From an uncultured Gemmatimonadales bacterium (GTDB taxonomy: Bacteria; Gemmatimonadota; Gemmatimonadetes; Gemmatimonadales; Gemmatimonadaceae), in contig OY969695.1 of assembly GCA_963701965.1 (NCBI GenBank), positions 4,960,001 to 5,024,000 of the forward strand: a DNA stretch of 64,000 nucleotides. Reading direction: 5' to 3'. Below the pieces are notes generated by a model. That model was given only the letters and a program-made list of their open reading frames with translations. It did not search any database and was not told where the DNA came from. A program made the position numbers and the translations under genes. Positions within the stretch are counted from its first letter, which is position 1; each line of letters begins with the position of its first letter. Shown here in pieces: positions 1 through 64,000 of the stretch.

Positions 1-1314
1 CGCGACCCAGCCGACGCCGGGGCGGATCGTCGGGGAGCGATACGATAGCGCGGCGGGGATCACCGAGTGGACGCTGTCCAACGGCGCCCGGGTGATCCTC
101 AAACCGACGCAAAACGATCCGGACGACGTGCAGATGCGGGCCTGGAGTCCCGGCGGGTTCTCCCTGATGCCCGACTCGCTGTTCTTCACCCCGGGCCGGA
201 TGGTCGGGACGCGTGATGACGGACGTTGGGGGACTCGGCGCGACGACGCACAATGTGCTGGAGCGCCAGCTCTCCACGACCGGGCTGCGCGACATGCGAG
301 TCAACATCGGCTACGCCGATCAGACCATCCGGGTCGCTGGCTCGCCCAAGGAACTGGAGCTGCTCTTCCAGAATGCTGCACCTCCAGCTCACCGCACCGC
401 TCATCGACACCGCAGCGCTGTCGGGGTGGAAGAGTCTGGCCAAGTGGCAGTTGACGGGGACGTCGATCGACGACCAGCTGAGTCGGCAGCTCGCCCTGAA
501 CGATCCCCGGTTGCAGCCGGTGTCGACGAGCATCGCCGAGCTGGCCACGGTCGCCAATCTCATGGCTGCCTATCGGAACCGCTTCGGGAACCCGGCGGGG
601 TTCACGTTCACCATCGTCGGCGCGGTGAGCCCAGAGGAAGCGCGCCCGTTGGTGGAACGGTACGTGGCCAGCCTGCCAGGCACGGGGACGACCGAGCCCG
701 CGAAAGCCACGCATGAGCACTACGTGTCGCTCAACCGGGTGAAGGAGATCCTCCACGAGACGGAGCCGGAGAAGGCGGTGACGTTCCTGGTGTTCGACGG
801 CCTGTTCCCGCCGGCGCCGCAAGACTACCTGCGGGAGCGGCAGCGGCTCTCGGCGCTGACCCATGTGTTGGACGAGCGGTTGCGCACGAGACTCCGGCAA
901 GAGTTGAGCGGCACGTACTCGCCGTTCACCACCAGCGAGACGTACGCGTTGCCGGAGGAGCGGTACCGGGTGCTGATCGCGTTCGACGCGGCACCGGCGC
1001 GGATGTATGAGTTGAACTGGGCCATGATGCAGGTGGTGGACTCGCTGCGGACGCACGGGGTGAGCGAGGCCGAAGCGACGCGGGCGGCGACGGTGCAGCG
1101 GCGGCAGCTGGAGACGCGGCTCCAGGACAACAATTACTGGATGGGGACGATCGGAACGTATGTCCGTCTGGGGATCCCGCTGGACGCGGTCCCGGCGCCG
1201 TACGGCGATCATGCGGTGACCGCGGAGGAGATCCGCGAGGCCGCCCAGCACTATCTCCCCGCCGATGCCTATTACCGCCTCACCCTCGTGCCCGCGGACT
1301 CCACCTCGCAATAG
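1..1314 (+). CDS. M16 family (PqqL-like) zinc protease, C-terminal part; 5' truncated by window; two apparent frameshifts (~208, ~372)
   Basis: ITEWTLSNGARVILKPT, then ELELLFQ/MLHL, FTFTIVG and LRTRLRQELSGTYS are typical M16 second-half segments. They are spread over three frames (ORFs at 92, 213, 226). Confidence 0.8.
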
Positions 1315-1387
1315 GGGTATCGCGCCCCTCGCGAGTCATCATCACGGGGACGATCAGCGGTCCCCGTTATCCCACTCTCCGAGGCCC

Positions 1388-1786
1388 ATGGTGCGCTCCA
1401 CTCTCATTCCTCTCGCCGCGCTGTCTCTGTCGCTCGCCGCTTGCGCCACCGGCTCGCACGGGTCGGCGGCCGACCCCGCTCCCGCTCCCGCCGCGACGTC
1501 CAGCGATCAGTCGCAGCTCACGAGTGGCGAGATCACGGCCGCCAACCTGCCGACCGCGTACGACCTGGTCGATCGCCTGCGCCGCCCATGGCTGCGACGC
1601 GATGCGACAACGGGCGGGGACGTCGTGGTCTACCAGGACGACCGGAATATCGGGACGGCCGAAAAGCTGCGCGACATCCCCGCCGCCACTGTAAGCGCGA
1701 TGCGCTATCTGGCGAACGCCAATGCCGTCCGGCGCTACGGGAATGACGTCAAAGGTGGCGTCATCGTCGTCGTCGTTCGACGGTGA
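1388..1786 (+). CDS. lipoprotein with stand-alone TonB-dependent-receptor plug-like domain
   Basis: ATG 1388 after GAGG; lipobox LAAC; plug-like motifs AYDLVDRLRRPWL, LRDIPAATVSAMRYL and RYG..GGVIVV; no barrel. Confidence 0.7.
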   Translation: MVRSTLIPLAALSLSLAACATGSHGSAADPAPAPAATSSDQSQLTSGEITAANLPTAYDLVDRLRRPWLRRDATTGGDVVVYQDDRNIGTAEKLRDIPAATVSAMRYLANANAVRRYGNDVKGGVIVVVVRR

Positions 1787-2799
1787 GGGCAGGGTTGATC
1801 ATGCAATCCCGGAGCCGTGACGGTCTCCTCGAGGCCGCGGCACGGCTCCGTTCCGAAGTCGCCAAACGGATCGTGGGGCAGGAGCGGGTGGTCGAGGAAG
1901 TGCTCATGGCGATGTTGGCGGGGGGGCACGCGCTCCTCGTCGGCGTCCCGGGGCTGGCCAAGACGCTCATGATTCACTCGATCGCGGAAGCCATGCGCCT
2001 CGACTTCCGGCGGATCCAGTTCACGCCGGACTTGGTCCCCTCGGACATCACCGGCACGGAGATCCTCGAAGAGGACGCGAGTGGCACTCGCTCGTTCCGC
2101 TTCGTCCGGGGCCCGGTATTCGCCAATATCGTCCTGGCCGACGAGATCAACCGCACGCCCCCCCGCACGCAGGCCGCGCTGCTCGAGGCCATGCAGGAAC
2201 GCCGTGTGACCGCGGCCGGGGAGACGATGCCGCTCCCGCGGCCGTTCTTCGTCCTGGCGACCCAAAACCCGATCGAGCAAGAGGGGACCTACCCGCTGCC
2301 CGAGGCGCAGCTCGACCGGTTCCTGTTCGACATCCGGATCGGGTATCCGACGCGGGCCGAAGAGGTGGGGATCCTGCGCGCGACCACGGCGGTCGACACG
2401 ACGGAGCTCAAACCCGTCCTGGACGCCGAGGAGACGCTCGCCCTGCAGCTAGCGGTGCGCCAGATCCCGGCGGCGGATCCGGCGCTCGAATATGCGGCCT
2501 CGCTGGCGAGGGCCACGCGGCCGGATGATCCCGAGGCACCGCCCATTGTCAAGAAGCATGTGCGATGGGGCGCCGGGCCGAGAGCCGGACAAGCACTCAT
2601 CCTCGGCGCCAAAGCCCACGCGCTGCTGCAGGGGCGCCATGCGGTCTCACCCGAAGACATTCGTCGGGTGGTACATCCGGTGCTGCGGCATCGCGTACTG
2701 GTCAACTTCGCGGCCGAAGCGGAGGGTGTCACCACCGAACAGGTCGTGACCGCGCTGTTGGCGCACGTGCCACCGCCGTCGAGCGGCCTGTCGCTCTAG
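1783..2799 (+). CDS. moxR: MoxR family AAA+ ATPase
   Basis: Walker A GVPGLAKT, RIQFTPDLVPSDITG, Walker B VLADEINR, ATQNPIEQEGTYPLPEAQLDRF. Start may be ATG 1801. Confidence 0.95.
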   Translation: MRAGLIMQSRSRDGLLEAAARLRSEVAKRIVGQERVVEEVLMAMLAGGHALLVGVPGLAKTLMIHSIAEAMRLDFRRIQFTPDLVPSDITGTEILEEDASGTRSFRFVRGPVFANIVLADEINRTPPRTQAALLEAMQERRVTAAGETMPLPRPFFVLATQNPIEQEGTYPLPEAQLDRFLFDIRIGYPTRAEEVGILRATTAVDTTELKPVLDAEETLALQLAVRQIPAADPALEYAASLARATRPDDPEAPPIVKKHVRWGAGPRAGQALILGAKAHALLQGRHAVSPEDIRRVVHPVLRHRVLVNFAAEAEGVTTEQVVTALLAHVPPPSSGLSL

Positions 2800-2812
2800 C
2801 GGCGCGCCGGGC

Positions 2813-3703
2813 ATGTCGTACGCGACGTTCGCGCCGGTGCTGGATGCGATTCGCGGGCTGAGTTGGCCCGCGCGACGGCGGGCCAAGAGCGCCATGGCCG
2901 GGCCGCACATCTCGCGGACCCGGGGAACGACCGCGGAGGTCATCGAGTACCGCCCGTACCGCCAAGGGGACGACCCCAAGCGCATCGACTGGAAACTGGT
3001 TGCGCGTACCGATCGCGTGTACATCCGCCTCTCGGAGGAGCGGACGATCGTTCCGACGATGGTGGTGCTCGACGCCAGTGCCTCAATGGCGTTTCCGGCA
3101 CCGGCAAACGACAAGTGGGAGTTTGCCCGGATCCTGGGGATCGGACTCGCGGAGACCGCGCGCAGAAACGGGGATCCGGTCGGGATGATGGTGGTGCACG
3201 CGGATGGCACGCGCAGCGTGCCACCGCGATCCCGGCGGACGGTGCTGGAGGAGATGATGCACGCGGTCGCCATCGATCCCGCGGGATCGAGTCCCTTGCA
3301 CCCCGCGGTGACCGCGGCCACGCGGCACTGCGCGCGCCTCGTGATCATCGCCGACTTTCTGGGTGACGCGGACTCGGTCATCACGGCGGCCCGTGGGTTC
3401 CTGGCCGGGGGCGGGGACGTATACGCCGTGCACGTCGTGGACGGCGCGGAACTGGATCCGGATCCCAAGCATCGACTGCTCACCGATCCGGAGTTGCCGG
3501 ACCTGCGCCGGCCCATGCCGCCCCGGGCACGCGCCGAGTATATCCGGCGGTTTGCCGAGTGGCGCGATACGCTGGCGGCGGAGTGGAGGCATGCCGGGGC
3601 CACGTACACGATGGTTGTCCCTGGCGCCGAACCCATTCGTGGGACGATCCGCCGGCTCATCACGCCCGCCATCTCATCCGGCGCTGCGCGCATCCGCCCC
3701 TGA
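2813..3703 (+). CDS. DUF58 / vWA-domain protein (MoxR partner)
   Basis: EYRPYRQGDDPKRIDWK motif and MIDAS-like VLDASASM, directly after moxR. Confidence 0.92.
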   Translation: MSYATFAPVLDAIRGLSWPARRRAKSAMAGPHISRTRGTTAEVIEYRPYRQGDDPKRIDWKLVARTDRVYIRLSEERTIVPTMVVLDASASMAFPAPANDKWEFARILGIGLAETARRNGDPVGMMVVHADGTRSVPPRSRRTVLEEMMHAVAIDPAGSSPLHPAVTAATRHCARLVIIADFLGDADSVITAARGFLAGGGDVYAVHVVDGAELDPDPKHRLLTDPELPDLRRPMPPRARAEYIRRFAEWRDTLAAEWRHAGATYTMVVPGAEPIRGTIRRLITPAISSGAARIRP

Positions 3704-4959
3704 CGTTCCTCGCCCCGGTCTTCTTCGTCGCCGGTCTCGGCGTCGCCGCGCTGGCGTTGGCGCTGCACTTCATCGTCACGCGCCAGCCGACGTCCAGTGT
3801 GTTTCCCACTGTGCGATTCGTACCGATCGACTCGGTGCGGATCACGACGATCGCGGCCCCGGAAGACCTGCTAGTGCTCCTGGTGCGGGCGCTGACCGCG
3901 ATCCTGATCGGCGCGGCTCTGGCGCGACCTATTGTGACGCCCTCGCGGCGCCCGGTCGCCCGGATCGTCCTCGCCAATGCGTCGAGCGCGACCCGGAACA
4001 TCGCGGAGCTGCGCGACTCCGTGCGGGCGCTCCTCGCTCCTGGCGACGTGCTGGTGCCGTTCGACAGCGCCGCGCACGCCATACGGCGTGCGGCGGCGGA
4101 TTCGGCGCCGAGGCTCACGCAGTCGGACCGTGATGGTCGCCTGTCGCCGGCGCTGATCGCAGCGCTGCGCGCCGCGTCCGCGATCCGGCATGAGGCCGAC
4201 TCGATCGAGCTGATCATTGTCTCGCCGCTGCTCGCTCGGGAGATCGATGGGGCAACGGCCGGGATTCGGGCGCTGTGGCCGGGTCGCGTGCGCCTCGTGC
4301 GCGTGGCGGCGGATCGCGACTCCAGCGGAATGTCCCAAGGGCTGACCGTCATCGCTGACGGCAATGACGCGGTGCGGGTCGCGGCCGTGGCGGCAGGGAT
4401 GGCGACGACGGACACCGGTGTCCGCATCGCGCGGGGAGTCGCGGTGGCGAGTGATAGTGTGTGGGCCGCCCAAGGCCGGCGGACACTCGTGCGATGGCCC
4501 GTGCGCGATGCGCCGCCGGGCTGGGTGTCGCGGCGCGTCGTGGACACCGTGGGTGCGGTCGTCGCCGGAGAGGCGGCGCTCGTCTTCCCGTTCGAGCGGC
4601 GGTGGCGGCCAAACCCGACGATGCGCGTGGTCGCGCGCTGGGTGGACGGGGAGCCGGCCGCCATCGAGCAACGCGTTGGTCTGGGGTGCATGCGGGATGT
4701 TGCGATTCCCGTGCCGACGCGGGGGGATCTGGTGCTGCGGCCGGCCTTTGGTCGCTTTCTCCGCGCGCTCGCCGCGCCCTGTCGCGCCGCGTCGCGCGGG
4801 CTCACCGTGGGGCCGGAGCAGCTCGGGTTGCTCAGCGGCGGCGGAAGACTGGCGGCGAGCCGCACGATTCCCGCGCCCGACGTGGTGGCGACGCCGCTCG
4901 TGCCCTGGCTCCTGGCTGCAGCACTCTTCATGGCCTTGCTGGAGATCTTCATCCGGTGA
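3700..4959 (+). CDS. BatA-domain membrane protein with degenerate vWA region
   Basis: N-terminus (M)TFLAP...ALHF...FPTVRFV is the BatA motif. Inferred CTG start overlaps the DUF58 stop; C-terminal TM helix. Confidence 0.8.
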   Translation: MTFLAPVFFVAGLGVAALALALHFIVTRQPTSSVFPTVRFVPIDSVRITTIAAPEDLLVLLVRALTAILIGAALARPIVTPSRRPVARIVLANASSATRNIAELRDSVRALLAPGDVLVPFDSAAHAIRRAAADSAPRLTQSDRDGRLSPALIAALRAASAIRHEADSIELIIVSPLLAREIDGATAGIRALWPGRVRLVRVAADRDSSGMSQGLTVIADGNDAVRVAAVAAGMATTDTGVRIARGVAVASDSVWAAQGRRTLVRWPVRDAPPGWVSRRVVDTVGAVVAGEAALVFPFERRWRPNPTMRVVARWVDGEPAAIEQRVGLGCMRDVAIPVPTRGDLVLRPAFGRFLRALAAPCRAASRGLTVGPEQLGLLSGGGRLAASRTIPAPDVVATPLVPWLLAAALFMALLEIFIR

Positions 4960-6874
4960 CGCTCGCGGGTCGCGTGCGGCGAGCGCGCCAGCGGCTCGTG
5001 GGCGCCGTGCTCGTGGCGGCCGTGCTCTGGCCGTCTCGGGCGCGATCGTCGTCATCCTCGTCGCCGCCAGCGCGAACGCGATGGGGTGGCCTATCCCATC
5101 CGACGGGATCGTCCCGATCGCCGTCGGGGCGGCACTGGTGGCGGCCGCCGTCGTCCTGTGGCGCGGGCGCGCCGCGCGGTCGGTCGAGCGCGTCGCGCTG
5201 TGGATCGAGGAGCGAGATCCGCGACTCCAGTATGCGCTCATCACGGGGATCGACGCGGGGCTCGCGCCGGTCGACCAACACGCCGAGCTCCATGCGGCGG
5301 CCGACAAGGCGGATATCGAAGGCGTCGTTGGGCGCGCGGCAAGGCGTCTGCTCGCGCGCGCCGGCGCGGCATGCGTGCTGTCGCTGATTGCCTTAGGTCT
5401 CGCGTGGCCCCGCGCCCTGTTCAAGGCCACGTCGGCGCGTCGCCCGACGACGGGCGCCGAGATCGCCAACAGACTCACCAGGGTCACGGCGCGCGTCGTG
5501 CCTCCGGCGTACAGCCGATTGCCCGACCACACGATCGCCGAACCGAGCAATGTCGAGGCACTGATCGGAAGCGCCGTCATGCTGACGGGGAGGGGGACGG
5601 CCGACGGCGTGATGGCCAACGTAGACGGTTTGTCCAAGGACGCTCAGGCCGACCATGGCGGGTGGACCATTGGGGTCACCATGCCCAAGGCCCCCGCGGT
5701 CCTCGAACTGCGCGACCGGAATTTCAAGCGCCTGGTGGCGCTACAGCCGGTCGTGGACTCGGCGCCCGTCGTGAAACTCGCCCTGCCGCTGCACGACACC
5801 ACGTATCAGACCGTGCCCAGAGGGAAGCTCGCCGTGGAGGCCGGGCTCACCGACGACGTCGGGCTCGCGTACGGGTACGTCGAGTACATGCTATCGACCG
5901 GCTCGGAAGAGAACTTCGAGACCGAGCAGGTCACTGGGCGAAAGGTCGCCTACGACAATGCGCGACAGGGAACACTCCGCGAGTCGATCGATCTCGACAC
6001 ATTAGGGCTCAAACCCGGCAGTGTCCTCCATATTCGTGTCGTGGCGTTCGACTACAACAATGTGACCGGGCCGGGGAAGGGCGTCTCGGAGACGCGCACC
6101 CTCCGCATCGCCGAGCCGGTCGACTCGGCGTCGATCAACGCGGCGCCGCCGTTGCCCATCGACTCAATGTGGATCAGCCAGCGGCTGCTGAACATGAAGA
6201 CCGACACCCTGATCCAGCATCGGCGCGTGCTCCAGCAGCCAGCCCTCGTGCACACGTCGACTGCGTACAGCAACGCGCAGGAGGACATCCGGCAACGCGC
6301 ATTGCTGGTCATCGCCGAGCTCGAGGACAACGGCGTGGGAGGTTCCTTCGCGACCGATGCCAGCAAGATGCTGCGCACTGCCGTGGACCTCATGTGGACG
6401 GCCCGCGAGGACCTCGCCGTGACGCACCCCGACTCGGCCATGCCGCCCATGAAGAAGATCCTGGCGATTCTCGACGAGTTGCGCCTCGCGCACCGGTACT
6501 ACCTGCGCGGACTCCTGCGACCCGTCGCCGTCAACACCGAACGCGTGCGCATGACCGGGAAGGACAGCGTCGCCATCGGCACCCGCACTGCAAGAATGCC
6601 AATCGGCAATGTAAACGCATCCCTGGCGGCCCGCATCGCCGCGGCGGCGGCACTGGCGCACCGCACGCCCGCCGCGGCCGCCGACTCGCTCACCTTCATT
6701 CGCGTGGCCGCGCTGTCGACCGCGCCAACCGTCGGGAACGCGCTGGGCCTGGCGATCGATCGGCTGCGCCGGGGCGAAGCGGCCGACAGCGCGTTGACTC
6801 AGGTGCGGCGTGCGCTCGCGCCGCGGGCGAGCGTCGTCGGCGCCCGAGCGCCGTGGGGCGGCGTCGTCCCATGA
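4956..6874 (+). CDS. large membrane-anchored protein of MoxR clusters (DUF4175-like); apparent 1-nt deletion near 5030
   Basis: GTG 4956 gives [25 protein letters not shown], continuing in the frame of ORF 4364..6874 with TM helices, IEERDPRLQYALIT, VVPPAYS, DDVGL and a helical C-terminus. Confidence 0.65.
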
Positions 6875-7482
6875 GTCAGTTCGTGTTCGCCACCGCGGAG
6901 TATGCCTCGGGTGACTGGGAAAGCGCGCCGTCGCTTCCCGAAGCGGTCATCAATGCCGTGGCCAAGTACACGACGATTGACGTCGCGCCCGTCGGTGTGG
7001 TGGTCAAGATCTCGTCCCAAGATCTGTTCAATTACCCGTTCGTGTGGTTGACCGGGCATCTCCCGGTGCGATTCACGGATCAGGAGCGGCGAAACATCAA
7101 GCGGTTCGTGGAACGCGGCGGGCTGATCATGATCGACGACCACAATCACGACATCACGGGCGTGTTCCACAAGACCGCCACCGAGGAGATCGAGCGCATG
7201 TTCGGCAAGATGACCCGGTTGCCGAAGACGCATGAGCTCTATCGCTGCTTCTTCGAGTTCCCGGACGGTCCGCCGAACACGCACCACGAGCTCAATGGGT
7301 ATGGCGACGACCTGCTGCACGCGTACCTCGACGCGGTACTCGTGCGCGATCGCATTGGGCTTATCTACAGCAGCAAAGACTACAGCTCCGAATGGAACTT
7401 CCACGCGGAGACGAAAAAGTTCATGCAGCAGGATCCCACGAAGTTCGCGGTGAATCTGATCGTATATGCGCTCACGCGCTGA
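6871..7482 (+). CDS. DUF4159 domain protein
   Basis: ATG 6871; YASGDW, YPFVWLTGH, FVERGGLIMIDDH, AVNLIVYALT. Confidence 0.88.
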   Translation: MSQFVFATAEYASGDWESAPSLPEAVINAVAKYTTIDVAPVGVVVKISSQDLFNYPFVWLTGHLPVRFTDQERRNIKRFVERGGLIMIDDHNHDITGVFHKTATEEIERMFGKMTRLPKTHELYRCFFEFPDGPPNTHHELNGYGDDLLHAYLDAVLVRDRIGLIYSSKDYSSEWNFHAETKKFMQQDPTKFAVNLIVYALTR

Positions 7483-8725
7483 GCACCTCCTGCGAATCGT
7501 GGCGATCGGGACGCTCGCCTGGTATCTCGCCTACGTGCTGCGGGAGCGCCGGCGGGGTGTCGACGAGGCGGCCGCGTCGGCCGGCCTGCATGCAGCGCTC
7601 GCGCGCTGGAGCACCGTGACGGCCCCCGCGCGGGTGCACGTCGACTTGGCGCACCCGCCCGATGGACAGGAACGCGACTGGCTCGCGGCCTTGGGCGGTG
7701 CCGGTACGGAAGTCGGGTGGAGTGGGACGACGCTGGCGCCGACGGCCATCGAGGAGGAGCCCCGGGCGGACCCGGCGCGGAGCGTTGACGTCGGAGTGGC
7801 GGCGCCGCAGGGCGCGATGGTGACGCTCTCCGATACGCTCGGCGTGCTTGACAGCGCGCGAGCCAGCGCCACGGGCGTGTCAGCGCATGTGCCGGGATCT
7901 CCTCCCAGGGTCGACGTCCGGGTAGGACCCGTCGTCGCCCGCGCCGCGCTGCACGATTCGCTTGCGCTACGGGAACTACTCGTGCTGGGCGCCGCGACCT
8001 GGGAGACCAAGTTCACCGTGGCAGCGCTCGAGGAACGCGGCTGGAAAGTCGACGCGCAGGTCGCGCTCTCGCCGAAACGTACGGTGCGCCAAGGAGCGAT
8101 TCCCGAGATCGACACGGCGCGATATTCGGCGGTGCTGGCGATCGACAGCACGGCGGTCCCGTACCGGGACCGCATCGTGCGCTTCGTACGCTCCGGTGGG
8201 GGCCTGGTGCTGTGGTCGCAAGCGGCAACGGCGTTCGCGGCGATCGCGCCAGGGCTGGGTGGGACGCTAGTAGAAGATGATGGGGCGGCTCCAGCCGACA
8301 GCGCTCCCCGCCGCGCGGTCGGTCTGATGCCCATCGTGGGACTGGCATCGGACGACGTGGTCACCGAGCGCCGAGGCGATTTGGTGAGCGTCGCGGCCCG
8401 ACGGGTTGGCTTGGGCCGAGTGATCGAGACCGGCTATACGACGTCCTGGCAATGGCGGATGGCAGGCGGAGACGATGCGCCCGACCGGCATCGGGCCTGG
8501 CTGGCCGGTCTCGTAGCCGGCGTGGCGTACACGGGTCGGTCGGCCATCGCGGCGGCGCCCACGGACGTCGCGCCCCTCGCCTCGCTCATCGATCACCTCG
8601 GCCCGGCGTCGATCGGCCACGGTGGGATGGATACTCCCGACCATCTGGCGTGGTGGGTGCTTGGGATCCTCGCCGTAGCGCTCGTGGTCGAGTGGGCATC
8701 GCGACGCATGCGTGGCGTGAAATAA
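7466..8725 (+). CDS. membrane protein with class I glutamine-amidotransferase-like domain (MoxR cluster)
   Basis: N- and C-terminal TM helices; WETKF, FVRSGGGLVL, GLGRV...SWQWRM and EWASRRMRG are typical of the last gene of such clusters. Confidence 0.65.
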   Translation: MRSRAEHLLRIVAIGTLAWYLAYVLRERRRGVDEAAASAGLHAALARWSTVTAPARVHVDLAHPPDGQERDWLAALGGAGTEVGWSGTTLAPTAIEEEPRADPARSVDVGVAAPQGAMVTLSDTLGVLDSARASATGVSAHVPGSPPRVDVRVGPVVARAALHDSLALRELLVLGAATWETKFTVAALEERGWKVDAQVALSPKRTVRQGAIPEIDTARYSAVLAIDSTAVPYRDRIVRFVRSGGGLVLWSQAATAFAAIAPGLGGTLVEDDGAAPADSAPRRAVGLMPIVGLASDDVVTERRGDLVSVAARRVGLGRVIETGYTTSWQWRMAGGDDAPDRHRAWLAGLVAGVAYTGRSAIAAAPTDVAPLASLIDHLGPASIGHGGMDTPDHLAWWVLGILAVALVVEWASRRMRGVK

Positions 8726-8749
8726 ATGCCTGGTCGCATCATACAGGAT

Positions 8750-9376
8750 ATGAGCGCCGACTCTCCCGTCCTGCAAGGCAGGCATGTTCGCCTCGAGCCG
8801 CTCGAGCGTCGTCACGTGGACGGCCTGGTCGCCGCCTCGACCGGCGATCCGAGCTTCTACCGCTGGAGTCCTGTGCCATCTGGCGTGGATCAGGCGACGA
8901 TCTACGTCGACGCCGCCCTGAACCAGCGGAGCGCCGGCACTGGACTCCCATTCGCCATCATCCGCGCGAGCGATGATGTCGTCATCGGCTGCTCGCGCTT
9001 CTTCGAGATCGAGCGCTGGGCCTGGCCGGAGGGGCATCCGTCCCATCGCCGGAACGGACCGGATGCCTGTGAGATCGGATACACGTGGTTCACGCACTCG
9101 GCAATCCGGACCGGCGCCAACACCGAGGCGAAATTCCTCATGTTGACGTACGCGTTCGAGACGTGGCGCGTCCTCAGGGTCTGTTTCCATACGGACGTCC
9201 GGAACGAACGCTCCCGCGCGGCACTCGAGCGCATTGGCGGACGCTTCGAGGGGATCCTGCGTTCGCATCGGATGGCGGCGGACTACATCGCGCGCGATTC
9301 GGCGCGATTCTCGATCGTGGCGTCGGAGTGGGCGGCGGTCAAGGAGCGACTGGAAGGGCTGATGCGCGCGCAGTAG
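8750..9376 (+). CDS. GNAT family (RimJ/RimL-like) N-acetyltransferase
   Basis: LQGRHVRLEPL, EIGYTW, NTEAKFLMLTYAFE, NERSRAALERIG, EGILR. Alternative start 8726. Confidence 0.9.
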   Translation: MSADSPVLQGRHVRLEPLERRHVDGLVAASTGDPSFYRWSPVPSGVDQATIYVDAALNQRSAGTGLPFAIIRASDDVVIGCSRFFEIERWAWPEGHPSHRRNGPDACEIGYTWFTHSAIRTGANTEAKFLMLTYAFETWRVLRVCFHTDVRNERSRAALERIGGRFEGILRSHRMAADYIARDSARFSIVASEWAAVKERLEGLMRAQ

Positions 9377-9415
9377 CAAATAGGGGAAACCGGCCCGTCG
9401 TCGGTCTATCCATAC

Positions 9416-10804
9416 GTGCCTCGCCTCACGCTGTCATCGTCCGCCGTCCGCCGCGCGCTGCCCCCGCGGGCGCGGCAGCGATACCCCGGTGAGTTTCTCG
9501 CGCTCCTGGCCAGCGATCACCTGGCCCTGTTTCGCCGCCTGTCGGAGCGGCACGACGTGGCGCGCACCTGTATCGGTCCGCAGCGGCTCGCGCTCCTCAG
9601 CCATCCCGACGACATCCAGCGGCTGCTGGTGACCGACCAGCGGGCGTTCGCCAAAGGGCGGGCGCTCGATCGGGTCAAGCTGTTGCTCGGCGAAGGACTG
9701 CTGACCAACGAGGGCGCGAGCCATCTCCGCCAGCGCCGACTCATCCAGCCCGCGTTCCATCGCGAACGCATCGCGGGCTACGGCGCGATCATGGCTGACT
9801 ACGCCGCGCGGACGACGACCAGTTGGCGGGACGGCGCGGCCCTCGACGTACACGAGGCGATGATGACGCTCACGCGCGACATCGCCGGGAAAACGCTGTT
9901 CGATCTCGACGTCGGCAATGATCCGGGGGGCGTCAGTGACGCTATTACGCTCTCGCTCCGCCTCTATCGGTGGGCCGTGCTGCCGTTCGGCGAGCTCACG
10001 GAGTACATGCCGCTGCCCTTTGTGCGACGCGTGCAACGGGCGCGGGCCCGACTCAATGACTGGCTCGCGGCCACGATCCAGGAGCGGCGCCGCGCGCAGG
10101 TGGATCGCGGCGACCTCCTCTCCATGCTGATCCGGACCCGCGACGAGGAGACCGACAGCGAAGGCATGACGGACAAGCAACTCCGCGACGAGGTCGTGAC
10201 GTTGTTCGTCGCGGGACACGAGACCACGGCGGTCGCGCTGAGCTGGACGTGGTACCTGCTGTCGCAACATCCGGCGGTCGAGGCCACGCTGCACGCGGAG
10301 CTCGACCGGGTGCTGGGCGGTGCCCGGCCCGGAGTGGACGACGTTCCCCGGCTGCCGTACACCCGAATGGTGCTGGCCGAGGCGTTCCGCCTCTATCCGC
10401 CCGCCTGGATCATGGAACGGCGGGCGCTGCGCGATGTGGAGTTTCAGGGATACCGGATCCCCGCCGGCTCCCTCGTGTTCGCCAGCCAGTACCTCGTGCA
10501 CCGCGACCGCCGCTGGTATGAGCAGCCGGATCGGTTCGATCCGGAACGCTGGCGTCCCGAGCGCGCCGGATCGCGCCCCAAGTTCTCGTACTTTCCTTTT
10601 GGCGGCGGCACGCGCGTCTGCGTCGGAGAGCAGTTCGCGTGGATGGAAGGCATCCTGATCCTGGCCACGATCGCCCAGCAGTGGCGCCTCCGCCACGAGC
10701 CAGGCCACGAAGTGGCGCTCGAACCCCTGGTCACGCTCCGCCCGAAATACGGCATGCGCATGATTTTGAACCGGCGGCTACCCGCCGCTCCAGCCTATCG
10801 ATAA
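9416..10804 (+). CDS. cytochrome P450
   Basis: I-helix AGHETT, ExxR (EAFR), PERW, heme motif FGGGTRVCVG. Confidence 0.97.
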   Translation: MPRLTLSSSAVRRALPPRARQRYPGEFLALLASDHLALFRRLSERHDVARTCIGPQRLALLSHPDDIQRLLVTDQRAFAKGRALDRVKLLLGEGLLTNEGASHLRQRRLIQPAFHRERIAGYGAIMADYAARTTTSWRDGAALDVHEAMMTLTRDIAGKTLFDLDVGNDPGGVSDAITLSLRLYRWAVLPFGELTEYMPLPFVRRVQRARARLNDWLAATIQERRRAQVDRGDLLSMLIRTRDEETDSEGMTDKQLRDEVVTLFVAGHETTAVALSWTWYLLSQHPAVEATLHAELDRVLGGARPGVDDVPRLPYTRMVLAEAFRLYPPAWIMERRALRDVEFQGYRIPAGSLVFASQYLVHRDRRWYEQPDRFDPERWRPERAGSRPKFSYFPFGGGTRVCVGEQFAWMEGILILATIAQQWRLRHEPGHEVALEPLVTLRPKYGMRMILNRRLPAAPAYR

Positions 10805-10832
10805 GACTAGGATCAAGCTCAACAATCCCGCC

Positions 10833-11405
10833 TTAGCCTTCTTGCACCGTGCGCCACGCATCGACTAGTCCGCGGGGCTTGAGTTGCGCGACCAATGCGT
10901 GTTGGTCGAGCGTGTCGCCGAGCTCGCGTACCATTGCTCGAAGATCGCGTGGGTGCTTGTCGGACCCTCCGTCTCGCCAATACTCGAGCTTCCGAATGAT
11001 CACGTATTCCGGCGGAGCGACCCATACGCGCTCGTCACCGACGGAGATGCTCGTGCGCCGTGCGAAAGCCCAGTCATGCAGGGGATCGACTCCGGCTGGA
11101 TAGATGTCGGCTTTGAGGGCCGTCGCGACGTGGATCACGTTGAAATGACCATGCGCGGGCCGGCGCGCTTCGTCGGCTATCACCTCGACCGCCCGCACAT
11201 AGAACGCATCGGGATCGAACGCACCGGCGAAACGCGTCGAGTCCCGAGGCGACAACGTGATCACGAGATCAATGTCGTTGGTGAGTCGCGGTTCGCCGTA
11301 GATGGTGGCGGCGACGGCGCCCGTCACCATGTACGTCAGGCCGAGGGCGTTGAGCGGGGCGACGAAGAGCCCGATGAGGTCCGGCGATCCCTCAGGTGAC
11401 GGCAC
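10833..11405 (-). CDS. nucleotidyltransferase toxin, MenT1/DUF6036-like
   Basis: YMVTGAVAATIYGEPRLTNDIDLVI (G..DxD NTase signature), PEYVIIRKL, DKHPRDL. Confidence 0.8.
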   Translation of the reverse strand: MPSPEGSPDLIGLFVAPLNALGLTYMVTGAVAATIYGEPRLTNDIDLVITLSPRDSTRFAGAFDPDAFYVRAVEVIADEARRPAHGHFNVIHVATALKADIYPAGVDPLHDWAFARRTSISVGDERVWVAPPEYVIIRKLEYWRDGGSDKHPRDLRAMVRELGDTLDQHALVAQLKPRGLVDAWRTVQEG

Positions 11406-11595
11406 GGAGGAAGATCTGTCGGACGCGCTCCTCGACTTCCGTGTCGCTCAAACCGGGTTCGCGAAGGCGCACACCGGCCTTGACCAGCGCCCACGCCGTT
11501 TCGCGGAGCTGATGCGCGACCGCGAGTTTCTGCCCGGGTGAAAGAGCATATCCCCGAGACGAGGCGCGATGTCCTGAATCCCCTGCATCTACCAT
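11392..11595 (-). CDS. small helical antitoxin-like protein (MenA1-like), 67 aa
   Basis: ATG 11595 in the C-terminal part of ORF 11392..12405. LSPGQKLAVAHQLRETAWALVKAGVRLREPGLSDTEVEERV; overlaps the NTase start. Confidence 0.7.
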   Translation of the reverse strand: MVDAGDSGHRASSRGYALSPGQKLAVAHQLRETAWALVKAGVRLREPGLSDTEVEERVRQIFLRAVT

Positions 11596-11644
11596 ATTGT
11601 TGGGCGGCCCGGCCAGGAGCAGACGACAAAACATAACCCGGCGT

Positions 11645-11674
11645 TTGACTTGTCGCCGCGCGCGTGATGAGATT
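11645..11674 (+). promoter_or_regulatory. possible sigma70 promoter for ppc
   Basis: TTGACT at 11645; weak -10 (GAGATT, 18-nt spacer) just before GTG 11680. Confidence 0.35.
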
Positions 11675-11679
11675 GCGCG

Positions 11680-14310
11680 GTGACAATCGCCGCTGATGTC
11701 GACCCGGTCGAGCTGCTGCTCGGTCTGCTGGAGTCCGTCGTCAGAGAGCGCCACCCCGAGGCCGCCGCGGCGCTCCGCGGCGAAGAGGCCGGCGGACGGC
11801 GGGACCCGCGCACGATCGGACGGGTGCTGCAGGCCCAGGGACAGTGGTTCCATCTGCTCGCCCTCGCCGAACAGTACACCGCCTTTCGGGCGCGACGTCA
11901 CGCCGAGGCGAGTGGCACCTTCACTCGCGTGATAAAGGAAGCCAAAGACCGCGGCGTGTCGCGCGAGACCGTCGAAGCCTGCGTGGCCGCGCTCCATATC
12001 GTTCCCGTGATCACCGCGCACCCGACCGAGGCCCGCCGCGTGACCGTGCTGGAAAAGCACCGGCGCATTTACGCCGCGCTCGAAGACATCTGCGAACGGC
12101 GCTGGGCGCCGGCGGAGCAAGCCAAACGCATCGACGCACTCCGCAACGAAATCGATCTCCTGTGGCTCACCGGCGAGCTCAAGCTGCAGAAGCCCACCGT
12201 CCAACAGGAGATCGACTGGGGCCTCTACTTCTTTGGGGAAACGCTGTTCGATACCGTGTCCGTGCTCCAGGACCGTCTCGCCGACGCCGTGCGCGAACAG
12301 TATCCCGACGCCGCGCCGCGCAGTGCGATGTTCCTGGAGTTCGGCTCGTGGGTGGGCGGCGACCGCGATGGGAATCCATTCGTCACCGTCGACCTCACCC
12401 GACACGCCGTCCGCGAAAACCGGCTGGCCAGCCTCCGGCGCTACGAGCAGCGCCTGACCGCGCTCCGTGGCCTACTCAGCATCTCGCAGGAGGTCTTGAG
12501 TCTCCCGTTCTGGTTCCAGCGCGCCCTCGTCCACGCGCTGGCCCAGAGCGGCGACGCCGCGCGGATCGCGGAGCGGAACCCGAACGAGCTCTTTCGCCAG
12601 TACATCTCGTTCATGCTGCGGCGCATCGCCTCGACCATCGCCCACGCCGAACGCGGATGGTCGGACACCGCCACCCCGCGGTACGAGTCCTCCGATGAGC
12701 TGCTGTCCGACCTGGGCGTCATTCAGCGCGCCCTCGAAGAGGCGCGATCAGAGGCGTTGGCCCGGTCGCTCGTGCGTCCCATCCGCCGCGAAGTCGAGGT
12801 GTTCCGGTTCTCTACGGCGCGCCTCGATCTCCGCGAGCACGCATCCCGCATCGCGAGCGCGGTGGAGGCCATCGCCGGGACGCTGCCAGCCGGAGCCAAC
12901 CGGCGACAGTGGTTGCTCGCCAAGCTGGCGACGCCACGCCCGGCAGGCGCGCCGTCGCCCACCGCCGACGCCACCCTGGGCGTCTTCACGCTCGTTCGCG
13001 AGCTGCGCGACACGGTCGACCGACACGCCTTCGGCAGCTACATCATCTCGGGCACGAGCGGCGCCGACGACCTCCTGCACGCCTATCTCCTGGCCAAGGA
13101 GGCCGGTCTCTACTCCGACGCCCTGGCCGTGGAACGGTGCACCCTGCCCATCGTGCCGCTGTTCGAGACGATCGCCGACCTCCGCGCCGCGCCCGCGATC
13201 ATGCGCGAGATCCTCGCCGTGCCGCTCGTGCGCCGCAGCGTCCGCGGTGGCTCTCAGGAAGTCATGATCGGGTACTCCGACTCCAACAAAGACGGCGGAT
13301 TTCTGACGGCGACGTGGGAGCTCAGCAAAGCGCAATCCAAGCTCACGCGCGTCGGCCAGGAGGCGGGCATCCCGATCTCGTTCTTCCACGGCCGCGGCGG
13401 CTCGGTCGGGCGCGGCGGCGCGCCGACCGGCCGTGCGATCTCGGCCCAGCCGGCTGGGTCGATCGGGTCCACCGTGCGCCTCACGGAACAGGGCGAGGTG
13501 GTGTCATTCAAATACGGCACGCGGGACGCGGCGCTCTATCAGCTGGAGCTTCTCTCCGCGAGCGTGCTCGGACACATGCTGGGTCGGGGCATGGAAGAGC
13601 CGACGTCCGAGTTCGCCGAGGCAATGGAGGCCCTGTCGGGAGCGGCGTTTGCCGCCTACCGGGGCCTCGTCGAGCACCCGGCATTCTTCCATTACTACAG
13701 CGCCGCCTCGCCGATCGAAGAGCTCGCCTGGCTCAACCTGGGCTCCCGGCCAGCGCGCCGGTCCAACGCCCGGGCGCTCACCGATCTCCGGGCCATCCCG
13801 TGGGTCTTCGCCTGGCTCCAGAACCGACACTGCGTGCCGGGCTGGTACGCCATCGGGAGCGCCGTCGGCGCGTTTTTGCAGATCCGCGGCGCCCGGGGCG
13901 AGGCGCTCCTGGGCCGGATGTTCGCCGGGTTTCCGGTGTTTCAACTGATCCTGGACGAGGCCGAAAAGACGCTTTTGCAAGTCAATGTGCCGTTGATGCG
14001 CGCCTACGCCGATCTCGTCGAGGACGACGGTGAGCGCCGGGCGATTTTGACGCTCATCGAGACGGAGCTGGCACGCACAATCGAGGGTATCCTGCGGATC
14101 ACGGGCGAGCGCGAGATCGCCGAACGGTTCCCGCGACTCCGCGAGCGCATCGCCCGGCGCCGGGCCATGCTCGATCGCGTGGCGCGGGAGCAGATCGAGC
14201 TCCTCCGCCTGGTCCGCCATACCGCCGATCCCGACCAGCGCAACGCGTACCTCTCGGCGCTGCTCAATTCGATCAACTGTATCGCCGCGGGTTTCGGGAC
14301 GACTGGATAG
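11680..14310 (+). CDS. ppc: phosphoenolpyruvate carboxylase
   Basis: VITAHPTE, SWVGGDRDGNP, VMIGYSDSNKDGG, FHGRGGSVGRGG, LRAIPWVFAW. Confidence 0.97.
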   Translation: MTIAADVDPVELLLGLLESVVRERHPEAAAALRGEEAGGRRDPRTIGRVLQAQGQWFHLLALAEQYTAFRARRHAEASGTFTRVIKEAKDRGVSRETVEACVAALHIVPVITAHPTEARRVTVLEKHRRIYAALEDICERRWAPAEQAKRIDALRNEIDLLWLTGELKLQKPTVQQEIDWGLYFFGETLFDTVSVLQDRLADAVREQYPDAAPRSAMFLEFGSWVGGDRDGNPFVTVDLTRHAVRENRLASLRRYEQRLTALRGLLSISQEVLSLPFWFQRALVHALAQSGDAARIAERNPNELFRQYISFMLRRIASTIAHAERGWSDTATPRYESSDELLSDLGVIQRALEEARSEALARSLVRPIRREVEVFRFSTARLDLREHASRIASAVEAIAGTLPAGANRRQWLLAKLATPRPAGAPSPTADATLGVFTLVRELRDTVDRHAFGSYIISGTSGADDLLHAYLLAKEAGLYSDALAVERCTLPIVPLFETIADLRAAPAIMREILAVPLVRRSVRGGSQEVMIGYSDSNKDGGFLTATWELSKAQSKLTRVGQEAGIPISFFHGRGGSVGRGGAPTGRAISAQPAGSIGSTVRLTEQGEVVSFKYGTRDAALYQLELLSASVLGHMLGRGMEEPTSEFAEAMEALSGAAFAAYRGLVEHPAFFHYYSAASPIEELAWLNLGSRPARRSNARALTDLRAIPWVFAWLQNRHCVPGWYAIGSAVGAFLQIRGARGEALLGRMFAGFPVFQLILDEAEKTLLQVNVPLMRAYADLVEDDGERRAILTLIETELARTIEGILRITGEREIAERFPRLRERIARRRAMLDRVAREQIELLRLVRHTADPDQRNAYLSALLNSINCIAAGFGTTG

Positions 14311-14356
14311 CTCGTACATTCCCGGCGCCCTTCGACCGGAACTTTCGGACTCCCCC

Positions 14357-15844
14357 ATGCCCCTCACGATCGCCGTCCGCCGCGCCGAGCTCGGCGCCAA
14401 TACCCCCCTCCTCGTCGTCGCGCTCCCACCCGACGCCACGCTGTCACCGCCCCTGACGGCGCTCGACGGCGCGCTTGGCGGCGCCCTTGGCCGCACCCTC
14501 GCCCGCAAGGACTTTCGCGGGGGTCGCGACGAAGCGCTGCACCTGACCGGATCGGCCAATGGACCCCAGCGGGTGTTGCTGGTCGGTCTCGGCAAGGAGA
14601 AGAACCGCGCTTTGGCCCTGCGGCGCGCGGCCACGTTGGCCGGACGCCGCGCGCACGGCATGGGCGTCGGCAGCGTGTCGTGGTTCGCCAATGCCATGAC
14701 CGAAGCGGAGATCGAACAGGTCGCCGTCGGGCTTCAGCTGGGTGCCTGGGAATACACGGATCTCAAGACTCCGCCTCCGGAGGACGAGCGCCGCGCGCCC
14801 TTGTCCAATGTGACGATCTTGCTCGGCGATCCCCAGATCACCATCGCCGACGCCGAACGCGCCGTCGCGGCGGCGCGCGCCATTGGCGATGGCTACGACA
14901 TCGCGCGCCGCGCGTCGATGATGCCGGGCAACCTGTGTACGCCGGACTACTTCGCGGACACCGCGCGGGCGATCGGCCGCCGGCACGGACTGGAAGTGGT
15001 CGTCCTCGGCCGGGCGGAGATGGAATCGCTGGCAATGGGATCGTTCCTGAGCGTTGCCCAGGGCACCACGCAGGATCCCAAGCTCATCGTGATCCAGTAC
15101 CGGGGCGCTCCCGAGACAGAGAAACCGATTGCCCTGGTGGGGAAGGGCCTGTGCTTCGATAGCGGCGGGATCTCCATCAAGCCCGCCCAAGGCATGGAGT
15201 TCATGAAGTTCGACATGTGCGGCGCCGCGGGCGTGCTCGGCGCGATGGAAGCCATCGCCGGTCTCAAGCTCGAGCTGAACGTCGTCGGATTGATCGGCAC
15301 CACCACCAACATGCCGTCCGGCGAAGCCGTCAAACCCGGCGACGTCGTCAAAGCGGCGTCCGGCAAGTCGATCGAGGTGATCAACACCGATGCCGAGGGA
15401 CGCCTGGTCCTGGCCAATGTCCTGCACTACGCCAAGCGCTACGACCCGGTGGCGATCGTCAATGCCGCCACGCTGACGGGCGCCTGTGTCATCGCCCTGG
15501 GGCACATCGCGACCGGCGTGTTCGGCACCGACCAGTCGCTGGTCGACGAGGTGCTGGCCGCGGGCACGCGGTCCGCGGAACGCGGCTGGGCCCTCCCGCT
15601 GTGGGATGAGTATCACGACCAGATCAAATCGGACGTGGCCGATCTCAAGAACACCGGCGGACGCCCGGCCGGCGCGATCACCGCGGCCAAGTTCCTCCAG
15701 GCGTTCGTGGAAGGGGTGCCCTGGGTCCATCTCGACATCGCCGGCACTGCGTATTCGGAATCGGATCTCACGGTGATACCAAAGGGCCCGACCGGGGTAC
15801 CAGTCGGCATGTTTGTCGAGTTCGCCCGCGCGAGGGTTCACTGA
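14357..15844 (+). CDS. pepA: leucyl aminopeptidase (M17)
   Basis: GKGLCFDSGG, MKFDMCG, NTDAEGRL, ATLTGA, WVHLDIAG. Confidence 0.97.
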   Translation: MPLTIAVRRAELGANTPLLVVALPPDATLSPPLTALDGALGGALGRTLARKDFRGGRDEALHLTGSANGPQRVLLVGLGKEKNRALALRRAATLAGRRAHGMGVGSVSWFANAMTEAEIEQVAVGLQLGAWEYTDLKTPPPEDERRAPLSNVTILLGDPQITIADAERAVAAARAIGDGYDIARRASMMPGNLCTPDYFADTARAIGRRHGLEVVVLGRAEMESLAMGSFLSVAQGTTQDPKLIVIQYRGAPETEKPIALVGKGLCFDSGGISIKPAQGMEFMKFDMCGAAGVLGAMEAIAGLKLELNVVGLIGTTTNMPSGEAVKPGDVVKAASGKSIEVINTDAEGRLVLANVLHYAKRYDPVAIVNAATLTGACVIALGHIATGVFGTDQSLVDEVLAAGTRSAERGWALPLWDEYHDQIKSDVADLKNTGGRPAGAITAAKFLQAFVEGVPWVHLDIAGTAYSESDLTVIPKGPTGVPVGMFVEFARARVH

Positions 15845-17812
15845 GCAGCCTCGCGCGACGCTGGTGGGCGGTGCTCGGCCTCGGCCTGATAGCCGGGGCC
15901 GTTTGTTACGCGCCCGTCTGCGCGGCGCAGCAACCCCCGGAAAGCGTCCCGCCGCCGTCGCAGCCCCCGCCGCCGCTCGACACAGGCGGGGTCGATACCT
16001 CGGGCGTCGCCCGCGGCGCGCACGCCGACTCGATCAAAGCGCTGTATCACCCGGACACGACGCGCTCCCGGGCGCCCCTGGCCCACGCGCCGGTCCCGCA
16101 GCTCCTGGAGCCGGGCGAGAACTACCGGTGGGATCGCGCCCAACTCCAATCGATGGGCATCCAGACGATGGCCGATCTCCTGTCCCGCGTCCCGGGGTTT
16201 ACCGGCTTCGCGGCGGGATGGATCTCGACACCGATGAACGGCGCCTATCTCGGCGACATCGCCCGCGTGCGCGTGTTCTACGACGGAATCGAGCTGGACG
16301 CGCTCAACAATCGACTGCGCGGCAATCAAGACTTGGCCACGATCCAACTGTGGACGCTCGAGGAAGTCACGGTCGAGCGGGGTGCATCGGAACTGCGCGT
16401 GTATTGCCGTAGCTGGCGCGCCAACCGCGTGACCCCCTACTCGCAAGCCGACGTGCTCACGGGCAACGAGTCGACGAATCTCTACCGCGCCTACTACGGC
16501 CAACGGTTCGGATCGGGTGAAGCCGTGCAGGTCGGCGCTACCCAATTCAACAACACCGGGCAGTTCGGCGGCGGCGGCTCGGAGTCGTCGATCATGGTGC
16601 GTTTGGGCTACGCGTCCGGCGGCTGGTCGATCAATGGATTCGCGATGCGCACGACGCGGGGAATGGACCAACTCCAGTCGTCGGATCCGTTTCTTCCGAC
16701 CACGTTCATCCCCGACCTCGAATCCCAGCGCACGGACGCGTATTTCCGCGTGGCCTACGGCGATCCCGACCACGGACGGCCGTGGTTCCAGGCGATCGCG
16801 TCGTCGATGGCGTTCAAGAATACGAGCCCCATCGGGACCCAGCAGCTGGTGACCGATACCACGCAGCTCTTCGTCGCGCCCACGGCGACGCAACGCATCG
16901 ACAGCGTCAGCTCGGAGTCGCAGTACGTGCTCTCCGGCGGCATGACGCTGCTCGGGCTCCACCTCAGTGCCGCGGACCGGTATCGCGTGTTCGGGAGCAT
17001 CGCGAACTACAACACGGGCGAGCTGCGCGCGAGCTTCGACAATCCGGTCCTCGGTGCCTCGTTCTTCGTGCAGCTCAATGGGTTCACCGACGGCCGGGCC
17101 GACACGTCGGCGGTGGCCTCACTGGCCCCGACGCTGTTCGACGAAGAGGAGCTCACCGTGCGATTCTCGCCGCTGCCCTTCGTGCGATTTGTCGGTACCG
17201 CGAGCCGGTGGACGCCGAAGAACCTGGTCACGAATCCCGAGCCCACGTCGACGACGGCGCGGCTGGAAGCGGGCCTCCGACTGCACCAGGGGCTGTGGCT
17301 CACGGGTGGTGTCATCCGCCAGCAGGATACCACGGTGGAGGCGGCGCCCACGGTCTACGACACCACGATGCAAGTCGCGCGCATCGGCCCGTCGACGGGC
17401 ATCGTGGCCTCGCTCCGCGGACGGCTGTGGCGTTCGATCTACGTCGACATGAGCGGCATCGACTGGAACAGCGCCCAGCCATACCGGCCACAGTACGAGG
17501 GGCGCGCCGAAGCGTATTTCCAGACCGAATGGTTGTCGCATTTCCCGCGACACACGTTCGCCATCAAGGCCGGGGGGGCGTTCGACTACCGGAGCGCGAC
17601 CATCTTTCCGGCGACGTCGGCGCCCAATGGCGCGTTCTATACGGTCGGCGACACCCGCGTGTACACCCTGCTGGCCGAGATTCGCATCCTCCAAGGCACG
17701 CTGACGTGGCAACTCCGAAATGCCAGCGGGTACCCGTACTTCCTCGTGCCCGGATACCAGAATGCCGCGGCAGGTCAATATCTATGGGTTGCGCTGGTCC
17801 TTCTGGAATTGA
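15841..17812 (+). CDS. outer-membrane beta-barrel protein with N-terminal plug-like domain; apparent 1-nt insertion at ~17761
   Basis: Signal peptide; plug-like MADLLSRVPG and LEEVTVERG; amphipathic strands. Removing one A at 17761 gives the barrel-type C-terminus PGYQMPRQVNIYGLRWSFWN*. Confidence 0.7.
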
Positions 17813-17837
17813 CAAGGTCGTTGTGCCGTCATAACTT
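17809..17837 (+). promoter_or_regulatory. sigma70-type promoter for the yicC-gmk-rpoZ operon
   Basis: TTGACA-N17-TAACTT. Confidence 0.65.
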
Positions 17838-17843
17838 AGCCGC

Positions 17844-18737
17844 TTGGCTACTGTACGGAGCATGACCGGGTTCGGCTCGGCGGACGGTATGGTAGGGCGA
17901 GTCCGCGTGAGCGTCGAAGTACGCACCGTGAATCATCGGTTCTTCAACCCGGCCATCAAGCTCCCGCCCGCCTTCGCGGCCTGGGAAGGCGATGTGCGCG
18001 AAGCGTTGCGATCGGCGATTGCCCGCGGCCATGTCAGCGTCTCCGTGCGAACGCATCGTGACATCGCGGATTCGAGCGGCGGCGTAGATGAAAGTCGATT
18101 CGCGGCTTACGCCGCTCATCTCAAAGCCCTGCGCGACCGGTATGCGCTCGGCGGAGAGGTCGACGTCGCCACGGTGCTGCGGATGCCTGACGTCCTGGTC
18201 AGCGCGGCGTCGGATCTCGATCAGCCCGGCGGAACGGCGGAGGAGTTGGTCACCATTCTCGGGCGCGCCATCGAGGCCCTGACCGCCATGCGGGAGGCGG
18301 AGGGGGCCCGGCTGGCCAGTTACCTCACGGACCGGGTGGCGATCATTGGGGCAGCGGTAGACCGTTTGGCGGCTCGGGCCCCGGCACGGGTCATCGAACA
18401 GCACGCCCGATTACGTGCGGCTGTCGTGGCGTTGACCGACGGCGTCGCGGTCGATCCCCAGCGCCTGGCGCAGGAAATCGCGATTCTGGCGGACCGGATA
18501 GACGTGAGTGAAGAGCTGGACCGGTTTCAGGCCCACATCGCCGCGTTCCGGGATGCGCTCGGGGGGAGCCGGGATAACGACGGGGTGGGGAAGAAACTCG
18601 GGTTCCTGGTGCAGGAGCTTTTGCGTGAAGCGAACACGACCGGAAGCAAAGCCAACGATGCGGCCATGATGCACGACGTCGTGTTGATCAAGGAAGAGTT
18701 GGAACGGATCCGGGAGCAAGTGGACAACCTGGAATGA
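17844..18737 (+). CDS. yicC: YicC/YloC family endoribonuclease
   Basis: SMTGFG, VNHRF, DVSEELDR, GKKLGFLVQELLREANTTGSK, IREQVDNLE; upstream of gmk. Confidence 0.95.
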   Translation: MATVRSMTGFGSADGMVGRVRVSVEVRTVNHRFFNPAIKLPPAFAAWEGDVREALRSAIARGHVSVSVRTHRDIADSSGGVDESRFAAYAAHLKALRDRYALGGEVDVATVLRMPDVLVSAASDLDQPGGTAEELVTILGRAIEALTAMREAEGARLASYLTDRVAIIGAAVDRLAARAPARVIEQHARLRAAVVALTDGVAVDPQRLAQEIAILADRIDVSEELDRFQAHIAAFRDALGGSRDNDGVGKKLGFLVQELLREANTTGSKANDAAMMHDVVLIKEELERIREQVDNLE

Positions 18738-19378
18738 CGCCTTTTCCGGTGATTCTGTCGTCGCCCTCGGGCGGCGGAAAGACGACTATCCGCAAGGAGT
18801 TGCTGGCGTCGCGACCGGACGTCGGCTACTCGGTCTCGGCGACGACCCGGCGGCCCAGGGCAGCGGAGGTCGACGGGCGCGATTACTATTTCCTGACCGT
18901 CGGCGAGTTCATCGCCAGCCGGGACCGTGGCGAGTTCGCGGAGTCAGCGGAGGTCCACGGGAAGTTGTACGGCACGCTGCGGCGCGAAGTGGACCGGGTG
19001 CTGCAGGCCGGACGCCACGTGATCATGGACATCGACGTGCAGGGGGCGGCGCAGTTCGTCAAGTCGTACCCGCAGTCGGTGTTGATTTTTCTTTTGCCGC
19101 CGTCGGCGGACACGCTGTTGACGCGGCTCGAGGCACGGAAGACCGAAGACCGGTCCGATCTGATCGTGCGGCTGAACGATGCGCGCCGGGAGTTGGGTGC
19201 CGTCGGCCAGTATCATTATCTGGTTGTGAACGGCGATCTGGGACGGGCCGTGCGACAAGTGTCGGCGATCATCGAGGCCGAGTCGGCGCGGTTGGATCGG
19301 ATGCCGGATGTGGTGTCCGGCGTGGAACAGTTGATGGGCGGACTGGATCAAGAGATCGTGCGCCTCGGCGCACCTTGA
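18734..19378 (+). CDS. gmk: guanylate kinase
   Basis: SSPSGGGKT, SATTRRPR, DGRDYYF, YGT, DIDVQG. Confidence 0.97.
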   Translation: MTPFPVILSSPSGGGKTTIRKELLASRPDVGYSVSATTRRPRAAEVDGRDYYFLTVGEFIASRDRGEFAESAEVHGKLYGTLRREVDRVLQAGRHVIMDIDVQGAAQFVKSYPQSVLIFLLPPSADTLLTRLEARKTEDRSDLIVRLNDARRELGAVGQYHYLVVNGDLGRAVRQVSAIIEAESARLDRMPDVVSGVEQLMGGLDQEIVRLGAP

Positions 19379-19389
19379 GGGGAGTATTG

Positions 19390-19599
19390 ATGCGAGTGTT
19401 CACACCTGGGGAAGTGGCGGCGCACGCGACGAACAAGTACCTCGGCGTGCTGGTGGCGGCGAAGTACGCGCGCGGCCTCAACGAGTTTCCGCGCGATCGC
19501 TCGTTGACGCGCGAGAAGAAACTGACCACGCGTTCGCTGGAAGAGCTGTCGGGCGGCACGATCGAGTATCGCGTCGTACCGCGCCGTCGCCCCGAGTAG
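19390..19599 (+). CDS. rpoZ: RNA polymerase omega subunit
   Basis: NKYLGVLVAAKYAR...SLEEL; position between gmk and coaBC; RBS GAGGGGAG. Confidence 0.85.
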   Translation: MRVFTPGEVAAHATNKYLGVLVAAKYARGLNEFPRDRSLTREKKLTTRSLEELSGGTIEYRVVPRRRPE

Positions 19600-19621
19600 G
19601 TCTCCGGGACGAAGGCCCGCC

Positions 19622-20827
19622 GTGCGGCCATTCGCGCAGCGCCGGGTGTTGCTCGGCGTCACCGGCGGGATCGCGAGCTACAAGTCGGTGACCCTGGCCC
19701 GGCTCCTGACGACAGCGGGCGCCGAGGTCGACATCGTGCAAACGCGCGCCGCCATGGAGTTCGTCGGCGCGGTCACGTTCGAGGCGGTCACGGGGCGCTC
19801 CGTGTACTCGGAGCTGATCGCGTCCGGGCATGCGCTCGATCACATCCGGTTGGCGCGGGCGGCCCACGCGATCGTCATTGCGCCGGCGACGGCGGATTTC
19901 ATCGCCCGCGCGGTCATGGGGCGGGCCGATGATCTCCTGAGCGCGGCGCTGCTGGCGGCCGACGCACCCGTGCTCATTGTGCCGGCGATGAACGATCGCA
20001 TGTGGGCGCATGGCCAGACCGTACGCAACGTCGCGCATCTGCGCGAGCTGGGGTACGGGATCGTAGACCCGGAGACGGGGCCGTTGGCCGTCGGTGAAGG
20101 ATCGGGGCCCGGGCGCATGCCGGAGCCGGAGACGATCTTCGCGCACGTGGGACGGCTGCTCGATGGGGACGGTGTGCTGCGCGGCCGGCGGGTCGTGGTC
20201 ACGGCCGGGGCGACCCGGGAGCCGATCGATCCCGTGCGGTTCATCTCCAATCACAGCTCCGGTCGTATGGGCGTCGCGGTCGCGGCTGCCGCCTGGCGCC
20301 GCGGGGCGGACGTCACACTCATCGCCGGACCGCTCGCGGTGGCGCCGCCGGTTGGCGCGACCGTTGTCTCCGTCGGCACGGCGGCCGAGATGCGGGACGC
20401 CGTGGCGGCGGCGTTGCCGGAGGCCGACGTGCTGATCATGGCCGCGGCGCCCGCGGACTTTCGGCCCGCGACGGTCGCCGACCAGAAGATCAAGAAAGAC
20501 CGGGCGCCGTCGACGCTCGCGTTGGAGCCGACTGACGATATCCTCCTAGCGACCCAGGAGTCCCGCGCGCCCGGAGCTATCATCGTCGGGTTCGCCCTGG
20601 AGACGCAGGCGGCTGTTGCCGGCGGGCGGGACAAGCTGCGGCGCAAAGACCTGGATCTCGTCGTCGTCAATGACGCGACCGAGCCGGGAGCGGGGTTTGC
20701 CGTGGAGACCAATCGCGTCACGCTCGTCGCCGAGGGTGAGCCGGACCAAGTCCTGCCGCTCTTGCCCAAGTCGGAGGTCGCCGACGCGATTCTCGATCGC
20801 GTCGAAGGTCTCCTGCGTGGACGCTAA
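19622..20827 (+). CDS. coaBC: phosphopantothenoylcysteine decarboxylase/ligase
   Basis: GVTGGIASYK, APATA, PAMN, TAGATREPIDPVRFISNHSSGRMG, VGFALET. Confidence 0.97.
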   Translation: MRPFAQRRVLLGVTGGIASYKSVTLARLLTTAGAEVDIVQTRAAMEFVGAVTFEAVTGRSVYSELIASGHALDHIRLARAAHAIVIAPATADFIARAVMGRADDLLSAALLAADAPVLIVPAMNDRMWAHGQTVRNVAHLRELGYGIVDPETGPLAVGEGSGPGRMPEPETIFAHVGRLLDGDGVLRGRRVVVTAGATREPIDPVRFISNHSSGRMGVAVAAAAWRRGADVTLIAGPLAVAPPVGATVVSVGTAAEMRDAVAAALPEADVLIMAAAPADFRPATVADQKIKKDRAPSTLALEPTDDILLATQESRAPGAIIVGFALETQAAVAGGRDKLRRKDLDLVVVNDATEPGAGFAVETNRVTLVAEGEPDQVLPLLPKSEVADAILDRVEGLLRGR

Positions 20828-22019
20828 GGAGCTGCTGCGCCGCTATCTCGAGCAGCGGCGCGACATGGGGGAGAGCGAGCTGGTGCTCGACGGCATGGCC
20901 GTCGACGAGGTCATGCGCCTCGTTGGTGCCGAACCGACCGGCGCACGCGCTTCGCGCGGCGCCCCCGCGCCGGCTACGCCGGCAGCCCCCAGCCCGGCGG
21001 CTACTGGCCGTGAGGCAGCAACGGGCCGTGAGGCAGCAACGGGCCGTGAGGCAGCGACGGGGCAAGACGCGACGACGGACCGCGAAGCGGCATCGGCTCG
21101 CGAAACGGCAGGAGGCCGCGAGACGGGGGCCGCCGGCGAAATGCCGCCGCGCCGCGAAGCGGGCGCGGAGCGTGAACCTGTGACGGCGCAGGAGGCAGCG
21201 TCTAGCCCGAAAGCAGCGGGAGACCGCGACGCCGCGCGAGCGGCGCGCCAAGCGGGCACGCGGGATGCCGGGGGGCATGCGGAGGGAGCACGTGCGGGCG
21301 ACCGCGCGGCCGACGGTGGCGGGTCGCGCGAAGCGCGCCCGCCGTTCAGCGCGGAGCGCCCGGCGGACGTGCCAAAGTCAGTCGAACCCGTCCCGGGCCC
21401 GTCGATCGTCATCGGCCGCGCCGGCTCCGAGCTCTTCGCGGGCCCACTCGGCGCGCTCGACTCGCTCGACGCGATCGCCGCCCACGCCGCGGCCTGCACG
21501 CGCTGTTCGCTGTCCCAGACCGCGACCAACTGTGTGCCGGGCGAGGGCAGCGCCACGGCGAAACTGATGTGCGTCGGCGAGGCCCCAGGCGAGCAGGAGG
21601 ACTTGACCGGCCGCCCCTTCGTCGGCAGAGCCGGACAGTTGCTCACCAAGATCCTGGCCGCGATCAACTTGGCGCGCGAGGACGTCTTCATCTGCAACGT
21701 CCTGAAGCACCGCCCCCCCGGCAACCGCAACCCACTCCCTACCGAGGTCGCGGCCTGCAGCCCGTATCTGATCCGTCAGATCGAGCTCATTCGCCCCAGG
21801 GTGATCGTCGCATTCGGTACTTTTGCCGCCCAAACGCTCCTGGAAACGAAGCTCCCGATCGGCCGGTTGCGCGGAACGGTCCACCGGTACTACGGTGTGC
21901 CCCTGATCGTCACGTACCATCCTGCCGCGCTCCTGCGCAACCCCAATTGGAAGCGCCCTACCTGGGACGACGTTCAACATGCCCGCCGCCTCCTCGACCG
22001 CACCGGTGACGGGACGTGA
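20817..22019 (+). CDS. udg: family 4 (Fe-S) uracil-DNA glycosylase with N-terminal extension and low-complexity linker
   Basis: GTG 20817; CTRC, VGEAPG, PFVG, NVLKHRPPGNR, YHPAALLR. Confidence 0.92.
   Translation: MDAKELLRRYLEQRRDMGESELVLDGMAVDEVMRLVGAEPTGARASRGAPAPATPAAPSPAATGREAATGREAATGREAATGQDATTDREAASARETAGGRETGAAGEMPPRREAGAEREPVTAQEAASSPKAAGDRDAARAARQAGTRDAGGHAEGARAGDRAADGGGSREARPPFSAERPADVPKSVEPVPGPSIVIGRAGSELFAGPLGALDSLDAIAAHAAACTRCSLSQTATNCVPGEGSATAKLMCVGEAPGEQEDLTGRPFVGRAGQLLTKILAAINLAREDVFICNVLKHRPPGNRNPLPTEVAACSPYLIRQIELIRPRVIVAFGTFAAQTLLETKLPIGRLRGTVHRYYGVPLIVTYHPAALLRNPNWKRPTWDDVQHARRLLDRTGDGT
21006..21059 (+). repeat. 18-bp tandem repeat (3 near-perfect copies plus degenerate ones), coding AATGRE
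   Basis: ggccgtgaggcagcaacg x2, then ggccgtgaggcagcgacg. Confidence 0.9.
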
Positions 22020-23385
22020 CCCGTTCGCCGACCGGCAACCCCCTTACTCCGAGGATGCGGAGCAGGCGGTGCTGGCGGCGATGATGATCGACACGGACGC
22101 CGTAATGCGCGCGTCCGAGGTCCTGACCGACGCGATGTTCCACCGGCCGGCGCACCGGCGGCTGTTCCGCGCCATGATCGCCATCGCCGAGCGCGGCGCC
22201 GTGATCGACCCGCTCACGCTCTCGGATGAATTGGAGCGCCGCGGCGAGCTCGACGGAGCGGGCGGCAAGGACTACATCTCCCGGCTCGTCGACGCCGTGC
22301 CCACCGCGGCCAACGTCGAGTACCACGCCCGGATCGTACGGGAGAAGGCGCAACTGCGCCGCCTGATCGAGGTCTCGACCTCGATCGTTCAGGAAGCATT
22401 CGAGGCCCGTCTCTCCGCCGGCGAACTACTCGACGACGCCGAGCACAAGATCCTGCAATTGAGTCAGGATCGGGGGAGCGTCGGGTTCACCCGGGTCAAA
22501 GAGCTCTTGTGGCCCGCGATCGAGCGAATCGAAGACCAGCAGAAACGCGGCGGCGCCCTCACCGGCGTGCCCTCTGGTTTCCACGACCTCGATGATATGA
22601 CGGCCGGCTTCCAGCCATCCGACCTCATCATCGTGGCCGCCCGCCCGGCGATGGGCAAGACATCGCTGGTGCTCAACATCGCCCAACACGTCGGCATCGA
22701 GAAGAACATTCCGGTCGCGTTCTTCTCTCTGGAAATGAGCAAGGACTCGCTCGTGCAGCGCCTCTTGACCAGCGAGGCGCGCATCGACGCCCAGCTCGTC
22801 CGCAAGGCGATGCTCAAGGACGAGCACTTCTCGCGTCTCGCCCGCGCGGCCGGCGTCATCAGCCCGGCCCCGATCTACATCAATGACTCCGCGTCCCTCA
22901 CGCTGCTGGAGATGCGGTCGCGGGCGCGCCGGCTCAAAGTCGATAGCGGCATCGGCCTGATCGTCGTCGACTACCTCCAGCTGATCAACGGCCCATCGGC
23001 CGAAAACCGCCAGCAGGAGATCAGCCAGATCTCGCGCTCGCTCAAAGCTTTGGCGAAAGAGTTGAACGTGCCCGTCCTCGCCTTGTCGCAGCTCTCGCGC
23101 GCGCCCGAGCAACGCGGCGCCGACTCCAAGCGCCCCCAGTTGTCCGACCTCCGCGAGTCCGGCGCGATCGAGCAGGATGCCGACCTGGTGCTCTTCATCT
23201 ATCGCCCCGAAGTCTACGGCGAGACGAAGGACAAGGATGGGAACTCGCTCGAGGGCACGGCCGAGATCATCATCGGCAAGCAGCGCAACGGCCCGATCGG
23301 CACGGTGAACCTCTATTTCCGAAAGAGCTATACCCGGTTCGAGAGCATGTCGAGCCGGCCGGCGTCGTCGTCCGGCGTGTTGTGA
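21979..23385 (+). CDS. dnaB: replicative DNA helicase
   Basis: AEQAVL, AARPAMGKT, FFSLEM, VVDYLQL, LSQLSR, DLRESGAIEQDAD, KQRNGP; no intein. Confidence 0.98.
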   Translation: MPAASSTAPVTGRDPFADRQPPYSEDAEQAVLAAMMIDTDAVMRASEVLTDAMFHRPAHRRLFRAMIAIAERGAVIDPLTLSDELERRGELDGAGGKDYISRLVDAVPTAANVEYHARIVREKAQLRRLIEVSTSIVQEAFEARLSAGELLDDAEHKILQLSQDRGSVGFTRVKELLWPAIERIEDQQKRGGALTGVPSGFHDLDDMTAGFQPSDLIIVAARPAMGKTSLVLNIAQHVGIEKNIPVAFFSLEMSKDSLVQRLLTSEARIDAQLVRKAMLKDEHFSRLARAAGVISPAPIYINDSASLTLLEMRSRARRLKVDSGIGLIVVDYLQLINGPSAENRQQEISQISRSLKALAKELNVPVLALSQLSRAPEQRGADSKRPQLSDLRESGAIEQDADLVLFIYRPEVYGETKDKDGNSLEGTAEIIIGKQRNGPIGTVNLYFRKSYTRFESMSSRPASSSGVL

Positions 23386-24743
23386 CCAAGCTCAAAACGG
23401 CCTTCCGCTGCAGCGAGTGCGGTGCCGAGCACGCCAAGTGGGGCGGCAAGTGCGAAGTCTGCGGCGAGTGGAACACGATCGTCGAGGAGCCGGCGGCCGC
23501 TCGCGCCCCGGCGCGGCGATCCACCCCCGGCACCGCCCGTCCCGCGGCGCGACTTCGCGACGTTTCGGCGGCCGACACGGCGCGGTGGCGCACGGGGCTC
23601 GACGAGTTCGACTTCGTGCTGGGCGGCGGCATCGTGCCGGGATCGATGGTGCTGGTCGGTGGAGAACCCGGCATCGGCAAGTCGACGCTGCTCCTCCAGA
23701 TGGCGGCGCGCCTCGAGGAGCGCGGGCGGCCCGCGTTGTACGTCTCTGGTGAAGAGTCCCCGGCCCAGGTCCGATTGCGCGCCGATCGCCTGGGCGCATC
23801 CGCTGGCGACGTGCGCCTGGTCAGCGAGACGAACCTGGAAAACGTGCTGGCCACCGCGTCGGCCGCCGACCGCGGAGGCGTGCTCGTCGTCGACTCGATC
23901 CAGACGGTCTACACGTCGGACCTGGAAGGAGCGCCTGGAAACGTCGGCCAGGTCCGCGAGTGCGCGGCGCGCCTCATGCGGTTCGCGAAGGACAGCGGGA
24001 CCGCCGTCGTCGTCGTCGGACACGTGACCAAGGGCGGCGGCATCGCCGGCCCCAAGACCCTCGAGCACATCGTCGACACCGTCCTGTATTTCGAGGGCGA
24101 GAGCACGCTCGATCACCGCCTGCTGCGCGCCACCAAAAACCGGTTTGGGGGCGTCGACGAGATCGGCGTCTTTCGGATGACCGAGACCGGCTTGGCCGGC
24201 GTCGCCAATCCCTCGGAGCTCTTTCTCGGTGACCGCCTGGCCAGCGCGTCCGGCACGGCGATCACCGCGCTCATCGAGGGCACGCGCCCCGTGCTCGTGG
24301 AGATCCAAGCCCTCGCGGCGAAAGCCGGCTTTGGGACACCGCAGCGGGTCAGCACGGGACTCGATGGCCGCCGTCTCGCGCTGCTGCTCGCCGTGCTCGA
24401 TAAGCGCGCCGGATTGTCATTCGCCGCGCTCGATGTGTTCGTGAACGTCGTGGGCGGGATGCGTCTTATCGAGCCCGCGGGCGACTTGGCCGTCACGGCC
24501 GCGTTGGCGTCCAGCGTCTATGATCGTGCGTTGCCGCCGGACGCCGTGTTCATCGGCGAGGTCGGGCTGGGTGGTGAAGTGCGACCCGTGTCGCAGATGG
24601 AGCGCCGGCTGGCGGAAGCGGCGAAAATGGGCTGTGCGCGGGCATTCGTGGCCGAGCGCGCGGTTCCCGCGCGGCCGGTGGTGGGGATGCAGGCGGTGGG
24701 CGTGCCGACGCTCGCCGCGCTCTGCGAACGTCTCTTCGCGTGA
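23382..24743 (+). CDS. radA: DNA repair protein RadA/Sms
   Basis: C4 zinc finger, GGEPGIGKST, KNRFG, GEVGLGGEVRPV. Confidence 0.98.
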   Translation: MTKLKTAFRCSECGAEHAKWGGKCEVCGEWNTIVEEPAAARAPARRSTPGTARPAARLRDVSAADTARWRTGLDEFDFVLGGGIVPGSMVLVGGEPGIGKSTLLLQMAARLEERGRPALYVSGEESPAQVRLRADRLGASAGDVRLVSETNLENVLATASAADRGGVLVVDSIQTVYTSDLEGAPGNVGQVRECAARLMRFAKDSGTAVVVVGHVTKGGGIAGPKTLEHIVDTVLYFEGESTLDHRLLRATKNRFGGVDEIGVFRMTETGLAGVANPSELFLGDRLASASGTAITALIEGTRPVLVEIQALAAKAGFGTPQRVSTGLDGRRLALLLAVLDKRAGLSFAALDVFVNVVGGMRLIEPAGDLAVTAALASSVYDRALPPDAVFIGEVGLGGEVRPVSQMERRLAEAAKMGCARAFVAERAVPARPVVGMQAVGVPTLAALCERLFA

Positions 24744-25429
24744 GCGCCGACGTTGGCGTCATCGTTGTCGCCGCCGGTTCCGGCTCGCGCGTCGGCAGCG
24801 GCGAGTTGAAGCAGTTTCGCTGGGTCGCCGGCAAGCCCATGCTGTTGCACAGCGTGCACTTGTTCCAGGCGCGGGCGGACGTGGGGATGGTCGTGTGCGT
24901 ATTGCCACGGTCGGCCGTCGGCGATCCGCCGCCCTGGATCTTTCAATCCGACACCGACCGGCTGCTCCTGTCCGTCGGCGGGAAGGAAAGACAGGACTCG
25001 GTGGCGAACGGCTTGGAGGATCTGGCAAGCGAGCTCGACATCGTGGTGATTCACGACGCAGCCCGGCCGCTGGTGACCGATGCCGTCGTGGGCCGGGTGA
25101 TCGACGAGGCGCGGGCCGGACGCTGTGCGATCGCGGCGCTGCCCGTCGTCGACACGCTCAAGGAGGTCGATGCCGGCGGCGTGATCGCGCGCACCGTCTC
25201 CCGCGATCGGCTGTGGCGCGCCCAGACCCCGCAGGCCTTCCCGCGCGCGGTCCTGGTGCGCGCGCACGCCGAGGCGCGCGCGCGGGGTGTGCGGGCCACG
25301 GATGACGCGGCGCTTTGCGAGGCACTGGGGATTCCCGTCGTGGTGGTGCGCGGCACGGAGCGGGCGATGAAGATCACCGAAGAGAGCGACTTCGCCCGCG
25401 CCGACGCCATCGGCATGCTCCAGGAGTAG
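24740..25429 (+). CDS. ispD: 2-C-methyl-D-erythritol 4-phosphate cytidylyltransferase
   Basis: AAGSGSR..KQF, RQDSV, IHDAARP, AQTPQAF, TDD, KIT. Confidence 0.95.
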   Translation: MSADVGVIVVAAGSGSRVGSGELKQFRWVAGKPMLLHSVHLFQARADVGMVVCVLPRSAVGDPPPWIFQSDTDRLLLSVGGKERQDSVANGLEDLASELDIVVIHDAARPLVTDAVVGRVIDEARAGRCAIAALPVVDTLKEVDAGGVIARTVSRDRLWRAQTPQAFPRAVLVRAHAEARARGVRATDDAALCEALGIPVVVVRGTERAMKITEESDFARADAIGMLQE

Positions 25430-25434
25430 GCGAG

Positions 25435-26100
25435 GTGGAACCGCGCGCCGTTCCGTTCTGGTCCCCCGCCGAGATCGAGATCGCCATCAGTGGGACGATC
25501 GCGCACCTGCGTGCCGGCGGTGTGCTGGCCTATCCGACGGAGACCGTGTACGGGTTCGGGGGGCAGGCCGACCAGATCGGCGTCGACGCGCTGGCGACAT
25601 TCAAGGGTCGCGCCCCCGGCAAACCGTTCTTGCTTCTCATTAGTGGCAGCGCCATGCTGGCCCGCATCGGGCTGCATCTCCCCGCGAACGCCGCGGCGCT
25701 GGCCGCCCGGCACTGGCCCGGTCCGCTCACGCTCGTGTTGCCGGGTGGAGAGCGCCGCGTGCCGGATCGATTGCGCGGGCCGGAAGGCGGCGTCGCGGTG
25801 CGTTGGACCCCGCACCCGGGTCTCACGCGCCTCATCGCCGCGTATGGCGAGCCGATCACCTCGACGAGCGCCAACCGGCCGGGGGTACCGCCCGCCTCGT
25901 CCGCCGGAGAGATTGTTAAGGAGTGGAGCGATACGATGGCGCGCGGCGTGCTCCGCGTGTTGGACGGCGGTATCCTGCGCGCTTCGGCGCCGTCGACCGT
26001 GGTCGACTGCACGGGGCGGCATCCCCGGGTGATTCGCCCGGGCGCGATTCCGGCGGCCGCCTTGCGGGAGAGCGTGCCCGATCTGATCGGTGATGCCTAG
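25435..26100 (+). CDS. tsaC: threonylcarbamoyl-AMP synthase (Sua5/YrdC)
   Basis: YPTETVYG, KGR, WPGPLTLV, STSAN, PSTVVD, RPGAI. Confidence 0.93.
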   Translation: MEPRAVPFWSPAEIEIAISGTIAHLRAGGVLAYPTETVYGFGGQADQIGVDALATFKGRAPGKPFLLLISGSAMLARIGLHLPANAAALAARHWPGPLTLVLPGGERRVPDRLRGPEGGVAVRWTPHPGLTRLIAAYGEPITSTSANRPGVPPASSAGEIVKEWSDTMARGVLRVLDGGILRASAPSTVVDCTGRHPRVIRPGAIPAAALRESVPDLIGDA

Positions 26101-26113
26101 GGCCTAAGGGAAC

Positions 26114-26575
26114 ATGAAGATCCTGTTCGTGTGCACCGGAAATACGTGTCGGAGTCCGCTGGCGGCGGCGATCGCGCGCCGGGTGGCGCGCGATCGGGGA
26201 ATCATCGCTGACACCATCGAGAGCGCGGGCACGAGCGCCTGGGATGGGCAGCCCGCATCGGATGGCGCGCTCCTCGTCGGGATCGAACGGGAGCTCGATC
26301 TGAGCGGCCATCGGTCGCGCACACTGACGCCGGCGTTGGTCGAGGCCCAGGACATCATCCTCACCATGGGTCCGCACCACCGCGAGCACGTCGAAGCAAT
26401 GGGGGGAGCGGGGAAGACGTTTCTGCTCTCGCAGTATGCCTCGCACGGCGCCAACGTGAATCCCATCAGCGATCCGTTCGGCGGCGAGCTCACGACCTAT
26501 CGCGCGACCGCTGAGGAGTTGGAGCAGGCCGTCCGGAAAGTTGTCGACCGGTTGGCCGCGGAGCGCGCGCGCTGA
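26114..26575 (+). CDS. low-molecular-weight protein phosphatase (YwlE/PtpA type)
   Basis: CTGNTCRS P-loop, SAG, DPFGG. Confidence 0.92.
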   Translation: MKILFVCTGNTCRSPLAAAIARRVARDRGIIADTIESAGTSAWDGQPASDGALLVGIERELDLSGHRSRTLTPALVEAQDIILTMGPHHREHVEAMGGAGKTFLLSQYASHGANVNPISDPFGGELTTYRATAEELEQAVRKVVDRLAAERAR

Positions 26576-27387
26576 TCTCCGCGCCGCGGCGATTGGTGCT
26601 GTTGGGCCATCCGGTGGCCCACTCGCTGTCGCCACTCTTTCAATCGGCGGCGCTGCGCGCCGCCGGGCTCGACGTGACGTACGAGGCCGTCAATGTGCCG
26701 CCCGACCGGCTGGCGGAAGCGCTCGCCGGTCTCGTCGCCGAGCGGGCCGGCGGTAACGTCACGGTACCGCACAAGGAAGCCGTGGCGCGTGTATGCCAGC
26801 GCCTGACGCCATTGGCCGAGCGGATCGGCGCCGTGAATGTGTTCTGGGTCGAGGACGGCGCGCTGTGGGGCGACAACACGGACGCGGGCGGGTTTGCCGC
26901 GGCCGTCGCTTCCTTGGGCTGCGCGACCCCTGGCTCAGGCGACCGCGTCGCGGTCCTGGGCGCCGGCGGTGCCGCCGCCGCGGTGCTCGCGGCCGTCGGC
27001 CAGTGGCCCGGCGCACTCGCCAGCGTCTACAACCGCACGCCGGCCCGCGCGCTTGCCCTCTGCGCGCGCGCCGGTGCGCACGCGCGCGCGGTCGTGTCCG
27101 TCGACGATGCCCTAGCCGGCGCGCGCTTGGTCGTCAACGCCACGACGGTTGGATTACGCGATGACGCCCAACCAGTAGACGTCGCGCGTTTGCCCGCCGG
27201 CGCCAATGTCATCGATCTGGTATATCGCCCGGGCGGCACCGCATGGGTGCGCGCCGCGCGGGCACGCGGGCATCGGGCCATCGACGGTCTGCCGATGCTC
27301 ATCGAACAGGGCGCGCTGGCCTTCGAGCGCTGGTTCGGCGTGCCCCCGGATCGCGACGCAATGTGGCGCGCCGTCGCCGCGCGCTGA
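26572..27387 (+). CDS. aroE: shikimate dehydrogenase
   Basis: GHPVAHSLSP, NVTVPHK, GAVN, NTD, GAGGAA, DLVY, GLPMLIEQG. Start CTG 26572 or TTG 26593. Confidence 0.95.
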   Translation: MISAPRRLVLLGHPVAHSLSPLFQSAALRAAGLDVTYEAVNVPPDRLAEALAGLVAERAGGNVTVPHKEAVARVCQRLTPLAERIGAVNVFWVEDGALWGDNTDAGGFAAAVASLGCATPGSGDRVAVLGAGGAAAAVLAAVGQWPGALASVYNRTPARALALCARAGAHARAVVSVDDALAGARLVVNATTVGLRDDAQPVDVARLPAGANVIDLVYRPGGTAWVRAARARGHRAIDGLPMLIEQGALAFERWFGVPPDRDAMWRAVAAR

Positions 27388-27569
27388 TAAAAGGCGCCCC
27401 GCGGCATAAGCTCAGCCGTGCCCCGTGGGATGCGAGGGCGGTGTTACGGGGGCGTGGAGATCTGCGCGCGACCAAGGCATTTTTCGCCGCGCGGGTTGCC
27501 GGATTCCGGACCCCCAGTAGCAAACGCGATACATTACACGGCGTCCCACCCCTAAGGAGCGTCACACGC

Positions 27570-28583
27570 ATGACCATCCGAGTCGGCATAAACGGCTTCG
27601 GCCGGATCGGCCGGCAGGTCCTTCGCGCGGCGAAACAGCAAGGCGTCGCTGACCTGCAGTTCGTGGCCGTCAACGACCTGACCGATACGAACACTCTCGC
27701 CCATCTCTTCAAGTACGACTCCGTGCATCGCACCTACCAGGGTGTGGTGGAAGCGGAGCCCAATGCCGTCTGCATCGACGGCGATCGTATTCGCATTTTG
27801 TCGGAGAAGGACCCCGGCCGCTTGCCGTGGCGGGAGTTGAACGTCGACGTGGTCCTCGAATCGACGGGCCGTTTCACGAATGCATCCGATGCCCGCAAGC
27901 ACATCAATGCCGGCGCCCGCAAGGTGATCATCTCGGCGCCGGCGAAAGGCGAGGATCTCACGGTGGTGATGGGCGTGAACCACCAAGGCTACGACGGCGC
28001 GAAGCACCGCATCGTGTCCAACGCCTCGTGCACGACCAACTGTCTCGTGCCGATGGTGAAAGTCGTGCGTGACGCTTTTGGGTTTCGGCACGGCCACATG
28101 GTCACGATCCACAGCTACACCAATGATCAGGTGATGCTCGACTTTCCGCATAAGGATCTGCGCCGCGCCCGCGCCGGCGCGCTCTCAATGATCCCGACCA
28201 CGACCGGCGCCGCCAAGGCGACGGGACTGGTGATTCCCGAAGTCAAAGGCAAAATCGACGGCATCTCGATTCGCGTGCCGACGCCGGATGTCTCACTCGT
28301 GGAGCTGACGGCCGAGGTCGAAAAACCCACCACGATCGAGGCCGTGAACGCCGCGTTCCGTGCCGCGTCGGAGGCCGGGCCGCTGGAGGGGTTTCTCGCC
28401 TATTCCGACGTCGAGCTGGTGTCCAGCGACTATATCGGCGACCCGCACTCGTGCACGCTCGATGCCAAGAGCACGAACGTCGTCGACGGCACGCTGGTCA
28501 AGCTGTCGGGGTGGTACGACAACGAGTGGGGATACGCGTCGCGCTGCGTCGATCTCCTGCGCTTCATCGGCGCGCGCTTGTGA
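27570..28583 (+). CDS. gap: glyceraldehyde-3-phosphate dehydrogenase, type I
   Basis: GINGFGRIG, ASCTTNCL, RVPT, WYDNEWGY; RBS TAAGGAG. Confidence 0.98.
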   Translation: MTIRVGINGFGRIGRQVLRAAKQQGVADLQFVAVNDLTDTNTLAHLFKYDSVHRTYQGVVEAEPNAVCIDGDRIRILSEKDPGRLPWRELNVDVVLESTGRFTNASDARKHINAGARKVIISAPAKGEDLTVVMGVNHQGYDGAKHRIVSNASCTTNCLVPMVKVVRDAFGFRHGHMVTIHSYTNDQVMLDFPHKDLRRARAGALSMIPTTTGAAKATGLVIPEVKGKIDGISIRVPTPDVSLVELTAEVEKPTTIEAVNAAFRAASEAGPLEGFLAYSDVELVSSDYIGDPHSCTLDAKSTNVVDGTLVKLSGWYDNEWGYASRCVDLLRFIGARL

Positions 28584-28849
28584 GTGAGACGCGTGGGGCG
28601 CCGACCCGGGCCAATCGCTTCCTCGATCTCATCGCCACCGCCCTCGTCGCCGCCGGCGTCATCGCCTACGGCTACGGCCTCGTCGGCATGAATCAGCTGG
28701 CCCACCACGGGATCGCGCATCCGACCGGCAACCTGCAGTCGAACGAGTGGATCATCCACTACCGGGCCGCGTATATCGGGCTGCGCGTCGCGATCACGGG
28801 CATCGTCGTCGCGATCCTGTCGTTCGCCATTCATGCGCGGCGCCGCTGA
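28580..28849 (+). CDS. small hypothetical membrane protein (89 aa, 2 TM)
   Basis: GTG overlaps the gap stop and its TGA overlaps the pgk ATG; two hydrophobic helices. Confidence 0.7.
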   Translation: MSETRGAPTRANRFLDLIATALVAAGVIAYGYGLVGMNQLAHHGIAHPTGNLQSNEWIIHYRAAYIGLRVAITGIVVAILSFAIHARRR

Positions 28850-30031
28850 TGGCCAAAGCCAGCCTCCGGTCCTTGACCGACGCCCAGCTCCGCGGCAAGC
28901 GCGCGCTGGTGCGCGTGGACTTCAACGTCCCGCTCGACGCCCGCCGGCACATCACCGACGATACCCGCATGCGGGCCGCCGTCCCGACGATCGAGTACCT
29001 GTTGTCGCGCGGGGCGCGCGTCGTACTGCTGTCGCACTTCGGCCGCCCCAAGGGGAAACCCGAGCCCCAGTTCTCGTTGGCGCCGGTCGCCCGTCACCTC
29101 AATGACCTGTTGCCCCAGAAAGTCGCGTTCTCCGACAGCCTGGATCTCGCCGCGCTCGCGCGGTCGACCGCGCCGCTCGTCCTGGTCGAGAATACGCGCT
29201 TCTTTCCGGGCGAAGAGAAAAACGACGACGCGCTGGCCCGCCAGTTCGCCCAGCTCGGCGATCTGTTTGTGAACAATGCGTTCGGCGCGGCCCACCGCGC
29301 CCACGCGTCGACCGAAGGCGTGGCGCACCATCTCCACCCGGCCGTCGCCGGGCTGCTCATGGAGCGCGAGCTGGACTATCTGGGTCGCGCCCTCGACCGG
29401 CCCGACCGTCCCTTTGTCTCCATCCTCGGCGGCGCCAAGATCTCGGGGAAGATCGACGTGCTCGAGGCGCTCTTGCCGAAGGTCGACGGGATGTTGGTCG
29501 GCGGCGCCATGGCCTCCACGTTTTTTCGCGCCATGGGACTGGAGACCGGCACCTCGCTCGTCGAGCCGGACCGGGTGGAGATGGCCCAGACCCTGTTGGA
29601 ACGCTGGGGCCCGCGCCTCACATTGCCGCACGACGTGATGGTCGCGCCGTCGCTCGAATGCGCCGGCCACGGCCCACGTCGTGAAGCGGGACGCCATTCC
29701 CAAGAACGAAGCGGTCTACGACATCGGTCCCGCGTCAATGGCCTCGTTCAGCCGGGCGATTCTGTCGGCGCGCACCGTGTTGTGGAACGGCCCGATGGGC
29801 GTGTTCGAGAAATCCCCATTCGACGCCGGGACCAACGCCATCGCCGAAGCCATGGCCACGGCCACGGCGCACGGCGTGACGACGATCGTCGGCGGCGGGG
29901 ATTCGGCGGCGGCGGTGGCGCAAGCCGGTCTCGATACCCAAATGACCCACGTCTCGACCGGCGGCGGCGCTTCGCTCGAGTATCTCGAAGGCAAGGTGCT
30001 GCCCGGTGTGGCGGCGCTCGACGACGCGTGA
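28849..30031 (+). CDS. pgk: phosphoglycerate kinase; apparent 1-nt insertion at ~29657
   Basis: [27 protein letters not shown] in one frame; [22 protein letters not shown] in the next frame (ORF 29681..30031). Confidence 0.95.
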
Positions 30032-30783
30032 GCGCGCAGCGGATCCTGGCCGCCAACTGGAAGATGCACCTGGGCCCGCAAGCGGCCCTGGCGTATATGC
30101 AGGTATTTCTCGAGGCGTATCCGGCGCCGCTTCCGGGGCGCACGGTCGTCTTTGCACCGCCCGCCGCCTCGCTGTCGGCTGTCGCCAATGCCGTCCGCGG
30201 GCGCAGCGATCTCACAGTTGGAGCGCAGAACATTCACTGGGAGGAGAAAGGCGCGCTCACTGGTGAGATGTCGGGCCTGATCGCACGCGAGGCCGGCGCC
30301 GCGATCGCGCTCGTGGGACATTCGGAGCGCCGGAGGAAATTCGGGGAAACCGACGCCGACACGGCGCGCAAGTGCGCGGCGGCGGTCCGCGTTGGCCTCA
30401 CGCCAATGCTGTGCGTCGGCGAGACGGACGATGAGCGCCAGGTCGGGCGGACGTCGGACGTCGTCGCCCGACAACTGCGGGCCGGGTTGTCCGAGTTGTC
30501 GCCCGACGCCATCCGACACGCAATGGTCGCCTACGAGCCCGTCTGGGCCATTGGCACCGGGCGCAACGCGACGCCGGAAGACGCCGCGCTCGTCCACGCC
30601 TTCTTGCGCACGGTGCTCGCCGAGCTGGTCGGCGAACACGCCCTGGGGATCCCGATTTTATACGGCGGCAGCGTGTCGACGGCGAACTGTCGGACCTTGC
30701 TATCGGCAGATAACGTCGACGGACTCCTCGTGGGAGGGGCCAGCCTCGACCCGATCGGGTGGGCCGAGATCGCCCGCACTTGA
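30028..30783 (+). CDS. tpiA: triosephosphate isomerase
   Basis: [36 protein letters not shown]. Confidence 0.97.
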
Positions 30784-30809
30784 CGTCCGATCGCAAGTCA
30801 ATGCATTAT
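30780..30809 (+). promoter_or_regulatory. possible sigma70 promoter for secG
   Basis: TTGACG-N18-CATTAT in a locally AT-rich intergenic region. Confidence 0.4.
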
Positions 30810-30851
30810 TGGAAGTTAGCTTAAACCCAGGCCTCTTGATTCGGACGGCGT

Positions 30852-31232
30852 GTGTACACGGTACTCCTGGTCCTGCTCCTACTCGACAGTGCGGTGCTCG
30901 TCGCGGCGGTTCTGCTGCAGAGCGGAAAGGGCGGCGGCGTGGCCGCCAGCTTTGGCGGCGTCAGCTCGTCGACTGATGCGTTCATCGGCACGCGGCAAGC
31001 CGGCAACCTGCTGACCAAGATGAGTTGGTGGACCGGCGGGATCTTTCTCGGCCTGGCCTTCGTGCTCCAAGTGATGTCGACCCGCGGCCGCGCGCCCTCA
31101 TCGGTGTTGGACAAGACCTTCGCCCGTCCGCCCGCGTCGGCGCCCGCGCCGCAAAACGCGCCGTCGAGCGCGGTGCCGTTGCAGTCCGCTCCGCCCGCGG
31201 CCCCTGTGCCTGGGACGGTGCCGAAGAAGTGA
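30852..31232 (+). CDS. secG: preprotein translocase subunit SecG
   Basis: [15 protein letters not shown], two TM helices, follows tpiA. Confidence 0.95.
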
Positions 31233-32338
31233 GCAGCACGCCGGGGTTTCTGCTGTTGGAGGACGGATCAGTCTACGGCGGACGGCTGCGAACCGGTGCG
31301 CCTGACGCGGTGGCCGAGGTCGTGTTCACGACGAACATGACGGGATACCAAGAGGTGTTCACCGACCCTTCGTATCGCGGCCAGATCGTCGTGATGACGG
31401 CGCCGCAGATCGGGAACTACGGCGTGAACGCGGAAGATCCCGAATCGGCGCAACCGCAGATTTCCGGCGTGGTCGTACGCGAGCTCTCACCGACGTACTC
31501 GAACTGGCGGGCGACTGGTTCACTTGCCGACTGGTTAGCCGAGTCGCAAGTGCCTGTGCTGAGCGATGTTGACACAAGAAAGCTCACGCGGCACTTGAGG
31601 TCGCACGGGGTGATGCGCGGCGTGATTGGCGCTGGTGACCACCCGACGCCGGCGCTGGCGGCGGCGATCAAGGGCAGCCCTTCGATGGAGGGGCTCGACC
31701 TGGCGACCGTGGTGTCGACGCGCGCGCCCTACGTGTGGGGCGACCCACTCGCACCGCTCCACGTGGTCGCCTACGACTATGGGATCAAGCGCAATATTCT
31801 GCGGCTGCTGGACGCGCACGGCTGCCGCATTACGATCGTCCCGGCCGGGACGCCCGCGGCCGAGGTGTTGGCCATGGAGCCCGATGGGGTCTTCCTGTCC
31901 AATGGCCCCGGTGATCCGGCGGCGGTCGACTACGCCTCCAAGACGATCCGCGACATCGGCGATACGGGCATGCCGATATTCGGGATTTGCCTGGGCCACC
32001 AGCTGATCGGCCTCGCCTACGGGGCCGATACGTATAAGCTGCCGTTCGGTCACCATGGGGGAAATCACCCGGTTCGGGAGATCGACACCGGGCAGGTGAC
32101 GATCACATCGCAGAATCATGGGTTCGCCGTCCGGGGGTCCGACGCCGGCATCCCGGGCGCGCCCGACCTGCGTGTGACGCATGTGAATCTCAACGATCAG
32201 AGTATAGAAGGGCTGCGCCATCGGGAGCTGCCCGTGTTCGCGGTGCAGTACCACCCGGAGGCGGCGCCGGGTCCGCACGACGCGCGACCGCTGTTCGATG
32301 CTTTTATTCGTGCATGCAAGCGGCTTGACTTGCAGTAG
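31229..32338 (+). CDS. carA: carbamoyl-phosphate synthase small subunit
   Basis: [33 protein letters not shown]. Confidence 0.97.
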
Positions 32339-32353
32339 GTAAAGTCCTATCGT
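32325..32353 (+). promoter_or_regulatory. sigma70-type promoter for the HU/IHF gene
   Basis: TTGACT-N17-TATCGT. Confidence 0.65.
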
Positions 32354-32413
32354 GGTGGAAGTTACGGAGTTCGCCTATGAGATACGGGATGCGGCCTATG
32401 CTGGGGTCCAACC

Positions 32414-32734
32414 ATGACCAAAGCTGACCTGGTCGAGCACGTCACGACACAGATTGCGCAAACTGCTGGGCCGATGATCTCCAAGAAAGATTGCGCCCGC
32501 GTAGTCGATTCGTTCCTCGACGCGATCAAGCAAGCGTTGCAGGAGCAGCGCAATATTGAAGTCCGGGGATTTGGGACGTTCAAGATCCGGCAGCGGAAAA
32601 CGCGCATGGCGCGGAATCCGCGCACGGGAGCGCCCGTCGAGGTCTCGGCGCGTCCCGTCCCGGTGTTCAAGCCGTCGAAAGAACTGCGCGCCATGGTTGC
32701 GCAAGTCGACATCTCGGAGTTGTCCGAGGCTTGA
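32414..32734 (+). CDS. hup: HU/IHF family DNA-binding protein
   Basis: MTKADLV, IEVRGFGTF, ARNPRTG, PVFKPSKEL. Confidence 0.95.
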   Translation: MTKADLVEHVTTQIAQTAGPMISKKDCARVVDSFLDAIKQALQEQRNIEVRGFGTFKIRQRKTRMARNPRTGAPVEVSARPVPVFKPSKELRAMVAQVDISELSEA

Positions 32735-32776
32735 ACCGCGCGATGGCGTAAGTCGGTTCGCGCACCAGAACTTCCC

Positions 32777-32814
32777 GAGCCCCCGAGGCGCTATCTTTCG
32801 CCACGGGGGCTTTT
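32777..32814 (+). terminator. GC-rich hairpin followed by TTTT (probable intrinsic terminator)
   Basis: gagcccccg-a-ggcg-ctatcttt-cgcc-a-cgggggct followed by ttt, ending 2 nt before the moaD ATG. Confidence 0.6.
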
Positions 32815-32816
32815 CC

Positions 32817-33056
32817 ATGACCGTAACCGTGCTATTGTTTGCGTCGTTCGCCGATGCGCTCGGTCGTTCGTCGATCAATGTCGTGGTCGCGCCAGGCGCC
32901 ACAGTGGGCGACGTCGTCAACCAAGTGAACGCCGCGGGCTCGGGGCGTCTCCCTCCGCATCCTTTGGTCGCGCTGAACGCCGAGTACGCCAACTACGCGT
33001 CGCCGGTCCACGCGGGCGACGAACTAGCGCTCATTCCGCCGGTCGCCGGGGGATGA
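32817..33056 (+). CDS. moaD: molybdopterin synthase sulfur carrier
   Basis: VLLFA..., ALNAEY, C-terminal IPPVAGG. Confidence 0.95.
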   Translation: MTVTVLLFASFADALGRSSINVVVAPGATVGDVVNQVNAAGSGRLPPHPLVALNAEYANYASPVHAGDELALIPPVAGG

Positions 33057-33495
33057 CGATGAACCGCACTGCGATCGTGACGTGTCCGATCGACACCGCC
33101 CGCTTAATAGCCGAGGTCGCTGACCCGGCGATGGGCGCGACGACATTGTTCGTCGGGACGGTGCGGGAGACGAACGAAGGGCGCGCGGTCACGGGGATCG
33201 AATACTCGGCGTACACGGCCATGGCCGAGCGCGAGCTGGCCGCGATTGGCGGGGAAGCCGCACGGCGCTTCGCGCCGCTGCGCCTGGCGGTCGAGCATCG
33301 TGTTGGCGAGTTGACGGTGGGCGATGTGAGCGTGGCGATCGCGGCGGCGCACGCGCATCGGGCCGAGGCCATCGAGGGTATGCGTTTCGTGATCGAAGAG
33401 CTCAAGCGGCGCGTGCCGATCTGGAAGCGCGAGCAGTATGTCAATGGCACGCGGGAGTGGGTCGATGCCACGACCCGTGCTGCCGAGGCGGTGCG

Positions 33496-33499
<4 letters not shown>
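33053..33499 (+). CDS. moaE: molybdopterin synthase catalytic subunit
   Basis: FVGTVR, EHRVGEL, AHRAEA, LKRRVPIWKRE. Confidence 0.95.
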
Positions 33500-35425
<1,926 letters not shown>

Positions 35426-35429
35426 GGCG

Positions 35430-36083
35430 ATGGGGATCGCGCAGTTCTGGGCGTCCACGGTCGGGAAAAAAATCGTGATGGCGGTGACGGGGCTGATCAT
35501 GATCGGCTTCCTGGTCACGCACGTCGCCGCCAATCTCCTCGCGTTTCTGGGGCCTGAGCACATCAACGCCTATTCGGCGTTCCTCCATGCCGTCCCCGAG
35601 ATCCTGTGGCCGGCGCGGGCGGTACTCCTCGTCTCGGTCGTGCTCCATGTGATCGCGGCGGTGCAACTCACCGCCATCGATCGGGCGGCCCGCCCCGCGG
35701 CGTACGTGAAGCATCGGCATCAGGCCGCGACGTTCGCCTCCCGCACCATCCGCTGGGGCGGCCTGCTGTTGTTGGTGTTCATCCTCTATCACCTCTTGCA
35801 CATGACGTTGGGGACCGTGCACCCGGCGTTCACGCCGCACGACCCGTATCGGAACATCGTGACGGGGCTCGCGGTGCGCTGGGTGGCGGGCTTCTACGTC
35901 GTGGCCATGATCGCTTTGGGCCTGCACCTGTATCACGGCACGTGGGCCTCGGTGCGCACGCTGGGGGTGCAGCCGCCCAGTGCGGATCCGCTCCGCCGGC
36001 GGTTGGTGACGCTCTTCGCCATTTTGGTGGCCGGCGGATTCGCGGCGATCCCGATCGCGGTGGTCTTCGGGGTCATCCGCTGA
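35430..36083 (+). CDS. sdhC: succinate dehydrogenase cytochrome b558 subunit
   Basis: [13 protein letters not shown]; five TM helices with conserved His; precedes sdhA. Confidence 0.93.
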
Positions 36084-38005
36084 TGGTCACGCTCAACGCC
36101 AAGTCGCCGTCGGGCCCCCTCGAGCAGAAGTGGGACAGCCACAAGTTCGAGATGAAGCTGGTCAATCCGGCGAACAAGCGGAAATACACCGTCATCGTCG
36201 TCGGGACGGGACTCGCCGGCGGATCGGCGGCCGCGACCCTGGCCGAGTTGGGCTATCGCGTCGTCTGTCTGTGCTTCCACGACAGTCCACGGCGGGCGCA
36301 CAGCATCGCGGCGCAGGGCGGCATCAACGCCGCAAAGAACTATCAGAACGACGGCGACAGTATCTATCGCCTGTTCTACGACACGATCAAGGGCGGGGAT
36401 TTCCGCTCCCGCGAGGCGAACGTCTATCGTCTCGCCCAGGTGAGCGTCAACATCATCGACCAGTGTGTGGCGCAGGGCGTACCGTTCGCCCGCGAGTACG
36501 GCGGCCTCCTCGCCAATCGCTCGTTCGGTGGCGCGCAGGTGTCGCGCACGTTCTACGCGCGGGGGCAGACCGGTCAGCAGCTCCTCCTGGGCGCCTATCA
36601 GGCGCTGGAGCGACAGATCGCGCGCGGGGCGGTCGAGATGCATCCCCACACCGAGATGCTCGATGTCGTGGTCGCCGATGGCCGGGCGCGGGGCATCGTC
36701 GCCCGGCATGTGCTCACCGGCGAAATCATCTCCATCGCCGGCGACGCCGTCGTGTTGGCCACGGGCGGCTACGGCAACGTCTTCTTTCTCTCCACCAACG
36801 CCAAGGGATCGAACGCGACGGCCATCTGGCGCGCCTACAAGCGGGGCGCGGCCTTCGCCAACCCGTGCTTCACCCAGATCCATCCCACATGCATCCCGGT
36901 GAGCGGCGACTACCAGTCGAAGCTCACACTCATGAGCGAGTCGCTCCGCAACGACGGGCGCGTCTGGGTGCCGAAGCAAAACGGTGACCGGCGGGCGCCG
37001 GGCGCGATTCCCGAGAGCGAGCGCGATTACTACCTGGAGCGGAAATACCCGAGCTTCGGCAATCTCGCGCCCCGCGACATCGCGTCGCGGAGCGCGAAGG
37101 AAGTGTGCGACGAGGGTCGGGGCGTCGGCGAGACCGGCCTCGGCGTCTACCTCGACTTCGCCGATGCCATCAAGCGCCTGGGCGAGCAAGCGATCCGGGA
37201 CCGGTACGGCAATCTGTTCGACATGTACCAACGGATCACTGGTGAGAATCCGTACCAGGTGCCGATGCGCATCTACCCGGCCGTCCACTATACGATGGGC
37301 GGCCTCTGGGTGGACTATAATCTCATGACCACGGTCCCAGGGCTGCACGCGATTGGGGAGGCCAACTTCTCCGACCACGGAGCGAATCGCCTCGGCGCCA
37401 GCGCGCTGATGCAGGGTCTGGCCGACGGATATTTCGTCTTGCCGTACACGATGGGGGACTATCTCGCCTCGGCAAAACTGGAGCGCGTCGACACCACGCA
37501 CGCAGCCTTCCGCGAGGCCGAGGCCAGCGTCCGGTCGCGGATCGCGAAGCTGATCGGGATCAAGGGCAAGCGCACCGTGGACTCGTTTCACCGCGAGCTC
37601 GGCAAGGTGATGTGGGACCTGTGCGGGATGTCCCGCAACGCCGCGGGGCTCAACCGGGCGCTGACGCTCATCCCGCAGATCCGCGAGGAGTTCTGGAGCA
37701 ACGTGCTCGTGCCCACCACGGGCGACACGGTGGCGTTCAACCAGGAACTGGAAAAGGCCGGGCGGGTGGCCGACTTCCTGGAGCTGGCGGAGCTCATGGC
37801 GCGGGACGCGCTGCACCGCTCGGAGTCCTGCGGCGGGCACTTTCGCGAGGAGAGTCAAACGCCCGACGGTGAGGCGCTGCGCGACGACGCCCACTTCGCG
37901 TACGTGGCGGGTTGGGAGTATGCGGGCGACGCCAACGCGCCGGTCCTCAACCAGGAACCGCTGACGTTCGAGGCCGTCCACCTGAGCCAGCGGAGCTACA
38001 AGTAA
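36083..38005 (+). CDS. sdhA: succinate dehydrogenase flavoprotein
   Basis: [44 protein letters not shown]. Confidence 0.98.
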
Positions 38006-38778
38006 TGGACTTGGTCTTGCACGTGTGGCGGCAACCCAAGCCGGACGCGCCAGGGAAGATGGTCGAGTATCCCGCCAATGGCATCAGCAGCGATGCGTCG
38101 TTCCTGGAGATGCTCGACATCGTGAACCAGCGGCTGATCGTGAGCGGTCTCGACCCGATCGCGTTCAGCCACGACTGTCGCGAAGGCATCTGCGGCTCGT
38201 GCTCCCTGATGATCAACGGCGTGCCGCACGGGCCGGCCCGGGGCACCGCGACGTGCCAGCTGCACATGCGCTCGTTCAAGCACGGGGACCACATCTACAT
38301 CGAGCCCTGGCGCGCGGCGGCCTTTCCCGTCATCAAGGATCTGGTGACCGATCGGGGCGCGCTGGATCGGGTCATCCAGGCCGGTGGATACATCACGGCG
38401 AACACGGGCGGGGCCCGGGATGCGAATGACATCCTCGTCCCCAAACAGGACGCTGACGAGGCGATGGACGCGGCGGCGTGCATCGGGTGTGGTGCGTGCG
38501 TCGCGGCCTGTCCGAATGGATCGGCCTCGCTGTTCACCGCGGCCAAGGTCTCGCACCTGGGGGTCTTGCCCCAGGGACAGCCCGAACGCGATCGCCGCGT
38601 GCTGTCCATGGTCGCCCAGATGGACCGCGAGCATTTCGGGGCCTGCACGCTCCACGGCGAGTGTCAGGAAGCGTGTCCGAAATCGATCAGCATTGATGTC
38701 ATCTCGCGGATGAACCGGGACTACTTGCGCGCCAGTCTCACGCAGCGGCCCGAGCGCGAGAGCGCCGGGGTCGGCTAG
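38005..38778 (+). CDS. sdhB: succinate dehydrogenase iron-sulfur subunit
   Basis: [33 protein letters not shown]. Confidence 0.97.
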
Positions 38779-38788
38779 GACTCGGACG

Positions 38789-38896
38789 ATGGCCGGGGAT
38801 CCGCCGGAGCGCGCGAAAATGCCCTGGCTCGCGTGGGTCGTCGTCGCGCTCGCGGTCGTCTTCACGATCGCCTACGGCCTTGGGGTCAATCGCTGA
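38789..38896 (+). CDS. putative 35-aa single-TM small protein (not in ORF track)
   Basis: MAGDPPERAKMPWLAWVVVALAVVFTIAYGLGVNR*. ATG lies 10 nt after the sdhB stop with AGGA upstream, and the stop overlaps the next gene's start. Confidence 0.6.
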   Translation: MAGDPPERAKMPWLAWVVVALAVVFTIAYGLGVNR

Positions 38897-39744
38897 CCGC
38901 GATCATCATTGCCCTCGTCGGGGCCGGCGTCTACGGGGCCGGCGATTTTCTCGGCGGGCTGGCGAGCCGTCGCTCCTCGTGGCTGCCGGTCACCATCTTC
39001 GCGGAGCTCATCGGGCTCGCGCCGTTGCTGCTTGCCATCGTGGCCTTGGGCTCGCCACTGCCGTTACCGCGGGATGCGCTCATCGGTGGCGCGGCCGGCA
39101 TTGTGGGGGCGGCGGGGATCGGTCTCCTGTATCGCGGACTGGGCGCGGGGACCATGAGTATCGTCGCGCCGATCACCGCGGTGTGCGCGACGGCGATTCC
39201 GGTGCTGGCGGGCCTGGCATTTGGCGAACGTCCGGGGACGCTGGCCCTCGCCGGGATCGGCGTCGCCATCGCCGCCATCGTACTCATCAGCCAACCGCAC
39301 GCGTCCGCGACGGGCACCGGGACTGCATCCGTGCGCGCCAGCGTGCAGACCGCGCTCGGTTCCGGCGTGTGCTTGGCGGGCTTCCTGATCCTCATGAGCC
39401 GGGCGCAGAGCGGTGGGCTCTGGCCGCTCTTCGTCTCCCGCGTCGTTGCGACGACCGCGCTGGCGGTGCTGGCCATCGGATCGCGCCGGGCGCTCCTTCC
39501 GCCGCGTCCGACGTGGACGATCGCGGGGTGGTGCGGGTTCTTCGACGCGATGGGCACGATCTGCTACGTACTCGCCGTGCGCCAAGGCTCGCTCGGCGTC
39601 GTGGCAACGCTCATCGCGCTCTACCCGGTGTCGACGCTGATCCTCGCCCGCGCGGTGCTCGGTGAACGGCTGCGGCGGCGGCAGATGGTCGGTCTCGCCT
39701 GCGCCGCGGCGGCGGTCGCCTTGATTACTTCCGCGAAACCGTGA
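38893..39744 (+). CDS. EamA/DMT family transporter
   Basis: YGAGDFLGG, MSIVAPIT, GERP, LYPVSTLILARAVLGERL; about 10 TM; inferred CTG start. Confidence 0.9.
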   Translation: MTAIIIALVGAGVYGAGDFLGGLASRRSSWLPVTIFAELIGLAPLLLAIVALGSPLPLPRDALIGGAAGIVGAAGIGLLYRGLGAGTMSIVAPITAVCATAIPVLAGLAFGERPGTLALAGIGVAIAAIVLISQPHASATGTGTASVRASVQTALGSGVCLAGFLILMSRAQSGGLWPLFVSRVVATTALAVLAIGSRRALLPPRPTWTIAGWCGFFDAMGTICYVLAVRQGSLGVVATLIALYPVSTLILARAVLGERLRRRQMVGLACAAAAVALITSAKP

Positions 39745-41527
39745 TGGGCTGAATCACAACTTGCTTGACGGGGCAAGAGCCGATGACCGCGGGGCGAAAC
39801 CGCAGCTGGGGTAACGCGCGGGCCACGTTCCAGGCGAAGCCGTCAGGCGCGTGCCCCACGACGCGCAGCGTTGCCGGGAGGGGTTGTCCCTGTTCATCGA
39901 CGACGAACTGGAATGTGCCGCTCCCCAGCGGCAAAGGCGGCAACGGGGCGTCGGGATCGATGCTCGCCTTCCGGGCCAGGTGCCACGCCGGAACCGTGAC
40001 GCGGGCGAGAGTGACGGACCAGGCATTGACCGGAGGCTGGACGGAGGATACCGACAGCGCGAACTGGCCGGCGATGCCACGCCCAAACGCGCGCGCGGCG
40101 GCGGCCTGTCTGAGCGACGCGACGAGAACGCTGTCGGTGACGGGCGACAGTGATGTGGTGACCACGCGCACGTCAGACAGGTGCCCTCCCGTGTCGACCG
40201 TAAATGCCACCTCGCCGGTGAGTGTGGGGAGCAGCGTCGATCCCTTGTCGCTGTCGTCCGCGTTGGCGTAGACCGGCAGCGCTACTTTGTCCGGGAGATG
40301 AAACGCCCGCTGGATAGCCTGCAGCATGCGCGTGCCTGCCGCCTCGCCGAGGGCCCGGGCCCGCTGGGCGACAAGGGTGCCGTAGACGAGAATGTTGGTG
40401 GTGTCGATCGCTGTGGGAATGGCGCAAGCCTTGGCGACCGGCGCGGTTTGGGTGACCACGGGCGATGGCGGCGAGACGTCGTCCACGATCGGCGTGTGAT
40501 CGATGAGCCGGTCCTCCTCCATCTCGACCCGAGTCAGCGCGGTGGTAGAGGGGAAGCGCCGCGCGAAGCCAGCGGGTTGCTCGCCGGTCAAGGAGTCGGC
40601 GATGGGCACCAGTGGCAGGACCTCGGTGAACGTGGTCGTCACCGTGAACGCCAGGACGGGAGGGCGCAGGCGGTCGGGGCGCGTGAGGCGGAAGACCGCG
40701 CGCCGGGCGATATACCGGCTGGCGTCGAGATATACGGACCCCTCGACGTCCGGCGTCGCGATGTGGTTCGCGGGCTCGAAGTCGATCCGGATTTCGCCGC
40801 GCACGGTGCCCCTGTAGGCCATGCAGTGGGTATCCAGGAACGCCGGGTCGCCCAGCTCGCCGAATGTCGGCAGGTTCATCTTCCGCACGACTTTCCCATG
40901 ACTGTCGGTGTCGGTGTAGACGACATCACCCGTCACGTACGGACGCCGGGCCCGGCTCTCATAGGCGACCGTATCGAAGGTGCTGGTGCTGTCCTCCGTG
41001 TTACCGATGCGCACGAAGTGATGCTCGGCGCGGCGAAAATGAAACGGGTAGCTGGCGAGCACCAGCCGATAGCGGTCGACATTCTCCCGCAGTTGGTCGA
41101 ATACCTCGGCGAGCCGCGGACTGGCTCGCCGATCGGGGATGCCGGTCGCGACGCAGCCGTGGTTGCGGCGGGCAGTCACGGGCACCGTGGCCAGTCGAAG
41201 GGCAAGCGGCGACAGTCGCAGGCGGACGGCGTTGGGCCCGGCGACGACCGTGATCGTCGTATCGACCGGCGAGTAGCCGATCTGTCGGGCTTGCAGGCGA
41301 TAGGTGCCGGTGCCCGGCGCTCGGAGACTGAACTGGCCTTCAGCATTGGCGAAGCGGGCGCTGTCGCCGAGCACGATGGTCGCAAATGGAATGGGCTGGC
41401 TGTCAGCAGCCGACAGCAACACTCCCGAGACCGTCTGCTGGGCCCCGGCGCCCTCCCCAACGGTGGCCGCGACCATCGCGACCACCCAGATCCTGGTATG
41501 TGCCCTTCGTGTCTTTGTACGAGACAT
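39725..41527 (-). CDS. secreted protein: carboxypeptidase-regulatory-like domain + central domain + two TonB-C-terminal-like domains (paralogue A)
   Basis: Signal peptide ending [37 protein letters not shown]...RFRPA..CPVKQ. Start uncertain (41575/41527/41476). Confidence 0.7.
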   Translation of the reverse strand: MSRTKTRRAHTRIWVVAMVAATVGEGAGAQQTVSGVLLSAADSQPIPFATIVLGDSARFANAEGQFSLRAPGTGTYRLQARQIGYSPVDTTITVVAGPNAVRLRLSPLALRLATVPVTARRNHGCVATGIPDRRASPRLAEVFDQLRENVDRYRLVLASYPFHFRRAEHHFVRIGNTEDSTSTFDTVAYESRARRPYVTGDVVYTDTDSHGKVVRKMNLPTFGELGDPAFLDTHCMAYRGTVRGEIRIDFEPANHIATPDVEGSVYLDASRYIARRAVFRLTRPDRLRPPVLAFTVTTTFTEVLPLVPIADSLTGEQPAGFARRFPSTTALTRVEMEEDRLIDHTPIVDDVSPPSPVVTQTAPVAKACAIPTAIDTTNILVYGTLVAQRARALGEAAGTRMLQAIQRAFHLPDKVALPVYANADDSDKGSTLLPTLTGEVAFTVDTGGHLSDVRVVTTSLSPVTDSVLVASLRQAAAARAFGRGIAGQFALSVSSVQPPVNAWSVTLARVTVPAWHLARKASIDPDAPLPPLPLGSGTFQFVVDEQGQPLPATLRVVGHAPDGFAWNVARALPQLRFRPAVIGSCPVKQVVIQPITVSRK

Positions 41528-41546
41528 CGGGCGACTCCGAGCCTCG
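41491..41546 (-). repeat. diverged copy of the dcd 3' end
   Basis: 44/56 nt identical by hand alignment to 43396..43451. Translates RGSESPDVSYKDTKGTYQ versus dcd [18 protein letters not shown]. Confidence 0.85.
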
Positions 41547-41581
41547 ACCACGTCGCGCGCAATAGCAAAGTACACTGATGA

Positions 41582-43486
41582 TCACGGGTGCTCCAGCGTT
41601 TGACGCAACACCTGCTTGACCGGACACGCGCCGATGATGGCCGGGGTGAACCGTATCCGTGGAAGTGCGCGCTGGATGCTGTCCGCGAAGCTCGGGGACG
41701 TCTTGCCGACGACACGCAGGGTGAGGGGCACGGCGCTCCCGTGCTCGTCGACGACGACCTCGAACGCACCCCGTCCAGTGTTGAGAGCGCTCAAATGAGA
41801 CGTCGAATCGAGCTGCGCCCTTCGAGCGAAGTGCCAGGAGGGCACGCGGAGGCGGGTGAAGACGCCCGACCACTCGTCAGGGCCCGGCTCCGCCGACGAC
41901 AGCGAGAGTCGAAACTGACCCGCCGTGGTCGGAGAGAACGTCTTGGAGCCCTCGGCCTTCCGTACGGCGGCAACGAGCGCCGAATCCACCACGGGGGACA
42001 ACGAGGTCGCGTCGACGGTGACGTTGGCGACTCTGCCCGTCCGGTCGACGGTGAAGGTCACCTCGCCGCTCAGCGTTGGGTGGAGCGTGGCCCCGTTGGC
42101 GTCATCGGCGGCATCGGCGAAGACCGGGAACTCCACCTCGCTCGGCAGCTGAAATGCCTGGAGCAAGCCGTCCAGCATGCGGCGCGCCGTCGCCTCGTGA
42201 AGTGGCGTGCCGGTGCCAGCGACGAGCGTGCCGTAGATCAGGATGCCCGCCGTGTCGATGGGCGTTGGGGTGGCGCAGGCGCCGGGCGCCGTGGAGGCGA
42301 GCGCGGTGCGGGCGAGTATCGCCGAGGACGCCGCCGGTTCCACACCAATCGGATCGTGATCGAGTAGTTGGTCGTCGGTAATGGAGACACGCGCCCGTGG
42401 CGCCACGAATGCGGTTCGGACCGTGAACGCTAGCGTCTGTTCGGTGACGGCGTGGTCGGCGAGCGGCACCAGCGGCAGCGCTTCGACGAACGTCGTGGTC
42501 AACGTAAATGCGATGACCGGGGGGTGGACGCGACTTGGGTGGGTCAGCCCAAACACCGCCCGCGTGACGACGTAGCGCCGACTATCCAGATAGACCGATC
42601 CGTCGACATCCGGAGATTTGATACTGTCCGCTGGAGTGAAATCGATGCGGATCTCGTTCTTCGCCGTCCCGCCGTACGTGAAGCAGTGCGCGGACTGGAA
42701 GGCGGACTCGGCCAGTGCGTCGAACGTCGGGAGGTATATGACATTCGAGACGGCACCGATGCTGTTCGTATCGACCGACACGACATGGCCTACCCGGTAG
42801 GCCCGGTGCGCGCGGCTATCGTAGCGCACCGTATCGACGGACAGCGTCGAGTCCTCCACCTGGCCGTTCCGTCCCGTCTCCGTCGTGCGGATGAACCGGT
42901 TCTCGACGAGGCGATAATGGAATGGGTAGGCGTCGAGCAGGAGGCGATAGCGGGCGACGCTTTCCCGCAGTTGCTCGAAGACGGCGGCCATTCGCGGGTC
43001 TCCGGCCGCCCGCGGGATCCCGGTCGCCACACAGCCCTTGTTGCGTTGGGCAGCGACCGATACGGTGGCGAGCTGGAGTGCCAGGGGCGTCAGGCGGAGC
43101 TCGATCGGGGTGAGCGCCGCACCGACGGTAATCGCGGTGTCGACCGGCGTGAATCCGATCTGGCGCGCTTGGAGCCGATAGCTCCCGGGCCCGGGGGACC
43201 GGACCGTGAACTTACCGCTGGAGTCGGCGAATACCGCGTGCCCACCCAGGACGACGGTCGCGTACGGGACGGGCTGGGCGTCCGCGGCGGAGAGAAGCCG
43301 GCCGCGGATCTCTTGTGCGGAGGCGGCGCCGGCCAGCAGAAGGCCGGCGCCGAGTGCCAGGATGCTACAACTTCGGCAGCGTGACGCCCTGCTGTCCCTG
43401 GTACTTGCCCTTTTTGTCCTTGTACGACACTTCCGGTGGCTCGGAGCCTCGGAAGAACAGCACCTGCGCGATGCCTTCATTGGCAT
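41582..43486 (-). CDS. secreted protein, same architecture (paralogue B); 5' end overlaps dcd
   Basis: Collinear with paralogue A ([39 protein letters not shown]). Hydrophobic [18 protein letters not shown]; start uncertain. Confidence 0.7.
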
Positions 43487-43919
43487 AGATCTTCGCGGGT
43501 AGCGGCGTCGTATTCGAGATTTCGAGAGTGACGAAACCTTCCCACTCCGGCTCGAACGGTGTCACATTTGTGATGATGCCACAGCGAGCATAGGTCGACT
43601 TCCCGACACAGATAGTGACCACATCGCGCGGGATGCGGAAGTACTCCACCGACCGGGCGAGCGCGAATGAGTTCGGCGGAACGATGCAGACGTTGCCCTC
43701 GAACGTCACGAAGGACTGCGGGTCGAAGTTCTTCGGGTCGACGATCGAGTTCATGACGTTGGTGAAGATCCGGAACTCGCTCGCCACACGCATGTCGTAG
43801 CCGTAGGAGCTGACGCCGTAGGAGATGACGCCGGCACGGATTTGGCGCCCCTCAAACGGCTCGATCATCCCGTGCTCGGTCGCCATGCGGGTGATCCACC
43901 GATCGGACTGGATAGTCAT
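43365..43919 (-). CDS. dcd: dCTP deaminase
   Basis: [42 protein letters not shown]. Confidence 0.97.
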
Positions 43920-43977
43920 GGGCGCGAATTGTAGGCGCTGCATGAAGCGAGCGCCACCGCCCGTGGGTCCACGGGCG

Positions 43978-44006
43978 TTGAAATCGTTCCGCCCGGTGGG
44001 TAAGTT
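43978..44006 (+). promoter_or_regulatory. sigma70-type promoter for the nuo operon
   Basis: TTGAAA-N17-TAAGTT. Confidence 0.6.
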
Positions 44007-44018
44007 CGAGAGGTTACC

Positions 44019-44036
44019 TCGTGAAACTTTTCACAA
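44019..44036. promoter_or_regulatory. Rex-like operator
   Basis: TCGTGAA-ACTT-TTCACAA, one mismatch to TTGTGAA-N4-TTCACAA, just downstream of the nuo promoter. Confidence 0.8.
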
Positions 44037-44070
44037 GATCCGTAACACACCGAAACACACACCGGAGTCT

Positions 44071-44475
44071 ATGGCGAGCTCGTTCTTTCCGGTGCTCCTT
44101 TTGATCGGCTTTGTCGTTGCCAATGCGGCGGCGATGATCGGTCTGTCCCACCTGTCGCTACGCCTGCGACCGACGGCCGAGAAGGACACCGCTTACGAGT
44201 CGGGGATTCCCCCGCTCGGCGACGCCCGGGAGCGGTTTTCCGTCAAGTTTTATATGGTGGCGATGCTGTTCATCGTCTTTGACATCGAGACGGTGTTCAT
44301 GATCCCGTGGGGCGTCGCCTACCGCCAGCTCTCGTGCGACACTGCGCTCGCCGGCGGCGTGTGCCCCATCGGCCACCTCACATTCTTTGGGCTCGGTGAG
44401 ATGCTGGTCTTCATGGCGATTCTCCTCGCCGGCCTCGCCTACGTGTGGAAGAAGGGCGCTCTCCAATGGGATTGA
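44071..44475 (+). CDS. nuoA: NADH-quinone oxidoreductase subunit A
   Basis: [26 protein letters not shown]. Confidence 0.96.
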
Positions 44476-45071
44476 CTGTCTCCTACGCTCCCGAAAGCCA
44501 AGAAAGCTGGATCACGACAAAGCTCGACTTTCTGGTGAACTGGGGCCGCGCGAACTCACTATGGCCGATGCCGTTCGGCACCGCCTGCTGCGCCATTGAG
44601 TTCATGGCCACTGCCGCCAGCCGCTTTGACTTGGCCCGGTTCGGCATGGAACGCATGAGCTTTTCACCGCGGCAGGCCGACGTCCTGATCTGCGCGGGGC
44701 GCGTGCCATTCAAGCTGGCGCCGGTGATCCGCCGTATCTGGCAGCAGATGCCGCAGCCCAAGTGGTGCATCTCGATGGGCGCTTGCGCGTCCTCCGGCGG
44801 CATGTTCGACAACTATGCCGTGGTGCAGGGGATCGACACCATCATCCCCGTCGACGTCTACGTGCCGGGTTGTCCGCCGCGTCCCGAGGGGTTGCTCTAC
44901 GGCATTCGCATGCTGCAGCAAAAGGTCATGCGCGAGCGGATGGCCGATACCACGATCCGGACCGAGATGGAACCCGATCCCACCAGTCGCCTCTACATCC
45001 CGGCGCCAACGATCGACGAGCTGTCGGAGCCGTTCGGGAACTCCGTCAACCAAACGCGGTCCGGGTCGTGA
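44466..45071 (+). CDS. nuoB: NADH-quinone oxidoreductase subunit B
   Basis: [30 protein letters not shown]. Confidence 0.97.
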
Positions 45072-45775
45072 GCGCGCCAAACGGGCAGGGGGTCGTGTAC
45101 CCGGGGACGGCTGCATCCAACGCGCCGGCTCCGGCAACGCTACGGCGCGTCGCCCACCGGGGCGGGGAGCCAAACCCCAGCGCCGCGGCGCTGGCCGGCA
45201 AGTTTCCGGACGCCGTGCGGCGCAGCCACGTCGTCTGGGGCGAGACGACGGTGTACGTCGACGGCAGTCGCCTCCTCGACATCGTCCGGTGGCTCCACGA
45301 CGATCCGACGCAGCAGTACGACTACCTCTGCGACGTGACCGCGGTGGAGTATCGTGACCCCGAAGTGCCGCTGGAGGTCGTGTGGCACCTGCGCTCCCTC
45401 CCGTTCCGCCGCTTTCTCCGGCTCAAGGTCGAGCTCGAGAAGACCGGGACACTCGAAGTCGAGAGCGTCTGGTCCGTCTACAAAGCGGCGGATTGGATGG
45501 AGCGGGAATGCTACGACATGTTCGGCATCGGGTTTCGGGGTCATCCCGATCTGCGCCGCATTTTGATGTGGGAGCAATATCGGGAAGGATTCCCGCTGCG
45601 GAAGGACTTCCCGCTGCGGGGTCGCTTCAGCCGCGCCGAGCAGTTGCGCCAGGCATTGGCCGCCAATCCCGAGGCGCGGTACTCCATGGATGAGTTGTCG
45701 ATCGCCGACGCGTTCGAGGACCTGCCGCAGGAGATGCGGCAGCGTCTGCACCGCGGCGAGTCGACGGGAGAATAG
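45068..45775 (+). CDS. nuoC: NADH-quinone oxidoreductase subunit C
   Basis: [28 protein letters not shown]. Confidence 0.96.
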
Positions 45776-45776
45776 C

Positions 45777-47044
45777 ATGGCCAGCACGCGGACCGTCGAG
45801 GTCGCGCTGTCGACCAGCGGGCTCGATGCCCAGGGACGTCCGATCACGGCGCCCTTGGCGCTCGAGCCCGACTTCGATGGCGATCACATGCTGATCAACA
45901 TCGGACCGCAACACCCGGCGACGCACGGCGTGCTGCGCCTGGTCTTGGAATTGGACGGCGAGACCGTGGTGCGCTGCATTCCGCACATCGGCTACTTGCA
46001 CTGCGGATTCGAGAAGATCGGCGAGTATCGCCAGTACAACCAGATCATTCCCTGGACCGATCGCGAGGACTATCTCAACTCGATCGGCAACAACATCGCG
46101 TTCGCGCTCGGCGCCGAACGACTGTTCGGCATCGACATCACCGAGCGGTGCACGGTGCTGCGCGTGATCGCGATGGAGCTGTCGCGGATCATCTCCGCAT
46201 CTCGTCTGGCTGGGCACGACGTGCATCGACATTCGGGGCGTTCACGCCGTTTCTCTGGGCGTTCCAGGAGCGCGAGCGCGTCTATGATCTGCTGGAGCGC
46301 TGGGTCGGCGCCCGCCTCACGACGTCGGCCTCGCGCGTGGGCGGGATGTTGGCGGATATTCCCGACGGGTGGACCGCGGCGCTCGACGGCTTCATCAAGA
46401 CGTTCCCGAAGACCATCGAGCAAGTCGACCGGATGCTCACCAAGAATGCCATCTGGGTCGGTCGCACGGTGGGCCTTGGCGTCATGAGCCCCGAGGACGC
46501 CGTGAACTACGGGCTCTCGGGTCCGATGCTGCGGGCCTCTGGTGTCGCCTATGACGTCAGGAAAGACTTCCCGTATCTCGACTACGAGACGTACGACTTC
46601 GACGTCGCGGTGGGAACCCATGGCGACGTCTATGATCGCTATCTGGTCCGGATGGAGGAGCTGCGCCAGTCGGTGCGGATCCTGGAGCAGGCGCTGGCCC
46701 GGTTGCCCGCCGGTCCGGTGAACGTCGACGACGCCCGCGTGATCCTGCCGGCCAAATCCAAGGCCACGAGCGAGATGGAGTCGATGATCCACCATTTCAA
46801 GCAAGTCATGGAAGGGCCGCGCCCGCCGATCGGGGAGTCGTACGTCATCGTCGAGAGCCCCAAGGGCGAGAAGGGCTACTATATGGTGTCCGATGGCACG
46901 GCCAAACCGGTGCGGTGGCGCATCCGTCCGCCGTCGTTCGTCAACCTGTCCGCGATCCCGAAAATGGTCGAAGGTCATCTCTTGTCCGATGTGATCGCGA
47001 TCAATGCCAGTATCGACATTGTCATGGGGGAGATCGATCGTTGA
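45777..47044 (+). CDS. nuoD: NADH-quinone oxidoreductase subunit D; two apparent 1-nt insertions (~46195, ~46232)
   Basis: GPQHPATHGVLRL, GPMLRASG, ESPKGE, DIVMGEIDR. The middle frame restores RIISHLVWLGTTCIDIGA. Confidence 0.95.
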
Positions 47045-47535
47045 GCGTCGAAGTCGCCTATGAACCGGTATTCGTCGGGGCCCGCCGCGCCGAGCTCGAT
47101 GAGATGCTCACGCGCTATCCGACGAAGATGGCGGCGCTGCTGCCGGCGCTCTGGATCGTTCAGGAGGATCGCGGCTGGGTCAGCGATGCCGCGATGGCGG
47201 AGGTGGCGGGGGTCCTCGATCTGACGCCAGCATATGTGAAGGGCGTCGTGACCTTCTACACGATGTACCACCAGCACCCCGTCGGGAAGTATTTCGTCCA
47301 GGTGTGCACGACGTCGCCCTGCAACGTCTGCGGCGCCGAGGATGTGGTGCGCGCGTTTCTCAAACACACGAAGTGCGGAGAGCTCGGCGTCACGTCGGCT
47401 GACGGACGCTTCACGGTGATTGAAGTGGAGTGTCTCGGCGCCTGCGGATTTGCCACCCCGGTCATGATCAATAGCGAATTCTTGGAGTCGGTCACGCCCG
47501 ACACCGTCCCGGCGATCGTCGCCGGGCACGCCTGA
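47041..47535 (+). CDS. nuoE: NADH-quinone oxidoreductase subunit E
   Basis: VTFYTMY, CTTSPC, ECLGAC. Confidence 0.96.
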   Translation: MSVEVAYEPVFVGARRAELDEMLTRYPTKMAALLPALWIVQEDRGWVSDAAMAEVAGVLDLTPAYVKGVVTFYTMYHQHPVGKYFVQVCTTSPCNVCGAEDVVRAFLKHTKCGELGVTSADGRFTVIEVECLGACGFATPVMINSEFLESVTPDTVPAIVAGHA

Positions 47536-47540
47536 TCGCC

Positions 47541-50385
<2,845 letters not shown>

Positions 50386-50393
<8 letters not shown>

Positions 50394-51675
50394 CTGGTTC
50401 GATCGCACGTTCTGCCCGGCCGGGCATCCGTACAGCGACCAGCTGCCGGTGCCGGACGCGGCGTTCTGGCATTTCCTGCCGATCGGCCTCGTGGCGATGA
50501 TCATCAAGATGTTGGTGGTCTTCACCGTCTACATGGTCGGCGTGGCGCTCCTGACGTTCGCCGAGCGCAAGATTTCGGCGTGGATCCAGGACCGGTTGGG
50601 CCCCAACCGGGTGCTCAAGGGCTGGGGCCAGCCGCTGGCCGACGGCGTCAAGAATTTCATGAAGGAAGAGACGCTGCCCAAGATCGTCAACAAGCCGCTG
50701 TTCATTCTGGCGCCGGCGCTGGCGTTCATCCCGGCGCTCATCGCCTGGGCCGTGATCCCGTTCGGCGCGCCGCTCCCCACGTGTTGGGGCCGGATCGATA
50801 TGGTGTTGGCGGACCTGCCGATCGGCTACCTCTACATCATCTCGATCAGCTCCCTCGGCGTATACGGCATCGTGCTCGCCGGCTGGGCGTCCAACAACAA
50901 GTACTCCCTGCTGGGCGGCCTCCGGTCCAGCGCCCAGATGATCTCCTACGAGATCCCGCTCGGCATGTCGGTGATCCCCGTGCTGATCCTGGCCGGCAAC
51001 GTCTCGCTGAGCGAGATCGTGCGGCAGCAGACCTGGGGCTGGAACGTGCTGACGCTCACGATCGGCTTCTTCATTTTCATGGTCTCCGCCTTCGCCGAGA
51101 CCAATCGCTTGCCGTTCGACCTGCCGGAAGCGGAGTCCGAGCTCATCGCCGGGTACCATACCGAGTACAGCGCGATGAAGTTCTCGCTGTTTTTCATCGC
51201 CGAGTACGCGAACATCGTCACGCAGAGCGCCCTCATGGCCACGCTCTATTTCGGCGGATGGTCGATGCCGGGCCTTGATGGGCCGCCGTGGACGGTGTGG
51301 AAAACGGTGCTGACAGTCGGCTTCTTCCTGGCCAAGGTCCTGTTCTTCCTATTCACGTTCATGTGGATTCGCTGGACGCTGCCGCGCTTCCGCTACGACC
51401 AGCTCATGTCGCTCGGCTGGAAGTATCTGCTGCCGCTGTCGCTCGCCTACGTCGTGATCATCGCCGCGGCCGTGCTCGGGCTGGGCTGGGTCGGGATCTC
51501 GCATGGGTGGCTGTTCAGCCTCGACCTGTTCGTGCTCAATATCGGACTCGTGATCATCCTGTTCGTCATCCTCGACCGCGGCCGGCTGGTCAGTCCGGCC
51601 AGCGCGCGCGTGCGGGCCGCCGAGTTGGCCCGCCTGCGCGCGCGAGCCCAGGTCGAGCGCGCAGTGGAGGTGTGA
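50386..51675 (+). CDS. nuoH: NADH-quinone oxidoreductase subunit H
   Basis: ERK..AWIQDRLGPNR, AQMISYE, ETNRLPFDLPEAESE, PRFRYDQ. Confidence 0.97.
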
Positions 51676-51676
51676 T

Positions 51677-52174
51677 ATGCCGATCGGAGTGAAGACGGTG
51701 GACCGGCCGGTCCAGGACGTGAGCTACGTGCGGGCGATGCTTTCCGGCATGAGCCTCACGTTCAAGCACATGATCAACCCGCACAAGGTGACGACGCAGT
51801 ATCCCGAAGTGCGGTCCACGCTCTCGCCCCGGTGGCGCGGCACGCACCGCATGCTGACGACCGAGACGGGGAAGGCCAAATGCGTGGCCTGCGGGTTGTG
51901 TCCGTCGGTCTGTCCCGCCAACTGCATCAAGCTCGTGCCGGGCGAGGACGAGCAGGGGAACCGGTATCCGTTGATTTTCGAGATCGACGAGTTCCGGTGC
52001 ATCTTCTGCGGGTACTGCCAGGAAGTGTGCCCCGAGGAGGCCATTCACATGGGGCGGCACTACGAGAATTCGGAATACGACCGCGAGGGATTCGTCTACG
52101 ACCTGGAACGCTTGATGGCGCAGACGCATCCCGTGTCCGAGCTGTGGGACCCCGCCGACCCCAAGGGGGAATGA
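51677..52174 (+). CDS. nuoI: NADH-quinone oxidoreductase subunit I
   Basis: Two CxxCxxCxxxCP motifs. Confidence 0.97.
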   Translation: MPIGVKTVDRPVQDVSYVRAMLSGMSLTFKHMINPHKVTTQYPEVRSTLSPRWRGTHRMLTTETGKAKCVACGLCPSVCPANCIKLVPGEDEQGNRYPLIFEIDEFRCIFCGYCQEVCPEEAIHMGRHYENSEYDREGFVYDLERLMAQTHPVSELWDPADPKGE

Positions 52175-52178
52175 CGGC

Positions 52179-52742
52179 GTGTACCAGCCAACGTCACTGC
52201 TCTACAGCTTCCACTTCTATCTGTTCGGCCTGATCGCGATCGCCTCGGCGATCACGTTCGTCACGCGGAAGAGTCCCGTGGCGGCCGCGCTGTGGCTCGT
52301 CAACACCATGTTCTGTCTGGCGGCGCTCTTCGTTCTGCTCGACGCGCCGTTCATCGGCGCCGTGCAAGTCCTGGTCTACGCCGGCGCGATCATGGTGGTG
52401 TTCCTGTTCGTGATCATGCTGCTCAACCTGGGCACCGTGTTTCATAGCGACGCCCGCGGGCTGCTCGCCAAGGCGGCGGCGGCCGGTCTGGGCCTGGCCT
52501 TGATCGCGCAATTGGCCGCGGTCCGGAAGACGGAACCCGTCCCCGCGATCGCGTTCGCGCCGGACTCGCTCTCGATCGTGCAGCACGCGCAAGGCGCGGT
52601 GCCGCCGATCGCCGCGCCCCTGTTCAATCAATATCTCCTGGCGTTCGAGGTCACCAGCGTGCTCTTGCTCGTGGCCATCGCCGGCGCGGTCATCATCGGG
52701 CGGCGCCGCGATGAGTTTCTCGGAGGATCCGGTGCTCGCTGA
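52179..52742 (+). CDS. nuoJ: NADH-quinone oxidoreductase subunit J
   Basis: [30 protein letters not shown]. Confidence 0.96.
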
Positions 52743-53025
52743 ATCGCTCGTCATCTCCGCCGCCCTGTTCGTCATCGGCGTCGTCGGGGTGCTCACGCGG
52801 CGTAACGTCATCATCGTGTTCATGTGCGTGGAGCTCATGCTCAACGCCGTCAACCTGACGTTCGTCGCCTTTTCGCGATACTACGGATTTGCCGGGCAGG
52901 TGTTCGTCATCTTCGTCATGACCGTCGCCGCCGCCGAGGCGGCCGTCGGCCTGGCGATCGTCATCGCCAACTATCGACACCGGCAGACGATCGACCTCGA
53001 GAACATCAACCTGCTCCGCGGCTGA
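52732..53025 (+). CDS. nuoK: NADH-quinone oxidoreductase subunit K
   Basis: [21 protein letters not shown]. Confidence 0.96.
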
Positions 53026-55143
53026 TGCCACACCCGCTCGCTGGAACCATCGCCGAGTACGTCTGGGCGGTCCCGCTCCTCCCGCTGCTCGGTTTTGTCA
53101 TCAACGGCCTGCTGTCCCTCTTCACCGCCGGCCACCCCGGTCCCGCCGACCCGTCGTCGGGACACGATGCCCACGACGCCGCCCACGACGCCGCCCACGA
53201 CGACCACGCGGCCGCACCGTCGCGGCCCCGCTTTGGGGGATTGGTCAGTTTTGTAGGCCCCGCGGTGCTCGTGCTGGCGTTTGGATTAGGGCTGGCGATT
53301 TTCATGGCGGTGCTGGGCGCCAGCCCGGCCACGCCGTTCGTCCAGACCTACTACCCGTGGATGCCGGTCGGCGACCTCCAGGTCAACGCCGCGTTCCAGG
53401 TCGACCAGCTGTCGATCCTGATGGTGCTGGTGATCACGGGCGTGGGAACGCTGATCCACCTCTTCAGTGTCGGCTACATGCGCGAAGACCCGGGCTACGC
53501 CCGCTACTTCGCGTACCTGAACTTGTTCGTGTTCTTCATGCTCGTCCTGGTGCTCGGCGCCAACTACCCGATCCTCTTCATCGGGTGGGAGGGCGTGGGC
53601 CTCTGCTCGTATCTCTTGATCGGTTTCTGGTTCTCCGTCGAGGCCAACGCCGACGCCGGCAAGAAAGCGTTCATCGTCAACCGCATCGGCGATTTCGGCC
53701 TCTTGCTGGCGATGTTCATGCTGTTCGCGAACCTGGGCTCGCTGGATTTCACCAACGTCTTCGCCAACGCGACGAGCTTGGGCGCGAACTCGCCGTTGGC
53801 CACGACGATCTGCCTGTTCTTGTTCCTGGGGTGCGTCGGCAAGAGCGCCCAGATCCCGCTCTACGTGTGGCTACCGGACGCGATGGCCGGCCCGACGCCG
53901 GTGTCGGCCCTCATCCATGCCGCGACGATGGTGACCGCCGGCGTCTATCTCATCGCCCGCAGCTCCGCGCTGTTCGCGATGGCGCCGGCCGCCAGCCTCA
54001 CAGTCTGCGTGGTCGGCGGTGTGACCGCCCTGTTCGCCGCCACGATCGGCCTCAAGCAATGGGACATCAAGAAGGTCCTGGCCTACTCCACGATATCCCA
54101 ACTCGGCTACATGTTCGTCGGCGTCGGCGCCAGCGCCTACGTAGCCGGCATGTTCCACCTCGTCACCCACGCGTTCTTCAAGGCGCTGCTGTTCCTCGGC
54201 GCCGGCTCCGTGATCTACGCGATGCACGCCGCCTACCACGCCACGCACAACCACGACGACGCCCAGGATATGCGCAACATGGGCGGCCTCCGGCATGCCA
54301 TGCCGTGGACGTGGGCGCTCATGTGGATCGCGACGCTCGCTATCTGCGGGATTCCGCCTTTCGCCGGGTTCAGTCTCCAAGGACCAGATCCTGGGCACCG
54401 TGTTCGAGCGCGCCCAGGGATCCGCCTCGCGGACGCGCATTGGCTCGGTATCCCGGGCCGCATCGTGCTTGTACGCCGTCTACGCCATGGCACTCATCGC
54501 GGCGCTGCTGACGGCGATCTACATGACCCGTCTCATGCTCTACACGTTCCATGGCAAGAACCGGACAGGGGAAGCGGAACGCGCCCACCTGCGGGAAGCG
54601 CCGTGGATCATGACCGGCCCGCTCGCGGTGCTCGGGCTCTTGAGTCTCTTCGGTGGTTTCCTGAACGTGCCGTCGTTCATCCCGGCGGAACTCCTGCCCA
54701 CGGGCAAGCTGGCCGAGTGGCTCGGTCCCGTCGTCGGGCCGTCCAGCGAGTCCGACCCGTCGACCGCCCTCATCCTCGCTGTCGTCGCGGTCGCGATCGG
54801 CGTCATCGGGATCGGCATCGCCGTGGCCCGCTGCAAACCCGATCTCCTCGGACTGCCGGCGACCACTCCCGAGCGGCCGATCGAACGCCTCCTCGAGCAC
54901 AAATACTACGTCGATGAGATCTACGACCGGATCATTGTCCGGCCGTTGGTGTGGCTGTCGCGCACCGTGCTGTGGAAAGGCGTCGACGGCTTGATCGATG
55001 GGACGGTCAACTTCGCGGGGTGGATCTGGCGCGGGCTTGGGGCCGCCGGCTCGGCGATCCAGTCCGGACAGGTCGGCACCTATGCCTGGGTGCTCGTCGC
55101 CGGCGTGCTCGCCGTCATCGGCGTCTTCTCATTGAACTACTGA
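53025..55143 (+). CDS. nuoL: NADH-quinone oxidoreductase subunit L; apparent indels at ~54373, ~54425, ~54470
   Basis: GWEGVG, NRIGD, KSAQ.PL.VWLPDAMAGPTPVSALIHAATMV, HAFFKALLFL; C-terminal part in ORF 54295..55143. Confidence 0.95.
53169..53204 (+). repeat. 12-bp tandem repeat x3 in nuoL (AHDA)
   Basis: gcccacgacgcc gcccacgacgcc gcccacgacgac. Confidence 0.85.
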
Positions 55144-55156
55144 GGCTCGGTAGCCT

Positions 55157-56797
55157 GTGACGAACTGGATCCTGCCCGCACTACTGCTCGTTCCGCTCGC
55201 GGGCGCGCTGGTCATCTTGCTCGGCACCGCGCGCGATCCGGGCGGCGATGCCGCGCGCGGGTTCGCCCGATGGACTGCCTTGTTGACGCTGGTCGTCGAG
55301 TTTCTGCTCTCGGTTACCCTGTGGACCGGCTTGCCGGGAGTCTTCGGGGGATTCGACGCCACGAACTCGGGCTGGCAGTTCTCGTACTCGGTCTCTTGGA
55401 TCCCGACCTGGGGCATCTCGTTCTCGTTAGGTCTCGATGGCGTCGCGCTGGTGATGGTGCTCCTCACGACCTTCATCATGCCGTTGGCGATCCTCGGCAG
55501 CTGGACGAGCATTCGCGACAAGGCGCCGGCCTACTACTCCCTCATGCTCGTGCTGACCATGGGGATGCTCGGCGTATTCATGGCGCTCGACTTGTTCTTG
55601 TTCTACCTCATGTGGGAGACCATGCTGGTGCCGATGTACTTCATCATCGGCATCTGGGGCGGGGAACGCCGCATGTACGCCAGCATCAAGTTCTTTATCT
55701 ACACGATGCTCGGCTCCCTCCTCATGCTGGTGGGCATCCTGTACATCGGGTTCCACGCCTGGGAGCACGGCGGCCTCTTCTCAATGTTCTCGGCCCCGCA
55801 GGCGCCGAGCTTCGCCTTCGATGACGTGGCGCGCTCGCTGTCGGGGGCGTCGCCCAATCAGCTGGGACCCGTCGCCATCCGATGGCTGTTCGGCGCGTTC
55901 TTCCTGGCGTTCGCCATCAAAGTGCCCATGTTCCCGTTTCACACCTGGCTTCCCGATGCCCACGTCGAGGCACCGACGGCCGGTTCAGTGATTCTGGCCG
56001 GCCTCATGCTGAAGATGGGCACGTTCGGATTCATTCGGCTCGCCATGCCGCTCTTTCCTGGTGCCGCCCTCGATCCCACGATCCGCGGCATCATTCTCGC
56101 GCTGGCGGTCGTCGGCATTGTGTACGGCGCCCTGGTGGCGCTGGTGCAGCCCGACTTCAAGAAACTCGTGGCGTACTCCTCGGTCAGCCACTTGGGATTC
56201 GTGATGTTGGGTCTCTTCGCGCTCACGCTCCAGAGCGTGCAGGGCGCGATCCTGGTCATGATCAATCACGGAATCTCGACCGGCGCGCTCTTCTTGTTGA
56301 TCGGGTTCATCTACGAGCGCAAGCACTCGCGGCTCATCAGTGCCTACGGGGGAATTGCCCGCGCCGTCCCGCTCTTCGCCGCCGCGCTGACGTTCGTGTC
56401 GCTCTCCAGTATCGGCTTGCCGGGACTCAATGGATTCGTCGGCGAGTTCCTGGTGCTCCTCGGCGCGTTCCGCACCGAACCGTGGCTGGTGTTGATCGCC
56501 ACGACGGGTGTGATCTTCGCCGCCGCCTACCTGCTATGGGCCATCCAGCGGATCTTGTTCAATCCGCTGGACAAGCCCGAGAACGCGCGCCTGCTCGATC
56601 TCAATTGGCGTGAGATCGGGACGCTCGTGCCGCTGGTGGTCGTCATCATCTGGCTCGGCGTCTATCCGGCGCCGATCCTGCGCTTGACCGAAGGGTCGGC
56701 GGCGCGGTTCGTCAACACGGTCTCCCGCGGGGCCGCCAAGGGCACCCTCGGGCCGATGCCCATCCGGGCGGCGCTCCAACAACGGGTCCGGCGATGA
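55157..56797 (+). CDS. nuoM: NADH-quinone oxidoreductase subunit M
   Basis: KVPMFPFHTWLPDAHVEAP, AYSSVSHLG, GFVGEF. Confidence 0.97.
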   Translation: MTNWILPALLLVPLAGALVILLGTARDPGGDAARGFARWTALLTLVVEFLLSVTLWTGLPGVFGGFDATNSGWQFSYSVSWIPTWGISFSLGLDGVALVMVLLTTFIMPLAILGSWTSIRDKAPAYYSLMLVLTMGMLGVFMALDLFLFYLMWETMLVPMYFIIGIWGGERRMYASIKFFIYTMLGSLLMLVGILYIGFHAWEHGGLFSMFSAPQAPSFAFDDVARSLSGASPNQLGPVAIRWLFGAFFLAFAIKVPMFPFHTWLPDAHVEAPTAGSVILAGLMLKMGTFGFIRLAMPLFPGAALDPTIRGIILALAVVGIVYGALVALVQPDFKKLVAYSSVSHLGFVMLGLFALTLQSVQGAILVMINHGISTGALFLLIGFIYERKHSRLISAYGGIARAVPLFAAALTFVSLSSIGLPGLNGFVGEFLVLLGAFRTEPWLVLIATTGVIFAAAYLLWAIQRILFNPLDKPENARLLDLNWREIGTLVPLVVVIIWLGVYPAPILRLTEGSAARFVNTVSRGAAKGTLGPMPIRAALQQRVRR

Positions 56798-58335
56798 AAT
56801 TCGACCTGTCGCACCCAACCGAGCTGATGGCGGCGCTCGGGCCGGACCTCATCCTCGTCGTTGGCGCCACGCTGCTCCTGATCCGCGCCGCCTGGCGCAC
56901 GGAGAGCGACGCGCATCAACGGTCCGTGGGCACGTGGTCCCTCTGGGTGCTGCTGGCGACCATGGCGGCCACGATCGCGTACTGGAGCTTCGGCTGGTCC
57001 GCGGCGCCGGGCGTGATCGCCGTCGATGCGTTCCGGTGGGCCAGTGACATGATTGTGCTCATCGGCGCGTTCTGCACGATCGCGCTCAGCATGGACTACA
57101 ACGCCCGGGAAGGGATCACGGTCGCCGAGTCGCACGTGCTCGTGCTCTTCGCCACCAGCGGCATGATGTTGCTGGCCGCCGCCCGCGATCTCATGATCGT
57201 GTTCCTCGGCATCGAGCTCATGTCGATTGCCGTGTACATCCTGGCCGGACTCAATCGCCGCAGCGCCAAGTCGGCGGAAGGCTCCCTCAAGTATTTCCTG
57301 CTGGGCGCCTTCTCGACGGCGTTTCTGCTGTACGGCATCGCGTTCCTCTATGGCGCGACCGGGGCGACGGACCTGGCGACGATCTACAGCCGGATCAACC
57401 AATACAACCTGTTTGGCGAGCCGATCCTGCTCATCGGCATCGCGTTGCTGGTGATCGGGTTCGGGTTCAAGATCGCGGCCGTGCCGTTCCACATGTGGGC
57501 GCCCGATGTCTACGAAGGCGCGCCTACGCCGATCACCGCGTACATGGCGGTCGCGGTGAAAGCGGCGGCCTTCGCGGCCTTCCTGCGGGTGTGGATCGAA
57601 GCGTTTCCCTATCTGGGCCCCTCCCGCGGTTTGTTCTACTACTGGCACAACGCCGTGTGGGGCTTGGCCGTGGCGACGATGATCGTGGGCAACGTCCTGG
57701 CGCTCGTCCAACGCAACATCAAGCGTATGCTGGCGTATTCGAGCATCGCGCACGCGGGCTACGTGCTGGCCGCCCTCGTCGCCGCCGACAGCTTCGGCGC
57801 CTCGGCGTACGTGTTCTATCTCCTGGCGTACACGCTGGCGACGATGGGCGCGTTCGCCGTCGTCATCGCCCTCGGCAACACCGGCGAGGCGCATCTGGAC
57901 CTGGACGACTACGCCGGTCTGTGGCGGGCGCGTCCGGGCCTGGCGTTGGCCATGAGCGTGTTCATGCTGGCGTTGCTGGGCTTCCCGGTCTTCGGCGGCA
58001 TCGGATTCCTCGCCAAGTGGTACGTGCTGGAGGCAACCCTGCGCTCGCCGGCGCTCCCGCAAGTGATGCTGTCGACGGTGATTGTCCTCACCAGCGTCAT
58101 CTCGGCGGGATACTATCTGCGCGTGGTCCAGATCATGTTCATGCGCCCACGGCCAGAACAGCCGCCGGCGAGCGCCAGGCCCGGGATGCTGACCGAGGCC
58201 GTCGTCTACGGCTCCGTCGTGCTCGTGCTCGTGCTCGGCCTCTTGCCCTATCAGCTGATCCGCCTCACGGAACGCAGCGTCCCGCAGGCGCAGGTCGTCG
58301 CCACGCCGGCCGCCCCACCCGTCGCCACGCCATGA
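56794..58335 (+). CDS. nuoN: NADH-quinone oxidoreductase subunit N
   Basis: EGSLKYF, FKIAAVPFHMWAPDVYEGAP, KRMLAYSSIAHAGY. Confidence 0.97.
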   Translation: MKFDLSHPTELMAALGPDLILVVGATLLLIRAAWRTESDAHQRSVGTWSLWVLLATMAATIAYWSFGWSAAPGVIAVDAFRWASDMIVLIGAFCTIALSMDYNAREGITVAESHVLVLFATSGMMLLAAARDLMIVFLGIELMSIAVYILAGLNRRSAKSAEGSLKYFLLGAFSTAFLLYGIAFLYGATGATDLATIYSRINQYNLFGEPILLIGIALLVIGFGFKIAAVPFHMWAPDVYEGAPTPITAYMAVAVKAAAFAAFLRVWIEAFPYLGPSRGLFYYWHNAVWGLAVATMIVGNVLALVQRNIKRMLAYSSIAHAGYVLAALVAADSFGASAYVFYLLAYTLATMGAFAVVIALGNTGEAHLDLDDYAGLWRARPGLALAMSVFMLALLGFPVFGGIGFLAKWYVLEATLRSPALPQVMLSTVIVLTSVISAGYYLRVVQIMFMRPRPEQPPASARPGMLTEAVVYGSVVLVLVLGLLPYQLIRLTERSVPQAQVVATPAAPPVATP

Positions 58336-58345
58336 CGGAGTCGAC

Positions 58346-59729
58346 ATGACCGTCTCGCCGGGGATCTTCCGGTCTTACGATGTGCGGGGCATCGTCGGGC
58401 AAGATCTGACGGCCGAGGCCGCCGGTGCAGTGGGGCGTTCGTACGCCGCCCTCCTCGCGGAACGCGGCATCACCGGCGCCGTCGCCGTCGGACGGGACAA
58501 CCGGCCCAGCGGTCCGATGCTGCGCAATGCCCTGGTGTCGGCGCTCACCGTGTCCGGCGTCGACGTGGTCGACATTGGCGTCGTGCCCACGCCGCTCCTC
58601 TATTGGGCACTGCACCACGAGTCGGTGGTTGGCGGCATCCAGATCACCGGATCGCACAATCCGCCCGAATACAACGGGTTCAAGTTGTCGCTGGGCACCG
58701 GGTCGTTGCATGGCGACGCCATCCAGCACCTCTACGGACTGGCGCGTGACGGTGTGTCGCTGCGCGCCGATCGGCCCGGCACCGTGCGCCACGCGCAAGT
58801 CATCGACCGGTACGTCGACGACATCGTCGAGCGCATCGGTCCGCTCCCCCGCCGTCTCAAAGTCGTGTTTGATTGCGGCAACGGCGCCGGCGCTCTCGTC
58901 GCCGGTAAACTCTTCGGGAAGCTCGGCGTCGACGCATCGTATCTGTTTTGCGTCAGCGACGGCACGTTCCCGAACCACCATCCCGATCCGACGGTCGTCG
59001 AGAACCTCCACGACATCATTCGGGAGGTGAAGGCGCAAAAGGCCGATCTCGGCATCGCGTTCGACGGCGACGCCGACCGCATCGGGGTCATCGACGCCCG
59101 GGGCGAGATCATCTGGGGCGACCACGTGCTGATCGTGTACGCGTGGGACGCCCTGCGGCGCACGGGCACTGGCCAGCCGATCATCTTCGACGTGAAGTGC
59201 TCGCAAGCGCTCCCCATGGCCGTCGCCGCGGCCGGCGGGGTGCCGGTCATGTGGAAGACGGGGCACTCGCTGATCAAAGAGAAGATGAAGGAGATGCACG
59301 GCCCCGTGGCCGGCGAGATGTCGGGGCACATGTTCTTCACCGAGGGATTCTACGGGCACGACGACGCGCTCTATGGCGCCGCGCGGTTGATCCGTATCGT
59401 GGCCGAGGCGGGTCGTCCGCTCGACGCCATGCTGTCGACGGTGCCCAAGTTCGTGTCGACGCCCGAGCTCCGCGTCGACTGTCCCGATGATCGGAAATTC
59501 GCGCTCGTCAATGAAGCGGTGGCCCACTACAAGATCCGGCACGACGTCGTGGACGTCGACGGCGCGCGCGTGCTGTTCGGGGACGGGTGGGGGCTGATTC
59601 GCGCCTCCAACACCCAACCGATCCTCGTGCTGCGCTTCGAGGCCAATTCGCCGGAGCGGTTGGCGGCCATCCGGGCGGACATGGAGGGGATGGCTCAGCC
59701 AGCGCGGCGTGCGCGTTCCCGCGTCTTAG
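58346..59729 (+). CDS. phosphomannomutase/phosphoglucomutase; apparent extra G near 59686
   Basis: FRSYDVRG, TGSHNP, FDGDADR, GEMSGH, RASNT. The corrected end MEGWLSQRGVRVPAS* stops at 59729. Confidence 0.95.
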
Positions 59730-59736
59730 GATACAC

Positions 59737-62226
59737 GTGACGCGCCGGCGCCTGGGGTTCCTCGCGGTCGTCACCCTCGCCGGCTTGTTGATCACTGGCC
59801 GGATCGCCGCCGGCCTGTTCGTCCAGTACGAGTGGTTCGATGCCCTCGCCGCGCGCGACGTGTGGATGGCGAAAATCGGCAACGACCTGCTGCTGCGGGC
59901 CGCGACAGCGGCGCTGGCGGCGCTTTTCGCGCTGGGCAACCTCTACGCCGTGCGCCGCTCCATTGTGTCGGTCGTGTTGCCACGCCGGCTCGGCGACCTG
60001 GAGATCGGCGAAGAAGTGCCCGGCCGCTACCTGAACGGCGCGGTCGTCGTTCTGTCGATCGCCTTGGGCCTCCTGCTGGCGATCCCCCAGCATGGATGGA
60101 TCGAGCTGGCGCTGGCCCGCCACGGCGTGCCGTTTGGCGAGACCGATCCCTATTTCGCCCGGGACCTGGGGTTCTTCGTGTACTGGCTGCCGCTCGAGGC
60201 CGAGTTGTACCTGCGCGCGCTGTGGGTGCTGGCCGCGGTGACCGTGGTGGTGATCGTGCTGTACTTCTTCTTCACGCCCGGTCTGCGCTACGAGAAGTCG
60301 CGGCTCACGATGTCGGCCCACGTGCGCCAGCACGTCGCTGTCCTCGCTCTCTTCGCGTTCGGCGCGCTGGCCTGGAGCTACCGGCTGGACATGTACGGCG
60401 CCCTGAGCAGCGGGCGCGGCCCGTTGGGGGCGTTCTCGTACGCGGACAAAGCCGCGGTCATCCCCATCAATCTCGTCCTGTCGTTCGTGACGCTGGCCGC
60501 CGGCGTCGCCATTACCATCACCCTCTGGCGCAACCAACGGCGCCCGGCGCTCGCGTTGGTCACGCTCGTGCTCATCGTGCCGTTCATCGCCTTTCGCGTG
60601 GGGCCCAAGCTCGCGCAGCGATTCAGCGCCGAACGCGATCCCGCGGTGCGCGAGCGCCCCTACCTGTCGATCCGCGCCATCTACACGAGCCAGGCCTTTG
60701 GCGCCGACTCGGCCCACCTGCCGGACACGTTCCTCGCCCTCGCCAGCCAGGCCGACCTGGCGCACAACGTCTCGGTGTGGGACCCGGCGGCCATCGTGCA
60801 GTCGCTCGCCCGGGCGCGGCGCGGCGCCACGGTATTCGACAACGTCGCCTGGCACCTGTCGCCGGCCGGGCCGGTGGCGACCGCCGTGGAGCGACTCCAG
60901 GGGGCCACGCAATGGACGGCGATCAGCGTGCTGGCCACCGTGCCGGACGACCGCGGCGCCATCCTGCGCGTCGACGCGCTCGGGCGCCCGGACCAGACCG
61001 ACGTCACGCTGCCCCCGGCTTTGATCGTCGATGGCGCTGGATCGGACACCGTCATCGCCGACTCCGCGGGCGTCATAGCGGCGCCGAGCGTGGACGGATG
61101 GCTGACGCGCGTCGCGCACGCCTGGAGCGCGCAGAACCTGCGCCTCCTCTCCGACGACGCGCCGGACCGGGACGCACGCATCGTGAGCGTACGCGACGTG
61201 CGGGCCCGCCTCCGCGCCCTCACGCCATTTCTCGCGCAAGGATCGACCATCTGGCCCGCGGTCGAGGCCGACTCGCTGTGGTGGGTCGTCGATCTGTACG
61301 CGGCGTCCGACGACTACCCGCTCAGCCAGCATCTCCTGATCGGGGACGCGGAGCACAGTTATTTCCAGCACACCGCCACAGCGTTCGTGCACGCCTACAC
61401 CGGCCGCACCCTCCTCGTGCGCGACCGCGTACTGGATCCCATCGGCCAGACGTGGGTCAACGCCTTCGGCTCGTTGTTCACCACGTGGGACCGCATGCCG
61501 CCCGGTCTCGCCGCCCAGGCGCCGCCGCGCATCAATGCGGCGCTGGCCGCCGCCGCCAGCTATGGTCGCCGCTCAACGGAGCTCGGGGACGCGTCGGCGC
61601 CCATCCACGCCCTGTCGCTGCCAAATGCGGATACGGCGCTGGCCGGCGGTCAGAATGCTCCCGTGGCGTGCTTCGCGCTGCCGGCCGCGGGCAGTCCCTG
61701 CACCTGGTCCATCCCGCTGCTCGACGCGCAGGAGCGCGTCGCGGGGCTCATCGTCGCCACCGGCGGATTGCACCCGGCCGTGCGGCGATTCCGCACGGCC
61801 CGATCGCACGGACGGCGTTGGACGGACGTCGTCGACCGCTTGGACCGGGCGCCCGACTCGGCATCGGCGCCGCCAGGCGGCGCGCGCGTCATCGACGGGC
61901 GCATCCGCCCCGTGCCGTACCGGAGCGGCGTGGCGTTCGTCCAGCCGCAGTTCGATTGGCCGGCCAATGCGGCGCCCACGCTGGCCCGGGTGAAGGTCGT
62001 CACCGACGACACATCGGGGAGCGGGGTGACGCTGGCGCAGGCATTGGGTGTCGAGCCGCCCGCGCCGCGGCTCGCCACGCCTCCGGTGACCGCGGCGGAG
62101 TTTCACGCGCGCGTCGCCGGTCTGTACGACGCGATGCAGGCCGCGCTCAAGCGCGGCGACCTGACAACTTTTGGCGCCGAATTCAACGAGCTGGGACGCC
62201 TGCTCGGCCGGTCGCGAAATCCCTAG
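59737..62226 (+). CDS. UPF0182 family membrane protein
   Basis: GTG 59737; FGETDPYFARDLGFFVYWLP, ERPY, WVVDLY..SDDYP, ALKRGDLTTFG. Confidence 0.85.
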   Translation: MTRRRLGFLAVVTLAGLLITGRIAAGLFVQYEWFDALAARDVWMAKIGNDLLLRAATAALAALFALGNLYAVRRSIVSVVLPRRLGDLEIGEEVPGRYLNGAVVVLSIALGLLLAIPQHGWIELALARHGVPFGETDPYFARDLGFFVYWLPLEAELYLRALWVLAAVTVVVIVLYFFFTPGLRYEKSRLTMSAHVRQHVAVLALFAFGALAWSYRLDMYGALSSGRGPLGAFSYADKAAVIPINLVLSFVTLAAGVAITITLWRNQRRPALALVTLVLIVPFIAFRVGPKLAQRFSAERDPAVRERPYLSIRAIYTSQAFGADSAHLPDTFLALASQADLAHNVSVWDPAAIVQSLARARRGATVFDNVAWHLSPAGPVATAVERLQGATQWTAISVLATVPDDRGAILRVDALGRPDQTDVTLPPALIVDGAGSDTVIADSAGVIAAPSVDGWLTRVAHAWSAQNLRLLSDDAPDRDARIVSVRDVRARLRALTPFLAQGSTIWPAVEADSLWWVVDLYAASDDYPLSQHLLIGDAEHSYFQHTATAFVHAYTGRTLLVRDRVLDPIGQTWVNAFGSLFTTWDRMPPGLAAQAPPRINAALAAAASYGRRSTELGDASAPIHALSLPNADTALAGGQNAPVACFALPAAGSPCTWSIPLLDAQERVAGLIVATGGLHPAVRRFRTARSHGRRWTDVVDRLDRAPDSASAPPGGARVIDGRIRPVPYRSGVAFVQPQFDWPANAAPTLARVKVVTDDTSGSGVTLAQALGVEPPAPRLATPPVTAAEFHARVAGLYDAMQAALKRGDLTTFGAEFNELGRLLGRSRNP

Positions 62227-62246
62227 CTCCCACCCATACTTCCCGC

Positions 62247-63398
62247 ATGAACATACACGAGTACCAGGCGAAGGAGATTCTTCGGGCGGCCGGCGTGCCG
62301 GTGCCGCCCGGCGAAGTCGCCACGACGCCTGAGCAAGCCGAATCCATCGCCCGCCAGTTCGGCGGAACCGTCGTCATCAAGGCCCAAGTGCACGCCGGCG
62401 GCCGCGGCAAAGCCGGCGGCGTCAAGCTCGCCAAGACACCGGCGGAAGCGCGCGACGTCGCGGCCCGCATCCTCGGCCTCGTGATCAAGGGCCTGCCGGT
62501 GCGCAAAGTCCTGGTGACGCCGGCCGCGGACATCGCGCACGAAGCATACGTCGGCCTCATCGTCGACCGGGCCTCCAAGCGCGTCGTCTATATGGTGAGT
62601 CCCGCCGGCGGCATCGACATCGAGGAAGTCGCCGCATCGACGCCGGAAAAGATTCGTCGTTTGCCGATCGATCCCCGGTATGGCCTGTTGCCATTCGAAG
62701 CGCTCTCCCTGGGCTTCTTTCTGTACCGCGACGCGCCACAGGCGCGCGCGGCGGCGCGCATCATGACGCAGATGTACCACGCGTTCATGAACAGCGGCGC
62801 GTCGCTGACGGAGATCAATCCGCTGGTGACGCAACCCGATGGGTCGCTCGTGGCGGTAAATGCCAAGATGGTGCTCGACGACAACGGTCTCGAGCGGCAT
62901 CCGGCGCTCGCCGCGCTGCGCGACGAAGATTCGGAAGATCCGAGCGAGACGGCCGCGCGGAAGGCCAACCTCACGTTCATCAAGCTCAATGGCAACGTGG
63001 GCTGCGTGGTCAACGGCGCCGGCTTGGCGATGGCGACGATGGATCTCGTGCAGTACTACGGCGGTCAGCCCGCGAACTTCCTGGACATTGGCGGATCGTC
63101 CAACCCGGAGAAGGTGATCAATGCCCTCCGGATCATTACGGCGGATCCCAAGGTCAAAGTCATTCTGTTCAACATCTTCGGTGGGATCACGCGCACCGAC
63201 GACGTCGCCAACGGCATCGTCCGCGCCTTGGATCAGTCTCCGCCGACCGTCCCACTGGTCATTCGCCTCACCGGAACCAACGAAGAAGACGCCGTGAAAA
63301 TTCTTGCTGCGCGTGGCCTGACGGCCATGACCGATATGGATGCCGCTGTGCGCGATGCCGTGGCGCTGGCGACGACGGCGTCGGGGGTGCCCGCGTGA
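62247..63398 (+). CDS. sucC: succinyl-CoA ligase beta subunit
   Basis: [45 protein letters not shown]. Confidence 0.98.
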
Positions 63399-64000
63399 GC
63401 ATTTTCATCGACTCCGGCACGCGACTCCTCGTCCAGGGCGTCACCGGACGCGACGGGTCGTTTCACACCCGGCAAGCCATCGAGTACGGCACAAAAGTCG
63501 TGGCCGGCGTCACGCCGGGGAAGGGCGGCACCTCGTTCGACGGCGTCCCGATATTCAACACGGTCGCCGAGGCGGTCTCCGCCACGCACGCCAACGCGTC
63601 GGTCATCTACGTGCCGCCGCTCTTCGCGGCGGACGCCATGATGGAAGCGGCCGCCGCGGGCATCCCGCTCATCGTGTGCATTACCGAAGGCGTGCCCGTG
63701 TTGGACATGATGCGGGTCGCCCCTTACGTGCGTGAGCACGGCGCGCGTCTCATCGGCCCGAACTGCCCCGGTCTCATCAGCCCGGGCGCGAGCAAGGTCG
63801 GCATCATACCGGGGCGCATCTGCACGCCGGGATCGATCGGTCTCGTGAGCCGCTCGGGGACGTTGACCTACGAAGTCGTGAATCAGCTGACGAACGCCGG
63901 GATGGGCCAGACGACGTGCGTCGGGATCGGTGGCGACCCGATCAACGGCACCAACTTCATCGACTGCCTGCTGGCGTTTCAGGCGGATCCGGCGACCGAA
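63395..64000 (+). CDS. sucD: succinyl-CoA ligase alpha subunit (3' truncated by window)
   Basis: [42 protein letters not shown]. Confidence 0.97.

Follow-up and report, generated by a model that had tools for sequence, protein, structure and literature searches.

Consensus errors at GATG in a Gemmatimonadaceae genome, a probable adenine mark, and a solitary D12 methylase as its candidate writer

A 64-kb window, that is, the whole stretch analysed (positions 4,960,001-5,024,000 of the single 5.12-Mb contig of genome G000), carries broken frames and substitutions at the word GATG and its complement CATC. Practically without doubt, both are consensus errors of a long-read assembly, and with high confidence a DNA modification resides at GATG in this genome. 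N6-methyladenine (m6A) on the A of GATG, written by a solitary D12 methylase (P0001) encoded elsewhere on the contig, is the probable state of things.

G000 (67% GC, 95% complete, 4% contamination) is placed in Gemmatimonadaceae by the names of its homologs, and its one contig of 5.12 Mb suggests that it was assembled from long reads. GATG occurs at about 60,000 sites, one per 85 bp. Frameshifts were called with a custom codon-aware aligner, and kept only if third-position divergence was seen in the reference frame on both flanks. The genome-wide reference was 2.48 Mb of a 5.7-Mb genome of the same genus, G003, and the comparison covered 308,342 testable codons of G000. The family survey included 301 genomes, G000 and 300 others. 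The 301-genome tallies take in five unpublished genomes (G012, G051, G224, G243, G318), none of which is in the set assembled in 10 contigs or fewer (8 genomes bearing the D12 gene and 23 without it).

A sequence-only reading of the window had named eight frameshifts in or beside GATG/CATC, and all eight sites are present in the sequence. An extra base is confirmed by relatives at 17761, 29657, 46195, 46232, 48733 and 54373, by one relative at 59686, and by a reference-free +1 step of the reading frame at 372. Placement on the motif is exact at 372, 17761, 29657, 46232 and 48733, where the A of GATG is doubled; the extra base at 46195 belongs to a recurrent doubled-C class, and 54373 and 59686 are less clear. 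The statement that lesions are confined to the motif was too strong, since a -1 event at 54424 is off-motif, and a +1 event at 54468 lies merely near CATCG. Over the window, 8 event clusters were found in 15,906 codons of G000 and 8 in 19,950 codons of G003; in relatives G001, G002, G005, G006 and G007 no frameshift event was found in 60,319 aligned codons summed. The sites, and the substitutions discussed below, are as follows (window coordinates).

371..375, + strand: GAATG, A of AGATG doubled, false +1 frameshift in an M16 peptidase gene (sequence; reference-free +1 step; Pfam PF05193 on the downstream frame)
17760..17764, + strand: GAATG, A of AGATG doubled, false +1 frameshift (G001 and G003 read CAG ATG)
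29656..29660, + strand: GAATG, A of CGATG doubled, false +1 frameshift in pgk (G003, G001, G007; Pfam PGK)
46190..46202, + strand: extra C between two CATCT copies, equal to a G doubled 2 nt 5' of AGATG on the other strand, in the nuo operon (5 relatives; the class recurs 4 times elsewhere in G000)
46230..46234, + strand: CATTC, A of CGATG doubled on the - strand, false +1 frameshift in the gene named nuoD in the sequence-only reading (5 relatives)
48731..48735, + strand: CATTC, A of AGATG doubled on the - strand, false +1 frameshift in the gene named nuoF by the same reading (6 relatives)
54371..54375, + strand: CAGTC, +1 insertion, probably in CATC, first of three frameshifts within 100 nt in a noisy patch, in the gene named nuoL by the same reading (5 relatives read TTC TTC; link to the motif uncertain)
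54424..54471, + strand: -1 (54424) and +1 (54468) frameshifts, local noise and not a motif lesion, absent from the earlier list (comparison with relatives)
59686..59692, + strand: +1 insertion at GGGGATG in a phosphoglucomutase/phosphomannomutase gene, either an extra G before GGATG or an A creating the motif (G001; Pfam)
15415..15419, + strand: CAATG for CGATG, false Asp->Asn (Asp in 4 relatives)
27204..27208, + strand: CAATG for CGATG, false Asp->Asn (Asp in 3 relatives)
29274..29278, + strand: CAATG for CGATG, false Asp->Asn in pgk (Asp in 4 relatives)
33442..33446, + strand: CAATG for CGATG, false Asp->Asn (Asp in 4 relatives)
62858..62862, + strand: AAATG where 3 relatives have Asp, possibly a miscalled AGATG or a real change
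62987..62991, + strand: CAATG for CGATG, false Asp->Asn (Asp in 4 relatives)
1..64000, + strand: strand imbalance by word counts, CAATG 65 forward / 35 reverse and CGATG 167 / 242 (controls: CAATC 40 / 30, CGATC 255 / 273)

Comparison of G000 with G003 yielded 92 frameshift events (82 +1, 7 -1, 3 +2). The exact lesion accounts for 42 of the 82 +1 events (GATG->GAATG 18, CATC->CATTC 24), and 37 are in AGATG. Enrichment at GATG relative to other 4-mers, on which the sequence-only reading depended, is marked (37/82 +1 events against a background of 0.071, p=4e-21). Per counted site, lesions amount to 37/1478 at AGATG, 4/5492 at CGATG, 1/2515 at GGATG and 0/1988 at TGATG, and insertion lesions in G000 are absent from GATC (18,435 sites), CATG (6814), GACG (18,500) and GACGTC (1684). 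Of the remaining 40 +1 events, one error island accounts for 13, and among the 27 isolated ones 13 have a GATG no more than about 5 nt away (background 0.17, p=2e-4). One motif-free error island holds 17 events. In a reference-free scan, 92 of 668 AGAATG coincide with a +1 step of the reading frame, a rate of about 1% being seen at control words; the corresponding values are 30/1073 for CGAATG, 11/747 for GGAATG, 2/500 for TGAATG, and 6/614 for AGAATC, the last equal to background. By extrapolation, about 180-200 motif insertions reside in G000. Doubling of the A has no clear strand bias (25 vs 17). A TGATG->TCGATG insertion was also considered, and found to be at background in the reference-free test; in plain k-mer over- or under-representation the motif is not visible.

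Point substitutions had been noticed at the same motif, and they recur genome-wide. Asp codons GAT|G read AAT|G in 49 cases in G000 and 17 in G003 (420 codons intact in both), against 11 and 8 for GAT|C (718 intact), and 35 of the 49 cases are CGATG. Over the whole contig CGATG is counted 12,326 times forward and 15,349 reverse, and CAATG 6021 and 3118, whereas the control CAATC gives 3088 and 3049. CAATG is the top strand-asymmetric 5-mer (z=30), the sign of the asymmetry is constant along the host part of the contig whatever the GC skew, and after masking CGATG/CAATG words no other asymmetric word was found (maximum z about 3). About 3,000 CGATG, some 20% of the forward copies, are miscalled CAATG, on the contig + strand only and independently of the next outer bases; false Asp->Asn changes are found in 45 + strand genes and 4 - strand genes. 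Since the bias follows the arbitrary strand of the contig, these are consensus errors, not mutations. Two further substitutions were discarded. A->G at the adenine is not significant (Met GTG 18 vs 8, p=0.08), and Ile->Thr has no motif effect; as to GGATG->GAATG, the high share of ATT after C and before C is found also in fragmented relatives, and is strand-neutral.

How the errors arose may be explained in different ways. Broken frames alone could denote real mutations, either in pseudogenes or introduced by a motif-directed mutator, but this is extremely improbable: the bias tracks the contig strand over 4.8 Mb, and core genes such as pgk are affected while relatives are intact. A generic weakness of base-caller or polisher at unmodified CGATG and AGATG would fit the sharing of the lesion by G000 and G003, and is helped by the fact that the platforms of the control genomes are not given, and by the G->A bias described even in amplified DNA (10.64898/2026.01.14.699587). 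Such a weakness is nonetheless very unlikely. The first 325 kb of the contig have different codon use, almost no matches to G003, a GC-skew break at their end, a third class Ib synthetase gene, and a PlsY 77-80% identical to that of Caldimonas sp., and we read them as foreign, Burkholderiales-like DNA joined in the same assembly. In this segment the signature is missing (CGATG 913 forward / 914 reverse, CAATG 140 / 111; odds ratio 1.26, p=0.09, versus 2.48 in the rest). It is absent as well from 23 of 23 contiguous genomes lacking the D12 gene; the long-contig records L189 and L193 have Ile C-ATT-G in 0/79 and 0/59 cases, versus 18% here, and the sister words GACG, GATC and CATG are free of lesions in G000. 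A parallel is provided by G003, which shows a second lesion class, GACGTC->GAACGTC, with 59 cases at 987 counted sites and none in G000, plus 26 GACGTC->AACGTC substitutions versus 2 in G000. A beta-class methylase, not found in G000, resides in G003, and is plausibly AatII-like as judged from a PADLOC model match and the motif, not from a named sequence. M.AatII forms G(m6A)CGTC (PMC3287169). As G003 exhibits a doubled A and a preceding G->A at the m6A site of M.AatII, both errors would mark m6A in such data. The GACGTC enzyme, sought as a control for the error-proneness of negative genomes, is present in 2 of 70 genomes. Base modification, the cause first proposed from the letters, is thus the best explanation of the GATG errors, given the foreign segment devoid of the signature and the parallel in G003. 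Since a G->A call corresponds to C->T on the opposite strand, the modified base cannot be named from the error by itself. Methyl-C, 7-deazaguanine and phosphorothioate had been offered along with m6A. The recommended search for dnd/ssp, dpd and methylase genes found no DndC in G000 or G003, no PAPS-reductase-type gene (DndC/SspD) and no C5-cytosine methylase (PF00145) in G000, and no DpdA in the five signature genomes, with a single TGT; it did find a D12 methylase candidate. G000 being 95% complete, a phosphorothioate at G-A, a 7-deazaguanine, or m5C or m4C in CATC is highly improbable; for m4C, the N6/N4 matches in G000 come down to one Type III Mod, which G003 was not found to have. The A of GATG is favoured as the site of an m6A, since the error class is the same as at the M.AatII site and genes for the other chemistries were not found.

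The responsible genes had been expected outside the window, and the candidate writer maps to a distant region of the contig.

G000:C1:2304930-2306024, - strand: P0001, solitary D12 (alpha-class) adenine methylase, 364 aa (PF02086)

Besides P0001, G000 encodes an Eco57I-like methylase of 1061 aa, a Type III Mod (L039), a Type IIG enzyme (L040) and a truncated D12 fragment (L043). Of these DNA methylases, G003 was found to share only P0001 and the Eco57I-like one; as it shows the lesion all the same, L039, L040 and L043, which it lacks, were discarded as writers. Homologs of P0001 reside in 75 of 301 family genomes including G000 (74 of the 300 others), in 24 of 64 sampled genera, and the Eco57I-like gene in 283 of 301 including G000. 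An excess of forward YCAATGY stands out in exactly five of the 301 genomes (forward / reverse: G000 1969 / 890, G057 715 / 430, G073 869 / 418, G108 1910 / 1120, G129 1236 / 702). They belong to five genera, show a matching loss of forward YCGATGY, and all carry the D12 gene. Among genomes in 10 contigs or fewer, five of the eight that carry the gene show the signature, and none of the 23 that lack it (p=3.3e-4, its significance overstated as kin are not independent, and with the platforms of the negatives not given); leaving out G000, the values are 4 of 7 and 0 of 23 (p=1.3e-3, its significance overstated for the same kinship). Contiguous genomes which bear the gene but no clear signature are G030 (422/348, weak, z=2.7), G190 (750/738) and G290 (497/465). 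In G024 and G121 the gene is present and the signature is not. An unstranded excess over kin only is seen in G003 (YCAATGY/YCGATGY 0.39 vs 0.19-0.23) and in G155 (0.21 vs 0.13-0.15).

Marking of a single strand at asymmetric words is typical of Type IIG enzymes. The Eco57I/Type IIG-like methylase of 1061 aa (G000:C1:2258048-2261233), shared by G000 and G003, could be the writer if its specificity had shifted to GATG in one clade. This is unlikely, as 282 of 300 family genomes have the gene, among them each of the 23 contiguous ones without the signature, and its catalytic core, the only region compared, is in G073, G108 and G129 no closer to that of G000 than in several negatives. The 3' part of the word is firm, nothing being seen at GATC, GATA, GATT and GACG. 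The word had been described as shorter than the FokI, SfaNI and BccI sites, with free flanks. A plain 4-bp GATG is indeed likely; the flanks are not neutral, and errors are unequal by 5' base, with A-doubling at 2.4% of AGATG, G->A at about 20% of + strand CGATG, rare errors at GGATG and nearly none at TGATG. Since errors show up only where A or C precedes the word, and neither type can arise unless the adenine follows a G, room is left for MGATG and SATG/NATG. The same enzyme might place m6A either on the narrower MGATG (M = A or C) or on a wider SATG or NATG, CATG being invisible because the error types need a preceding G or because callers know CATG. That errors are strong at AGATG and CGATG only speaks for such a motif, and so does the tie of the nearest labelled homologs to CATG and GGATG; yet a few insertions adjoin GGATG and TGATG, visibility varies with the 5' base even between A and C, and a symmetric SATS is at odds with the lack of lesions at the 6814 CATG and 18,435 GATC and with AGAATC at background. 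A different motif is a serious but doubtful alternative to plain GATG.

P0001 matches PF02086 with 63 bits (cut-off 22). Motif I, DAFAG, is found near residue 30, and motif IV, DPPY, at 234-237, in the order N-terminal I, then C-terminal IV; DPPY is invariant in 28 sequences. The structure model has a pLDDT of 84.5, and its best PDB matches are E. coli Dam (E 3e-4, low TM of 0.34); a solved homolog was not found by sequence. P0001 matches positions 1-333, the first half, of a 646-position PADLOC model which we take to be FokI-type. It is a single ORF with one tblastn match in the genome and no second copy, and as a single-domain protein devoid of a second copy is predicted to methylate one strand. 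Its neighbours in G000 are an LpxR-family gene and an ECF-type sigma factor; no nuclease was found beside it in G000, and other housekeeping genes surround the homologs in 5 further loci scanned. Homologs of known specificity, as stated by annotation labels, are 26-30% identical, a protein labelled 'ulcer associated' reaching 30%. This label is linked to the CATG-specific hpyIM and to GGATG predictions (PMC4687069). The ATG core of the sites assigned to the labelled homologs fits GATG. A match labelled 'fokIM' is a divergent protein of 430 aa.

In the model proposed, P0001 would write m6A on the A of GATG, on that strand only. Native nanopore reads passing through G-m6A-TG would be miscalled, a preceding C leading to G->A and a preceding A to a doubled A, and reads of the CATC strand would be correct; in the split pile-up the polisher would often keep the wrong call, here on the contig + strand. 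The motif would be GATG with a visibility dependent on context, and the mark is predicted to be most likely an orphan protective or regulatory one, with no restriction system attached.

P0001 resembles known enzymes only in part. M.FokI uses two domains for the two strands of a 5-bp site, GGATG/CATCC, with m6A in GATG; in contrast, P0001 has one domain and no second copy, and GGATG is among the contexts least affected. M.AatII, whose adenine in G003 shows the same two types of error, differs from P0001 as a beta-class enzyme with a palindromic 6-bp site, and is not found in G000. M.HpyI (hpyIM) and M.NlaIII share with P0001 the D12 class, a similar size and an ATG core, besides the 30% identity to the 'ulcer associated' protein. 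They recognize a palindrome, CATG, and usually have a nuclease partner (NlaIII/iceA1; PMC4687069). The word marked here is asymmetric, no nuclease is adjacent, and lesions are missing at CATG, where a mark may leave no error. The methylome of Gemmatirosa kalamazoonensis, which belongs to the same phylum as G000 and is the only one from Gemmatimonadota that the search brought up, includes three m6A motifs, RGATCY, ATGCAC and CCAGN7TCA, and no GATG (PMC3974934). For marine Gemmatimonadota, a preprint reports no motifs (10.64898/2026.06.24.734251).

Methylation-linked errors in nanopore data are known. R10 data show strand-biased G->A calls at methylation motifs, CATCTC in Acinetobacter pittii being one motif with miscalls (10.64898/2026.01.14.699587), and errors strike some motif copies only (PMC12392509). 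The errors of G000 are alike in that they fall at or beside the motif, are dominated by G->A, are strand-biased and hit a part of the copies. They differ in extent: wrong calls affect about 20% of the CGATG on the + strand and about 2% of the AGATG, enough for the motif to be read from strand counts in the deposited sequence and nothing else. Neither source, in its accessible parts, describes doubling of an A as the main indel. A GATG m6A motif or a P0001-type enzyme is not reported in the literature searched, which did not extend to REBASE and bioRxiv supplements, where the motif may be listed. GATG does not occur in the main text of PMC11649196, PMC12392509, PMC13340088, 10.64898/2026.06.24.734251 and 10.1101/2024.04.29.591623, and has one irrelevant mention in 10.1101/2020.02.18.954636; the whole words GATG, CATC, SATS and Gemmat do not occur in the supplements of PMC4752239, a search that longer taxon names would escape.

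The class of artefact is already established, and the specificity of the methylase likely new. It is tentatively put forward, at somewhat below even confidence, that a solitary NlaIII/FokI-like methylase found in 24 of 64 genera marks one strand of the 4-bp GATG, with neither a nuclease nor a partner for the CATC strand, and that methylomes and their writers can be mapped from the strand imbalance of assemblies without raw data. If so, the specificity would be new, and the mark, placed on one strand, unusually dense for a soil lineage that is common but has hardly been cultured; a testable enzyme-motif pair is named. Classical restriction-modification cannot work with an asymmetric word marked on a single strand, so that the role may be regulatory or one of broad anti-restriction. 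On the side of method, a single forward/reverse word count per genome singled out five affected genomes among 301. On the side of quality, about 3,000 substitutions and about 200 motif insertions in a species-representative genome are false, and about 325 kb of its sequence are foreign; at least four more genomes of the family show the bias towards false Asp->Asn.

Besides the candidate GATG writer, further methylase genes are found in the host genome (G000, contig C1), and one of the beta class in the same-genus reference genome G003:

G000:C1:2878901-2881015 (L039), Type III Mod gene
G000:C1:3784207-3786675 (L040), Type IIG enzyme
G000:C1:963497-963709 (L043), truncated D12 piece adjoining conjugation-like genes
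G000:C1:2258048-2263452 (L041), Eco57I/Type IIG-like methylase (1061 aa, NPPW motif) followed by a helicase-like gene (747 aa)
L257:1453-2307 (G003), beta-class methylase

No error motif attributable to the first three was detectable, and the genes called beside the Type III Mod gene include none of Res size. Of 300 genomes of the family, 282 carry the Eco57I/Type IIG-like methylase, as do 15 of 16 from two other families, a persistence unusual among restriction-type genes. The beta-class methylase is carried by G001, G003, G004, G005, G020 and G021; in G003, GACGTC sites carry errors, and no nuclease was seen among the ORFs adjoining the gene.

False CGATG to CAATG calls, hundreds to thousands in each genome, occur also in the family genomes G057, G073, G108 and G129, where they would skew proteins and trees. 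Within the window, the M16 peptidase gene shows one more frame change (195-240, at about 213), adjoining TGATG.

Seventeen frameshifts, none with the motif, fall within G000:C1:470300-473500, probably a badly polished stretch; a comparable island lies in G003 (C3, about 137 kb).

Outside the window, the contig start (G000:C1:1-325000, L266) differs from the rest of the contig in codon use, holds an additional class Ib aminoacyl-tRNA synthetase gene and encodes a PlsY 77-80% identical to that of Caldimonas sp. This is apparently foreign DNA within one contig, likely explained by a chimeric join, and perhaps derived from more than one source organism.
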